A stretch of DNA of 63,517 bases, filler included, from Atractiella rhizophila (taxonomy: Eukaryota): the NCBI GenBank assembly GCA_021432655.1. It is 6 parts of 6 records of this genome, joined end to end, with 100 filler letters (N's around TTAATTAATTAA, not from the genome) between each part and the next. Parts side by side here need not be neighbours in the genome. Positions count along the whole stretch, not along the records: positions 1 to 25,299 come from MU271419.1; positions 25,400 to 36,903 come from MU271420.1; positions 37,004 to 53,411 come from MU271425.1; 3 more parts are not named here. One strand, 5' to 3'. Positions within the stretch are counted from its first letter, which is position 1; every line of letters starts with the position of its first letter. The notes below the pieces were generated by a model. That model was not told the origin of the DNA. It saw only the letters and a program-made list of their open reading frames with translations, and ran no database searches. Positions 1-63,517 of the stretch are shown piece after piece. Position numbers and translations under genes: made by a program.

Positions 1-1112
1 ACTGAGAGAAGAGAAATATACCTGGTGTAAGTATTTACAGCGCTTCCCAAATCTACAGCGACCCTTCACGAAATTTCGACAGACCTTCTTCCCTTGCTCA
101 GGATTGGAATCGACAGCCAAGTTCGCCGGTTTGATATCACTTTGAAGGATATTTTTTGTGTCGACAGGCTGCGTTTCGTCTTCATCTTCTGAGGAGGAGC
201 TCGAGTCGGAATCAGAGGAGGACGAGCTGGAGGAGAGAGAGGAGGTGTCGTCGGATGAATACATTACGAGCGCATCTGCCAACCCTGATGCTGGAGGTTT
301 CATCTGCTCTTGATCCATGGAGGACTCTGTAGGCTGTTCCTTCTTCTCGTCCGCTTCAGTTGCCGAAACTTTTCCACCCCTTCCCCTCCCTCTGCCCCTA
401 TCACCACGTCCTCTCCCACGTCCTCTACCACGGGTCCTCGAGTTGAGTCCGTTCTCAGGCATTGACGCTTCTTTCAGCTTGCGTTCTTCTTCCTGTCCAA
501 ATCCGCGACATCAGTGAATCAATTTCAGAAGAGTGAGATTTATGACAAACCGCCTGCTGCCTCCTCTCAGCCGTAGGGAACTTCTTCCTCCTCTCCTCTC
601 TCCACTTCTCGATCTCCTCTGCCGTTTCAAGCTTAATGTTTGTGCCTTCGATGCGCGGAGGAGGCCCACGCGTGAAATTGAAAGCTTTGATGGATTCGAT
701 GAAGAGGAGGGAGACCCAAGACGTGGGAGTTTCGCTGGCCGTTCCGCACGGTTCGAGTTCGAGTTTGAGTGCGAGTCCCATGATCGTTTCTGACCTCCGA
801 GTCTGCGATTCCTTCCTTCTCCAAAAGACGAAGCTGACCCTCTTGACTCCCTGTAGTCCAGATTGAGGTTCCCAACACCGGTGAAATCGGAGGGCGCTGT
901 AGGAGAGATCCCATATCCATCCGGCGTGAGGCGTTGCTGTTGTTGTACTCCCAAACCCATTCCTGGCATTCCCATTCCCATGTTCATTCCTTGATTCAGC
1001 CCCATGTTCATCGCCATACCCATCACGCCCATCGACGGGTATCCCCAAGTATTCATTCCGTTCATGAAAGGCATCTGCTGCTCGGGTTGGGGTAGAACTG
1101 CTGGTTGGGATA
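1..1112 (-). CDS. NUFIP1/Rsa1-like (FMR1-interacting domain) protein, partial; 5' part lies in the mirrored block (~2300-2446)
   Basis: IKLETAEEIEKWREERRKKFPT resembles the NUFIP1 domain. GT..AG intron at about 495-550, followed by an RG-rich then acidic/Ser-rich stretch. Apparent frameshift near 670 (probably a sequence error). Runs off the window start. Confidence 0.7.
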
Positions 1113-1137
1113 NNNNNNNNNNNNNNNNNNNNNNNNN

Positions 1138-2470
1138 GCTTGGAGGGGACGAGGTCGCCTCAGAGGTTTGACTCGTAGAGCTTTGAGAGAAAGTCTTGCA
1201 GAAGTATCGATGGTATATCTTAAAACCATGGCAGATAGTCATGCACCAGTACTGATGACCCCTCCTTCCTTACCTGCGTGACAAGCCCAACTGTTTTTTT
1301 ACCGCCGGGAAGAAAAGAAAGTAGACCTATACGATAATTCGGTCCATAAGATTTTGACAGTCCTTCTAACTTTCCCTACATGGACACCCGGTGTAATCTC
1401 ACTACTCTATAGGAGGAACCCACTATTCGCGCCGTATGGCGAACGGGGTTAGGCCAGAGTACCAACCACCCTCTCGGTGCTTCTTGGACTAATCCTGGAA
1501 ATTACAAGATAAATTGAACTTAATTTTTTCTTTATGTTTGCACTTTAGTATACGCTCTGGTTTTGGGTGGTCGCCCCCTACCCCTTGAACTTCTTCAGCA
1601 GTGTCTGCATAAAGTGGGAGAGAAAACGCCCCCTTAACGAGCGCAAACACCGATCGGTGAAGAGATGAAGTCAGTGAATAGTGCGGACCCTGTCTTGAGT
1701 GAAGGACGCGGAATCTCTGCCGACAACCTGAATACAGCTATGGGGTCGAAAGCTACAGTTCCTACCTTCGCTGTTCCTCCCCTAGTATGGGGACTTCTTT
1801 CTACTACTTAGCATACTTACACAATGAAACGGACTTTCGTGTTACGAATGGGAGGGTGTAGGTCGATGGTTCCGTGCAGGTAGGGAACCGGTAAGTTGAG
1901 GTCGTCCTCCTCTAAAGTTATATCGAAGCTCACGCCCAACTCTCGCTCGTAGCAGGGTTCCGATTGCCAGTTCAGTAGTTACTTTGTATACTGTGCTGAC
2001 CAATCTAGCTGGGTGTCAGCATGGAACGAAGGTTCAGGGTAGGGTAGGGAGTCGGCGATCCTGTCTCAAGTAGGCAAACTCGACAAGAAGTGCTCCTTCC
2101 TAACCTCATCGGTAAAAGATGTTTGCTGCTTCTGGAGTCGACGGGATATACTATACTATACTACCATGTCCAAGCAGGGTGCCAGACGCCAGTCAGCCGC
2201 TTTGCTCTCTCGCCTAACGACGCCCTAAATAAATAGGTCACAAACCCAAACCTAGAAAATATACAACGTCGCTGTAAAAAATTGAGGCTGGCGGACGTTG
2301 AAAACTCATAGACTAGACACCGTGAGAGACGTAGTTATGGTACCGCGGTAAGGAGTTGGCAGGGGAGATAAGTGAGATTAGGAGTTGGTTGGATAGGGAG
2401 GGTCGGTAAGCACGTTGGAGTCGGAGTCTACTACGGTTACGTACGTATAGGGTTGGTCGTCAAGATGGGG
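1138..2470. other. Mirrored block A (reversed, not complemented)
   Basis: 2447-2470 (atagggttggtcgtcaagatgggg) is the exact reversal of 1089-1112 (ggggtagaactgctggttgggata). Its plain complement encodes SNPQPTYPSQPFVQPQPQMMPMHAYPNQQFYP, which continues into the NUFIP1 gene. Confidence 0.9.
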
Positions 2471-3431
2471 GTAGGGATCAAAGATTGCGGTTTGGAGAAG
2501 AAAGTAACGTCTGGAGGTTACACCAAGCAACCCTAGACTGTCAAGGCTCAAGATGTAGCGCCGCGTAGTCACATCCTGCAGCTGAGAACATAAACTATGA
2601 TAAAAGAACAACGCGTTCAAATGTGTCCAAGAATGTGGGAGCAGGAAAGACTCGTAAATGATACTTTCTGTCCAACCCTCAAGTTTCAGCAATGTCACGG
2701 TATCCAAGTGAACCAAGGCCAAAAAAAGTTTTTCTTCAGTGGCGCTGGACGGACAGACAAGATCAACGGAAATAATGGGTGATTGAAAATGTAGAGCATA
2801 TTTGCCAAGTAAAGGAGATCAATCATTCTTTGGTTCGAATCCAAGAATCCAATGGGAAGCAAAGTGAAATGTAACCGTTTTAACAGGTCCAACCGCAATA
2901 TATCCTAGGTCGAAGTATAGCGTCCGAATGAGGCACCCATTCTTCAGCATAAGCATATCGCTCTAGTAGATGTGGAATAAAGCCTGACAGTTCAATTCAG
3001 TCTGAGGAGAGTGTGAGGAAGCCATCTGCGCAAGCGAGTAGGGTCAAAGTTTCAGCCGTATTGAGCAGATTCTTACTGCAATTTTTACTGCAATTTCTTG
3101 AAGAGTTAACTCAGGGGCGTGACTCATCTAAAGAGATATCTAAAAGGGCAGGCAGTTCCTTCTGAGTTCAAACGTTCAGTGTTCACAGTCAGGCCAGTCA
3201 CTAGTCAGGTGTCTTGATTATGGATCAGGGTGACTCATGTGACTCACTTCATTCCCTTCCAAGTTCGTCTTCAAAACCCGCGTTTCCATTTCTTCATCTC
3301 GATCTCCCAAAATTCAGCGCCTATCCCTCTCACCGCAAACGCGATTGTACTTGTATAGAGGCTGCTTTCGGCTTACACAAGAGAGATTTCAGAGTATTCA
3401 GAGTTTTAAGAGATTCAAGAGTTCTAGCAAG

Positions 3432-6400
3432 ATGGCGAATGTTGGTCCTGGCAAGGAAAAGGAGGAGCTCGTGAAGATGGAAAACGTGGGTTCTTCTGTC
3501 TGCCTCCTTGGTAGGATTGCGGGGCTAGATAGATTGGAAAGTGGCTAGTGTCACGGCTTGAACAATCTGCTTTAAATCGAGCATACCAACATCTTGAACT
3601 ATAAAAGTGTTCAACATGGATGTAGAAGCTAGCATTTGCAAAAGACGTCGTTCTGCTCTCATCTTTCTATTTCTTTTCGTAAGGAATGCCACACAATAAT
3701 TAAGGTGTTCTGTAGCTGATATTTATTTCTGACCAGACCACCAGACGAGACTACCTGATATCAATAGAGAAAGCCGTACAGAAGCGCTGGAAGGAAGAAA
3801 AAGTATTTGAAAGCGAGATTCCGACAGATGAAGCGGAGTATGAGAAGAAGGACAAATGGTTTGGGACATGTGCGTTTATTTTTCTCATTTTCATCGATGG
3901 AGCTGATGGATGCTGATATTAGTTCCTTGTAAGCTGCATCGTGTATTCAGTTAGTGAATCTCTGACGCTCTGCAGTTCCATACATGAATGGTTCCCTGCA
4001 TCTCGGACACTCGTTTTCAATTACGAAAATCGAGTTCACAGCTGGATACCAAAGGATGTTGGGCAAAAGGGTGCTTTTCCCCTTCGGATTCCACTGCACC
4101 GGTATGCCAATCAAAGTATGTTGTTCCTGCACTTGCTGTGCAGGATCTCATCGTCGCCACAGGCTGCAGCCGACAAAATCGTCAGAGAGATCGAGCTTTT
4201 TGGAGAGGACTTTTCAGGGTACGATGCTGAAGTTAAGGCGGACAAAGCGGTAGCGTCTTCCTCGAAAGCCAAATCAACCGATCAGAGCAAATCGAAGAAA
4301 GGGAAAGTAGCAGCAAAGAATACAGGTCTTCAGTACCAATTTCAGATCATGGAAAGCATCGGAGTGCCAAGAGAAGAGATCAAGAAGTTCGCTGATGCCA
4401 AATATTGGCTTTCTTACTTCCCTAACGTTGCTATTGTAAGATGTTTGTTTATTTCATTTACAAGATGACTGAGTGTAGGAGAGTAGGAAGACCTCACCAA
4501 CTTTGGAGCACGGATTGATTGGCGCCGTTCTTTCCTTACCACAGATATAAACCCTTGGTATGATTCCTTCGTCCGATGGCAAATGAACCGTCTACGAGAG
4601 CTCAACTATGTCAAATACGGGAAACGGAATACCATTTACTCGGAGAAGGACGGACAACCTTGTATGGACCACGATCGATCCAGTGGCGAGGGAGTTGGGC
4701 CACAAGAGTACACAGGTATCAAGATGGAGGTAGTGGAATGGGGAGAGAGGGCGGAGGAGATCAAGAAGATTGTTGAAGGAAAGAAAGTGTTCTTCATCGC
4801 CGCTACCCTCCGACCCGAAACAATGTACGCGCAGCCCGTCGTTTGTGTCCTTCAATAGAACGCGCTGACAACGAATAGGTACGGTCAAACAAACTGTTTC
4901 GTCTCTTCGACTATCAAGTACGGTATCTTCGCCTCGGACAAACCGAACGAGTATTATCTGTGCACTCATCGAGCAGCCCGGAACATGTCGTACCAAGATA
5001 TCCTGAAGGAGAACGGAAAAAGAGATCTACTTGTTGAGGTGAAAGGAGAGAGTCTCATTGGCACGAAGATCAAAGCTCCATTGTCTGTCCATCAGCAAGT
5101 CCACATTCTTCCTATGGAAACAGTCCTGGCAACTAAAGTAAGTGTGCTCCTTACGTCCCAGATTGATACTGACCTTGCGAGTCAGGGCACCGGAGTTGTC
5201 ACCTGCGTGCCTTCCGATTCACCAGACGATTGGATTACCCTGGCTGAGCTGAAAAAGAAAGCACCTTTCTACAAAATCGATGCTCTCTGGGCATCCGCTG
5301 AACCGATTTCCGTCCTCTCTACTCCTTCCTACGGCGACATGTCTGCAAAAACCCTTTGTGAACAACTCAAGATCAACTCTCCGAAAGACTCCAAACAACT
5401 TCTAGAAGCAAAGGAGAAGGCATATCAAGAAGGTTTCTACAAGGGCACCATGACCATTGGACCATACAAGGGGCAGCCTGTCCAAGATGCGAAGGAGAAG
5501 GTGAAGAAGGACCTGCTCGACGCTGGGGACGCATTCCTCTACTTCGAACCTGAAAGTCTTGTCATGTCGCGAAGTGCGGATGAGTGCGTAGTCGCGCTTT
5601 GCGATCAGTGGTATCTCGATTATGGGCAAGACGGCTGGCTGCAGAAAGCGGAGAAGTGCGTTGCTCCTCTCATCTTCTACGATTGCTTTATGAGAAAATA
5701 GGCTCGTGAATCGCATGGAGCTCTACAACCCTGAGACACGTCATGCCTTCAATCATGTCCTTGGCTGGCTTCATGAATGGGCGTGCTCGCGAACATACGG
5801 ACTGGGAACAAGGATCCCTTGGGATCCCCAATACCTCGTTGAGGGTCTCAGCGATTCCACGATCTATATGGCTTACTACACCATCTGCCACCTTCTGCAC
5901 GGTGAGAGCTTCCCCGTTTGCTTCTTCTGTGAAGAGGCTCATGAGGAAGCGATGGACAGGATACCCTCTCCACGCTGCGACTGAAGGACCGCTGGGCATC
6001 AAGCCTGAAGAAATGACGGACGAGATTTGGGACTATCTATACAGCGGCAAACCATTCCCTGAAAATCCGTCACCAGCCTCGCTCTCGAAGGAGAAAGCGG
6101 ACATACTCAAACGACACTTTGAATATTGGTACCCTATGACGATCCGATCTTCAGGTAAAGACCTTATCGGAAACCACCTTACATTCTGCATCTACGTTCA
6201 CTGCGCACTCTTCGACGAAAAACATTGGCCCCTTTCCATGCGAGCAAACGGTCATCTTATGATGAATGGAGCGAAAATGAGCAAGTCGAGTGGCAACTTC
6301 GCCACTCTTAAAGAATGCACGGTCAAGTACGGTGCTGACGCGACAAGGATGGCCCTGGCTGACTCTGGTGACGGAATGGATGACGCCAATTTTGAAGAGC

Positions 6401-7513
6401 AAGGAGCCAATGCTGGGATCTTGAGGCTATTTGTGCTCCAAGAGTGGTTCAAGGTCGGTCTTCCGCCCACTCAGGTAATACAGGCTAATATGAAGACATA
6501 GGAGATGATGACGACGAAGGATCAACTTCGCACTGGGCCGAAAGACAAATTTTATGACAAAGTGTTTGAGAGCGAGATCAACTCAGCAATTATTAAAGCT
6601 AAGGAAGCTTACGAAGTGTTCGTTCTCTCCTCTGTTGATCCTGATCCGAGACTAATATGTCTACAATGCAGGAGTTCGTTCAAAGACGCCCTGAAATACG
6701 GCTTCTTCGAGCTACAACTCGCACGAGACTGGTATCGCGAAGCCTGCGCACACGATGGTGGCATGCACGTCGACCTAGTTATGCTCTTCATCCGTGTCCA
6801 GACACTACTTATGGTTCCCATTATGCCACACATCACGGAGCACATCTGGAGCGACGTCCTTGGCGAGAAGACGTCTGTCCAGTTTGCCCGATATCCTGAA
6901 CCGACCTCCGCCGTCGACCGGATCATTCTAGACCAAGCAACGTATGTACGGGACGTAATCAAGAACGCGAGAGATGGGGAGAACACTTTCATTCGGCGCA
7001 TGAGCAAGAACAAAGATAAGAGCCAGTCTTATGCGGCGAACAAGAAAAAGGGAGTCAAGATCTACACTTCAAGCAAGTTTCCAGAATGGCAGGAGAAGTG
7101 TGTCGCGATTGTGAAAGAGTCTTACTCTACTGAAGAGGCAAAGGTGAATGATGAGCTGGTCAAGAATAAACTAGCCAGTTCAGGGATGCTAAAGGACAAG
7201 AGAGCGGTATGTGGCTTCCTCATCGCCTTTCCCACTTTCCTTGACGAGAACGAAACAGATGCCATTCATCCAAGTATTCAAACGGCGAATCACACAGTTT
7301 GGCGCAGACACTGCTTTCAACCGTACACTCCTTTTCGAAGAGCGAACTCTGCTAGAGTCTCTTGTGCCATACCTGAAGCGTGCGCTCGCTTTCGACGAGG
7401 TGGTCATCGTTAGTGTCGAGGATGGCCAGAAGGATGGAGAAAAGGACACAGAAAAGACGGCACGAGAGGCTAGCGAACCAGCAAACCCAACTTTTGTGTT
7501 TTATAATTTGTAA
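3432..7513 (+). CDS. CDC60: Cytosolic leucyl-tRNA synthetase (multi-exon)
   Basis: [11 protein letters not shown] (HIGH motif), GFHCTGMPI, editing-domain AATLRPETM and [20 protein letters not shown]. Canonical introns link the ORF pieces. Confidence 0.97.
3528..3698 (+). ncRNA. Candidate intronic structured RNA (H/ACA snoRNA-like)
   Basis: Lies in 251-nt intron 1 (3486-3736). Hairpins agattg/caatct with inner gtggc/gtcac, and ttgaac/gttcaa. ACA at about 3691-3695. Confidence 0.3.
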
Positions 7514-7815
7514 ATGCTTTGTCTAGACTGTTCTACTGTCAAGACGTAGCACTAAAGCACCTTTCAACCCATTTTGACGATTTTGACTCCATTTTATCTG
7601 CAGTCTTTCTTGCTTGTTTGGGTTGAGCACACATTCCGCACCAAAACATATCAGCTATATCAATCAGAGATGCTGAGGGCAAATCGACCCTCTGATTCAA
7701 GTCTCAGCTCGAAGGGTGGCGCCGTTCATAACAACGTGATGCAAGGTGTTTGAAGGCGGTCGGATTCACGTGAGCTTATTTCTTCTTTCAGATTGACAAC
7801 ATTGTCCTTTGTAAG

Positions 7816-8893
7816 ATGTTAGGCAAGTCTATGGTTTCTTGATGCGTATTCTTTGCTGACAATTCAGCAGTTGTTGGCCTAACAGGAGGAATTGCATCCG
7901 GTCAGTTCTTCCTCCCTCCTCCTTCTGTGTGATTATCATGTTACAATTCACCTCAGTTCACCTTGAGCATACACTGCAGTGAGCATTCGCTGCACTGAGA
8001 AGTCGCATCAGCGAAGCTGTATGCCCTACTCTTCTGACAAGTACTATTAGCTTGTAACGTCTGTTTCTTCAAAACGTCGACATGTTTGCGGGATTGGGAG
8101 CAGGACGCCTGCAAGTTCTGCAATACCCATGTTTTCGGTGGATATAAAATAAAAACATGGATATAAAACCATCAATTGTCTTAGCTAATACTATATGGCA
8201 GGCAAATCCTCAGTGTCCTACATCCTCCACTCACACGACATTCCAATAATCGACCTTGATGTTCTCGCCCGCGAAGCTGTTCTCCCCAACACATCAGCAT
8301 ATCGACGTATCGTCAAGCACTTTGGGTCCCCTGTAGTCGACTCCACGACCACTCCGCCATCCCTCAACCGAGAAGCTTTGGGAGCCATCGTCTTCAAGGA
8401 TGAGAAGGAACGAAAGATTCTGAACCGTATCGTCCATCCCGCCGTTCGACGACTTCTGTTTTGGAAAATTATCAAGCACTGGATCACCGGGTCCAAGATC
8501 GTCGTTGTCGATGCTCCTTTGCTCATCGAAGCAGGCCTCTGGCGTCTCTGCGGCTCCATTGTCCTAGTGTATACCACTCCTCCTCTCCAACTCTCTCGGT
8601 TACTCTCTCGAAATCCGCACCTATCCGAGCAGCAAGCGAAGGAAAGGATAGCCGCGCAGATGCCTTTAGACGAAAAGAGGAAATGGGCGGATTGGACAGT
8701 GGAGAATGTGGGGACGAGAGAAGAGCTGGAGGAACAGGTGAAGGATGTTTTAGAGCGGCTGAGTGCTCACATTGGAGGCGTTGGATGGGCTTTGTGTTGG
8801 CTAATACCGCCAGTCGGTGTGGTTTGGGCGTTGGTCAAGGTCGGGTATAGGTTAGGGTGGAAGAGGGTGGGAAGGAAGAAGAAAGTCGAGTGA
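7816..8893 (+). CDS. CAB5: Dephospho-CoA kinase (CoaE/DCAKD) with C-terminal hydrophobic tail
   Basis: Spliced N-terminus MLVVGLTGGIASGKSSVS (GC-AG intron 7823-7870, intron 7901-8201). Also LNREALGAIVF, IVHPAV, DAPLLIE, RIAAQMPL. Confidence 0.95.
7925..8041 (+). ncRNA. Candidate intronic box C/D snoRNA
   Basis: C-like GTGATTA at 7929, internal CTGA at 7995, terminal CTGA at 8034, all inside an oversized 301-nt intron. Confidence 0.4.
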
Positions 8894-9047
8894 TGAATAA
8901 ACCTCTCTGTTGCTGAGTGTTAGTATTACCTTCTTGAAATGGCTCGTCGTGTGAATCTTCCTTATTAATCGTTTGACAGCAAGACATTACATTTACTTTG
9001 TTGAATCTACATCACAAATACAAAATAAACTTGGCCTATATTCCAAA

Positions 9048-10762
9048 TCATGTGGCGACATGTGATGCTTTAGCAGCTTCCGGCTATACCAAACCGATTT
9101 AGCACAAAAAGGGAAACGAGAGGAAGCGTACCCTAGAACTTTCGGGCAGTGCTTCGGTCGGGACCGATAAATCGTCACCCAATCCAGTCTTAAGATAAGC
9201 CGGTATCTCGTCTTTCTCCTCTTCAAGTTCATTTCCCAGCGCCTCGAGCTCCGCCTCCAAGTCCGCCTCATCCACCTCATCCGGCGTCTCATACGTTCGG
9301 CCCATGATTTCACCGACCTCCTGAGTTTGCAGGATGAGATCCTCCATCTCGTCGTGCAGTCGCTCAATCTTATCGATGTTCACTTTCCCATATTGTTTCT
9401 TCATCTCCTTATTGGCCACCTTCATCGCTTCGTAGGTCGCCATCGTGTTCCGTAGATTGTCGGTCATGAGCGAAGCTTGCTCCATGTTGAACGTTGTCTG
9501 CTGCAGCTGAGCGAGTTGTGACTCGTAGATTCGCTTCTGCTTTAACGTCGATAATGCTCGTGTCTGCACGGCACGCTATGGAGAACGGTATATCAGCACA
9601 GGTTTTTTGACCACACGTCATAAAGAGAGATGGATCCTTGGTGTCATTGCTTGTTCTCCTAAAAGTAACATGGAGGCGTCAACAAACCTCCGCACAATTG
9701 ATAATTTCGAATCCTGAAGATATTTCTCCAGAATATTTTCCCTCTCGGCTCGTTCAAAGCATTGTTAACAGAATGGAAGGAAAGAAAACAGCAGGTAGAC
9801 TACGACTCGTCCGAGGAGTGAAGGAGAGTAAGAAATGACTTCAGATTAAGGAGGAGCCTTGTCTGAAGGTATGCTTCTCTACACTTGCCGTGATCAGCTG
9901 TGCGAGAACCAACCCTAGCTGTGAGGTTTGTTGATACTGACAGAGCTTGGAATATGATCTTCTTTCGATGGTATGATACGTATTCCCCGTATTTCATCTT
10001 TAAAAATCGCATCTCAAGCAACGAAAATTCCTCAGTTCTTTCTCTGTTAGATAAGAAGAACAGAAAAATGCTAGTCAGTTCGACCTGGAATACCGCTGCG
10101 CGGAAATGTCCCGACGCCATATTCTCATATCAGCCTTCAGCTGCAACGCACAGAATGAGCCAGCTTGCATCACTGGAAGGCAAAGAGAGTTGAGTGCCTA
10201 AATTTGATACTTTTCAACGGTGAACCTTCGCCTTCCCTGTATATGAGTCTGCTTTGCTCACATCTGCTTCGCCCTCTAATATACTTACTCAGTTGCACTT
10301 CGTTTCTCTCAGAATCAGTGCACTACACTACAACAGCTCAACTGCTCAACTGCAAACAAACGAAGAAAAGGCGAGTGGAGAGAGAGAGCAGGGAAGGAGG
10401 CATTGATGGTACGCAAGAATGCTGCCATTCTGTCGATACAGGCCTCTCATCTCGCACGAAAAACACAACCATTCCTCTCTGTTCCGCTCAGGAGCACAAT
10501 GGACTGTCTTCCCTTCAATTCCAATGTAGAAAAGCGCGCACCTTCCCCGGCCCGTCCCTCAACTTTGACATCTGTTCCTTCTGCTTCCTCAAATCCCCAT
10601 CCAACTTATCAATCTTCTTCTGGATACCTTCCATCCGCTCCTCAGTGCTCCCTATCGCGTCCTTAATGGACGGTGGCGGCGCTGAGGGCTTGGAGCCAAA
10701 TAGACGGTTCTGCGCCGTTCCCCATAAGACAACTAGTGGAAGATGGAAGTACGGCGTACCAT
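9048..10762 (-). CDS. VPS60: ESCRT-III Snf7-family protein Vps60/CHMP5
   Basis: M|NRLFGSKP..KLRDGPGK|RAVQTRALSTLKQKRIYESQLAQLQQTTFNMEQ..DEADLEAELEAL. Contains a 966-nt intron (9576-10541). Confidence 0.93.
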
Positions 10763-10946
10763 GACGCTTTGGTGGTGTGATACAGGATCTAATATTACTG
10801 TTGTGACTCTCTCCCCTCACAAGTTCCGACCACCTAGATAAGGTTACGTCGTGGTCAACTTTGCGTAACCGATTCCCACAACCACCAAAACTGCTTCTGG
10901 CTTATCTTTGTCATTTTTCTTCCCTTTCACAGTCAAAATTAGCCAA

Positions 10947-11335
10947 ATGACATCTTATTCTTTCCCCCTTGCCACCGCACACACTGTATCTCATATTACA
11001 GTGCCTCGAAGCGCAAAAAATGCAGGCAAGATATCCGCTGGTTTGTCTTTCCGTGACACCATCTTCCAGTGCTGACGTTCTTCTGTTGGTGCGATAAAGC
11101 GGTGACCTGCGGCGTCGTGGGGATCTTCTGGACGGCGTGTATAATCTTCTGGCTCATCAAGCGGACGGGACGGCCAGTTGTGAACCCTTTGACGATGGAG
11201 GAGGAGCAAGTGGATCAACAAGCTTTGGAGGAGAATGGAAAGGTTGGTGTGGGTGGAGTTAAGACGAAGGATTATGGGGAGGTGAAGGAGGTGCAGAGGA
11301 AAGGGACGAGGAGTGAGAAGGAGAAGTTGTCATAA
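10947..11335 (+). CDS. Small single-pass membrane protein, unknown function
   Basis: ATG at 10947, plausible intron about 11042-11099, hydrophobic VTCGVVGIFWTACIIFWLI, charged tail. Confidence 0.45.
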
Positions 11336-12627
11336 ACAGTTTCTCTCGCCTTTTTGGTAAGTTTTGTGACCTTTTCAGCGTGACGAGGACACTGAATTTT
11401 GTTGTTGCTCTATGATAGAGGCTCCCCTCACCATCTACCTTTACTTTTCCATTGTGACTTCGATGAGGGACTGAAGGAGACGACGCCGGGCTTCTCCCCA
11501 CACTCACCGATCTCCTTCTCACTGTTCGTCTGTATCAACCTCCCAGCTCGCAACTATGCGACCACCAACTCCACCTCTATCCTAAAACCCACACTCCATT
11601 CTAACCGCCGCCTAATCACCAATCCAACATTCCAACATGAGCTGTAGGCGCATAATCTTCACGCTTCTTTCTTCTTCCTTCTTCTCTTCGGTTTAAGTTT
11701 CAGGACGATGTGTATAAGAGACATGAAATTCATGTAGCCTGCAATTTTCTTCTTGCTAATTTGGTTGTCGTTATCCTGTCAGGTCAAGCTCGATCTTCAT
11801 AAAGACATCCGGCCGCTTACAAGACTTTGCTCAGACCTGTTCACAGCAGGAGGAAGGCTTGGCTCGTTCGCGCCTTGGCAGCATGACATTCTTCCCGCAA
11901 ATGAATGACACGGATCGACCAGCTGAGGGAATGGTCTTTGCTGCCCGTCAAGTCAAGGAGGAGTTGGAGCGAACAGCTTTGAGAGCTTTAAAGTTGCGGT
12001 TGAAGCGGGACAAGTAGGTAGGCAGCCTCTGGTGAGCATCCATCATCTACGTTTATGCATGTGAGAGCCTTGGGTCTTGGATTGGATTGTAGTTAGGTCG
12101 AGAGAGGGGATTATAGAATCCCTGAGCTGTGGTATCAGGCCCAACACAGGGAGAAAGGCGTTGCGAGTGCTGCTCGCTATGAAACTGCTATTGAAGCTGT
12201 GTTCGACCATGTTAGGGCCACTGTGAGGAACGGATCGCGATGCGCACCTAACATATTAGTATATCTACAGGTCATGTCATTAGTAAATCATTCAGTCATT
12301 GATAGTCTCTTTCGCCTCGCTTTGGCCTGTTTGTCTTTGGCCTGTTTGTCGTTGTCCCAAGGCGACAACACCACCGGTGTGAAAGCTCTCTGTGAGGAAG
12401 ACGCTTTGATAGAGCAAGTTGCAAGTTGCAAGGAAGAGGACAAGGCACATTTCATGGTAGCTCAGAATAACTTGCACCTTGTTAACGAGTTTCTAAGGGT
12501 GGAAATGTCCATTTGTTCAACTTTAGTATCCTGTGTGCGACAAGAATTGACTTAGACAAGTATACTCAGGGCCGGATAGGTGCTTGCACTTAGGTTCATT
12601 TCTTTGCGCGTTAGGGTCAAATAAAAC

Positions 12628-15201
12628 ATGTTCACTCCTTCAGCATTGTCCCAGCTATCGATCAACCTTGTATCCCCCATCATCTTTGCTCGTCCCCTCA
12701 CTGGTGCCTCCGACACCCTCAGAGGCACCATATCTCTAAATCTGCACAAAGCCAGGAAGGTGAAAGAGATTGTCGTCACCTTCCGGATCCATTGTACATT
12801 CTCGTTCTCCGGCTGGTCGACGAGGCCGTATTCGCTTGTCGAGAAAGAATGCAGCATTGGGATCGATGGAGAGCTTGCAAAAGGCAACTACTCGTTAGTC
12901 ATGCCTCATATGAGATTGTAGCTTCAGTGACTGAATAGAATAGTTTCGACTTTGCTTTCGACCTAGTTCCCAGTGTAGCACCTGAAAGTCGTTGTCGTCA
13001 TGGTAAGATTTGGGCCCAGGTTTGTCTTCCTTCATTTGTTTTCATCAATGGTTTAACATTCTGCGGTCAGGTGGACGCTGTCGCCAAAAACGGAGGCTTT
13101 GCATCTAACTTGACCGCCTCGTCCATGATCGAAATTGTAGCTACCCCATTTCAGGAAGGTGATCCTCCGCCTCCACCAGTTCAAATTGAAGAGTTCACAC
13201 CTGATCTTGGTGTGCGCACTCTTCTTCGCATCATTCTTAAGCTCAGATGAAGGAGCAGTTACTTTTGATCGACTTCGGCTCAGCTCCTCCCACTGTTGGA
13301 GAAGCTCTCAGCGTTGAATTCTGCCTCCATGCAGCACCGTTGACGCTGCGTATGGAGAGGCTAGAACTCTTCCTCCTTCAAACTCTTGAGCTGCACCATC
13401 CGCTCAATCCAAAAAACATTGCCTGCCTTGAACCCGCCAAGCACCGCTTATTCCGACAAGGAAGGATGTTTTCAACTCAGCAGGAACAAGATGATACTTG
13501 GATGATACGACAAGGCTCAGCCTGGTCCTTCAAGCATTTGGCTAGGTAGATCATCACACTTTGCAGTGTCGTTCCATGTTTGTACTTTGGCTGATGCTAG
13601 GAATTAGGTTTCCGCAGAACGACAGGATTTGTCCTTCGACACTCGAGGGCACGATATCCCCCATCCGATCATCTACATCTTTGTTGTTTGAAGTCACCTA
13701 TCGTCGCGTGAACGAAGATGGGAGTCAAAAAGCAGGGGAAGAAGGTGCAGCAAAAACGCTCTCTCTGACCAAAAAAATCATAATAACATCTTCTGTCCAT
13801 TTTTTTATCCTACTTTCCTCACTCCGCGTCTCGCTAACTTGAATGCATATTTCAGCGGTGCTCCGGTCCAGAAACGCAAATCGAATCAGTCTCTCCTCCT
13901 TCACATATCTCTTCCAGCCCGAAGTCAAAAGTGCCGGCGCTCTCCATCACAACCTTAGCAGAGTGTATCATCCTCCGCCCGCCATTTTCGGCAACGCAAG
14001 GACCCATGATTAGAGGTCTTGTCTTCTTAGATCTGCCTACAACGCGAACAGTCGATGAAGTCGCCGTATCTCTCACCGCGCGATATCAACTCACTCTTCC
14101 AGACCAAGCGGAGCGACAGCCTGTTAAACTTTTGCAGAAGGTTTGTAAGGTACCAATCAAGAAATGCCTAGAGAAAGGTGAACATCAGTACGAAAGACTG
14201 CCGCCTATACAGTTATGAGCTAACTGATGGATTCAATATAGGTGTTCTTTTTCTTTTGTTATCCCATCAAATGCGCCGCCTTCAGAGCTTTGCCTTCAGG
14301 GTAAAATATGGTGGGAGGTTGGTTGGTTCAATCTTCACTCTCTTGCGGCTGTACCGACCGTCAACTGTGGAACAGTTGAGTGCTAGGGCGAAATGTACCG
14401 GAAGTTCCGATATTACTGGTGTGGGCAAATTAGAAGTAGTGGCAGACCCAGTTCCACCTATCGAGACAGGAGATGCCCTTGTTGATGTTCAAATCGAGGA
14501 TTTCACTACCGACCTGGGTGTGCGTCTCTCTTTTTCATGTTGCTTGCGATGAGGCTGAGGGATACCCAGCCTTTCAAACTTGACTACCATTCTCCCATTC
14601 TTAGGCTGGGTGCAGAATCGACCCTCGATTTCATTTTGAAAGAACCTCCTCATGACATTAGAATCGATAAAGTTGAACTTCTTGTGCTACAAGCATTTAG
14701 TCTGCGTGATCATAGGTCTAAGAAGGTCACTGGTTTTGATCCTGTTCGGCAAAGCCTTTTTAAGGATCAACGAGGGTGGTTTGCGGCCAAAGACAGAGAA
14801 TGGCACTTCAGGGAGGCAGTAAAGTACTCTTTTGAATTGTTAAACCATTAACGTTGTTACTGAGCTCTGGAATAGGGCGCCAGATGTGGAGTATATCCGT
14901 CCCACAACCCCAGAAGACTCGGCCACTCCAATTCGAAGCACTTCGTCGCTACTGTTCGAGCTCACGTATCGTATCATACGCCACGATGGAAGTGTCGACG
15001 ACGCGAGAATTGTGTCGCTCAAAAAGAAGATTGTTGTTTCACCGGTGAAGCGTTCCCCTCGAATGTGATATGTAAAACTTATAATCGGGTCAGCGCTCTT
15101 GTTCAATCGAGGACAGATCTCTTCCTTCATACAACGAACTTTTTTCTGTCACTCCTACCAGTGCATCTGTTGACCCTTGCGATGATGACCCACTCTGTTA
15201 A
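12628..15201 (+). CDS. Arrestin-fold protein with two tandem modules
   Basis: LRGTISLNLHKARKVKEIVVTF..LAKGNY|SFDFAF and IRGLVFLDLPTTRTVDEVAVSL..LEKGEH. Both modules carry VQIE(E/D)FTxDLG and PIRSxxSLLFExTYR with matching intron positions. C-terminal LPSY. Confidence 0.7.
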
Positions 15202-15839
15202 ATCCAACGAATTTAATCGCGCTGGAGGATTTTCTTGACCTTGGAATAAGCCTTTCATTGGTAACCCTGGCTTCCATGTTCAGCGCTGCCTGTGACGATT
15301 GTTCCACCTTTATACCCTCTGAAGCTGTGATTTGGAGAGCATCCAGTGATTTTGAATAAAGTGATTCCTTTGATGGGTCTGTTCTGTATCTATGAAGTGG
15401 AGGAGCATTGCTGCAAATCCAAAACTGGCGATGACTGCATAGTTCAAACAGGGAGTGGTTCCCTACCATATACCTCCAAAGATCGGATATGAACTCGTGT
15501 AATTGAGCGATAGTCAGCTCCGGAAAGCTCTTCACAGTGATGCTTGATCCAAGCATTCTCCAGGTCTTCCAGAGCTCCGTCCAACTGCTTCCAGAGCCTC
15601 ATGCGACGAGTCGCCATCAATATTGTCACCATAAGCATCCACGGGAACTAAAATGAAACCACTGATTTATAATTACAGAACTCCAAGAGTTTTCAAGCTC
15701 AAATTGGAGTGTTGAAATGGATCGAAATAAGCTTCAGACTTTCAATTTACTCTGTTATCCAGCCTTATCCATCACGCAACACTACCAATCTCTCTCCTAA
15801 CAATCCATCCAGTGTTGTTTACACCTTCCTGTCGTATCC

Positions 15840-17479
15840 ATGGCTGGCTCGCCACTCGTCTGCACTTTTGGGATGTTCATCCTCGACCAATTCCGCTACG
15901 AGGACATTTGTCCTTCAGATGCCAGCGTAAATGATCGCATAACAGAGCAGATCGGAGGAGGAGGAACATAGTGTGTATTTATATCCCTGGTGGCTCGAAA
16001 CAGAAGCTGATCAACACAATTGTGAGATAAGCAACTGTCGGAGCTCGANNNNNNNNNNNNNNNNNNNNNNNNNTAAACCAGCTACCCTTCTTCTTCTACT
16101 ACCGCTTCTTCCTATTCCTCCCACTCTTAGTCCACGACAACTTCAACCTCTACAACCCTGTCCTCCCACACCCTAAACTACGCTTGCCCTTTAACTACTT
16201 CTTCTTGAACAACACCCTAGGACGCTTCCTCGATATTAACGAAAACTATTACATTTGTTTAAATAAGTAAATAAGAACATTATGGTCGGGGACAAGAGTT
16301 GTTCTCATGACGTTTACGAAAGTATAGATTTAGATAAGAGACAAGAGTAAATTTTCACACAAGAGTCGCTCAAGATGGCTGTGGAGTAAAGGAGGTTGGA
16401 GGCAAGACGTCTAGCTCCGAGGTGCCAGGGGGTAACGAGTCGAGGAGGAAGGAGGGCTCTATCTCGCCCGTCTGGTATAACGACTTACTACTTTGACCGC
16501 GAGTGCGAGGGACGTGCATGCCGTAGTTTCTATAGGTTAAGCAAGGGGGGAAGATTAACGAAACGCTTGCGTCGGTAATTAGGAGGGATGAGTGGGCAGT
16601 GCCACCTACAGTCAGAGGTAGTGTCTCTCTCGTCCCAGTTCCTTCTTACTCCCTCCCTTGCTTGCTCCTTTGGCAACGGACGAGGTCAGTGCAGATGTTA
16701 GAAGAGGAAGAGGAGCCGTCCCCTGTTTCTCCAGGTTATTCCGCGTTAGGTTCGGAAAAAAAGCATAGATGAAGAGTGCTTTCGGGGTACGAGGGGTGTC
16801 GCATGCTGTTGTAGAGGTGGTGGAGAGCATCAGAGGCAAGGGTTAGGGTACAAGTGTTTAGCAAGCCGGTGGAGAAGTTAGTGGAGAGACTTCACTCTGC
16901 TTCTTCCTTTGCCGTCGACCGACCTTCCTTTCTTCTTTAAACGACGGAGGTTTACCAACCCTCTCTTTTGTCGCTGGAAGAAATATGGCAGAACCTCGCT
17001 CCGATTGAGAAGTCCACATGTTGTTAGACCCTAGCCAAGTATGTGATCCTGTCCCAGGGTTAAACCCATGAAGCATCTCCTTCTTAGTGTTTACCTTCTT
17101 TAGAGCCTCTACTACCACTCGCGGCGCAACCCCTTGTCTATTTTACATTCTTGGACCCATCCCTTCCATTCCCACCTCTTTCCCTCTCATCCAGTTCCCC
17201 TCTCTCTGCAGCAGCTCCTCACTCTATAACTTTTGGAGCTCTGGGCAGCTCCGCCATCTATAAGTCACGGACGAGCACCAGAAACTTAGTCAATTACGAG
17301 CAGGCTTCACTACCCTGACCCTCCTTCCTTACTGTGGAACCATCAAAGCGCTCAGCATAGAAGGGCCATCACGGTACGAAGCCGCGGCATCCTTAGCTCG
17401 AAAAGAACGGGGTGAGTATCACGAAGGTCAGCACTGGTGCCAGTTGCTAGTACTCATCGAACCTCCCCGAGTCTTTGTA
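15840..17479 (+). CDS. PfkB/ribokinase-family protein, Mak32-like; exons after 16048 lie in the mirrored block and read 17479 to 16374 without complementing
   Basis: Normal part: MAGSPLVCTFGMFILDQF..QIGGGGT..TVGAR. Reversed part: MFLSPSKLLMIVDRG..VYEPIPDCCTPEEL..FSPNHLEA..VVVRCGEHG..IVDVTGAGNGFL|GGL..SVSASFIIQQYGLP..RRLEEMRCR*. Confidence 0.9.
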
Positions 17480-17521
17480 AGCTCGAGGCTGTCAACGAAT
17501 AGAGTGTAACACAACTAGTCG
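16074..17521. other. Mirrored block B (reversed, not complemented)
   Basis: 17480-17521 is the reversal of 16006-16048 (1-nt indel). Flipping the block in place restores two genes in frame. Confidence 0.97.
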
Positions 17522-18172
17522 CTAATCCAAAACATCCCTTGAATCCACCAATGAATAAATCGCTAGCAATGACCCTATGACAGGGCACTCTCGGCGCGAA
17601 GGGATTCTTCCTCAACGCCTGTCCGACCGCCTGAGCACTCCCACGTCCGTTCTTTCCCTGTTTCATGGATATGTACGATGCGAAGAGACCGTATGTAGAG
17701 ACGCGACCGACGGGGATGGAACAGGTGAGGGAATAGACGAGCAGGGAGAATGAAGAATGAGTAGAGGAAGGCGGTGGCGGATATGGAATGGGAGGAGCGG
17801 TGAGGGAACAGTCAATGACGGATGAGTGAGGGAGGACAGGGTACATGGGATCTGATTCGGACTTCAAGATAAGAGCTTTCTGTTTCTTTCGCCTGTTGCC
17901 TGAGGCTAAACGATTCCTTTAATTTGGACGACAACCATTACCACAAGCAGGGAAAACGCACTATTAGAGATGGAAATGTTAACCTCCTCCTCCTCTAAAG
18001 TTGAAGCATTGCGCTTCTTCCTATTTTTCGGCACTTCTTCACATCTTTCGTCTTCCAAATTCCTTCCCTCTGCCTCCACCTCTTGCATAACACCATCCTC
18101 ATAGAGATCGGGATTGGTAAGCTTCGAAACAATCTGAAACTGCATGTTGACGGGATAAATATTTCGACCCAA
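17522..18172 (-). CDS. MGT1: O6-methylguanine-DNA methyltransferase (DNA_binding_1 domain); last ~54 codons lie in the mirrored block at 16074-16237
   Basis: IPVGRVSTYG..SAQAVGQALRKNPFAPRVPCHRVIAS with the active-site PCHR. Continues in frame as ..GL-DLVDGKK..KLEMLGQEGVGFDANGKL..LWDPAKEL*. Start codon uncertain. Confidence 0.9.
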
Positions 18173-19341
18173 GAAAGGAGGTCAACAAAAGAAACCTGGA
18201 GGAATATTGTGCCTTTTATAAGAGTGAAGGTGGGACGCGACGCGTTGCTGACTCACTTCATTTGACTACGTCACTTTGAACTCCCCAAGCCGTTTATTGC
18301 TTTTATTGTGTGGAGCTGAGCTTAGTCACCCGTCACTCCTTGTCAACCATTCTTCTTGCTCGATTCTTCGTCGCCCTCCGTGGAAAGTCAAGTCCGTGGC
18401 TCAGGGATACTATCCACCTCCCCATCCCTTATCTCCATCCGTCACTCACCTCGCCCTCCTATCTTTTACGTACGGACCCGGTCGTGAGAATTGGGGATCT
18501 GGGCAGAGTGATTGGACATACGGAAAGTGCACGGAAAGCGGGAGGGAGCAGGGAATCTTTTCAGAGTCCATTTTGCGAGGAAACTTGGACATATAACCGG
18601 AAACCGCACTGTAAACTGTGTATTTGTTGAGTTGGGAAGTCAGGAACTGCGTAAGGAATTCGAGAGGTTAGCTTTCTTTGCAGCTTTGTTAGAGGTTCTG
18701 CATAGTTCTTGCTTTCTTGTTCTCTTTCGAGTAGAAGTCGGAAGTTCTTGATTTCACTCCCGAAGACGGAAGGCGAGCGAGAAGCACGTCTTTGTTGAAC
18801 TAGAAGTGCAAAGGTTATTCGCCCAACTGTAACCGTGCGCTCGCTTTAAAGCTCTCAGTCCTTCCATGAAAACCGATCCCCCCGGCCAAAAACCTGAACA
18901 ATCTCAAACCAAAAAAAAGGACAATCCCAAAATCAAAGGACGGCCCCTTTCCGCAGCACCTGTCTCTGCGTACTTTGACTTCTGGCATGGACCTGAGACA
19001 ACGCATTGAGCGTAAATTTGACGCGTTTGATTCAGCTCATGCCCTGTACTTCCCTGTTTCACTTGACCATCGTATTCGGCCATACGATCCGGATAACCCT
19101 CGACGCTCCTTTGCAAGGGTTAACTGCATTTGTTCCGTGGGAGATGAGGTGCATTGCATGAGAGCACAATACAAGAGATTGTACGCATTTGCCGGTTTGG
19201 GGTTCCTGTCTAATTAGAGACCAAGCGATTTTCTGCCTTGTTTTACAGTCTATTAAAAGCGTCCAACTCCTTTCTCTCAAACCTCTGTAGGATTGTTGAC
19301 TGAAGAATCTCAATTGGCTGCGACCAACAGAAGCATCGAAA

Positions 19342-22002
19342 ATGATCCGTCCTGCCCGCCACGACACCAGATCCTCTTCATTCAGCTCACTACCTGGATC
19401 CCTCCACTCGCTGACCAAAGAACTACCCCCTCCACCACCTCCAACTGCGTCAGACTCTCCACCTCCAAACGGCGTTGAACGCTTCTCAGAGGACTCCTTC
19501 CGCCCCCTCCATCCCGTTGGAGAAATCCCCCCACTCGTCCCGGCCAAAGACCATCTTCCTCCCCCTCCTCCACTTGAAGGAGGCGACGTGCGACGACGAC
19601 GCACTCAGTCCACTGCTTCCTCCACTTCCGAGGCTTCGGTGGTCCCGTTCAGCAATTCCCACCAGTCTGCTTCGACGACGTCGGCTGAAGCTGATGCTGG
19701 TGATTTGACAGAAGGGAGGGGGAAGGAAATGACCGCAGTGATGTCACTTGATGCAAACGTGTCTGACGATGAGGTACCCTCTTCTTCATTCTTCCTCCCA
19801 TTGCCACTGATCGTTAGCATGGTGGCATAGACTCCGAAGCCATCGCGCATCCTGGACCAAGACCTGGAACGTTTACGCAAGGGAACCCTTTCGGATTCAG
19901 GCCACGACTTGTACCTCGTTCCCTCTTCCATCCCCCTGAACGATCGCGAATTACGGCGATACGCTATCTCAGAGAGCGGCCATGATGGACACCCGCCAAT
20001 TTCGACGTATCTGAGTGTTCCTGGACCTGCACCCGGCGGCTCTAAGGTGCACAGATACGACATCCCAAACGCGAGATCGTTGGACTACCTCGTCAACCCC
20101 CGACAAACGGTTTCTGAATTCGGTCACGGACATTCAGCAGTCAAGTTTGCGGTTCAGAGACCAACGCCTTCCCCTCCAACACTACCTCATCCCTCTACGT
20201 CGAAACATTCGCACAGTCGAGACTCTTCCTGGTCCTTAGTTCAGCCTTCCTCTTCCGGCAGATCCATGGAGAATGTGCAGTCGACATCTCCCACTCCTTC
20301 GTTCCACCTTCCAACCTCGCGGATCATCCAATCTTTCATTTGGGGGAGGCCCAAGCGGACTCTCCCTCCACAAGATTTGAGCACGGGAGAGGAGGGAGAG
20401 CGACTTAGCATTCGGAGGAGGATCTCAAGGAAGTTGACCAAGAAGAATCGCCCTTCTCAAGCTGTCGTGAAAACCTCGACCCGTTATGGATCGGAGGAGG
20501 ATTGGCTCCAAGCCAGTGGAGGTAGAGTCGCGACGCCAGACTTTCATCCAAAACCAACCATCAAGGTGTCCCCGGATAAAGATAAAAGTGTACCTGCAAC
20601 AACGGGGGAAATGAGTAGAGGAGTATCGCCTGCCAGCCGTGTTCCCTCTCCTTCGCCTAATCCCGATTCCTCTCCCCCATTGAAGTCTTCCCCAGAGAGA
20701 ATCCCCGATCAAGAGCTCACGCGACCATCGACTCCAGGCAGGCGAGCATCGAAGCTGATTCGAAAGTCATCAAGGACTCCACAGTCGCGTCCTCCTGCCG
20801 GAGATGTATACGTCGTTGGAAAGACGCCTTTCACCCTCGTTACCACACCCGATATTTCGCCCATAGGTGCAAACTTCCCATCCCAACCATCGATCAAACC
20901 GGTCGTTGTCCCCACTTATCGTCCTCCACACCGTCCTCCTCCCCTTCCCCATTCCCGATCTAGGAGCAGCGACCTGTCTGCGCTTCAACCTGTTTCGGAG
21001 TTCTTATACCACGACCCCTATCCAAACTCTCAACACTATCGCGATGGAGCTACCATACGGTCCCTGTCACCTTCGCTCGCAGGTTCGCGACAGCCGTCTT
21101 ACGTCTCTCTGAGCGTCAACAACTACTCTGCCCGTACCGTACCTCCAAGTCCACAACATCGTCACTCTCTCCCCGCTAGCCCGAGCGGACAAAGCATGGC
21201 GTATGGCGGCGAAAACTGGGGTGGATGGCCCAGAGATACATATTATATGGCAGGTACGGATGGTACAGGCTTTCCCAACCACGCTACCCCAGCACCCCTT
21301 CCCAACCCTTATTCCCCAACATACCAATCGGAACATGAACACCCACAATACCGTTCGCAATCCCAACTTTCCCTCGCAAGTCGGGTCTCGGATTTCCAAC
21401 CCGTGGGTCAGTTCGAATCAGCCTCAGAGGCGCGGAGACGCCTCGAATCGCTGCACCCGGATTCAGAGGTCCTCATCCTCACTCGTCCGCGTGGTCGTCC
21501 ATCTGACATATCAACCTCAAGTCGTCCCTCGCTCAATCTTCGTCACAGTTCAGGAGTCACGATACCTTCTCCTGTTGGAAGTGAGCCTGATACGCCTGAC
21601 TTGGAGTTGAAGACGAAGAAGCGAACCGTGAGGATGCCGAATAAGTTGAGGAAAAGGACGAGCAGCGCAGCGAAGCTGCCGCCGCAGTTCCCTCTGGATG
21701 GAAGTCCTATTCATCTGAACTTCAACGAGGGACGTTCAACACCTGCGCTTGGACGTCGGAGTAGCTCGAATCTCATCATTCCCGAGACTAAAAGTAGCAA
21801 TGGTGGTGCGACGTTGACGAGGAACAGAAAGAACAGCTCGTCCACTTCTTTGACCAGAAAAAGCTTGGGTGGAGGCATAATGGGTATGAGAAAGGGGAGC
21901 GAACTGTCAATGAAGAAGGATGAAGACATACGACCTCCAGTTAGTACACTGGTGTTGAGCAGACCGCCAATCAAGTCGACTGCCAGCGGCACCTTCGAAT
22001 AA
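19342..22002 (+). CDS. Long Pro/Ser-rich low-complexity protein, unknown function
   Basis: 162-aa and 697-aa ORFs joinable through an intron at about 19773-19829. No domain recognised. Confidence 0.75.
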
Positions 22003-22949
22003 TTTGAATCCTCCCTTTGGGTCGTCTAATTCGATTTTGTGAAGAAATCCACGCCAATTCTTTCTTTAAACCCAAAATATTTTGGTTCACGATACCTGCA
22101 TAGCATAATCTGTCATTTGGAAGTCTTTATGTTGTATTATCACCTAAATTGAATAACACGAGCTGGAACATTCGTTCGTTACATAGCTAGACCACCCCCT
22201 TTTTTCAGCATCATCCTGCAATCATAGCCATCCCTCACACAATGATTGTCTCCAAGCCCAACCTTGAGAATGGTTCTGCAACCCTGAAAAATCCCGACTT
22301 GAGTGCTGGCGGTTGGGAAGCAATTGGCATCGCATTTTGAAACTGTGGGTGACGCATTGCACAATCGTTGCGAATGCCTCCCCATTTTGAGGCGTTGCCA
22401 ATTGTTTTGACAGCGTTGGGACCGCATTTCCCAACTGTTGCTAGAACATTGGGAAATGTGGAAACATTTCAATAATGGACAACTATCTGTCAAGATTGCT
22501 GCAACGTTGCTGCAACGGTTGGACGGTGGTTGGAAGGCCATGCTTGAAGCGTATTTGGGTCTGGGACAGCATGAAGCAACATGGTTCATCAATTTTTTAT
22601 TGTTAAGACCCATTTTGTGTGCGTTCCCTTCCCGTTCCTTTCATTTATTGCAGTTTGCTAATTCTTTGGCAGCCCAGGGCGGAACTGCACTGTTCCTCCT
22701 CCCTCTCCCACGGTTGCCTGGTGGGCCAGACCCAGACCCTCCATCCTCCTCTCACCTCATTGAAAACGCTGAATTTGGTGTAAAAGTTTTAATTCTAATC
22801 GAAATTACTTGAAACGGCGACGATGAATGGACTTTCGCAGCCAAATGAGCATCCCTCGGATGAAGCAGAATAGCACCATGTGTAGCTGTAAGCCCTTTTC
22901 TGTTCTAGCAGTTTGTTCTTAAATCTGCATTGGGCTCAGCATAGCTTAG

Positions 22950-24335
22950 CTTCGTGGCGCTTTCCGACCTCCACCTTGAATCCGCAACGACACCAACCCT
23001 TCACTCCCTCTTTCGCTCAACCGTCACCCTACCGATGTAGTTCCCAGCGCCTTCTCTCTTACCCGTCACCAACCTCTCGCTTTCTCCTTCACTTCCTTCA
23101 ACCGCACCTACGCCACTGCTCCCGAAGCCGAATCAGAAGCACAAGAATCTGCTGCTCCAGAGACTGAGGCCGCACCGCAGGGTCGAAAATGGTCGACAGT
23201 CGAGTCTGCCCTCCATCCCGGGTTGTACAAAGCTCTCACCTCCGCTCTTTTCTCCTTCAAGCATATGTCTCCCTTTCAGGAGGCCGTCATTTCTCTCCTC
23301 GAGTGCGGAAGTGCAAATCCTTCCGTGGGCGGCCCTGTCGACTCAGCACCTTCCACGTCGACGTCGAGCCTCGATCTATATGCCGACGAACCCTCAGTTA
23401 AAGCTACTGGAGGATTGGTCAAGCCTCCCACTCCGGATCTCCTGGTGAAGAGCAAGACTGGGACTGGCAAGACGGTCACTTTTCTCATCCCTGCCATAGA
23501 ATCGAGGATCAAGTGTCTCAGTCTTCAGGCTGAAGCTTATCGTGCTGCCCATCCCGGCGCAAACCAAAAGGAGGTGGATGCCCACATCCGAAAATTTGCC
23601 TCAGAGTCCACCGGTACTCTCAATTTGTCACCCACGAGGGAATTGGCGACTCAAATTGCGAACGAGGCTATCAAGTTGTGCTCTCATCTTCCTAGATTCC
23701 TGGTACAGCTTTTGGTCAGAGGTACAAACAAAAGACTTCAGGAAGGAGGGATATCGTCGTTGCTACTCCTGGGCGAATGAACGATCTCCTCATTACCGAG
23801 CCCATGGTGGAATCGTCGGTTGCGGTCTCTGAGCGATTGATTCTCGATGAGGCGGATACGTTGTTGGGTATGGGTTTCAAGGACGAGATCAAGCGAATCA
23901 TGCTCAAGATGCCGCCGAAACAGAAAAGACAGACTTTCATGTTCTCCGCCACCCTTGAGAACGAGGTCAAGGGGGTCGCACATGCCGCTCTCAACCCGAA
24001 ACCCCTCTTCATCAATACTGTTATGTCAAACGAGAACAAAACCCACACCATGTTCCTCAATACGCCACCGTCGTAGACTCTCCCACTGATGTCATCCCCC
24101 ACATCATGAGGCTCATTGCGCAGGATCAACTCGAGAACCCAAAAGTATACAGAGACATTTGCTCAGATCGCAGCGGCTCTGCGAAGAGATCTTCCGTTTT
24201 CGAGGTCAACTCACGTCTACGAGGAAGAGTCAGGAAAATCGGATTCGCGTCGCGAGAATGTTTAAAGAGAGCGTGGAGGAATGTACAAGGTCTTCGTCAC
24301 TTCAGATGTTTCAGCTAGAGGAGTGGATTACCTGC
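22950..24335 (+). pseudogene. DEAD-box RNA helicase (Mss116-like) pseudogene
   Basis: Q motif MSPFQ, KTGTGKT, SPTRELATQI, ATPGR, DEAD, FSAT, TSDVSARGVD. These fall in several frames with no splice signals between them, and motif VI is absent. Confidence 0.8.
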
Positions 24336-25141
24336 GCAAGCACCTGAGCTATCTCACACATTCTTGCAGAAGCTTGGCATGAGTGGTTCCGGTGGTGGAA
24401 GATCGTCGAATGGATGCTCGTCTCGATCAAATTAGTGGATTTGGACGTGGAGGCGATTTTGGAGGACAGCGCAGTGGATACGGCAGCAGGGACGGGTAGC
24501 AGCGAGGGGGTTACGGAAATTGAGCGAAAGGAGGATACGCACAGGGTGGATTCGGTGGTAGAGCAGGGTTTGGGCAGCAGGGTGGATATGGGAGACGAGA
24601 GGGGCATGGTCAGTCTCTGTTCGAGTAAACAAAATCGGTCAGATGTAAGTCACGACTATCTCTCAGCGTACGTTGAATTGACTTTGACGGTATAGATTAA
24701 ACCCCACTCTCACGCACGTTTCATAGATGTCTTTAATGCAGCATGCTCTTCGTCGTTGGATGGATATTTATTCGTTAATAGTTCGCTCATCTTCCGGGAG
24801 CTGTATCATACACCTTACTCATGCTGCAAATGGTTGCAAACATAATAATCAATCCTCTCCCTTCAACGAAACTTCTGCTCACGAATGTCGCACAGTAAAT
24901 AAATAGGCAAGAACACAAATGCCATTTTTTTTGCAGAACGTTGAAGTTCTTACTATACAAACAGGTGACATTTCATTGTTCATCCAACTCCTACACCGAC
25001 TGAAACCCTTGCAACCACAATTTTCTACATTTGAATGAAATCCACACGGTGACATCTACTACTTCTACTCATGTCTGGTGAAAGTGGACGAATCCTATTC
25101 TTATGTTCAACAATAGTCCCTCGAGGAAAGCCAGACCATAC

Positions 25142-25299
25142 TCACACAGGAATTCCAGGAAGCGGGAAAGAGGTTGCGAAAGCCTCGACTTCCTCCTTCA
25201 ATTCCCTAATCACCCTTGCGCCATCTCCGTTCCCTTCAGCGGTCTTCAAGAAGTCCTTTAACAACTTGCTCTTTCCCGTTTCCTTCTGTACAGTTTCCG
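25142..25299 (-). CDS. Serine hydroxymethyltransferase, 3' end only (cut by spacer)
   Basis: VQKETGKSKLLKDFLK..ELKEEVEAFATSFPLPGI resembles the fungal SHMT C-terminus. Confidence 0.7.
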
Positions 25300-25399
25300 N
25301 NNNNNNNNNNNNNNNNNNNNNNNNNNNNNNNNNNNNNNNNNNNTTAATTAATTAANNNNNNNNNNNNNNNNNNNNNNNNNNNNNNNNNNNNNNNNNNNN
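25300..25399. other. Artificial contig spacer N44-TTAATTAATTAA-N44 (also 36904-37003, 53412-53511, 55196-55295, 62101-62200)
   Basis: Identical 100-nt stop-codon linker occurs five times, and flanking genes are truncated at it. Confidence 0.98.
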
Positions 25400-26770
25400 A
25401 TGATATCCTCTACGAGCTCGGGATGTTTAACCCTTCGAAGGATGAGTTATCTAACGCGAAGGGAACAGATGCCTGCTTACGGCCAGAATAAGGAGCCGAA
25501 ACTGACAATCACGACGGAGCGTGCGCCAAACTTCGACTGCATCTCGTCAAGGAAAGCAAAATCGGAAGCGCCTTGGGGAGATGCTCGACTCTGTTTTATC
25601 CAAGTGCCATCCCAGACGGCTGTGGACTGCTGAGCGCCGACGAGGAAGATGGCCTTGGTGCCGTAATTTTCCCTTGCAACTCGAAGAAGTTCTGGCGGTT
25701 CCTATGCACCCGAAATCACGCATTTTCAACCCACAGGAGTGACACTCACAAATCCCTCAACAGAATGCACAATCAACCCGTCACTATCGCGATCGAGCTC
25801 CAACATGCCTTCGAAATTGGCTGCGATGTTGCGGGTTTCAAACATGTGATGAGGGTTTTGTTCATATTGATATCGGATCGGGAAGCCTGGAAACTTGTGT
25901 AAACCATCACTGAAGCGTGGATTCTCCCTGATAAGCTATGACAGGCATAACATAGAACAGTCAGCACCGATCATGCCTTGGTGAAGGTCAAAAGGACGGA
26001 CCTCGTCTGTTATGTCGACGAGAGAACGCTGTCCTCGTTTCTCAGGATTCTCAAAGATTGCTTTCGCTTCACCCGGGATATGGGTCATCCCTCCATCTTC
26101 AGGTCCGAAAGTCATACTTCAATGATACATCATCAGCCTCCAATGTCTCGCTCTTTCAAGGAAATACATACTTGCACCACGCATAAAACGGGAATGAAAC
26201 CCAGTCCAGGCACTTCATACTATGCTTCCCTTCTCTTCTCAGCCTCGTTGAGATGGCACCAATAGCGAAGTCCTCCCAGATGACTGTAGGGATGGGCCAC
26301 TTCTCGCCGTTCGCCTCCTCAGCATAGTGCACCGTTCCTTGTACATCTGTAAACGGTTTTCCCTCCTGTAAGGCGGGCAAGAGCTGTTCGACGGTTTCGT
26401 ACATTGCAGCTTTGCAGATGAGGACGAAAGCGTCGGAAAAGTCTTCTTTCACTTTGGGCTTCCCAACTACGACGAAACGAATAGAATCGAGGATTGAAAC
26501 CCCCTCGCCTGTGACCTTGAGATCGTTCTCGTGTTGCTCGAATTCAGCCTTTGCCATGGGCAGCACGTGCGGTTCGATGACGATGGAGAAGACATGCCCA
26601 GGGAAACGACGGATAACTGTGGAGATGATAGTGAAGAGTGGACGGAGGTGACCTGCATTTTCAATCTTCAGTTGGTTTCACACATGCAGGGACAATGTGA
26701 GGAGGAACTCACCCCATGCTGGAAGCGTGAGAACGACGGTATGAGTGTGTGGACTATTAGAGGCGGTCAT
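25400..26770 (-). CDS. UDP-glycosyltransferase (GT1), copy 1, 3'-truncated by spacer
   Basis: HTVVLTLPAW|GHLRP N-terminal motif and VIVSFGSLFWP. Near-identical to copy 2, which retains the PSPG-like box. Confidence 0.85.
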
Positions 26771-28232
26771 TTCCGGAACTTGGTTGACGGCTGTTATCGC
26801 GAGGTGTAAGCTCAAGTTATTCGTCCTCCCTTTAAACAGACCTCCATATATCCACATCACGTAGCAGGATGCGAACAATCCTCTGGAGGAGCATGTTGCT
26901 CAGCGTGGATAAATTTCGGTCGGTGGAAAATGCAAGGTGCGAGGAGGAGATCAAGCTTTGTATTCCGAGACGACGGAGCGAGCAAGGTGTGCGTTCGTAA
27001 ACAAACTCGCACGAAGGAACCGATAGTGCTATCAAATTCGACTCGATCGGCGAGATAAAAACGGTGAAGGTGGGCAAGTGTCCGGGCAAGGGTATTTTGG
27101 CTCGATAGTGGTGATACCTGTACTGAAAATACAAGGGTAGATTAGCAAACCCAGTACAAGACGCTGTCAGTGGAGACAAGCGTGGCATGGAATGCACTGA
27201 CAAATTGAGGAAGTAAGCCTCCTGGGCATCATCAATGTTCACATAGAAGGGATGTTTCAAGTTTAACTCGTTCCATACCCAACATGGGCCGTCATGCATG
27301 TACTGCACGCCTGGAAAGTACTGGTATTTTGAGCAATGGAAATGTCTGTGCATTATCATCATCTCATCGCTGTCTAAAAAGACTATGTGACCTTCGTTCA
27401 CGATAGACGTGATATTACAAACTCATATGTAATATTCAGATTCATACGTCTAGTTAGGTCTAATCTCTGAAAGAAAATTGGTTTCGTATAAATTAGTGTG
27501 TAATGCATAGGACAAGGCCCGGCAAGCAATGCAACAAGCAGCCATAGCTCAAAAGTGCATCCCTCAATTGACAGTGAATGCACTGAAAGTAACCATAGCC
27601 ATAAGGTACCGTGAATGTTAATCGGTCAACAGCTAACTGAATAGCTAACAGGCCAGCATGCTCATGCTCAAACATCAAGGCATGAGTGAACCCACGTGAT
27701 TCGTGGTCAGGAACTAGAACCAACCACACACACGACGAAGGACGTTTCAGTCCTCCAATATCTACGCCTAGCCGCACCAAACTAATCGCATATAGCTGCC
27801 CGTGAGTTCTTCTGCTATGGTGCGCGCGAACTGGCACGATAACGAGGATTAGGACGTTTGGGTATCAACGCTCCTTCGACGCAACGACATAGTGTCTTCT
27901 AAGGGACCTTTAGCTTTCAAACGCGACAAGATGGAGGACGAAACGCAGTACGCACTATTTACAAGCTCAAAACGATTTGGTTAATGAGTTATGCATTCAG
28001 GGTGTTCGGAAGCCTGGAAGACGAGTTGGCGCACTACCGTTCTCTCTCCCAATCGCTATCTGCAACCTTAGAAGATACTCGTTCCGCCTTAGAGGACTTT
28101 CAGTCGAGCAGCAAGGAGCTGGAGTATGAGCTGGAGAGGGAGCTGGCGAGCACTGAGGTGAGGGAGAAGGAGTTGAAGGCGAAGGTGGAAAGGTTGGGGG
28201 CGGATGTGGAGGATTGGAAGGTGCGCCACTTT
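25400..28232 (+). repeat. ~2.8-kb duplicated segment, copy 1 (partner 34079-36903)
   Basis: Collinear direct repeat starting atgatatcctctacgagctcgg and ending ggtgcgccacttt. Confidence 0.97.
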
Positions 28233-30078
28233 CTTTCCCTACCGCAATGGGAGGCGAAGGGCAATGGTATTGATGGTCCGTGCTGGTGATTGCATGGTGT
28301 AGGGAAAATATCAAAATGCCGTTCGCGAGAATTCGAGCAGTATGACCAAAATGCAGCGTGAGGTCGAGACGCTTAGAGCTAGCCAACAGCAGCTGAAGGA
28401 CAGACTGAGGGACATGGAGAATGATAACGACGAGTTGGAGAAATCCGAGAGGTACGTCTCCACCGTTGCCTACATCCTGCTACGTCGGTGTACGGTTGGT
28501 TGATTCGATAAACAGGGCCATGGAGACGACCTTACAAGATCTTGAACAGCGCCACGATCGTGCAATTGAGCGAGCGACTTTGTTGGAAGACGAGCTGATC
28601 AATAAAGCTCAGTTAGAGGAAGAGATTCAGCGCGTGAAGGACGAATTGCGAGATACATTGGAAGAACTGGCTATATTCCGAGGATACAAGGAGGAGAACG
28701 ATTCAATCAAGAAGGATATGGCAAATCTGCACGAGGAGATTGCGCGTCTACGAACCGTGTCACAAGAACAAGAAGCTCAGATCCGGCTCTCACGTACCAT
28801 CCGTGCGAGTTCGCCCACATCATTCGCCAATGGAACAGCACCGAAATCTCGTCCACTCACCACTTCCCGTATTGGATCCCCAACCCAATCTCACAGATTG
28901 AGCACTCTCTCGGCGAGCTCCGATGATCTCTTCAGCGATAAAGACGAGTCGACGCCTCGCAAGCGGATTGCCTCCGCTGCTGGGACAAAAGAGATCCATC
29001 CTCCACCTAACATTGCGCCATCCCCATCCCCGACGAGAAGGATTCCCTCGAATATGTCCCGCCTCCCCGTTTCCCCGTCAAGGATCCCTTCGCCGTCCAT
29101 CTCGATGAAGGCAACAATGTCGAACGCACCGTCTCTTACTGCTTCTACAGCACTGCCGAGATCTGTTGGAGCGAGGAATCTCACTGGTATTCCGAAAAGC
29201 GCCAAAGAACAGAGGGCGGAGAGCGTGTTGAAGGAGATGAAGACTATGGTTCGTCCATTCCTGTCCCTGATTTAGTCCTTTTGTGTTGGGATGCTAAACA
29301 GAGTGTGGGAGGACAGACGGAAAAGATGAAGACCATGACAGCTCGTCTAGACTCCCGTCGTGCGCTTCCACGAGCTGGAATACCTGTCCCAAGGACTTCA
29401 GGGGCAGGCTTGGTCCGCACAAACAGCAAGAAGGACATATTCGGCTCCTCTGTCGCGGGCCGTCAGTCCGTCACCTCCCGACATGCCAGCGATTCGTCTA
29501 AATCCACCGCCACTGCATCAACCTCTCTATCCGGGAAATCATCGCCTATCACAGAACCGACATCACTCTCCTCAAACCCTCGTCGTTCTTCTCTTCACCA
29601 GTCCTTCGCTGCTCCATCCGCAACAGCGACTACAGGAGGCAAGCTCGCCCGTCGTTCCCATTCTCGTCTCTCCTCCACCCCAGCCACCATCTCCGCCACC
29701 TCTCGTCCCACTACTCCAGGTGCGCCGACGACTCGCTCGCCCACGCCCTCAGAGTTGACGGACGTGATTCCACCGGCGAACACACTCTCGAAGCGCACCT
29801 CAATGGTCAGCACGGCGAGCGAGGCCAGCAAGAGATCCTCGTTGAGCGGCGCGACTTCACCAATCGGATTGGAGGATCTGACCTCTTCTGGGCTGTCTCT
29901 GTCCAGCAGCACAACGTCACGAATCCCTCCACCTAGGCGGAAGAGCGTGAATAGTCCTGCTGGAACCGGCTTGCCAGTGCTCAAACAGTCGACGGCGGCG
30001 AAAGGACCTCTTAATCAGAGCGTGAGACCTCGGAGTGGGACTGGAGGGGATGCGAAACAATTAGCAAGGTGGAGATAG
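27931..30078 (+). CDS. nudE: NudE/NDE1 dynein regulator
   Basis: FQSSSKELEYELERE, RDMENDNDELEKSER and RAIERATLLEDEL coiled coil, followed by a Ser/Pro-rich tail. Confidence 0.9.
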
Positions 30079-30550
30079 ACGAACAATCATCCCTCTTTCC
30101 TGGATACCCCTACAGTACACAAATTTCCCTAATCCTTATGGTAATCCGTCCAAGAGGTATCTACTTGTTTTCCCACTGTTCTTCGAGTCTGCGATCTCTT
30201 TCTCTCTACATAGTATCTTGCATCTGGCGTGCTTTGTTGTGTGCGTTTTGTTCCTTCGTTCCAAGTGTTCAGCTTACCATGATTCGCCCCCTGAGATGTT
30301 TGTATATCCACCTTCCTTTCGTTCATATGCATATGTAACGTGAATTAGACATTGACCTTCTCCTCTGCAAGTTCCCAATACCAAGAAGCTATACATTCAA
30401 CAAACGCTGCTACAACTCATTATGTAAACGCGGCGCTACATCCAAAACGCAGAAAGGGGAAAAAAGTGAAGCCTGCAAAATTTCGCAGAAATTCATATCC
30501 AAGCTGTATTCAAAGAGCAAAGTAGAGGACTCGACGGAAAATGCGACTGA

Positions 30551-32532
30551 TTATGGTGAACAAACCTGTAAAACGGAATGACGTACATGGAAGGCGAAAA
30601 GATTCGAATCAGGGAAGATTGACGTGGAAAAAGACACAAAACGTGGACAAATCAACGGTGTTGGACGATTAGACTTCCGAGGTGTTATCCAAGTCCATGG
30701 AAAAGCTCGAGGTCTTGCTCGGTGTGGATTGATCCGCGATTGAAGGCACTTCGTACGACTTTTCGTGGTCACCGTGTCCATTAGTGTCCGCATGGCCATT
30801 GGACTTGGGCGCAGCTTCAGTCTACGATCACGAGCGCTCTCTGGCGCATCAGGGATCGGACCTGATTCCGCCAGGGAAGAAATAGAAGACATTGCTGGGG
30901 CTTGGACGTTCGAGATTGAGCTCACTTTTCGCCCTTTCGTCCAAATCTCATACACCTGTTGTTCACTAATCAGAAAAAAAATAAAACGAATACTGATGAG
31001 CATACTGTATTTGTGGACCTCATAGCTTCTGGTATTCGCTCTCGATCCTCGATGGGAATTTCAGCAGTCTGCTCGGCTTTATGCAGCCTTTCCATAAAAA
31101 AAAAAATTTCAGCTTGGCAAACGGATAAACAAAGAATTCACCTCGACGACCGCCGCTCACCTTTCCACTCCGGCAAGGCCTTCGAAGCTCGTGTTTCCCG
31201 TTTAATTTCATTGGCCTGGCGCGAGGATCTGCGTTTCTTCTTTATTGGCTTTTGGAATTCTTCATTCTCGTCCTCCAGCTCATCGATTTCTCGATCATCG
31301 ATAAAGGAATCTTCGTCAAGTTCAGACAGGCCAGTCGTGGATTCGTCCCTTTTCCGTTTTCGACCTCGCCCTTTTGCTGCTGCCTCTTCCTCTTTAAGGA
31401 AATTATCAACTGCAGCTGGTGACGCGTAAGCTGGATCTTCCTTCGTCTGTCGTTGGCGTGTCTGTCGTTTTGGAAGATTGGCAATCGCCTGCTCCTCTCT
31501 CTTCCGTTTCTCCTCTTTCCTCTCGAATTTCTCCCGCTTTTCAGCAAGGTCTGTCCGCTTTGCTTCTCCTTCTTGAATTCGGGAGCGAACTCGATATTCG
31601 AGAACGGCTTTCAATTCCTTGTCGTGGGAATGGGTAAGAGTTGGTATGAAACTTTCGAATTCAACCTGAGTAGAGGAAACTGGATGGAACGCTGAAAAGC
31701 GCTTGTACGGGTTTTGGATCATGTAAACACGTGGCGAATCTAAATGAAGCGTCAGTTTTAGAGTTCAATTGGATTACGCGGCATTTAAATTCAACACCGC
31801 CTCGCAACCACTGGTGACGGATAATTGAAAACAACATGGAGGGGCACGCACCATCAACTTGTATGTAAACCCTACGATCCTTGTCAGTCCCCAATCGATC
31901 AACGACAAGTCGATTCCTAGTGATATCCCTTCTAGTTGCCTTCTGTGGACCTACAACGTACACGGTTAGAATGAATACGTGGAAACATCACAGAGCATAC
32001 CTAAATTATAGCATTCTGCAATCGTATTCTTGATGTCTGGGTTCATTGAAAGTCCCCAATCGACGAGCAATCGCATCAAATGGATCTACGGACAGAGAAA
32101 AAATTATTGTTCACTCAGCCTCCGCCCGATTCCTGCAGAGAAAACAAAAATCCTCACACATTCGTCCCATTTAAGGTTCCAAAAACTGCCAGCATCCTTC
32201 AACTTATTCCCATGACTTGTCCACTTGGCATTCGCGTCGCAGACCTTCCCCTTTCTCGTTCCCCAACTCAACGCGTACGGACCCTTTCCTTCCTTCGTCT
32301 CCTCCTCTTTCAACTTCCGTGCCACCCATTCCTCCAGCCACTTCTGCCATTCCTTCGGTGCTCCTGGTCGATCGTTGTGAGTACGGCCAAGGTCGCATAA
32401 TTTCGCCATGACGGTCTCAAGAATGGCATTCGGTTCTTGAGTGGATCGAAAGTCATCGATTGCAGCTTCGAATTCCATCGGCGTTGCAATGACGGGGAGG
32501 GGATCGTTGGGAGCATCTGAAAGAGTGGTCAT
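30551..32532 (-). CDS. Multi-exon probable chromatin protein (WHIM/DDT-associated-like)
   Basis: FWNLKWDE then RLVVDRLGTDKDRRVYIQVD (WHIM-like G-x-D motif), long charged/basic C-terminus. Boundaries approximate. Confidence 0.5.
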
Positions 32533-32967
32533 AGTGGTGAACTTGTGGAGGAAAGCATAGATGTACTAAGCGAATAGCACAATTTATGAGCAGCAGTGCG
32601 CGTTATTATCGAGAGAAATACGAACTGCGACCTCCCAGTTCGCGTCTGTCGGGCCATGATACGTGCTTTGCCCCTTCAATGTCGACCCGTTCTGGTGTCC
32701 CTGCCCATTCTGGGCGCCTACGTACAACGCGAAATTACTACACATTTCCCACGTGCCCATAGAAGACACTTACCAGAGGTTGAAGCCGCCTCCGCCATAA
32801 TGGTATCCGTTCGAACTTGCCTTGGAAACGGAGCAATGTGTTTTTATGAATGGCTTTCTCACGGTTCCGTTAATCCGTCCTGAAACAAGCACGCCAAGTC
32901 ACCTGACCCTTTGACTCGCTTTGCATCGTACCCACAGAGGTTCGAGTAAGAGTGTTTGGGGACACAA

Positions 32968-33772
32968 ATGGGTGTCAAAGGTGAGTCCAAATCTCATAAA
33001 AGTTGCAACGCTGAAATGGATCGTCAAAAGGGCTCTGGCAAGTGCTTTCCCCGGTCGCGCGACCCATAAACGTCGAAACGTTAGGGAATAAGAAGCTAGC
33101 CATCGATTCTTCAATATGGCTCTATCAGTTTCAATCCGCGATGAGGGACAAAAGTTCTGGACGCGCTTTGACCAACGCGCACATTTTAGGATTTCTCCGA
33201 GTTAGTCGTTGTTCCCCATTGTCATAATCTGCATTGACCTCCTTCATTGTTTCTATTTTCATAGCGTATTTGCAAGCTCTTGTATCACGGCATCAAGCCA
33301 GTCTTTGTGTTTGACGGTGGTGCTCCAGTGCTGAAGAAAAAGACAATCGTCCGCATTTTCCTCGGTCTATGTGAAGTCAATTGATTGTTCAATGCAGGCT
33401 GGTAGAAAAATCTCGTAAGAGAGGTGCCGCCGAGAGCCTCACGAAGACGGCAGAAAAGCTTCTTGCTGCTCAACTTCGAGAGGCTGCTGTTAAGCATGTC
33501 CAAAGGTTTGTATCCATCCCATTCATAAACCCTGTTTTTGCTGATACCGTAGCGCAGGCAGAAACTCCAAGCTGAAACAGGAGATTGGGTCGATGAAGAT
33601 GATGTATATCTCGACGATTTGGGCGAAGTGCGGCCGTCACGGAAACGGAAGCCAGAAGGCGAAAGCGCGACCACCACTCCCCCCAAGAAAAAGAAATACG
33701 TTCATCGCGACGAATACGAGCTTCCCCAGCCGGATACTGGGTCAACATCGTTGCATCAGAACGTCGAAGAAG
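32968..33772 (+). CDS. RAD2: Rad2/XPG nuclease, N-terminal part only (cut at 25-N gap)
   Basis: [55 protein letters not shown] (XPG-N domain). Confidence 0.95.
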
Positions 33773-33797
33773 NNNNNNNNNNNNNNNNNNNNNNNNN

Positions 33798-35439
33798 GAT
33801 CGTGGGTAAGCCATTGATTATAGTCTCGATTGTCGAGTTCATTCCACCGTGATAGATGACAGTAGATACTGCCTGGTATCACTCTTCAGTTCAAGTTCCT
33901 ATTTATGACTGGGCACGAACTGAATGTTGGAGCACCGCTTGTTGGTCCACCCATGGGCTGAATCTTGCTCTTCCAGATTCCTCTGCCTTCCTCACTAAAT
34001 CTGGCGAGAGGTTTGCATTCGGCGAAGCAGATACAAAGATGAACGGAATTTGTGGTTCGAAGTCGAGTAGAGTCTGAATGATATCCTCTACGAGCTCGGG
34101 ATGTTTAACCCTTCGAAGGATGAGTTATCTGACGCGAAGGGAACGGATGCATGCTTACGGCCAGAATAAGGAGCCGAAGCTGACAATTACGACGGAGCGT
34201 GCACCAAACTTCGACTGCATCTCGTCAAGGAAAGCAAAATCGGAAGCACCTTGGGGAGATGCTCGACTCTGTTTTATCCAAGTGCCATCCCAGACGGCTG
34301 TGGACTGCTGAGCGCCGACGAGGAAGATGGCTTTGGTGCCGTAATTTTCCCTTGCAACTCGAAGAAGTTCTGGCGGTTCCTATGCACCCCGAAATCAGGC
34401 GCTTTCAACTCACAGGAGTGCTACTCACAAATCCTTCGACAGAATGTACAATCAATCCGTCACTATCGCGATCAAGCTCCAACATGCCTTCGAAATTGGC
34501 TGCGATGTTGCGGGTTTCAAACATGTGATGAGGGTTTTGTTCATATTGATAACGGATCGGGAAGCCAGGAAATTTGTGTAACCCATCACTGAGGCGTGGA
34601 TTCTCCCTGATAAGCTATGGCAGGCATAACATAGAACAGTCAGCACGGATTATGCCTTGGTGAAGGTCAAAAAGGACGGACCTCGTCTGTTATGTCCACG
34701 AGAGAATGCTGTCCTCGTTTCTCAGGATCCTCAAAGATTGCTTTCGCTTCACCCGGGATATGGGCCATCCCTCCATCTTTTGGTCCGAAAGTCATACTTC
34801 AATGATACATCATCAGCCTCCAATGTCTCGCTCTTTCAAGGAAATACATACTTGCACCACGCATAAAACGGGAATGAAACCCAGTCCAGGCACTTCATAC
34901 TATGCTTCCCTTCTCTTCTCAGCCTCGTTGAGATGGCACCAATAGCGAAGTCCTCCCAGATGACTGTAGGGATGGGCCACTTCTCGCCGTTCGCCTCCTC
35001 AGCATAGTGCACCGTTCCTTGTACATCTGTAAACGGTTTTCCCTCCTGTAAGGCGGGCAAGAGCTGTTCGACGGTTTCGTACATTGCAGCTTTGCAGATG
35101 AGGACGAAAGCGTCGGAAAAGTCTTCTTTCACTTTGGGCTTCCCAACTACGACGAAACGAATAGAATCGAGGATTGAAACCCCCTCGCCTGTGACCTTGA
35201 GATCGTTCTCGTGTTGCTCGAATTCAGCTTGTGCCATGGGGAGCACGTGAGGTTCGATGACGATGGAGAAGACGTGTCCTGGGTAACGACGGATGACAGT
35301 GGAGATGATGGTGAAGAGTGGACGGAGATGCCCTGCATACTCAACGGTCAGTTTATTGCGCATGCAGGGAGATGGCGCGGAGGAGCTCACCCCATGCTGG
35401 AAGCGTGAGAACGACGGTATGAGTGTGTGGAGCCTTCAT
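33798..35439 (-). CDS. UDP-glycosyltransferase (GT1), copy 2, 3'-truncated by gap
   Basis: MKAPHTHTVVLTLPAW|GHLRP; SFGSLFWP; PWVDQQAVLQHS|AVSTVIYHGGMNSTIETIINGLP (PSPG-like box). Confidence 0.9.
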
Positions 35440-36601
35440 TTCCCGTAACTTGGTTGACTGCTGTTATCGCGAAGTGTAAGCTCGAGCAATTCGTCCTCCC
35501 TTTAAACAGATCTCCATATATTCCCATCATGTAGCAGGATGCGAACAATGCTTTAGAGGAGCATGTTGCTCAGCTTGGATAAATTTCGGTCGGTGGAAAA
35601 TGCAAGCTGCGAGGAGATCAAGCTTTGTATTCCGAGACGACGGAGCGAGCAAGGTGTGCGTTCGTAAACAAAGTCGCACGAAGGAACCGATAGTGCCATC
35701 AAATTCGACTCGATCGGCGAGATAAAAACGGTGAAGGTGGGCAAGTGTCGGGCAAAGGTATTTTTGCTCGATAGTGGTGATTCCTGTACTGAAAATACAA
35801 GGGTAGATTAGCAAACCCAGTACAAGACGCTGTCAGTGGAGACAAGCGTGGCATGGAATGCACTGACAAATTGAGGAAGTAAGCCTCTTGGGCATCATCA
35901 ATGTTCACATAGAAGGGATGTTTCAAGTTTAACTCGTTCCATACCCAACATGGGCCGTCATGCATGTACTGCACGCCTGGAAAGTACTGGTATTTTGAGC
36001 AATGGAAATGTCTGTGCATTATCATCATCTCATCGCTGTCTAAAAAGACTATGTGACCTTCGTTCACGATAGACGTAATATTACAAACTCATATGTAATA
36101 TTCAGATTCATACGTCTAGTTAGGACTAATCTCTGAAAGAAAATTGGTTTCGTATAAATTAGTGTGTAATGAATGGGACAAGGACCTGCAAGCAATACAA
36201 CAAGGAGCCTCAATGATGAGCTCAAAAGTGCATCCCTCAGCTGACAGTGAATGACCGAAATAACCATAACAATAAGGCAGTCCCGGTTAACAGCCAACTG
36301 AATAGCTAACAGGCCAGCATGCTCATGCTCAAACATCAAGGCATGAGTGAACCCACGTGATTCGTGGTCAGGAACTAGAACCAACCAGCGTGAATGCACA
36401 ACACGACGAAGGACGTTGCAGTCCTCCAATATCTACGCCCAGCCACACCAAACTAATCGCATATAGCTGCCCGTGAGTTCTTCTGCTATGGTGCGCGCGA
36501 ACTGGCACGATAACGAGGATTAGGACGTTTGGGTATCAACGCTCCTTCGACGCAACGACATAGTGTCTTCTAAGGGACCTTTAGCTTTCAAACGCGACAA
36601 G

Positions 36602-36903
36602 ATGGAGGACGAAACGCAGTACGCACTATTTCTAAGCTCAAAACGATTTGGTTAATGAGTTATGCATTCAGGGTGTTCGGAAGCTTGGAAGACGAGTTGG
36701 CGCACTACCGTTCTCTCTCCCAATCGCTATCTGCAACCTTAGAAGATACTCGTTCCGCCTTAGAGGACTTTCAGTCGAGCAGCAAGGAGCTGGAGTATGA
36801 GCTGGAGAGGGAGCTGGCGAGCACTGAGGTGAGGGAGAAGGAGTTGAAGGCGAAGGTGGAAAGGTTGGGGGCGGATGTGGAGGATTGGAAGGTGCGCCAC
36901 TTT
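36602..36903 (+). CDS. NudE 5' fragment, second copy, cut by spacer
   Basis: Near-identical to 27931-28232. Confidence 0.85.
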
Positions 36904-37471
36904 NNNNNNNNNNNNNNNNNNNNNNNNNNNNNNNNNNNNNNNNNNNNTTAATTAATTAANNNNNNNNNNNNNNNNNNNNNNNNNNNNNNNNNNNNNNNNN
37001 NNNCCTACCACGACGAGCAGCCCTTTTTGACGATGGACGGCGCTCTCGAATTAACTTCAGCCCATAACGATGACTCCGTCCTCCAGCACTGTGCCTAAGC
37101 AGAAGAAGATCCTCATGTCTGTGGACTAAGAGCTATTGCAACAGGTTTTGTAAAAGACAGAGAATTTCCTTCTGCTTTGGTACAGTATCTGGAGGTGTAC
37201 AGGATTGGGATCTTTATCTGGTATGGTCTTCCTCCGGTTTTTTTCTCTCTGCTGAAGATTTCTTGTGTTCGGTAGCTCTCATGCTCTCAATCGTCTCCGC
37301 CATAACTTTAACTTTCCCCTTGCCATCTATCATCTTACCACTGCCCGTCTTTCGTAGCTTCACAACGATGCCTCTCCACCTCTCCCGCTCCCTTTCCGCA
37401 GGAGCAGAATCTTCCGAGGTGTGGATGTGGATGGACGAAGTGCTGGTCTATTGGGCAAGTTCTCTCCCGTC

Positions 37472-40406
37472 TCAGAACTTGTTGAGGGCTACGACATGTC
37501 GACGGCCGCCTGGTGCCGAGAGATGGATCACAGAGATAAACCTCAACGGTAAGCTAAGTGCCTTCTCATAACATCGTCTCAGAAGTAGTTGCCTTTAGAA
37601 GATCCAATGAATCTGGCATCCAAGTACTCTTGAATCTCATTCACCTCTCAAACATCACCTCTGGCACTATGAAGGACAGCTTATATCCCATCATTTCCTT
37701 TGTAGATATTTGAAGGGATGCTTGACTGATTTAATGGAGATGCAGAGTTATCATTGATATAAGCTGTAAACTGCCAAAGGACATTAGCATTAAAACAGTA
37801 CAACCCAATGATTGAGTACAGATTGAACTACGGTGAAGGAGGCTAGTGGTTGTCAAAATGTACAAGTTACAATTTTTATATGTTTGGTGGAGGATTGTTG
37901 ACGATGGTAAATGAGGACCGGGAACTTGTGCGATATATAAGTTATAAGGTTGTTTTCATCTGTAAATTCAAAGTCTAATCATAACCTTCTACTTCCTGGA
38001 ATGCTTCATCCTTCAGGCCTTCCATTTCCATCCAGGAACTTATTAATTCATTCTGTTGTCGTTCATGATTCATCCTGCCATCTCCCTTGAGTGGCAATTC
38101 TAGTACATTCTTTTTTGCCACCAGTTCTCGCGTTTTTTCTTTTCTCACTTTTCTTGAACATTGTAGAACAAGGTATCCACAAGTATATAAAGCCTGAAAA
38201 GCAAAATAATTATTCCATTCTAAAATAACAATAGGTTATGGGCCCAACAAGCTCATAGACAAAACAGCACCCTACCAGCCGAAGCATAAACTAGACAACG
38301 CACCAATGTATCTAATCCCCTACTAGCAGCTTTTTACACATAACCAATCCAAACTCGTGCTTCAAAAAGATGTCCAGCAGTTTAGGCTGGCTTGAAGAGT
38401 ATAAGATTTCTTCTAGGCAAAGATTCTGATCCACAAGAAAGATGTGGTGAGTACCAGCCTCAATAACCTTCTTCCGAATGCTCGTGATAGTAAGTCAGCT
38501 GGCTGAGAGCGATTCTTAATTTTGACAAGGAGGTTCTTGCATAAGAAGATATCGGGAAGGACACACAGTACAGTTGTAAGAGAAGAAGCTGATCCACGAA
38601 ATGGCTTGCCAGCTGCACTGTGCCAGTTTTTATTATCATATCATAAATGGGAGCTGCTGATACTTTGGAATAAGGCATCCCTTCTCAATGTGACCCTTTT
38701 GAAGCTCAAATATGGCTCAGCACTTGTTCTAAAGATCAGGATTCTTCTTGAACTTGTCTTCAACTTTCATAAGCCGTTCCAAGCTTTCTTCAACTGAATA
38801 ATACTCAGCAACCCCACCTTGCAAGTCTGCCTTCTTCTTTAAGATTGCCTCTCAAAATGCCATAACAAAATCTGCTTGTGCTGGATTTGTGTGAGGAATT
38901 GTTTCAAAAACAGGTATTTCCAGATGAGCTAGATCCTGGCCAATCCAGAGTTCGGGCACATAGAGAACGACACTGTTCCTATGTTGACAGCAGAGGTTAA
39001 CACATGCCTTCCTTTGAAATCGACTCCAAGTAGCCATGCATGTTGAGCAAAATCTTGAAGTCCACCACCTCAAGCAGTGAGTTCCTAACAAGGACTAACT
39101 AGCTAACTCTCTTGTCAACTCACTTTCTTAACGGTCGACATTCAATGCGGTTATGTGACAAGGTCGAAATGGTGTACTGGCGTGCTGCTGAGTTTGACGG
39201 CTTTCGTGGAAGTAGGTCGTCACTACCCACTTCCTACACTACGTTCAAGTCAGGGAGATGAGAACCGTCGATTCGATATCACCTGATGGTTCCCAGATCT
39301 GTCGCCTTGACCGTAGAGTCCTTTGCTGCCAAATCCTCAGCTTTAGGTACTGCACTTCAGCGCGCGAAACGCATTCATTACTCTTATTCTAGACAGCTGC
39401 CATTTCCATTGATCGCAAACTGCTGGTCATAGCCTTCGATACCTGTATATGAGGCGTTCATCAACTTCCACTATTCTTGTTGACTCCATCATCTGTTTCT
39501 CTCTCCTCACTCTCATATTACGAGGTCGTCAATAATACCGTCCAAAATAGTTTGATATAGTGTCAAGACATGATTAAGGGTCGTGTCATGCGCCATACAT
39601 ACTTTAATATCCCTAACGACAAACAAAACTCGGGTTCTAGATTCCCCTGAGGACAATGCATACTTCAATGGACAATCTGAGGTATGGAACGTGCACAGGA
39701 GCAGAACAATCTGCTGCGATGAGACAGTTGCAGATGTATTGTCTTTATGGGGGTGTGACAATGGAGTAGCGCGATGCCTGTAGAACCCCCTTTGCTCATG
39801 CCTGAGCTTTCTTATTTTCTGCTCCATACATCAGCCAACAGCCCTGTCAAGAGGGAGAGGGGAAGGAGCAAATTTACCTCGCAGAATGTCGGCGGTGCGA
39901 CGAACCACGTCGTCCGGAGGGAGATGCTCCGTATTCCTTGGATCAAGCAAAAATTGTTCGAACTGATCCCAAGTAAAAAAGTGCTCTCGGCCCTCGATAT
40001 CAACATAAATCCCCCGTTCGTCGACACGCAGATTGCGTGCAACTGGAGTGTCGCTGGATGATTGTGGAGGCAGCCGTAGCAGTGATCGGATTTCCATCGC
40101 TCCCGTCTCCCAAATTCTTTGTTCGGCTTTGCTGCCTCATCGCAAATCGATAATTGCATCCCGTTGTTTCGAAATCTCAACGTAAGAGACTCCTGCAGAT
40201 GCTCGCTAGAGGTTGATATCGGGAATGGCCAATGGAAGGGAGAGCAAGTAGGCCATGGCAAAGCGGAGTCGGGACTACAAAACGAACGAGTTATATTAAC
40301 GCCTAAGCAAAAGAAGGCACTTAGCTTACCGTTGAGGTTTATCTCTGTGATCCATCTCTCGGCACCAGGCGGCCGTCGACATGTCGTAGCCCTCAACAAG
40401 TTCTGA
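37472..40406. repeat. 95-bp inverted repeat pair (37472-37566 and 40312-40406)
   Basis: tcagaacttg..gtgccttct versus agaaggcac..caagttctga (true reverse complement). Confidence 0.9.
38340..38770 (-). pseudogene. Degenerate gene or TE relic, paralogous to mirrored 44330-44762
   Basis: Aligns to the plain complement of 44330-44762. Contains stops and frameshifts. Confidence 0.7.
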
Positions 40407-40410
40407 AACT

Positions 40411-40825
40411 GCACTCACGTCTGAATACGATGGATAATGGTGGAGCAATGGGGAATTGTATGTTTTGAGATATGTGAGGTGCGTATTTTGTCCTCCGCTT
40501 TTTAATATTTGCTCATTCTCAATATATTAGACGGCATTGATCCCATTCACGCTGCTTACGTCTAAAATACGATGAATAATGGCGAAGCAATGGGGGATTG
40601 CAATTTTTTGATATTTATGAGGTGTGCATTTTCCTCCGCGTTTTTGATATTAGGTCATTCTTACTACGCATTATACATCGTTGTAGCTGGCTCTCAGGTC
40701 TTGCATTCGCACTCACTCCTGAAATGTGATGGATAATGGTGAAGTAATAGCAAATTGTATTTTTGATATATCAAGGTGAGCATTGTTTGCTCCGCTTTTT
40801 TTAACGTTCACTCATCGCTCATCGT
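40411..40825 (+). repeat. Diverged tandem repeat, three ~145-bp units
   Basis: Units at about 40411, 40553 and 40708 share gcactcac..gatg(g/a)ataatgg..ttgat..aggtg..ctccgc. Mirrored copies at about 41689-41940. Confidence 0.75.
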
Positions 40826-42220
40826 TATCACGTGTTATACAGGGCAACAACACCATCACATACGTTACGTTCAAGCTACTTAACAGGAAAACACATTGGG
40901 TACTGATGTCGGAAGGAGCGATTACATTTCAAGTTTCCACATACCTATATCCTTTTTTTTGCTTCAGAGACAAACACATTCCATTTCATAGACACTGGAT
41001 CAGTCTAAATTGTATTCAAGATGAATCATTAATCATTACTAGATTTTGCATTCGAGAATATTCGAGTTCGAGGTCGACTACTTTCGTGTTTGCAGCCCGA
41101 TGTGACGCAAATCTCCGCGAAATTGAGTGCAAAACCCTCGGGGCGACCATTTTGCCCCGTCCTGCACCATAGGCCATATAATTCTGATCTATTGCAATAG
41201 ATGCTTCGGATCTCGAGCTTCTGTTGATGTTCTCGTTGTGAGAGGGCATGCCTGGTTCAGGGGCTCGTTCGTCATGTTGGTTGTTATGGATTGTTGTGGA
41301 TGGAATTGGATTTATTGTGCTTAATGTTGGGAAAGGAAAATCCTGGCATGACATGCAGAGCTTTGCTTTAGGAACCAAGGAACACAGACACAGCAAGGTG
41401 AGGGTAAGAAGAATTAGTTTTCGATATCGCTAGCTAATCGATCGCATCGTGTGTCTTCTTCCTTCCGTGGTAACTGTAGCTAGACGAAATCAAACCCATA
41501 CTTCAAGTCACTCATTATACAGATCAAAGTGGAACAGATCGAACAATCGAAGGAGTTTAAACCATGGAGGCTCACATATTACTACTACAACGACTGAAAA
41601 CGGGATGGCGACTNNNNNNNNNNNNNNNNNNNNNNNNNCATTACTCACTGAACTTCATACCCAAACTAAAGCAGATCGATGTCATAAGTTTTCGCCTCCT
41701 GTTTTATGCGTGGAGTGTATAGAGTTTTGTATGTTAAGGGGTAACGAGGTGGTAATAGGTAGCATAAGTCTGCACTCACGTCATTCACTACCCTGACTCC
41801 CGATCTATAATGATGTATATTACACATTATTCTAACTCGCTTGTAGTTTTTTTTCGCTTCCTTTTTTATGTGTGGGATATATACAGTTTGTATACTAAGG
41901 TATAATGAAACGGTAATAGGTAGCATAGAGTCCGCACTCATGTAGTTTACGCTCCAGACTCTCGATCGATAGTGCTACATATTCTTAATAATCGTAACTC
42001 CCCTATAATTGTTTCGTCTCGTAGTTGAGTGTAATATAAATGTAACAGACTGAGGCATTGTCACGTAAGTCAGGAGAACGTTGACGTCGACATTAACTAG
42101 TTTATGTTCGACTCTTAAACGAAAACAAAATATTATGAACAACGCTAGAAATATTTTTTAAAGTTTTCACACTTTTAGTGTTTTCTATAGGTAAAGGTAG
42201 ACTGATGAGTGATTCACTTG

Positions 42221-42907
42221 ATCCCGAAACGTGGCAGGGCAGGCAGGTAAAAAAACGGACTCTGCCGCTGCCCTGCCCACTGGGGGCAGGGCAGTGGGCG
42301 TGGCAGTGACTTGTGCCCCTGACAGACTGCCACTGCCCTGACACTGCCGTTCTTCTCCCGACGTCTGCCTGCCCAAACTGCCACTTATGCCCACAAGTTG
42401 TTTTACAAGGAAATAAGACAGGCCGTGGTGGCCTTATAGAGTAAGTACGGTACAAGATCAGCGATTGATGATTACGGCCGTTCGGAGCCGGACAAACCGA
42501 CCCGCCTTTCCACGAAACCAACTCGGCCGATACCGGGGATTCGTCGGCCGGGTGTACTCCAATCCCAACGTGACTGGGCCTTCAGGGAAAGACCGGCAAA
42601 ACCTGGTACGTTTCCTTACAAACGAGACGACGTTTGTTCTTTTATACTTTAATGCTTTTCGAACGTCGTCTTGTTCGTTTTTTGGCCATTTTGTCCAAAT
42701 TTTGAATTTTAAGTATATATTGTGGGCAACAAGGGGCAGACTGGGCAGTACCTTCGCGTACTCTCCCGACTGCCTGCCCATCGTGGGCAGGCAAATATGG
42801 CAGGCAGCAGTTTTTAAGTTTCAACACTGCTACTACCCTGCCCACCGGTTTTTACGGCAGGCAGGGCCTGGGCAGTGGGCAGAACTGCCACTGCCACGTT
42901 TCGGGAT
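42221..42907. mobile_element. hAT-family MITE (in mirrored block)
   Basis: 17-bp perfect TIR (atcccgaaacgtggcag / ctgccacgtttcgggat) and 8-bp TSD ttcacttg at 42213-42220 and 42908-42915. The un-mirrored TIR TAGGGCTTTGCACCGTC equals the end of the hAT element at 52407. Confidence 0.93.
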
Positions 42908-44764
42908 TTCACTTGGTGATGAAAGAGAAGGGACGAAGTTATACATTGGAAAGAAAACAGTTTTGGGTCAGGTAGAAAAGGAGATGGGTACAGTAACGGT
43001 ATTTTTGAGCGTATAACTAGGTTGCAGGGCGTGAAACGGTAGGAACTATGGGTACTTTTTGAAGAAATGGTGTAAGAGTAGATACGAGGTGAAGGGGTTG
43101 TATAAGCATGTCTCATCCTGTAACACATTCAACCAGAAGCCGTCACCCATACCTTGGAACCTGGTTACGTCTTTCAACTTTAGTGTCTACAGCACTAACA
43201 AACATAAGAAGACTGCTATAGGTAGGAAAACGAAGAATGTAGCTGGTGTTCAGAAATGTCGAGGTTCCAACGGGAGGAAACAACCGAAGTACATACAGTG
43301 AAAGTGACCACCTCCCACACAGCAAACATCAAAGGTCTTACCAAACTAACGACGAGTTGTGTAACAATCATTCAAGAAAAAGAACAGTTATTTTAACAAG
43401 TCTGAGTATGAGAGGAGACCCATGAGAGACTTACACTGATCGTTGGAGGAAGAGCTAACGTTATTTGGTAAAAGTCGTGGTTTGGCAGCGATTACTTAAA
43501 CAATCAGTCTTGTGGCAAAAGACGTAACATTATGTGTCCCAAGTTCTATTCTACCCCCAATAATATCAAGAGTCGTTTGTTGAAGTCGACGAAGAGGCAG
43601 TTCTTCATCGCAACTTGACTTCAACCGTCCGGTGTTCAAAGATTTTCCGTCGTCTCATGTAAACTTAACATGAGAAGAGGACTATTAGACGTTTACTACA
43701 CAGACAACGACTTCATTTCCAGACACTGTAAGCTCTAACTCTCTGTAAACACCCGTCTCCTTGACCGTCACCTAGACAAAGGTGTAGTTATAAATACCTT
43801 CTACCCCTGACCAAACTAAAACATTTCAAGGCTTATCTGCCATCGTCTCCACTGAACTATAGATCAGGTTTTCAAGAACTAAAACTACTCCCGCAAAACC
43901 TCCTCTACCGTTCGTATCGTCACTGTAGTAGGAGTGATAGGTTAACACAACGATACACAGAACGTTCGCTCTGCTTGACTAGCGTCTTGCAACATTTACT
44001 CACAAAAGCTCAAAGATATTGTCAAATTATTCTTATATAAGGATACAACTCTTCTGACCCGTTCTCTTCTGGATGACGGAATCTTTGTGGAGGTAAAGTT
44101 GTAGTCTCATATGTCCTTCGAGTAGTAAGTATTGTTGGCAAGGTAAGTATTGTCGTTATTGTTAATGAAGCTGTACAAGTTATAGTATACCGAACTCTCA
44201 AACCTCCTCGAGGAAAACGAAGCGAAGTATCACTAGATCCAGTTGAGGACATTTAGATTTGAGTACCTTATAGTTATTTATATGATGAGGGTCATCGTTC
44301 ATGTCTTTTGTATGACAAAAAAGTATGAATTGGTTAGATTTGAACACGAAGCTTTTCTACAGGTCGTCAAATCTGACCGAACTTCTCATATTCTAAAGAA
44401 GGTCCGTTTATAAGGCTAGGTGTTCTTTCTACACCACCCATGGTCGGACTTATTGGAAGAAGGTTTTACGAGTACTACCACTCAGTCGACCGACCTCACC
44501 AAGAATTAAAACTGTTCCTCGAAAGAGCACATTCTTCTATAGCCCTTCCTGTGAGTCTTATCGACATTCTCTTCTTCGACTAGGTGTTTTATCGAGCGGT
44601 CGACGTAATACGGTCAAAAGTAATAAACTACAACATTTAACCTCAACGACTACGAAACCTTATTCCGAAGGGAAGTGTTATACTGGGAAAACTTCGAGCT
44701 TACATCACGTCCTGACCAAGGTTTCTAGTCCTAAGAAGAACTTGAACAGAAGTTGAAAGTATAT

Positions 44765-45510
44765 GGGAGGGCATACCGTCAACTTCGTGAGTAACAACCC
44801 GGACAGAGACGATGGAGGGTAAAAGTCAAAAACGACAGGAGAAGGGAAAGCACTTATCGCGGCAGAGATCACGAGGGTTGAAGAGGAAGGAGACGGAGAG
44901 GAGAAGTTAGTCATCACGACTATCGAGCACGCTGCTGTTCCAGCCAAACAAGTTTACATGAGACTTTATACGCCTACACTTGGACAAGGTACTAAAACTG
45001 TTGGTACACTATTCCTCTTTATACTTCAGAAGTAGAACTCACATAGGGGGAATTCCGTTCAAGGAGAATTTGGAGAGACTTACACCTCTACACGAGTTGG
45101 TACGACTTAGGAAGGAGTCGTATACTTACTATGTTGGCTGTGGAACGGTGGTCCTAAGGATTCTAGGGGAAACGGAGAAAGCGGTGTGTGTTAACGAAGA
45201 TGTAGAGACGACGGCAGAAACGAGGACGGTTCACCTAGTCGAACGGAAGCTACTAACAGTCGAGCTATGTGTAGACACGGAACCGTAGGAAACGTAGGTT
45301 AAACAGCTCAAGAAAGACCAAGTATAACCACAGAAAGAGTGGTAGGAAAGTAAAGAAATAGAGGTCTCATCCAGAAAAGAAGAAACTAGGTCATTGTATC
45401 AGATTGTCTAGCTAGAAGACATCCTGGTGATACTCCACAACAAACATGCGGTGGGTCAATAAGCTAAACTCACCGAGTTAGAACTTATGTAACTTCCTGA
45501 GCCTATACCA
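44765..45510. mobile_element. Degenerate Ty1/Copia gag (reads right-to-left without complementing)
   Basis: IEPLKSNNWVAYK..LLDYVTG..DAKAQMCIELTI..AKTAAEM*KQL..MVEHISTFREV*EEL..LSKSWNRF..LLIEEERQR..ECFNCHTGG (truncated zinc knuckle). Stops and a frameshift present. Confidence 0.85.
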
Positions 45511-47762
45511 ACACACCCACAAATCCCCTGACCTCCATGTTACCCACTGTTAGTAGTGTTCACTGGTACTACTTCATAAACTCCGTCATGAGGTGAATCA
45601 CGATAAGGAGTCCGAGTTTCTTCTGTGGCTTCTGGTGGATTTCCTGTAGTGGGTAGCATCTCGTAGTAGGATTCAAATGACCTTCCCTCTCTCGAGGATA
45701 AACCGATTTTCCCTTCCCTCATGTTTACATATGGCTGTTCCTTCATTTTTCAACCAGTATAGCTGTATACTCTTCATTTCCGTGTCTCCTGTTCTGGACC
45801 GTGACATCGTGTAGTTTGTCCTCAAGATAACCGGCTGTTAGGTTCGTCTACATTACCTCGTACGGGAGAGGACGGGTTGTACAGTCCGTACGTTTAGAAG
45901 TTGTTTCAAAAGTTGGTAAGTCCTGACGGCGACGTGTGTTGAAAGCTACCTCCACAGATCAAAGTGGAACAGATCGAACAATCGAAGGAGTTTAAACCAT
46001 GGAGGCTCACATATTACTACTACAACGACTGAAAACGGGATGGCGACTATGTACGAAGAGATTAAGAAGTTGAATGTAAGATATCAAATGGAATGAATGG
46101 GTAGGTATGGTTAAGAGAAGTCGTTGAGACGTGTCTGAGCCAGTTACATTGAGATGAGATGAATCTGAGGCTTGGGAGGTGAGATGAGTTGGTAGAGAGC
46201 CAATTGAAGAATGAGGGAAGGAGGGAGGGACTTCTTTATGAAGCGATGGAGAGATGGTGAGATTACTGGATGGGCCCATTGCACTTCGCCATGTGACGAT
46301 TGAAGTTTTCGATGGTATAATACCTCTTCCCGCCTATCACACCACCGAGTCAGCATTTCATTTTCATTTCGTTAAATGAGAAAAGGAGGCAAGGAGGGGA
46401 AGATGACGCACAGAAAGGACAATAATACTCATTTTCTTGCGGCTTCGATAGGTTAACGAAGAATTTCTGTCTGCAACCCGCGCGACCGCAGTCAGCAATG
46501 CAATGAAAAGCCACGAAAGAAAGGTAATTGGGAGAAACACTCATGTAGCCCCAATCCAAAAGACGCCATTACTATTACCGTGGTCTGCTTGCTTCTTGCT
46601 AAACGCTTCCAGAGGACTGAGAGGACTCGAAACTTGAAGCTTCGTTGACTGGACTGACTTCTGACTTCTTCAGGACTGCAGCCTTTTTAAACGAACCTCG
46701 TGCCGAACCCGACAGTTTGGATATTCCCGTCTTATCGCAACCAAGCCAGTGATCCCGGCCGTTTAGATCTATCGTTTTTGTCAGACCTGCAGGCGGTGAC
46801 GCGCTGGACGATGTGACGGTTGGGCGGTTGGGCACAAAGAAGAAGGATCGCTTAGGATCGCTGCCCCGAAGTTGGAATACGAACCAGAGATCGGGATCGG
46901 ATGCCGAGGTTGGCTCCTTCAACCCACTACCATTCTCCTTTCTCCAGAAATGACCTCACTATTCTTCCCGAGCCTACTTTTGGCCTTCCCGGTCTTGCAC
47001 CAGCATCAGAGGCGAGTGTCGCGATGTTTTTCATTCTCTGTTGGACGGGTAAGGACTTCCGATCTGTCAGCTACTCTTTCCTCTTCTGTCAATCCTCGTG
47101 CCATCACGTCCTACTTCCACAACAACGATCTCTGGAAGGCTGTCTCAATTCCTTATTGGAGGGAGCCTGATACTGTGGGAAAGAAAGGCTCGCCTCCAAC
47201 TGATGCTGGACGTTTCTGGGTCTGCGGCTTGAGTCCAATGTCAGCGCTGAGAAGGTGCAAAAAGGTCATCAAATGTGCTTGCCGAATGTGATGAAAGCGG
47301 ACGGGGGACTTAGACGCAATTTTGGAATGTTGAGGAGGCGAACACACTGTTGAATGCAATCGAAGGCTTGAAAAGAGTGTAGCGACGTCAACTCAACTGT
47401 CGAGGGACCTCGATCTGTTCTAAACGACGCTTTCCTGGAGATCCGTAATAAATGTCAACTTTGGCAAAGCTTTTTGAATCCTGAATCATGTGACATGTTG
47501 CATGTTACATGACCGTGTCGACAACCTCTCGATACAAAGCCAGGAATACAACATGCAACATTCCTGTCCAAGAATAAGCAAAAGCGACCCTGAATCTGAT
47601 TCTGAATCGAATGCAAGAGCTGTGGGGACCAGTCGAGTAATTGTGGGAGGTTGTTATCTCCTGTACAGTATATCTGTTTGTTAATGCGTAGTCACGGTCA
47701 TGATCGTGCGAAAAGCTGCGACGCGAAGTATTGTTACAAAAATACATTTATGTCGAACCCAG

Positions 47763-48199
47763 ATTGAGATGCTGAATTTTGGGGGTTTCACTCGGACGCC
47801 CACGCTTCGTGGTCGTCATTTGCTCGCAACCGTCGTCACTTGCCAACATCTTACGCGACATCTCCTCAACGGTGGAGCCTCGCTGCCAGATAGCGGGCTC
47901 ATCCTGCTAACCTACAACTTCATCTTGAGCGGGTTGTGCCTGCAACTGGACTTTGAAATTGAGATGCTGAATTTTGGGGGCTTCACTCTCAATCCTTTCA
48001 GGCTCACGCTTTGTGATCGTCATCCATAGTCACTTGCGACAATCTTACGCAACATCCTTCCTCCCAATCCACCGTGTTCACTTGCGAGGGGATTCCACAA
48101 ATTCTAGGATATCGCTCTCCTCAAAAGGTGGAGCCTAACTACTAGATAGTGGGCTCTAGCCTACACCTTGAGTAGGGTTGTGCCTGCAACTGGACTTTG
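47763..48199 (+). repeat. Short diverged direct repeats
   Basis: attgagatgctgaattttggggg at about 47763 and 47958; ggttgtgcctgcaactggactttg at about 47932 and 48176. Confidence 0.7.
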
Positions 48200-49191
48200 G
48201 GTTGATCAACACCAGCCACTCGATTCTGGGTCCCTATCTCAAACTAATACGCTATAGCGCTACCTGAAGGTTCTTTCGGTGCGCAACAACGTTCTGTTTT
48301 CTTCTATTTCGTTCATAGTAAGCAGAATGCGCTGAGAAAGGCCCTCACACCGTGTTCGTGTTCGCGACGAGGATTCGTGCACGCACCCACGTTCCACAAG
48401 CACCATCGGAAACTCTTTATCACCTTCCTTCATTCCTCCATTTCATTCTCACATCCACTGTGAGCAATCCTTCGACAATTAGCATTTTGACAGTCAGTTA
48501 TTGGAAATGTCGACCAGCAACAAACGTTGAACGAGAGACCGTAATGGGCTGATGACAAGTCCCCCCATGTATTACGTGGGTTCTCAAGTGAAAAGGATGG
48601 TCAACTTCTATACCCGAATATCCATCCTCTGACTTTTGCACCACTCATATATGTTCGAGAGGTTGTTGTTGAGTTGAGTTGACCACTCCTCCTTTCAAGC
48701 AAAATGAATTAAGACGAAAATCATATAGAAAATATTAAACAATAGTCGATGAAAATCAAATTCAGGCAAACGATGTTCTAGACAAAATAAAAAGTGTCAT
48801 CACAATAGTTGAGCACATGGTGCCTGCAGGCAGGTGAAGTTGATGGACGACTAGGGAGGGCTCTTCATCACCACATAGACGGGTTGAGGGGGACGGACGG
48901 TGAAGAGCCCTAATGACGACCAACGACACTAATTTTGGAGATCGTAGCCATCTAGAGATCAACCAATTCGGCTTATTTTTGCATTATTGGAAGATCGAAA
49001 GTACCCAAGATGTCATAATTGTGTATTTTTCAACCGTTAATACTGCAAGGTGGGTCATGAGGCACCATCCAAGATTTCAGCCGTGCAATCTGGTGCATAA
49101 TTTCAGGACGTAATAGATTGTGTGCCTAAATACCGGCCAGAGCAGAATGAAAAAGACGATCGACGATGGCGGTGTGATTCTGGCGCTGTGA

Positions 49192-49298
49192 TTCTGGAAA
49201 AGTGAATTCAGTCGGGAGGAAAAGTCCAGAAACTTCGCTTATGACGCATTTGACCCTGGCTGACGTCTCAAGAGGCTGGACTTGCAAAGGTATATAAA
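49192..49298 (+). promoter_or_regulatory. HSP20 promoter with heat-shock elements and TATA box
   Basis: TTCtgGAA at 49192; gGAAa-aGTCc-aGAAa-cTTCg at about 49218-49237; TATATAAA at 49291, about 80 nt upstream of the ATG. Confidence 0.65.
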
Positions 49299-49372
49299 CT
49301 GGTCTTTTCACATCATCCTATGTAAAAGAGCCCTACAATACCAACCCCAACCACAAAGCAACAACTCCAACA

Positions 49373-49858
49373 ATGTCGCTCATCCAAAACCTCTTCCCTG
49401 AGCTCCGCCGCGCTCCTTTCTACAGCCGAGCATTCGATGTCCCCGAATTCTCTCAGCTGTCTCAACTACCGAGACCTGCAATTGACGTTCACGAAGAAGG
49501 AGACAAATACATTGTTCAAGCCGAGGTCGCAGGAGCTCTGAAGGAAGACCTAAAACTCGAGTTCGGTGGTGATGGTGGAGAGGTCCTCACACTTAGCGGG
49601 AAGATCGTGAAGACGAAGGAATTCAAGCCTGAAGAGCCAAGGGAAGGGGCGGGAAATGAGAAGGCGGTTGAGAAGCGAAGTACGAATACGAATATCTGGC
49701 ATTCCGAACGCTTTGAAGGATCTTTCGCCAGGTCGGTGAGGTTCCCAACGCCAGTCGATACGGAGAAAGTGTCCGCAAAGTATGAGAACGGTATTCTGGA
49801 GGTGGAAGTACCGAAGAGGTTGAAGAAGGAGGGTTCAAAGAGTATCGAGATTGCTTAA
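49373..49858 (+). CDS. Small heat-shock protein (HSP20/alpha-crystallin), intronless
   Basis: PAIDVHEEGDKY..SERFEGSFARSVRFP..VSAKYENGILEVEVPK..IEI. Confidence 0.97.
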   Translation: MSLIQNLFPELRRAPFYSRAFDVPEFSQLSQLPRPAIDVHEEGDKYIVQAEVAGALKEDLKLEFGGDGGEVLTLSGKIVKTKEFKPEEPREGAGNEKAVEKRSTNTNIWHSERFEGSFARSVRFPTPVDTEKVSAKYENGILEVEVPKRLKKEGSKSIEIA

Positions 49859-50733
49859 GCACGTTTAATTTCTGGTGCTGCTGAAGTTGTACTAATTACT
49901 TCCTTTAGATTCGGATGTTGATCAAGCAACCTTAATTTCTCTGTTTCTTCGATGTAATATCTAAGACTTGAACACACGAAGCCAAAGCGTCTGAATGATG
50001 AATGACAATGGTATCTGTAATTTCCACAGAAAATCTTTCAACCGGAAAATACAGAGGATTGGGAAATCCAGGATGCTGGAGAGCACTGCACTGCACGCAC
50101 TGCACACTCTGCTTTACCACGTCTGTGGAGTAAGGGAGGACGGTTTGAAGTTGGATCAGCCATGCAGACACTCTCCTCTGCATAATCAAGTTTAGTGATC
50201 GAGCATTACAGCTCAACAGTGCATGAATGTGACATTTAAATAGGCATTTGAATCTAAGAAAGAAAGAAAAACCCTTCCCATAATCTAGGAGAGGAAACCA
50301 TGCACCTAAACGTCACTGCCCTCCTTTCCCTTTCATATATCATGCCAACCTAACTCGCTCTCCCTCATCCACCTTCAACTTGTTCCGCAAGTAAAGCACC
50401 TTCGCTACCTCAAACGCCATCAGTGCGTGCTTGTTCCAGCCAAATCGAAAATCAATCTCCGCGATGTTGCGGCTCTTGTGTAGATCTCCCACTTCCATAT
50501 GCAGCATTTTTGCCTCCTGGGCATCCTCGTCGCCGCTTGTTGGAGAAAACTGGATGCAAGAGACGAGTGTTTGTAGTCCGGAGAAGTGGCTTTGCGAGTG
50601 CCGTCTCCACGACACGCACCGCCTGTTGGAAGAGCGATTGGAGCATTCGTAGTATGTCACTCAAGAACACCGGTATGTCGGTATGTCGTCCAAGCACCGG
50701 AGGTTGGTAAAGGGTCAGATATAGTGCTGTGAC

Positions 50734-50957
50734 CCTGTGGAAAGTCCAGGCCAGTTCTTTGAAGGATTACCAGGTCTGGTTTTTTACCAGAGTCCACTCC
50801 GGTGAAGTTGCAAGAATACCGGGTGGCAATCCAGGTAATTCAAAAGGGAGGACTGGTAAATTACCAGAGAGAGTGGAGCGGGGATGAAAGGACCGCACCT
50901 CGGTTTCCAGTGCTCCAGACTGGTTATTTACTTGTGTCCAGACTGGACTTCAACAGG
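50734..50957. mobile_element. Possible MITE-like remnant
   Basis: Imperfect inverted ends cctgtggaaagtccag / ctggacttcaacagg and many internal ctggt/accag motifs. No TSD found. Confidence 0.4.
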
Positions 50958-52406
50958 TAAATAACCAATTATTTTACCATCTCACCCAGTTTCTGTTCGA
51001 TATTCTCACAGGGACTCCTTATTTGATTACCGGGCACGGTATTCTCAAAATCGCCGCTCTTGCTCACATATTCTCGCACAAATATTGTTATAAAAAGAGA
51101 AATGATAATTGCAACCCGATGTTGTGTGAATCCCTGGTTCCCTCTAGACACAGGCTATCAGCCTAGCAACAAACAAAGCAAGTAAGTCGAAGGAAGACAA
51201 GCAAGAGAGCACGAACGGAGCCTGCTTTAGCAATCTGCTAATACGACGCCTTCGCCTTCGCCTTTCCGCCGTTCGCGCGCCGCCTCGTCCGCCTTCTGCT
51301 GCCTCTATCCTGCTTCCACTCCGACTCCTTTCCAAGGCACAATAACGATCTGCATGACCGAGTAACGAGTAATTAGAAGAAGACAACATTGAACCACAAT
51401 GAAAATGAAGAGGACAAACCTTGGTACAGTTTCTTGCGCATCGCCGTCGGAGCTTCCTCTTGCGCTTCGCGTCCTCCAAGTCCTTGTACAAAACTCGCTC
51501 GAACATCTCGATTGCTACAAATGAAGCCTACACCCGAGTCAGAGGAAGAAGACGATGAAGGTACTGACATGACACAAGAATGAAGGTACTAACCTTCAAC
51601 TGCTCATCACCAATACCCGGTCTGCTGCTCCACTACTCTCTTGACGTATTATCGGCTCGATTGGGATGAGGGTTCCTTGCATAAACGTAAGACAAACGAG
51701 TTAGAAGTTGTCTGTAAGAAGGCGAACCGAGATGGGCCGAAAGTGCAAAATGAGTGTTTGAAGGAATCTAAGGAATAAGAAGTGTTATCAGCGTATGTCA
51801 AACGTTTGAAGCAAGGCAAAAACGTATAGAAATTGAAAGAAAACGCGTCACTTCTTCTTCAAGCTTCAAGTCCCCCCTCCGCGGAACAGCTACACTTTCG
51901 AACCAAACCAAAATTCGCGAAAACAATTTCCACACCCACAAAACCATACTATATATTCTAAAACACTCACAGAGTGTGAAGATGCGGCTAGAGCACCTTC
52001 CCATCCCCTTGTACGCGTTCACTACATTCCTTCGAATTCCTTCACTCCGAGACCTTCCCATCAACCGACGTGTCGCTACTTAGCTGGAGACATAAGAACC
52101 ATATAAGAATCCACATTCATTTGTCATAAAGGAGACCTGATGTTGAAATGGCATCGAATGTTCGTCGAGGCGGGGTTCCCAAAAAGTGCTGAAGGCGAGA
52201 AAAAAAAGCGTTTTTTGCGTCAAAAACCTGCGATGGGGTGGAAACGAGATGGAGGGATGTCGATATCGATTTAGGAGGAGGATGACACGGGAATAATGCC
52301 GTTTGAGGGAGTCGAGGAGGAGTCGAGTTCGTCGATTTTGAAAACTTCTAAGTTTCAGCACGGTCTGAGACAAATGTGGCCAAACATTCCTCGAGTTGCT
52401 CAGCAG

Positions 52407-53411
52407 TAGGGCTTTGCACCGTCCCGTCCGTCGATTTTTTGGGCTGGGACGGTGACGGGACGGGTGAACCCGCACCGTCACCCGCACCGTCATCAGCAAC
52501 AAACCACCTCTGACGGTGACGGTGCGGTTGACGGGTGAAAAAAAGCGGTTGGCGGACGGGTTGGATGGTGTAGACGGTGTGGATTAATCGTCAGTTGGCG
52601 TATGTAGATTACATGAGCAAGCAAGCTTGAATGAAGCACTAGTCACTATCAATGTTCATAACAAAATCCTTCGAAGAAGAAGACAACTTGACAGGTTCAA
52701 ACAGCCAAGACAAATCCCCGTTCTTCTTCCTATCTAACATCCACCAAGAGCATAACATCATGAGTTTTTGGATTGTTTCGGCCTTCAGGGAAGCTCGGCG
52801 CAATGAGATGACATCTCTGCCAGAGGAAAACACTCGTTCAACAGCTACTGCAGATGCTGCCACCACAATGCGATATTAACGTCAAAGCAAGAAGGGAAAA
52901 TAAGAAAGGACTCACCAGGGATGCAAAGCACACTTTGCGCTAAAGGGACCAGAGCTTGGAATCTACCACCCGCAGCCTGTGCTTGCCACCACTGGAGAGG
53001 ATCCAAGCTGCCGACATCAGGCTCTCCGTCATCGGGATCTTGCAGTTTGCGGATATGCTTCCAGTAGTGATCGAGGATATGCGTTGGCGACGCTGCTGTC
53101 TGAACGTTGTTTTGGCGACCGATCCGCTCATTGAGCTTCTGCTGTGCACTCAATGCGGGCTTTGAGTTGTTGACCTTCACAGAGATAGGAGTTGCGAGTG
53201 GTGGGGTTAAGTGGCCGTAGTCGCTGTCGAACTTCCTCTTCAGGTTGTCCTTGGCACGCTCCACCCAGAAGGGATCGAAAGCGTAACGCGGATCCTCCAA
53301 AGTTGCAGGACCAGCATTAGGGTCGAGTACTATTCCCTCCATCCAAATCAGCAAACAGACATATGCAGCCGGATGAGAAGAATGTGGAAGAAAGATAGAG
53401 CTCACAAATAG
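52407..53411 (-). mobile_element. hAT DNA transposon 3' part (transposase dimerisation domain, CDS 52639 to >53405) with terminal TIR; cut by spacer
   Basis: DPLQWW..LAQSVLCIP|ASAVAVERVFSSGRDVISLRRASLKAETIQKLM. TIR TAGGGCTTTGCACCGTC at 52407 with ACGG/CCGT subterminal repeats. Confidence 0.92.
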
Positions 53412-53511
53412 NNNNNNNNNNNNNNNNNNNNNNNNNNNNNNNNNNNNNNNNNNNNTTAATTAATTAANNNNNNNNNNNNNNNNNNNNNNNNNNNNNNNNN
53501 NNNNNNNNNNN

Positions 53512-54030
53512 ACGAAGGAGGTGCTGAACAAAATCCCAGAAGTAAGCAAAACCAAAATCGGCATCCTTCATCTCTTCGTACAGCATACAAGGTACAATCT
53601 TGCTCAAAAATATTTGGGAGTCAATGACACGTCCTTGTGACAGTTGCGCGCTCTCGGTGAATGAAAATTACGACCCTGATGTGCGGAAGGATATGACGAT
53701 GGCATTGGACAAAATCGTGCCTGAATCTCTGGCGTGGCAACACACGGATGAAGGACCAGACGATTCTGTATCGCATACGAAAGCTTCGCTTATTGGCTCT
53801 TCGATTAGCATACCCATCACTGATGGAGTGCGTTCGGTCCTTTTGCAGTCGACACGGGCATGCTGATTTCAACCCAGAGTCTGAATTTAGGAACCTGGCA
53901 AGGCATCTATCTGTGTGAGTTCCGAAAGGATAAACACACCAGAAGGATTGTAGCAACCATCATGTTCGTCTCTCATTCGAAGCGCTGTCTCTCCGCTGAT
54001 TTTTCCAATATTTTCCACTCAGCCCTTGAA
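53512..54030 (+). CDS. UPF0047/YjbQ family protein, 5'-truncated
   Basis: GILHLFVQHT|SCALSVNENYDPDVRKD..HTDEGPDDSVSHTKASLIG..|LNLGTWQGIYLCEFR. Confidence 0.93.
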
Positions 54031-54372
54031 GTTCCAAGCATACACTTAGATTGTCCCTCTCATCGCTTATCCCAGCCAATAGCCTGTTAAATCGTTACTC
54101 TTAGGAACATAATGTACAAGTGATGTAAACTGAATACAGGAAATCAATATATGGCGCAACATCTTGAAAGTCGGGTCTGACATAAAGTCAGCCTGTTCCC
54201 ATCACATCACAGTATTAGCTTGAATAATTGTTGTATCTCTTACAATCGTGACCTGACCAGCTATTTCTCCTGTCTTCAGTGGTACTGCTGTTTTCACGAT
54301 GAAAGACTTACAAAAAATGCCAACATGCTTCTCTAGCACCGACGCTTTCATGCCGGTCTCGAACACATTCGC

Positions 54373-55056
54373 CTACTTTTTCAAACCTTTCTTTACTTTG
54401 GCTTTCCAAGTGCTCCCTTTCTTAAGATCTGGAGCTTTCGGAAAGACGAGTACTGGTGCCCACCGCGACTTCTTCAGCTCGTTCTCTAGTAAAGCGAGGT
54501 TGAGCAAGTTTGCCTGCATCCTCACATTAATTCTGTTATAGAATCGACAGAAAGGTAGAAAGACCTTGAATATGAAGTCCAGTAAATCCCCATATACTGG
54601 TATCATGCCTATGATTGCATCCACCAGCAGGTACAGCAACTACCATCGTACTTCACCTCTTGACGACAACAACAGGAACGTAAGAGCTCACCATTAATCC
54701 TAGCACTTGCCATCTGATTTTAAAAAGCCATACGCTCAATATCACTTGATAAAGGCCCATAATAATCCCCAACCCATCCCCTAAAACAGGGACTATCGCT
54801 CCCAAAATGGCTTCAGCTCCTACACCAATAGGAATGTAGCTAGGTAGCTGAAATGAAGGGAAAAAGTGCTCGGTAGCATCCAGCTGTAAAACGCTTGGTT
54901 AAAAATACGTATACGAGATGAAGAAAGACCAACGAAGTATGCAACGGTCCTGATGTGGTTGTAAGCACGTTGAGCTTCCAGTGGATTTCGGGGACGACGC
55001 AGAGGTGGATGAAAGACAGCAGAGAAATTTGGTGCAGGTGTGGAGGTGTCTGACAT
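54373..55056 (-). CDS. DUF4112-type membrane protein
   Basis: GAEAILGAIVPVLGD and VDAIIGMIPVYGDLLDFIFK|ANLLNLALLE. Confidence 0.75.
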
Positions 55057-55295
55057 GTCGAATACTTGCAACACGCTTTTGCTCTAGCTTTTGCTATGCC
55101 CCTGCGCTAATGCCGTGGTCCCTTCCTGCTTCCTGGTCGATGTTGGAGCTGATTGCTGCATCATTACGTCACAGCAGTACAGAATTGGAGTTCGTNNNNN
55201 NNNNNNNNNNNNNNNNNNNNNNNNNNNNNNNNNNNNNNNTTAATTAATTAANNNNNNNNNNNNNNNNNNNNNNNNNNNNNNNNNNNNNNNNNNNN

Positions 55296-57293
55296 ACCTC
55301 CGACTTCCTCAGATCCCACACTTTCACCACTTCGCTCTCGTAGCCCACCGCGAGGAGGAAGCCGTTCTCGCTGAAGCCTACAGTCTTCACCGCTCCGTCT
55401 TTCGACTCGAAAATCGCGCTCATCATCCTCCGACGCGGATCCCAGATTCGCAACGCTCCATCGCTCCCTCCTACACCTATCAGGGCACCGTCAGGATGGA
55501 AAGCCGTGCTGGTGAACCCGACGCCGGACGGGATCTCGCTGCCCGACGATGAGGAGTGGGTGAAGAGCGTCTTCACTCCGTCTCCAGCGAGGTCGTGAAT
55601 GGCCCACGTCCCATCGGAGGCTGCGGAAGCGAGGAGAGTGTTGGAGGGGTGCAGCGAGAGGCCGGTTACTGAGCCGTCGTGCACTCCTGAAAGCGTCGTC
55701 CAGCTCTTGTAAAGGGATTTGGCAGACGCGGATTCGGTCGGCGTCCAGAGACGGACGGTTTTGTCGGATGAGGAGGATGCGAGGAAGGTGGGGATGGAAA
55801 GCTCGCCTGAGGTACGGGACATGGGAGAGAGGACGATGGAAGTGATGGGTTTGGTGTGCCCTTTGAGAGTTGCTAGAACCTTGTCGTTCACCCGGTCGTA
55901 GACCTGTACCACTTTGTCGCTTCTTTTGCCAACACACCATGAGCCCAGGGTAAGAATGAGAATGAAGTGAATGCGTACCCTCCAGTAGCAAGGATTCCGC
56001 CATCCTCCTTCCCCTCTTCAGCGCCATTCAAACCTCCCGCACCCCAAGTAGCGACGGCGCTGATGCCCACCTCGTCCTTCTTGCTTCCGTGAAGACTGCC
56101 TACCACCTGAACCTGTTCAAAAGTCTTGACCTCCTCGGCAGTGACAGGCTTCAACTTCACGGCGTCGGTGAACTTGGAGGATGGCGGCTTGAGCGCTTTC
56201 CTGGTCTTGATAAGGCTTTGATGAGCAGCTTCGATGCGTCCCTCTGCCTCAGCCCCGAGTGGTCCGGCCTCTGTAGACGCATCTTCCATCTCAACATCTC
56301 CTCCTCCTCCTGCCGCAGATCCGTTCGTCTGCCCTGAAACGCCGAGAGTAGACGTAATGTTGTTGAGAGCACTATTTAGCCGTCAGCATGCAATAAACCT
56401 GAACGAAATGGACGACATACTCTCTAGCCTCATCCCTCTCTCTCACTACCCTCGCAAGTACGCGCATGGCGGCATCCTCTTTATAAAGCGCCAGACTAAG
56501 GTCTTGCCTGTTGCATCCACCCATTCGTCAAACTCTCACCCATTTGACGATGACAGGAGCAGGACTAACCGGAGCTGGTTGGCTACTTTCCGAAGCTCGG
56601 CACATTCAAGCATCACACCGTCCCATTCCGACTGTAATGTGTGAAGGAGAGAAGGAATAGATGTGAGAGACGGAGGACGCGGTGCGGTATTTGGTGCCGA
56701 GATTTTGAGGTTTGAAGGCGCTGTAACAAGTCAGTTGTCAGGCAAATTCAAGAGACAAGATTTCGAGAAGGGACAACAGAGTCACTCAAGGAAGAGGTTC
56801 AGATAAACATAGTAGAATCAGAAGTCATAATCAGCCTTCTAGTCGATTTTGTTTTGGCAGTATCATCATCACCTCGTTCCATCAATAGTACAGGTTGGTT
56901 CTAAAAGGTGGCAATTATTATTTTCCAACATGGCACGCCTGGTTCGCCTTGTAAAATTCAAGGAAATAGGGGTTTCATGCCAGAGAGGAAAAGAGCAACC
57001 TTCGTCCAACAAAACGGAACGGGAGCAACACCATTCCTATCAGAAAAACGCGTCACCCACCTCTTTTCACGACCACAACTCCTCCAATTCCCCCCTCGAC
57101 TGCGGCATCTGTGATAGGGTCCTTCTCTCCATGCTCCGCGAAGTATTTCTCCAATAAACTCTTCTCATAGACGTAGCCGCTTTGGGGCACTATGACGGGG
57201 TTCTGAGCAGGTTCGCCGGATACTATCACGTTGCGTTCGTCAGCGCTGAGTAATGCGAGCACAAAAAGGCCTACAGGCACAGTAAAAAGACAT
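55296..57293 (-). CDS. PRP19: Pre-mRNA splicing factor Prp19 (U-box, coiled coil, WD40), 3'-truncated
   Basis: MSFYCA|LSGEPAQNPV..SGYVYEKSLL..DPIT; PRPPSLTSIPSLLHTLQSEWDGVMLE; WD40 repeats FHPDG and FSENG. Confidence 0.95.
56790..56880 (-). ncRNA. Intronic box C/D snoRNA candidate
   Basis: Minus strand ggaacGAGGT-g-ATGATGA..CTGA..CTGA-ACCTCttcc: perfect C and D boxes closed by a terminal stem, in a ~340-nt Prp19 intron. Confidence 0.75.
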
Positions 57294-60038
57294 CTTGAGC
57301 AGACCTCCTACCTTCCGTCGCGGTTTTTGTGAAGTGCGAAGTAGGGTTTGCAAGTTAGGGTCAGACGCGGAAGGTTGATATGCGTTGATTGGATTACCTT
57401 GTCTACAGATGGGAGAGGTATATTAGTGGAGACGTAGAGGCAATTGGAGGGATCAGGCGGGAAGAGGATACTAAGTGCACAGGTGTGCTCTCTCATTGCT
57501 CGTTGGAGATGGTGGTGTTGTGTTGTGTCTCGCACTTTCAATAATTGTATATTCATTTTTCTTGACACCAGTTGAGAATGATTACATATAGTTCCTTCTC
57601 GTACAAGCAAAGTAATTACACCTCTTGTCAAAGGTTGAGTGCCTCAATTCCAACAGGACAGCATGCACTCCATTATCCAGCAGCAACTTCGAGACGCGCT
57701 GCGAAACAGCAAAACTGGAATTGACAGACCACAGCTAAATGATTAAATATCAAATCAAATTTCGTTTCAGGTCATTAGACCGGGGATTGTGTTGCACCAT
57801 TGAAAATAACAAAGCCCTGTCTGATTCACCCATCTTCCCAAGTCAGGAAAGGTATGGATGTTTTGTTGAATTATCCTTTGTGCTTAGAGACCACTATCAT
57901 TACATGTAGGGGATACTCACGGTGTAACTGCTACGCGGTCTTTCGGGGCCATAAATAGGTTCCCCGTTTCCTTCAGCCAAATCCTCTTCATACTGACCGC
58001 CGTTGATTGTAGCAGCTCCCGCTAGGCCGGGGGGAATGTGGACGAAGTCCAAGGGCATCAGCGCGTTCACAGTGAGGATGTAAATTCGGATCGTGGATAC
58101 CCCCGTTCGGCGCGTCGACAACCACTTTCCTTGCCATCCCGCCGAACCCGAGAAGATTAAGAACTTATCAATGCTACAAAAGCACACAAACCATCTCTGA
58201 GACTTAGTAAGCCTGCTCGAGTAAAGGGGATGCAAGTTAAACCAAGGCATTAAGGAGCTTGTAATCGCTTCTTGGGATGGATGACGTTGAACTAGATGGT
58301 CTTAAATGCCCAAGATCCTTTTGCATTGCAGAATACTTGAATCTTGTCGCCTTTGGCAGGAGATTCTTCGGTATTTAGACTTTAGGATCCCTTTATATCA
58401 AACCACTAGCATTCCTAGACTCTTTTTCCTTTTTCCTGTACTCGATTTATCAATTGACTGAATGTACTCTACTAATATTCAAAACGAGTCAATTTCGCAT
58501 GGCAACAATCTCAGTGACTGAACTTTGTGAGTTATGGTACAAGGGAATATAAATCTCAATCTTCTGTGTATTCTTTTCAAGTTTGTCCTGACTGACATGA
58601 TGCACATGAAGAAAGGTAATTCGAGTGTCACCTGTTCAAGCTCTAAGTCAAACAAGGCTACATACTGTCATAACAAGGCAAGCAGATGCTGGATGACCTA
58701 ATTAACAAAGGCAATCGCGGATTAAATCGAATTTTCTCAGTTTGTCGCTCTTGCATCGCTTCAATATTTACCTGCTGCGGTTCTGTACATCGCGTTCCTA
58801 TACTTCCTCAGCCTGCGATAAAGGAACTGGTGAGGAGGTGCAAGTCCCTCGGTGGTTACGGTCAAGGGTAGGCGGCTAACTTGAAGCTGTTCAATATTCC
58901 AACAACCGGGCAAAGCCTGTGACCCCCGTGACCATGGGTCGTACTGGGGAGTGGCTGTGTAAGACAGATAAAGTGTAAGATTGGCGGATTCGCGGGTCAC
59001 CGGTGGAATGTCTCGAGTGAAGGGACAAGGTGATCACATGGGAATAAGGTGCGATTGTCGAGTGAGTTTGGCTCTCCCTGATTGAGTTTGGTGTCGAGAG
59101 TGTCGAGAGAGGCTGCAAGACGGACAGTCCGGGTCGGAGTTTGATAGTGGACCAATGTATCCCCTCCCCTCTCCGCGAACACTTGTCCCCGTGTAGGTTA
59201 CTAGTTGGAAACGGGGTTGAAGGTGTGCGGTTGCAAGGGAGCACGTCTTGGAAACTCCCCGAGCAGAACTACGAGAAGTTGTGAACATTGACACCCTGCA
59301 ATGAGGGTATGCCTAAAAGCTAATGAAAAGCGACACGCAATCCATATTCATCTCATTCTCTATTCCAGGCGCAAATTCTGGGTTAAGCGGGTATCGTCAA
59401 CATCTTCATGGAGTCAGTTTGAACTCATTGTTCATTGCTGTCTGAGTGTATGACGTGCGACCAGCGAAGTCCCCGTCAAGTCAAGGTACGGGGCCACGGA
59501 GCCGCGGGGACGGCTGCCTGTATTCAAGCTCAGTATCGATAGCACTTTGTCTGTTAGTCCGTCCCGCTCCTGGTCTGTGCGGTGGCTCAATCTGGTTCAA
59601 TCGCGCTCCACGTCGCTCGATAGGGCTTGTAAGGAGAAGAATACTCGAAGTTGACTCACCAAAGGACTTACATTTGCCTGCTTTATTCTCCTCCAATGAA
59701 AGCTGCAGTATGTTGAATCCTGGGCAGATCAGATGCAATGGGTATGATGAAAAGACTTACGTAGTGAAAGACCTGATGAAACTGACCTTCTGTTCAACCG
59801 CCTGTGCTGTAACTTCTGTCCTCGGAGGAAAGCCTGACAATCACCGCAACTTCAGAGTGCTAACTTTTAATTTTGATGACCTTGCTCTGTCCGAAATTGT
59901 CTTGTTCCTTCGATTACAATGGCCACGAGATAGGGATGGATCGAACTAAGGCCAGGAGTGTTAGTCGACATTAATCGGGAGCGACGGACCGAAACGATCT
60001 TCAATGTAATAGTGCTGGAAAGATGGAGTGCCGGCACC

Positions 60039-60858
60039 NNNNNNNNNNNNNNNNNNNNNNNNNNNNNNNNNNNNNNNNNNNNNNNNNNNNNNNNNNNNNN
60101 NNNNNNNNNNNNNNNNNNNNNNNNNNNNNNNNNNNNNNNNNNNNNNNNNNNNNNNNNNNNNNNNNNNNNNNNNNNNNNNNNNNNNNNNNNNNNNNNNNNN
60201 NNNNNNNNNNNNNNNNNNNNNNNNNNNNNNNNNNNNNNNNNNNNNNNNNNNNNNNNNNNNNNNNNNNNNNNNNNNNNNNNNNNNNNNNNNNNNNNNNNNN
60301 NNNNNNNNNNNNNNNNNNNNNNNNNNNNNNNNNNNNNNNNNNNNNNNNNNNNNNNNNNNNNNNNNNNNNNNNNNNNNNNNNNNNNNNNNNNNNNNNNNNN
60401 NNNNNNNNNNNNNNNNNNNNNNNNNNNNNNNNNNNNNNNNNNNNNNNNNNNNNNNNNNNNNNNNNNNNNNNNNNNNNNNNNNNNNNNNNNNNNNNNNNNN
60501 NNNNNNNNNNNNNNNNNNNNNNNNNNNNNNNNNNNNNNNNNNNNNNNNNNNNNNNNNNNNNNNNNNNNNNNNNNNNNNNNNNNNNNNNNNNNNNNNNNNN
60601 NNNNNNNNNNNNNNNNNNNNNNNNNNNNNNNNNNNNNNNNNNNNNNNNNNNNNNNNNNNNNNNNNNNNNNNNNNNNNNNNNNNNNNNNNNNNNNNNNNNN
60701 NNNNNNNNNNNNNNNNNNNNNNNNNNNNNNNNNNNNNNNNNNNNNNNNNNNNNNNNNNNNNNNNNNNNNNNNNNNNNNNNNNNNNNNNNNNNNNNNNNNN
60801 NNNNNNNNNNNNNNNNNNNNNNNNNNNNNNNNNNNNNNNNNNNNNNNNNNNNNNNNNN
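60039..60858. other. Scaffold gap (~820 N)
   Basis: Run of N. Confidence 0.99.
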
Positions 60859-61504
60859 CAACAGAAGCGGCCAAAAGAATACGTTACAGCCTGACTAACC
60901 TCGATTGACCGGAGAAGTGGGCTCAATTTCAGGTGAGAGTCTCGAAGGTGACGTTCTACTGCCCTCCGAACGAAACGGGCACACCTCATACCGTTCAGCT
61001 CTCTAACTTGATCAAATTCCAAGCCATAAGTATTCGAGCTAAGGACTAAGGTACTCTGAATGCTCCAGCGCAGGAGAGAGTTGTGACTGGTCAGCGATTG
61101 GACCCATCTGCCATCTGGCTGAGCAGCTTCGACAACAAACCGTCACTGGTAACTGAATCTTGAACCGATCAATGTAATTCATATCTCTGCTAGCCTTGCG
61201 TGAAACGTTGCGTCTTTACCCAGATTCCTACAAAAATGGTGTCTGTTTCCCTATCACGACCATTCTTCACTCGGTAGTTGGTTGTTGATTTACCGAGCCA
61301 GTTTACTAAGGCTAGATGGTTTTGGTTGCTCGACCATTGACTGTGAGCTCTGGAAGTTTTATTCAGCGCAGGGTTCTAGCGAATCTCGAACAATTGCCTT
61401 CGCCAAACGCGGCCATCCTTTCTACCCCCTTCAGCTTCACATTCAACATTCAAGGGGGGTTTAAGAATGGATTGGCAGGAGATGAGTACGACTACGACTA
61501 CAAA

Positions 61505-62100
61505 TTATCTGTGTAAGAAATCAGACCAAACAAGAAGTGTCTGATAGGCTACGGAAGAGAAAGCACTATTTCTATGACCAATGATAGCATCTAAGAGAGA
61601 GGAGTTGGGAATAGAGGGAAGAGGCACTTTGGAAAAGAAAGAGAGATCCGTGAAGGGAGAATTAGCAGAAGAAAAGAAACCTAAGGATGAAATCAAACAG
61701 CTAACATGACCACGAGAAAAAGGGAGACCACAAGAGCAAGGGCGGTTGAATCCGAAACGTCCCACCCTCCACTTGATGACGAGCCTCCGCAAGGCATCAT
61801 TGTTCAGCTTTCTAGGGTAATACATGAATGTGTGACTTTTGCATTCGGGATAAATGAACTGTGGAAGCGGTAAAGCTTCGGTCCTTGCCATCTTCGGTCT
61901 GGAAGAACAGGGAACAACGAATTTTGCGTGAAATTCGGCAATGCTCTTCGATTCGAGCATAGATATGTGTCATCAACCGTCATCAAGCAGTCTGATGACC
62001 TAATAGGAAGCTCAAGAACTCCTCCAGCTTCGCTCGCTGAAGTTTGTTCAAAGAAGTTACACCAAGTTAGACGAGTAGACATAGTAGACGGTCCTCAAGT
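61505..62100 (-). mobile_element. Probable non-LTR retrotransposon ORF 3' end, degenerate and cut by spacer
   Basis: RRLVIKWRVG..RPCSCGLPFSRGHVSC resembles the Cys/His motif C-terminal to LINE-type RT. No RT core is visible. Confidence 0.5.
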
Positions 62101-62200
62101 NNNNNNNNNNNNNNNNNNNNNNNNNNNNNNNNNNNNNNNNNNNNTTAATTAATTAANNNNNNNNNNNNNNNNNNNNNNNNNNNNNNNNNNNNNNNNNNNN

Positions 62201-62452
62201 GACAAACCTCCGGTATTTTCTCATGGGAGCTTTCAACGCCAACATGTAATCATGCAAGGAGGGAGGCTAAGTGCAGTAGTTGGTTGGCGAAAAGCGGGGT
62301 TCATGCCTGTCCATTGGGAATGGGTTCAAGCATCCATATCAGAAGAATATTCTCTTGTTTGGAATTCACTCCTGGAAAGCATACTACAGCCATTTGATAT
62401 GGAATTGCTTGTCTATTGTGAATATGCCCCTGCATTGAAAAATGCTCAATAA
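62201..62452 (+). CDS. APH-like (pseudo)kinase C-terminal fragment
   Basis: PPVFSHGSFQRQHVIM..LSAVVGWRKAGFMPVHWEWVQA aligns to the neighbouring gene's FTHGDLSPRNVIV..RAIIDWEMSGFMPFPWEWVKA. Confidence 0.7.
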   Translation, partial: DKPPVFSHGSFQRQHVIMQGGRLSAVVGWRKAGFMPVHWEWVQASISEEYSLVWNSLLESILQPFDMELLVYCEYAPALKNAQ

Positions 62453-63461
62453 AATTGTAAAATAAACTGTTCTATATTCTTCAACCCAGAGAAAGCCTGA
62501 ATTGACGGTCTCTCTTTATCATAAGGTTCCAACCACCTATCCATCAATGCAAACCATCCTGCTGGCATTTCTATTGACCCAAACTCGGCTTTCACCCATT
62601 CCCAAGGAAACGGCATGAAGCCTGACATTTCCCAGTCGATTATGGCACGCAATGTGATCGTCGCCTACGATAACGTTGCGAGGCGAAAGGTCACCATGGG
62701 TGAACACGATGGGGTACTGTTCGTAACGCCTTAGCAAGCGGCGCAAGTAGCGCTGGGAATTTGCTGATCCTCTGGCGACGTGCAAGAAGTTGCTAAATAG
62801 GCCGTCACAAAATTCCGAGACATTTTCAAATGGGCCAACGTGTGGATGGGACATAAATAGGGGGTCACCACACGGCGCCATGTTTACGCCACCGATGTTG
62901 GTTGCGGTGAGTTTTCGGAGAGAGGCAAATGCTTCCCGAAGGTCAAGTATGAGACGATCCTTCTGCTCGGCTGTCATCACGTCCCACTCAAGTTCAAGCG
63001 TCTTCCCAGGTACGAAAGCCATGAAGATGAAGATCTGCTTGTTGTATCGATAGGCCCCCTATACCTGACGTGGAACCACGCATCAATGAAGCTTCCTTGT
63101 AAGAGTTAAAAGAACATACCTCTGGGACTGGCACGCCAATGCTGGCCGCCAGTATCATCGCATTGGCCTCTTGAACAAAGACCTTCCTGCCGTACTTCGC
63201 AACAGTTCGCCCGTCGACTAGCCTGACAGTTGCAATCGTGCTCTGGTCCGAAAGCACTTTTGATCTGAAGACTTCTTCCAGTGTTGGAAGATGACTGTGT
63301 TCTATTGGGGACCAATCCAGCAGAGTGATAAAGGCAGCCTCGTCGACGTAGGTTAACCTTTCAAAATCGGCATTAGAATTCTCTTCTTCACCAGCACCTT
63401 CATCTCTTAATGAACTTGCAGTACTGATTGTGGCATAAGACAAGGCAACTACAAACTGCAT
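62446..63461 (-). CDS. Aminoglycoside-phosphotransferase-like (APH/protein kinase-like) protein with one frameshift near 62652
   Basis: VAKYG..EANAM..VPVPEV|..FMAFVPGKTL..HGDLSPRNVIV, then IIDWEMSGFMP in a different frame. Confidence 0.88.
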
Positions 63462-63517
63462 TAGGTGCCTCTCTTCTTCTCTGCCTCGCCCTGAGCTTTC
63501 TTTTCCAATTCCTCCAG

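Follow-up and report, generated by a model that had tools for sequence, protein, structure and literature searches.

Three blocks of the Atractiella rhizophila window (the whole stretch of 63,517 nucleotides that was analysed, taken from assembly GCA_021432655.1) were found to be reversed without being complemented. It is very likely, with a probability of about 0.97, that the three blocks are an assembly-finishing artefact, namely a strand-handling error in the sequence text. The blocks amount to 7098 nt, or about 7 kb of the 63.5-kb window (11%). An earlier note on this DNA had described three mirrored blocks of about 7 kb, each adjoining a run of 25 Ns, and this was confirmed by the positions of the N runs and by k-mer statistics. 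The window has 15 N runs, and a mirrored block lies directly 3′ of three of the four runs of 25 N. The placeholders and blocks are listed below, with the basis of each in brackets.

1113..1137, no strand: 25-N placeholder 5′ of block 1 (N-run listing)
1138..2472, no strand: block 1, plain reversal (junction contigs, overlap copy, LLR -12.8)
16049..16073, no strand: 25-N placeholder 5′ of block 2 (N-run listing)
16074..17521, no strand: block 2, plain reversal (junction contigs, overlap copy)
33773..33797, no strand: fourth 25-N run, with native text on both sides (N-run listing, k-mer likelihood)
41614..41638, no strand: 25-N placeholder 5′ of block 3, gap still open (N-run listing; no overlap)
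41639..45953, no strand: block 3, plain reversal, flush with the right flank (mirror-only matches, 141-nt junction alignment, LLR -54.9)

Block 1 had been placed at 1138-2470; its start stands, but its end is 2472, since the contigs described below resume at 2473. All three blocks are flush with the right flank.

The mirrored state is visible in the composition of the text. An order-4 Markov log-likelihood (deposited minus reversed) was calculated for 500-nt bins, with training outside the blocks and each tested bin held out. Outside the blocks, 109 of 110 bins are positive, the single exception being -0.6. Of the 15 bins that have their centre in a block, thirteen score below -3; the remaining two are -1.3 and +0.7, the latter consisting partly of native DNA and N. 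A second Markov test, with the entire deposited window as training text, used 300-nt windows (n = 633). Here 85 are negative, and 65 of them fall in three runs (1101-2700, 15901-17400, and 41501-45900), while the remaining 20 are scattered over 12 runs of one to three each. The change points of this second test are 1083/2453, 16028/17524, and 41642/45951, and the LLR values listed for blocks 1 and 3 come from its training. The GATC:CTAG counts are 209:89 in native DNA versus 12:23 in the blocks, and the TA:AT counts are 2223:3488 versus 504:345. The k-mer likelihood, GATC/CTAG, and TA/AT all invert within the blocks.

Third-party contig assemblies from four public runs (X1, X2, X3, and X5) were compared with positions 1-19000, a range that covers blocks 1 and 2. 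X1 and X2 are DNA-like and represent one sample, and X1, X2, and X5 together represent two samples. X5 and X3 are RNA-like because they have GT..AG joints of 46-62 nt. All four runs have zero contig depth within the blocks (bins 1269-1902 and 16485-17118). Since zero coverage alone proves nothing, the loose ends of the contigs were used as evidence instead. At 1112, 2473, 16048, and 17522, the contigs cease to follow the deposited text, and 31-242 further letters hang over. Of the 30 letters compared at each of these four junctions, 120 in all, 119 agree with the block when it is reversed. The loose end 3′ of 1112 is the reversal of 2446 down to 2417 (30/30), and that 5′ of 2473 is the reversal of 1167 down to 1138 (29/30). 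The loose end 3′ of 16048 is the reversal of 17479 down to 17450 (30/30), and that 5′ of 17522, found in X1, X2, and the RNA-like X5, is the reversal of 16103 down to 16074 (30/30). X1 and X2 carry un-mirrored text at all four junctions and X5 at 17522 alone; X3 has no loose end at the junctions. Read directly, as reverse complement, or as complement, the junction strings match nothing in the window even with up to four mismatches allowed. According to the earlier note, its artefact reading would fail if reads or PCR covered the blocks and junctions as deposited. The public-read assemblies ignore the deposited junctions and give the reversed text at all four junctions of blocks 1 and 2.

In native DNA, the runs and the window are about 0.2-1% apart, so the runs may come from another haplotype or strain than the assembled one. 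Further loose ends were seen in native DNA at 2817 and 2848. They have no window match in any orientation and were attributed to a difference between strains or haplotypes that has nothing to do with the blocks.

Reversal in place also revealed how the blocks fit their flanks. Corrected block 1 opens with a 24-26-nt copy of 1087-1112 (window positions 2472 down to 2447) and then bridges to 2473. Corrected block 2 opens with a 42-43-nt copy of 16006-16048, with one 1-nt indel, followed by a flush bridge to 17522. The overlap copies of both blocks contain an indel or mismatch of the type usual for long-read consensus. Since corrected blocks 1 and 2 start with a 24-43-nt copy of the left-flank tail, those fills truly close their gaps. 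The corrected local sequence is 1..1112 + reverse(1138..2446) + 2473.. for block 1 and ..16048 + reverse(16074..17479) + 17522.. for block 2. For block 3, no overlap was found between the reversed block start and 41613. The right flank opens with 95 nt (45954-46048) that are identical to the tail of the left piece (41519..41613, + strand). Once the block is reversed in place, 41473-41613 gives an unbroken alignment of 141 nt at 99.3% across the junction of block 3 and the right flank; the support for this junction is thus a second copy within the window. Blocks 1 and 2 close their gaps, and block 3 joins the right flank alone. A repeat copy of the left-flank tail was also looked for 3′ of the fourth 25-N gap (33773-33797), and none was found there.

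Two genes are cut by block 2. Their parts are as follows.

15840..15968, + strand: native first exon (43 codons) of a PfkB/ribokinase-like kinase (100% identical to P0001 over 43 aa)
about 16377-17479: remainder of the PfkB gene, mirrored (P0001 residues 46-370 align to the corrected locus only)
17522..17918, - strand: native part of an MGMT-family (PF01035) gene (Pfam match)
16074-16234: last 54 codons of the MGMT-family gene, mirrored (corrected ORF)
17457..17521, - strand: mirror text translated in the public gene model P0002 as its last 22 residues (P0002 alignment)

P0001, a PfkB protein of 370 aa whose name gives Atractiella rhizophila as its species, carries a precomputed PF00294 match. 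Its residues 1-370 align to the corrected locus (E 3e-159), but to the text as deposited only residues 1-43 do; beyond residue 43, no match was found in the six frames of the deposited text. Tiles of 15 aa from P0001 are colinear on the corrected locus and identical at 334 of 360 residues, versus 163 of 360 on the deposited text. In the latter case, 43 identities come from three native-exon tiles (15, 15, and 13 of 15); the range in the 21 remaining tiles is 4-7 of 15. The earlier note had expected a PfkB hit from reversed 16074-17521, and this is what was obtained. The gene restored in block 2 probably belongs to the PfkB carbohydrate kinase family (PF00294), judging from its full-length similarity to the PF00294-bearing P0001. 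Since the PfkB alignment and the contig junctions both came out in favour of reversed text, a strand-handling error, not biology, is indicated; the artefact reading of the earlier note is thereby supported.

The match of the native MGMT part to Pfam PF01035 spans positions 2-67 of 81 and breaks off at the block boundary. The ORF has 186 codons after correction versus 154 as deposited. On a 119-position profile, which I built from 119 homologues, the coverage is 6-110 in the corrected text versus 6-76 in the deposited text. In-place reversal thus gives the MGMT gene back its C-terminus, with a domain that is complete past the PCHRV motif. P0002 is 100% identical to the deposited text over its residues 63-211. 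No longer public MGMT model with the true C-terminus was found among 239 candidates. The claim that annotation misses or truncates every gene in the blocks can be upheld for one public model, P0002, and only for that one.

Block 1 appears to hold most of another gene.

1138..2114, + strand after correction: body of a putative TPMT-like SAM methyltransferase gene, mirrored, with about six short introns (spliced model)

The last 11 or so codons of this gene lie in native 2473-2507. Among 1113 spliced models on corrected block 1, with score-tuned intron choice, the best reached 37.1 bits (E 1e-13, Z=1). The profile is my own, made from 33 PF05724 matches in 33 bacterial genomes, and is not the Pfam model or its cut-off; the E. 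coli K-12 genome contributed no match to it. As controls, the best scores were 1.2 bits on the deposited + strand (3285 models) and -0.8 bits on the corrected - strand (113 models), and the deposited - strand gave none. A six-frame per-exon search with the same profile was weak, with a best E of 0.0067 and four colinear fragments on the corrected + strand. Clear genes had been announced for all blocks when read backwards. This was borne out for blocks 1 and 2; in block 3, reversal gives no better ORFs than the deposited text (longest 132 aa reversed). The statement that the blocks lack meaningful six-frame ORFs needs a correction, since block 3 as deposited has a 199-aa chance ORF at 42417-43013. 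Rfam and tRNA scans of the window gave no matches.

Matches within the window point in the same direction. In block 3, 44319-44762 is the complement of 38331-38771 (87.6%, 445 nt, E 2e-154). When reversed, 41684-41783 equals 40408-40507 at 99%, 41640-41684 equals 41473-41517 at 100%, and 17480-17521 equals 16006-16048 at 97.7%. In a self-BLAST on both strands, no native-orientation match linked any block to the rest of the window. The four junction strings are found by reversal only, and the block 3 repeats by reversal or complement only. The statement that the blocks match other parts only as plain reversal or complement therefore holds for blocks 2 and 3, but block 1 has no long match, just its 24-26-nt mirrored overlap with 1087-1112.

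Could the blocks be ordinary inversions (reverse complement), misassembled or real, whose orientation was misjudged? Inversions are a common orientation error in assemblies, and, as here, they leave a misoriented segment between correct flanks and genes broken at the edges. However, reads, relatives, and proteins still align to an inverted segment, on its other strand, whereas the blocks align on no strand and depart from the strand symmetry that the k-mers of this genome show. The repeats that pair with the reversed text at E 2e-154 were not matched to the blocks in the both-strand self-BLAST, and P0001 finds nothing past residue 43 in the six deposited frames. Ordinary inversion is refuted by the junction letters, which equal the reversal and whose reverse complement matches nowhere in the window; this explanation is highly improbable.

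That the DNA of the sequenced strain is truly mirrored is scarcely conceivable. The deposited record itself speaks for it, and the runs that were compared, being about 0.2-1% different, may not be from the assembled strain. However, no replication or recombination chemistry is known to yield reversed, uncomplemented DNA, and the block starts coincide exactly with N placeholders. Contigs of three of the four runs, including the RNA-like X5, have un-mirrored junction text. Three genes would be destroyed, one of which is expressed (X5 depth over 17119-18386). A mirrored duplicate of the left-flank tail makes sense only as an assembly overlap.

Returning to the assembly-finishing artefact, the following series of events very likely explains the blocks. 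A long-read-derived sequence would have extended the right-hand contig leftwards into the scaffold gap. The fill entered the record with half a reverse-complement operation, that is, reversed without complement or complemented without reversal, which give the same text. It was set between the 25-N placeholder and the right-hand contig. The closure of gaps 1 and 2 went unnoticed by the program, and the Ns and the duplicated overlap were retained. The step probably occurred in an automatic, PBJelly-like gap filler or extender using error-prone long reads. Fills of 1.3-4.3 kb exceed what short-read gap closers give, and PBJelly presumably leaves 25 N at unclosed gaps. The blocks resemble a PBJelly-type one-sided extension in the 25-N placeholder, the kb-scale fill flush with one contig, and the short unrecognised overlap with the other contig with indel-type errors. 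They differ from such output in that a correct fill has the scaffold orientation, whereas here it is reversed without complement. PBJelly by name would be about an even guess. PMC6240028 gives 25 as the default minimum gap of PBJelly. Counting against the gap-fill account, one of the four 25-N gaps has no mirrored text 3′ of it; this gap may have been spared if no strand flip was required for its fill or if a right-side fill was absent.

It is rather unlikely that the artefact arose at another stage, such as patching by hand, a scaffolder, a script for formatting or submission, or processing that the record underwent later. In favour of this, the window has non-standard 44N+TTAATTAATTAA+44N linkers, a sign of further processing of the pieces. 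A published account of a gap-filler bug that reverses without complementing was not found in the literature, as judged mostly from paper listings, and the portion of 10.1101/237586 available holds nothing relevant to reversal without complement. Searches found no paper on this Atractiella rhizophila assembly and none pairing Atractiella with PBJelly. On the other side, each block fills precisely the space from a 25-N run to where the right contig begins, and a short overlap with the left contig, errors included, is the anatomy of one-sided gap extension. Since P0002 was already built on mirrored text, the error is older than the annotation.

No organism should carry this DNA; it has no importance as biology, and its relevance is data hygiene. 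Neither aligners nor gene finders can read these 7 kb or so (11% of the window). The public record breaks at least three genes, namely those of the PfkB kinase, the MGMT-family protein, and the putative TPMT-like methyltransferase, all three of which come back on reversal in place, and one public protein model (P0002) already ends in 22 mirror-translated residues. Plainly reversed sequences are otherwise familiar from decoy databases, where they serve as negative controls with base composition kept and homology destroyed. Here, by contrast, the reversal is unintended, lies inside a public genome record, and has been translated into a public model. It is possible, though doubtful, that an undocumented reverse-without-complement pipeline fault is systematic and has mirrored much of the right-flank extensions in this and similarly finished public assemblies; the basis for this in the window is the mirrored text at three of four 25-N gaps. 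If so, genes would be silently deleted or corrupted and protein databases seeded with residues of mirror DNA, as in P0002. A cheap k-mer test, or the GATC/CTAG ratio after 25-N runs, would detect such blocks genome-wide and in other assemblies.

As for the content of block 3, it consists of repeats and degenerate ORFs. In a Pfam scan, nine native ORFs around the block had no transposon domain and one HSP20, and four more ORFs near it were blank. Since transposon domains are lacking in these native ORFs, the likeness of reversed block 3 to copia gag, seen by eye, stays an impression.

The earlier note proposed, from the sequence alone, that three blocks of the window, each right after a run of 25 N, are reversed but not complemented through a gap-filling error. 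It was found that k-mer statistics, mirror-only matches and contig letters at the junctions of blocks 1 and 2 all agree that the mirrored blocks are real, and they are not a biological feature.

Mirrored blocks, with the 25-N run before each
1138-2472, block 1, after 1113-1137
16074-17521, block 2, after 16049-16073
41639-45953, block 3, after 41614-41638

Orientation was first scored with an order-4 Markov model. Its training data were both strands of the native DNA (the window minus the three blocks), and each 500-nt bin was left out of training when it was scored. The deposited reading, as in the public record, was favoured in 109 of 110 bins outside the blocks (the one exception scored -0.6), and the reversed reading in 13 of the 15 block bins, with values of -3 to -22. 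When a second model was trained blindly on the entire deposited window, 85 of 633 300-nt windows were negative. Sixty-five of these formed three runs (1101-2700, 15901-17400 and 41501-45900), whose change points lie about 30 nt or less from the block coordinates proposed earlier. The score per kilobase was -9.6, -9.7 and -12.7 in the blocks versus +23 to +30 in native stretches. The GATC:CTAG ratio, suggested previously as a test, does discriminate (209:89 in native DNA versus 12:23 in the blocks), and the TA:AT ratio is likewise inverted in the blocks. Two homology-independent statistics thus single out the same three blocks. The DNA from 33798 onward, behind the fourth 25-N run, has the native orientation.

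When the reversed window was searched by BLAST against the native one, matches appeared that the native self-BLAST lacks on both strands.

Mirror-only matches within the window
44319-44762, complement of 38331-38771, 87.6 % of 445 nt, E 2e-154
41684-41783, reversed equals 40408-40507, 99 %
41640-41684, reversed equals 41473-41517, 100 %
42221-42391, mirror orientation only, to 52407-52577, 78 %
17480-17521, reversed equals 16006-16048, 97.7 %

With native DNA 2600-12500 as the query, 8 public sequencing runs were listed, and contigs of X1 and X2 (one sample), X5 and X3, all third-party, were aligned to 1-19000 at 90 % likeness. These runs differ from the window by about 0.2-1 % in native DNA, and the strain may not be the assembled one. 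The contigs agree with the window to 1112 and 16048, extend 114 and 119-242 letters beyond, and agree again from 2473 and 17522, preceded by 31 and 45-165 unfitted letters. The 30 letters behind 1112 are the plain reversal of 2446->2417 (30/30), and those before 2473 of 1167->1138 (29/30). Likewise, the 30 letters behind 16048 are the plain reversal of 17479->17450 (30/30), and those before 17522 of 16103->16074 (30/30). None of the four strings matched direct, reverse-complement or complement text anywhere in the window with up to 4 mismatches. That the contigs leave the deposited text at four junctions and continue with reversed block text supports the artefact proposed in the earlier note. 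X5 and X3 have 15 listed spliced joints (3484-11099 and 17898-17962; GT..AG or CT..AC), mostly of 46-62 nt with one of 966 nt at 9575-10542, and no spliced joints were shown for X1 and X2; X5 and X3 therefore behave as RNA. The RNA-like X5 departs from the deposited text at 17522 in this way too, so un-mirrored text is present in the transcript. The joints also locate introns in the tRNA-synthetase, CoaE and MGMT genes. In native DNA, X1 and X2 contigs depart from the window at 2817 and 2848, with loose-end letters that match the window in no orientation, and nearby, at 2950-3012, they hold 21 other letters between the joint sides. These departures are probably an indel or haplotype difference.

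The reads fix the local sequences at two blocks: the true sequence is 1..1112 + reverse(1138..2446) + 2473.. at block 1 and ..16048 + reverse(16074..17479) + 17522.. at block 2. The leftovers 2447-2472 and 17480-17521 are mirrored copies of the final 24-26 nt and 42-43 nt of the left flanks, with one mismatch or 1-nt indel each. Because they duplicate the left-flank ends, fills 1 and 2 reached and overlapped the left contig; these gaps are truly closed, yet the Ns and the overlap were retained. Block 3 directly adjoins its right flank, and once it is reversed in place, the tail of the left piece (41473-41613) aligns as a single 141-nt stretch (99.3 %) over that junction. At its start, reversed block 3 shares no overlap with the left flank ending at 41613, so the gap before it remains open. 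Repeats are plentiful around block 3: units of about 150-160 nt occur in tandem, and 41519-41613 is identical to 45954-46048 over 95 nt. Such a tandem repeat flanks the third gap at 40410-40814 and, mirrored, at 41689-42014. In the left piece, about 965 nt separate two landmarks that adjoin in the corrected fill; haplotypes or reads may differ here in copy number. From this anatomy, all three blocks appear to extend the right-hand contig leftwards.

The native exon 15840-15968 (43 aa) as the query retrieved one protein, P0001 ('Ribokinase-like protein [Atractiella rhizophila]', 370 aa, carrying PF00294). In tblastn, P0001 matched deposited 15500-18700 with residues 1-43 only, versus residues 1-370 on the corrected locus, with the block reversed in place (E 3e-159 and 3e-48), and the expected PfkB match of block 2 was thereby obtained. 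As 24 tiles of 15 aa, P0001 was identical and colinear at 334/360 residues on corrected text versus 163/360 on deposited text, where the three native-exon tiles gave 15, 15 and 13 of 15 and the other 21 tiles 4-7 of 15.

On the minus strand, the PF01035 match of the ORF 17523-17918 spans positions 2-67 of 81 and breaks off at the block 2 boundary. Correction lengthens this MGMT-family ORF from 154 to 186 codons, covering positions 6-110 versus 6-76 of a 119-position profile built here from 119 homologues. A search for a public MGMT model with the longer, correct C-terminus had no match. The public protein P0002 (211 aa, also named Atractiella rhizophila) is 100 % identical to deposited text over residues 63-211.

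17457-17918, minus strand, P0002 on deposited text

Its 22 C-terminal residues are the translation of mirror text 17457-17521. Thus, public annotation was made on the flawed sequence, and the error has entered a protein database. P0001 and P0002 are listed on contigs of different length (104,882 and 68,085); P0001 may therefore represent another haplotype or a further copy of the locus.

In block 1, single exons matched weakly, colinear on the corrected plus strand, to a TPMT profile built here from 33 bacterial PF05724 matches. On that strand 1113 spliced models were scored, and the best reached 37.1 bits, versus 1.2 bits on the deposited plus strand (3285 models), -0.8 bits on the corrected minus strand (113 models) and no model on the deposited minus strand. 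Intron choice was guided by score, so the predicted gene is probably, but not definitely, TPMT-like. The claim that the blocks encode genes when reversed holds for blocks 1 and 2 (a probable TPMT-like gene, PfkB and MGMT); reversed block 3 has only ORFs of up to 132 aa, which by eye I take to resemble copia gag. The claim that deposited blocks lack meaningful ORFs needs qualification, as block 3 contains a 199-aa chance ORF.

No polymerase or recombinase is known to produce reversed-uncomplemented sequence. The blocks begin at N placeholders and duplicate contig tails, and the normal text is found in reads and RNA of this species. An artefact introduced by gap-filling or finishing software is, in my view, the explanation, with a probability of roughly 97 %. 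Reversing the plus strand and complementing the minus strand give identical text; one half or the other of a reverse-complement step was omitted. PBJelly leaves unclosed gaps at 25 N. The chances that a PBJelly-type long-read filler specifically was responsible are about even; an excerpt of PMC6240028 gives 25 as PBJelly's default minimum gap. No published account of such a reverse-without-complement fault was found in the literature. The results flag a corrupted public record and offer a simple screen for the same fault.

The window comprises 63,517 bases with about 47 % G+C. Its 15 N runs are the four 25-N runs, a single run of 820 N and five 44-N pairs flanking the 12-mer TTAATTAATTAA. The spacers with this 12-mer have stop codons in all six frames; they are an artificial linker between the separate pieces that make up the window, which is not a single contig.

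100-nt spacers (44 N + TTAATTAATTAA + 44 N)
25300-25399
36904-37003
53412-53511
55196-55295
62101-62200

The DNA is eukaryotic, judging by its short, split ORFs, GT..AG joints and Pfam matches (NUDE_C, CoaE, DEAD helicase and class-I tRNA synthetase across three ORFs). Among named proteins, those of the basidiomycete Atractiella rhizophila are the closest. Native DNA also holds a small heat-shock ORF.

49298-49855, plus strand, HSP20/alpha-crystallin ORF, E 8e-15

One inter-linker piece carries the same 2.8 kb at both ends (25400-28232 and 34078-36903; 94.6 %, direct). Haplotype overlap, tandem duplication and a collapsed circle are possible explanations. This piece also contains the fourth 25-N run (33773-33797), with both flanks native.

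Follow-up and report, generated by a model that had tools for sequence, protein, structure and literature searches.

A mirrored block in an Atractiella rhizophila assembly record conceals most of a PfkB-family kinase gene and the C-terminus of MGMT

In the window analysed here, a stretch of 63,517 nt joined from six records of an Atractiella rhizophila assembly, a plus-strand kinase gene faces a minus-strand MGMT gene, and the two break off at opposite edges of the same short region. The locus raises the question of what lies between them. We found that the 1,448 nt behind a 25-N gap (mirror block B) are written in reversed order with the bases left uncomplemented, and this is almost certainly an assembly artefact, i.e. 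an error of the record without new biology. The features of the locus are collected in Table 1.

Table 1. Features of the locus around mirror block B (positions count along the window; a dot marks features without a regular strand)
Feature	Position	Strand	Remarks
Kinase exon 1	15840..15970	+	43/43 residues identical to P0121
Kinase intron 1	15971..16031	+	GT..AG; inferred from P0121
Left contig end	16006..16048	+	mirrored copy at 17521-17480, one base fewer; overlap of fill and left flank
Kinase exon 2, start	16032..16048	+	ahead of the 25-N gap
25-N gap	16049..16073	.	directly left of block B
Mirror block B	16074..17521	.	1,448 nt in reversed order, uncomplemented; artefact
MGMT C-terminal 53 codons and stop	16074..16237	.	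left to right, complement only; identical to P0122 residues 191-243
Spacer between convergent stops	16238..16373	.	136 nt, mirrored
Kinase exon 4	16374..16586	.	mirrored; stop 16376-16374
Kinase intron 3	16587..16664	.	78 nt; GT..AG in mirrored reading only
Kinase exon 3	16665..17269	.	mirrored; DVTGAGNGFL motif at end; single-base frame break near 17123
Kinase intron 2	17270..17336	.	67 nt; GT..AG in mirrored reading only
Kinase exon 2, remainder	17337..17479	.	read right to left uncomplemented; single-base frame break near 17412
False tail	17454..17521	-	22 residues and stop, translated off mirrored DNA; in public protein P0001
MGMT main part	17522..18145	-	normally written; active-site PCHRV 17585-17571; intron about 17906-17961

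The mirrored order and its absence from public runs

The last 42 bases of block B mirror the 43 bases that precede the 25-N gap, with one base lost. Aligned in this way, 16006-16048 and 17521-17480 match over 43 columns with 97.7% identity (E 4e-12), while exact mirror words in three unmirrored control stretches were at most 15-17 nt long. As deposited, the block has no stop-free stretch longer than 94 residues over six frames. Reversed only, one of its frames reads as protein over 190 residues, and complemented only, its first 53 codons carry the MGMT gene onward. An order-4 Markov model trained outside all three mirrored blocks of the window (A, B and C) favoured the mirrored reading of block B by 54 bits. 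The edges 16074 and 17521 had already been given in the preliminary description, and both are exact.

Twenty public runs match the neighbouring DNA wholly or partly, and four of them (X1-X4) were aligned to positions 601-18600, divided into 30 bins. All four consist of assembled contigs rather than raw reads, X1 and X2 stem from one sample, and the runs may be the source of the record itself. Over 16201-17400, that is within block B, the depth is 0 in all four runs; the same holds for all 4 bins inside blocks A and B, and X1, X2 and X3 cover the remaining 26 of the 30 bins. A coverage hole alone proves nothing, so that the weight rests on the loose ends. Among the loose ends listed, those of X1 and X2 behind 16048 match the mirrored text, i.e. 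block B read backwards, in 30 of 30 letters, and those before 17522 do so equally well in X1, X2 and X3 (30/30). The contigs of X3, which we take as RNA because they show GT..AG joints, run from the MGMT gene into the mirrored text at the 17522 edge. X4 (share 0.11) covers 20 of the 30 bins thinly, with no block B loose end among the matches listed. As to the expectation that sequence data would contradict the deposited order, none of the four runs contains that order, and at the block edges the contigs of three runs depart from the record and continue in mirrored text. The DNA in the sequenced cells is colinear across block B.

The runs also bear on the idea that the mirrored order exists in the cell and arises by a reaction that copies DNA in reversed polarity. 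The record shows this order and the public protein P0001 is predicted across the junction; nothing else speaks for it, and P0001, itself predicted from a record that contains this junction, is not independent evidence. Block B occurs in no run, contigs cross both of its edges into the unmirrored order, and all blocks sit at N gaps, so that we regard a cellular mirror as exceedingly improbable. We know of no polymerase or recombinase that reverses 5'-3' order without complementing.

Two convergent genes in the turned block

In the turned block B we read residues 46-370 of a Mak32-like fungal protein of the PfkB family. The closest counterpart is P0121 ('Ribokinase-like protein [Atractiella rhizophila]', 370 aa), which was the one longer protein found in a protein search with exon 1 (100% identity); a Pfam search with exon 1 alone gave 0 families. 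In the deposited sequence only residues 1-43 of P0121 align, whereas residues 46-370 align too when the block is reversed, with 311 of 322 residues identical when the pieces are compared one by one and with the same exon junctions. For the family assignment the intact allele P0121 was tested and scored 42.9 bits against Pfam PF00294 (PfkB), above the gathering cut-off of 25.8. A protein search yielded 356 relatives at E<=0.001, and we built a profile from 118 other-species proteins of the 120 listed among these, leaving out P0121 and the 638-residue P0123. Inside block B this profile matched the reverse-only reading alone, in 4 pieces (best iE 1e-41), and on the six frames of the deposited sequence it matched only exon 1. 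The PfkB homology expected after reversal was thus found both by the alignment with P0121 and by the relatives, and the stop codon of the kinase lies precisely where it had been placed before.

The claim that reversal repairs both flanks at once holds for the two junctions and for the MGMT gene; the kinase keeps three frame breaks, and reversal alone does not open its frame. The kinase text from MFLSP to the DVTGAGN motif spans two introns and two single-base frame breaks (those in exons 2 and 3), where the relatives profile runs on and leaves no room for an intron. The third break lies in exon 1: the contigs of X1 and X2 carry two extra bases behind 15967 that are missing from the deposited sequence. 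For intron 1 there is no RNA joint among the joints listed.

One explanation of these breaks is that there are two haplotypes and that the kinase copy seen here is the dead allele of one of them, its three breaks being genuine and independent of the mirror. The breaks do remain after reversal, and the one in exon 1 lies outside the fill. Moreover, 11 of 322 residues distinguish the copy from P0121, and the MGMT copy departs from P0122 by about 5% (3-5% of residues for the two proteins), from which we conclude that the kinase and MGMT copies belong to a distinct allele. However, each break comes from the loss of 1-2 bases, in one case within a G run, and such deletions are the error pattern of long reads. 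The five aligned kinase pieces contain no in-frame stop and the splice sites are intact; in addition, the exon-1 bases that are lacking here are found in X1 and X2 with full depth, although variants get lost in contigs. A fourth single-base deletion is found in the flank copy within the fill, where the true text is known, and because the fill drops a base there as well, an error of a long-read consensus is likelier than a dead allele. We consider a genuinely broken allele unlikely, while allowing it some weight.

The MGMT gene is whole once block B is turned round. Residues 63-243 of P0122, a hypothetical protein of Atractiella rhizophila (243 aa; Pfam PF01035, TIGR00589 ogt), align gap-free across the 17521/17522 junction with 96.7% identity, and the last 53 residues are identical. 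The MGMT homology predicted for the reversed block is thereby borne out, and the stop at 16235-16237 falls exactly on the position given for it earlier. With PF01035 the MGMT frame of the window itself scores 65 bits (cut-off 27), and with TIGR00589 P0122 and P0001 reach 48.6 and 49.9, respectively (cut-off 46.4). The PCHR active-site motif, which with its Cys separates MGMT from Cys-less alkyltransferase-like proteins, is present with the Cys as PCHRV on the minus strand; methyl transfer from O6-methylguanine is putative. In the MGMT intron (17898-17962) two RNA-type joints skip 56 and 62 nt; the acceptors, a few bases apart, are alternative 3' splice sites, and the frame is the same with either. 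P0122 has the true C-terminal end of 53-54 residues, whereas its cluster mate P0001, a public protein of 211 aa, ends in a false tail, its last 22 residues stemming from mirrored DNA.

Both genes are recovered, with 136 nt between their stops, in keeping with the proposed convergent pair about 140 nt apart. Neither gene stands out within its known family, and annotation already exists for an intact allele of each, P0121 and P0122, whose accessions are consecutive and whose contig has the same length in both cases. P0121 is normally written and intact, in contrast to the kinase copy of the window with its 11 substitutions and three frame breaks. Misjoins, too, typically show a gap and a repeated flank. 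Even so, an explanation of block B by an ordinary inversion or by foreign DNA joined in error, with the mirrored genes appearing by chance, has practically no probability left: 311/322 and 53/53 identical residues and an iE of 1e-41 with relatives from other species are not chance. In a separate control, the reverse complement of block B restored neither gene, and an ordinary inversion was rejected as a candidate.

The Mak32-like label of the kinase is a provisional one that rests on motif likeness and on one database label, that of P0148 (Rhodotorula pacifica, UniRef label Mak32p; 43% identity over 367 columns). Basidiomycete PfkB-family proteins, including P0148, have the GGGGTY N-terminal motif and the DVTGAGN motif in common with the Atractiella rhizophila kinase, and they differ from it by ordinary divergence only. 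The PfkB signature consists of D-x-T-G-A-G followed by an Asp, which is catalytic. In the kinase the D-x-T-G-A-G part is present (16665-16700, mirrored), but Asn replaces the Asp, while the solved bacterial relative 3kd6_A has Asp at this position. The same Asn is found in 116 of 118 relatives (P0124-P0241, from the 120 listed among 356), and the motif is missing in the other two. As the Asn is common to so many relatives, it is a trait of the subfamily and not a peculiarity of this locus, and its presence across the basidiomycete subfamily suggests an altered chemistry or a non-catalytic role. With the bacterial ribokinase model the score is 25.6, far below the cut-off of 299.65, and phosphoryl transfer by the kinase to a sugar or nucleoside is putative. 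We found no paper treating MAK32 together with pfkB in the literature searched; an excerpt of PMC7090016 glosses Cryptococcus Mak3201 as involved in the upkeep of double-stranded-RNA particles.

Mirrored blocks at gaps and a possible origin

In total the window contains three mirrored blocks, A (1138-2472), B (16074-17521) and C (41639-45953), which make up 7,098 of its 62,157 non-N bases (11%). When 253 windows of 500 bases were scored with the Markov model for the deposited versus the mirrored reading, 27 were flagged, all of them on these blocks, and the preference for the mirror amounted to 55, 54 and 182 bits for A, B and C, respectively (model trained outside the blocks). A mirrored block directly adjoins three of the four 25-N gaps, in every case on the right-hand side and never on the left, and each block holds a mirrored copy of the left flank (24, 43 and 45 nt). 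At the fourth gap (33773-33797), which serves as an internal control, we found no mirrored block and no flank repeat longer than 10 nt.

Block A follows the gap at 1113-1137 and has depth 0 in all four runs; at its edges the loose ends agree with the mirrored text at 30/30 letters (left) and 29/30 letters (right). Turned round, it shows SAM-methyltransferase-like exons with an ALVAGCG motif, putatively thiopurine-methyltransferase-like, together with the 5' end of a gene on the minus strand, which runs on into 1112-300. For block C (4,315 nt), the right flank 45954-46048 directly repeats the left flank 41519-41613 over 95 nt, and parts of the block mirror 38331-38771 (88%), 40408-40814 and 52407-52577; from these matches and the repeated flanks it follows that the block holds repeats. 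Outside the blocks, two or three genes rich in introns lie in tandem at 12097-15068; their frames are similar (12939-13842 versus 14172-15068), their X3 coverage is low, and they are presumably arrestin-like.

The window also contains five identical 100-base linkers (25300-25399, 36904-37003, 53412-53511, 55196-55295 and 62101-62200), each composed of 44 N, a 12-base stop-codon motif and 44 N. They are artificial joins between pieces, and neighbourhood across them is therefore meaningless. The stretches 25400-28232 and 34078-36903 form a direct 2.85-kb duplicate (94.6%), one starting and the other ending at a linker, and are probably two haplotypes of one locus in tandem. The linkers reveal that the record was processed further, as would be expected if the mirror had been made after gap filling, during the joining of scaffolds into pseudomolecules, file handling or the preparation of the window. 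Yet they touch none of the blocks, while all three blocks adjoin 25-N gaps and have an overlap with the left flank, and P0001 places the mirrored junction in a public annotated record, so that preparation of the window is not its source. Such a later step appears quite improbable to us.

We favour an origin during gap filling. In the real, colinear DNA the PfkB-family gene on the plus strand and the MGMT gene on the minus strand converge, with the short spacer between their stops, and the draft assembly would have had a gap over this stretch. Gap filling would then have added 1,448 nt to the left end of the right-hand contig, overlapping the left contig by about 43 nt, and the extension would have been written with only one of two reverse-complement operations. 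The overlap, being mirrored, would have gone unrecognised, and hence the gap would have been kept as 25 N with the fill on its right. This order of steps is a reconstruction, and the fill itself, with its three single-base deletions, would be a low-coverage long-read consensus.

We infer that the gap filler was a program of the PBJelly type, in which overfilled gaps would be written as 25 N. The excerpted text of its description (English et al. 2012; PMC3504050) defines a gap as 25 or more N, lets long reads extend the flanks and calls gaps 'overfilled' when the extensions have no identifiable overlap. The blocks would accordingly share with PBJelly the 25-N gap definition, the extension of flanks by error-prone long reads and the gaps left open in the absence of an overlap, whereas mirrored output is not described in that excerpted text. 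Against the gap-filler account stand the fourth 25-N gap without a block and the different geometry of block C, whose 95-nt direct flank repeat lies beyond the block. A search of the literature, mostly outside subscription journals, found no description of a mirrored-fill fault, and mirrored fills go unmentioned in the excerpts of 10.1101/2020.05.22.110833, 10.1101/2022.10.27.514037, PMC6191289 and PMC7190621.

Consequences for the record and for other assemblies

Mirrored stretches escape both six-frame searches and read mapping. Gene counts and claims of gene loss drawn from this record cannot be relied on close to 25-N gaps, and in at least one case, that of P0001, a false tail has reached a public protein database. 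More tentatively, and we hold this to be possible rather than probable, a widely used gap filler may have an undescribed fault that writes right-hand extensions backwards. Many public assemblies would then hide genes in mirrored blocks and seed false tails like that of P0001, and such blocks would be detectable from the sequence alone by the forward-versus-mirror Markov score and repairable in place. Should other assemblies carry the fault, their hidden genes would be recovered by an inexpensive screen; the importance of the finding lies in data quality and not in biology.
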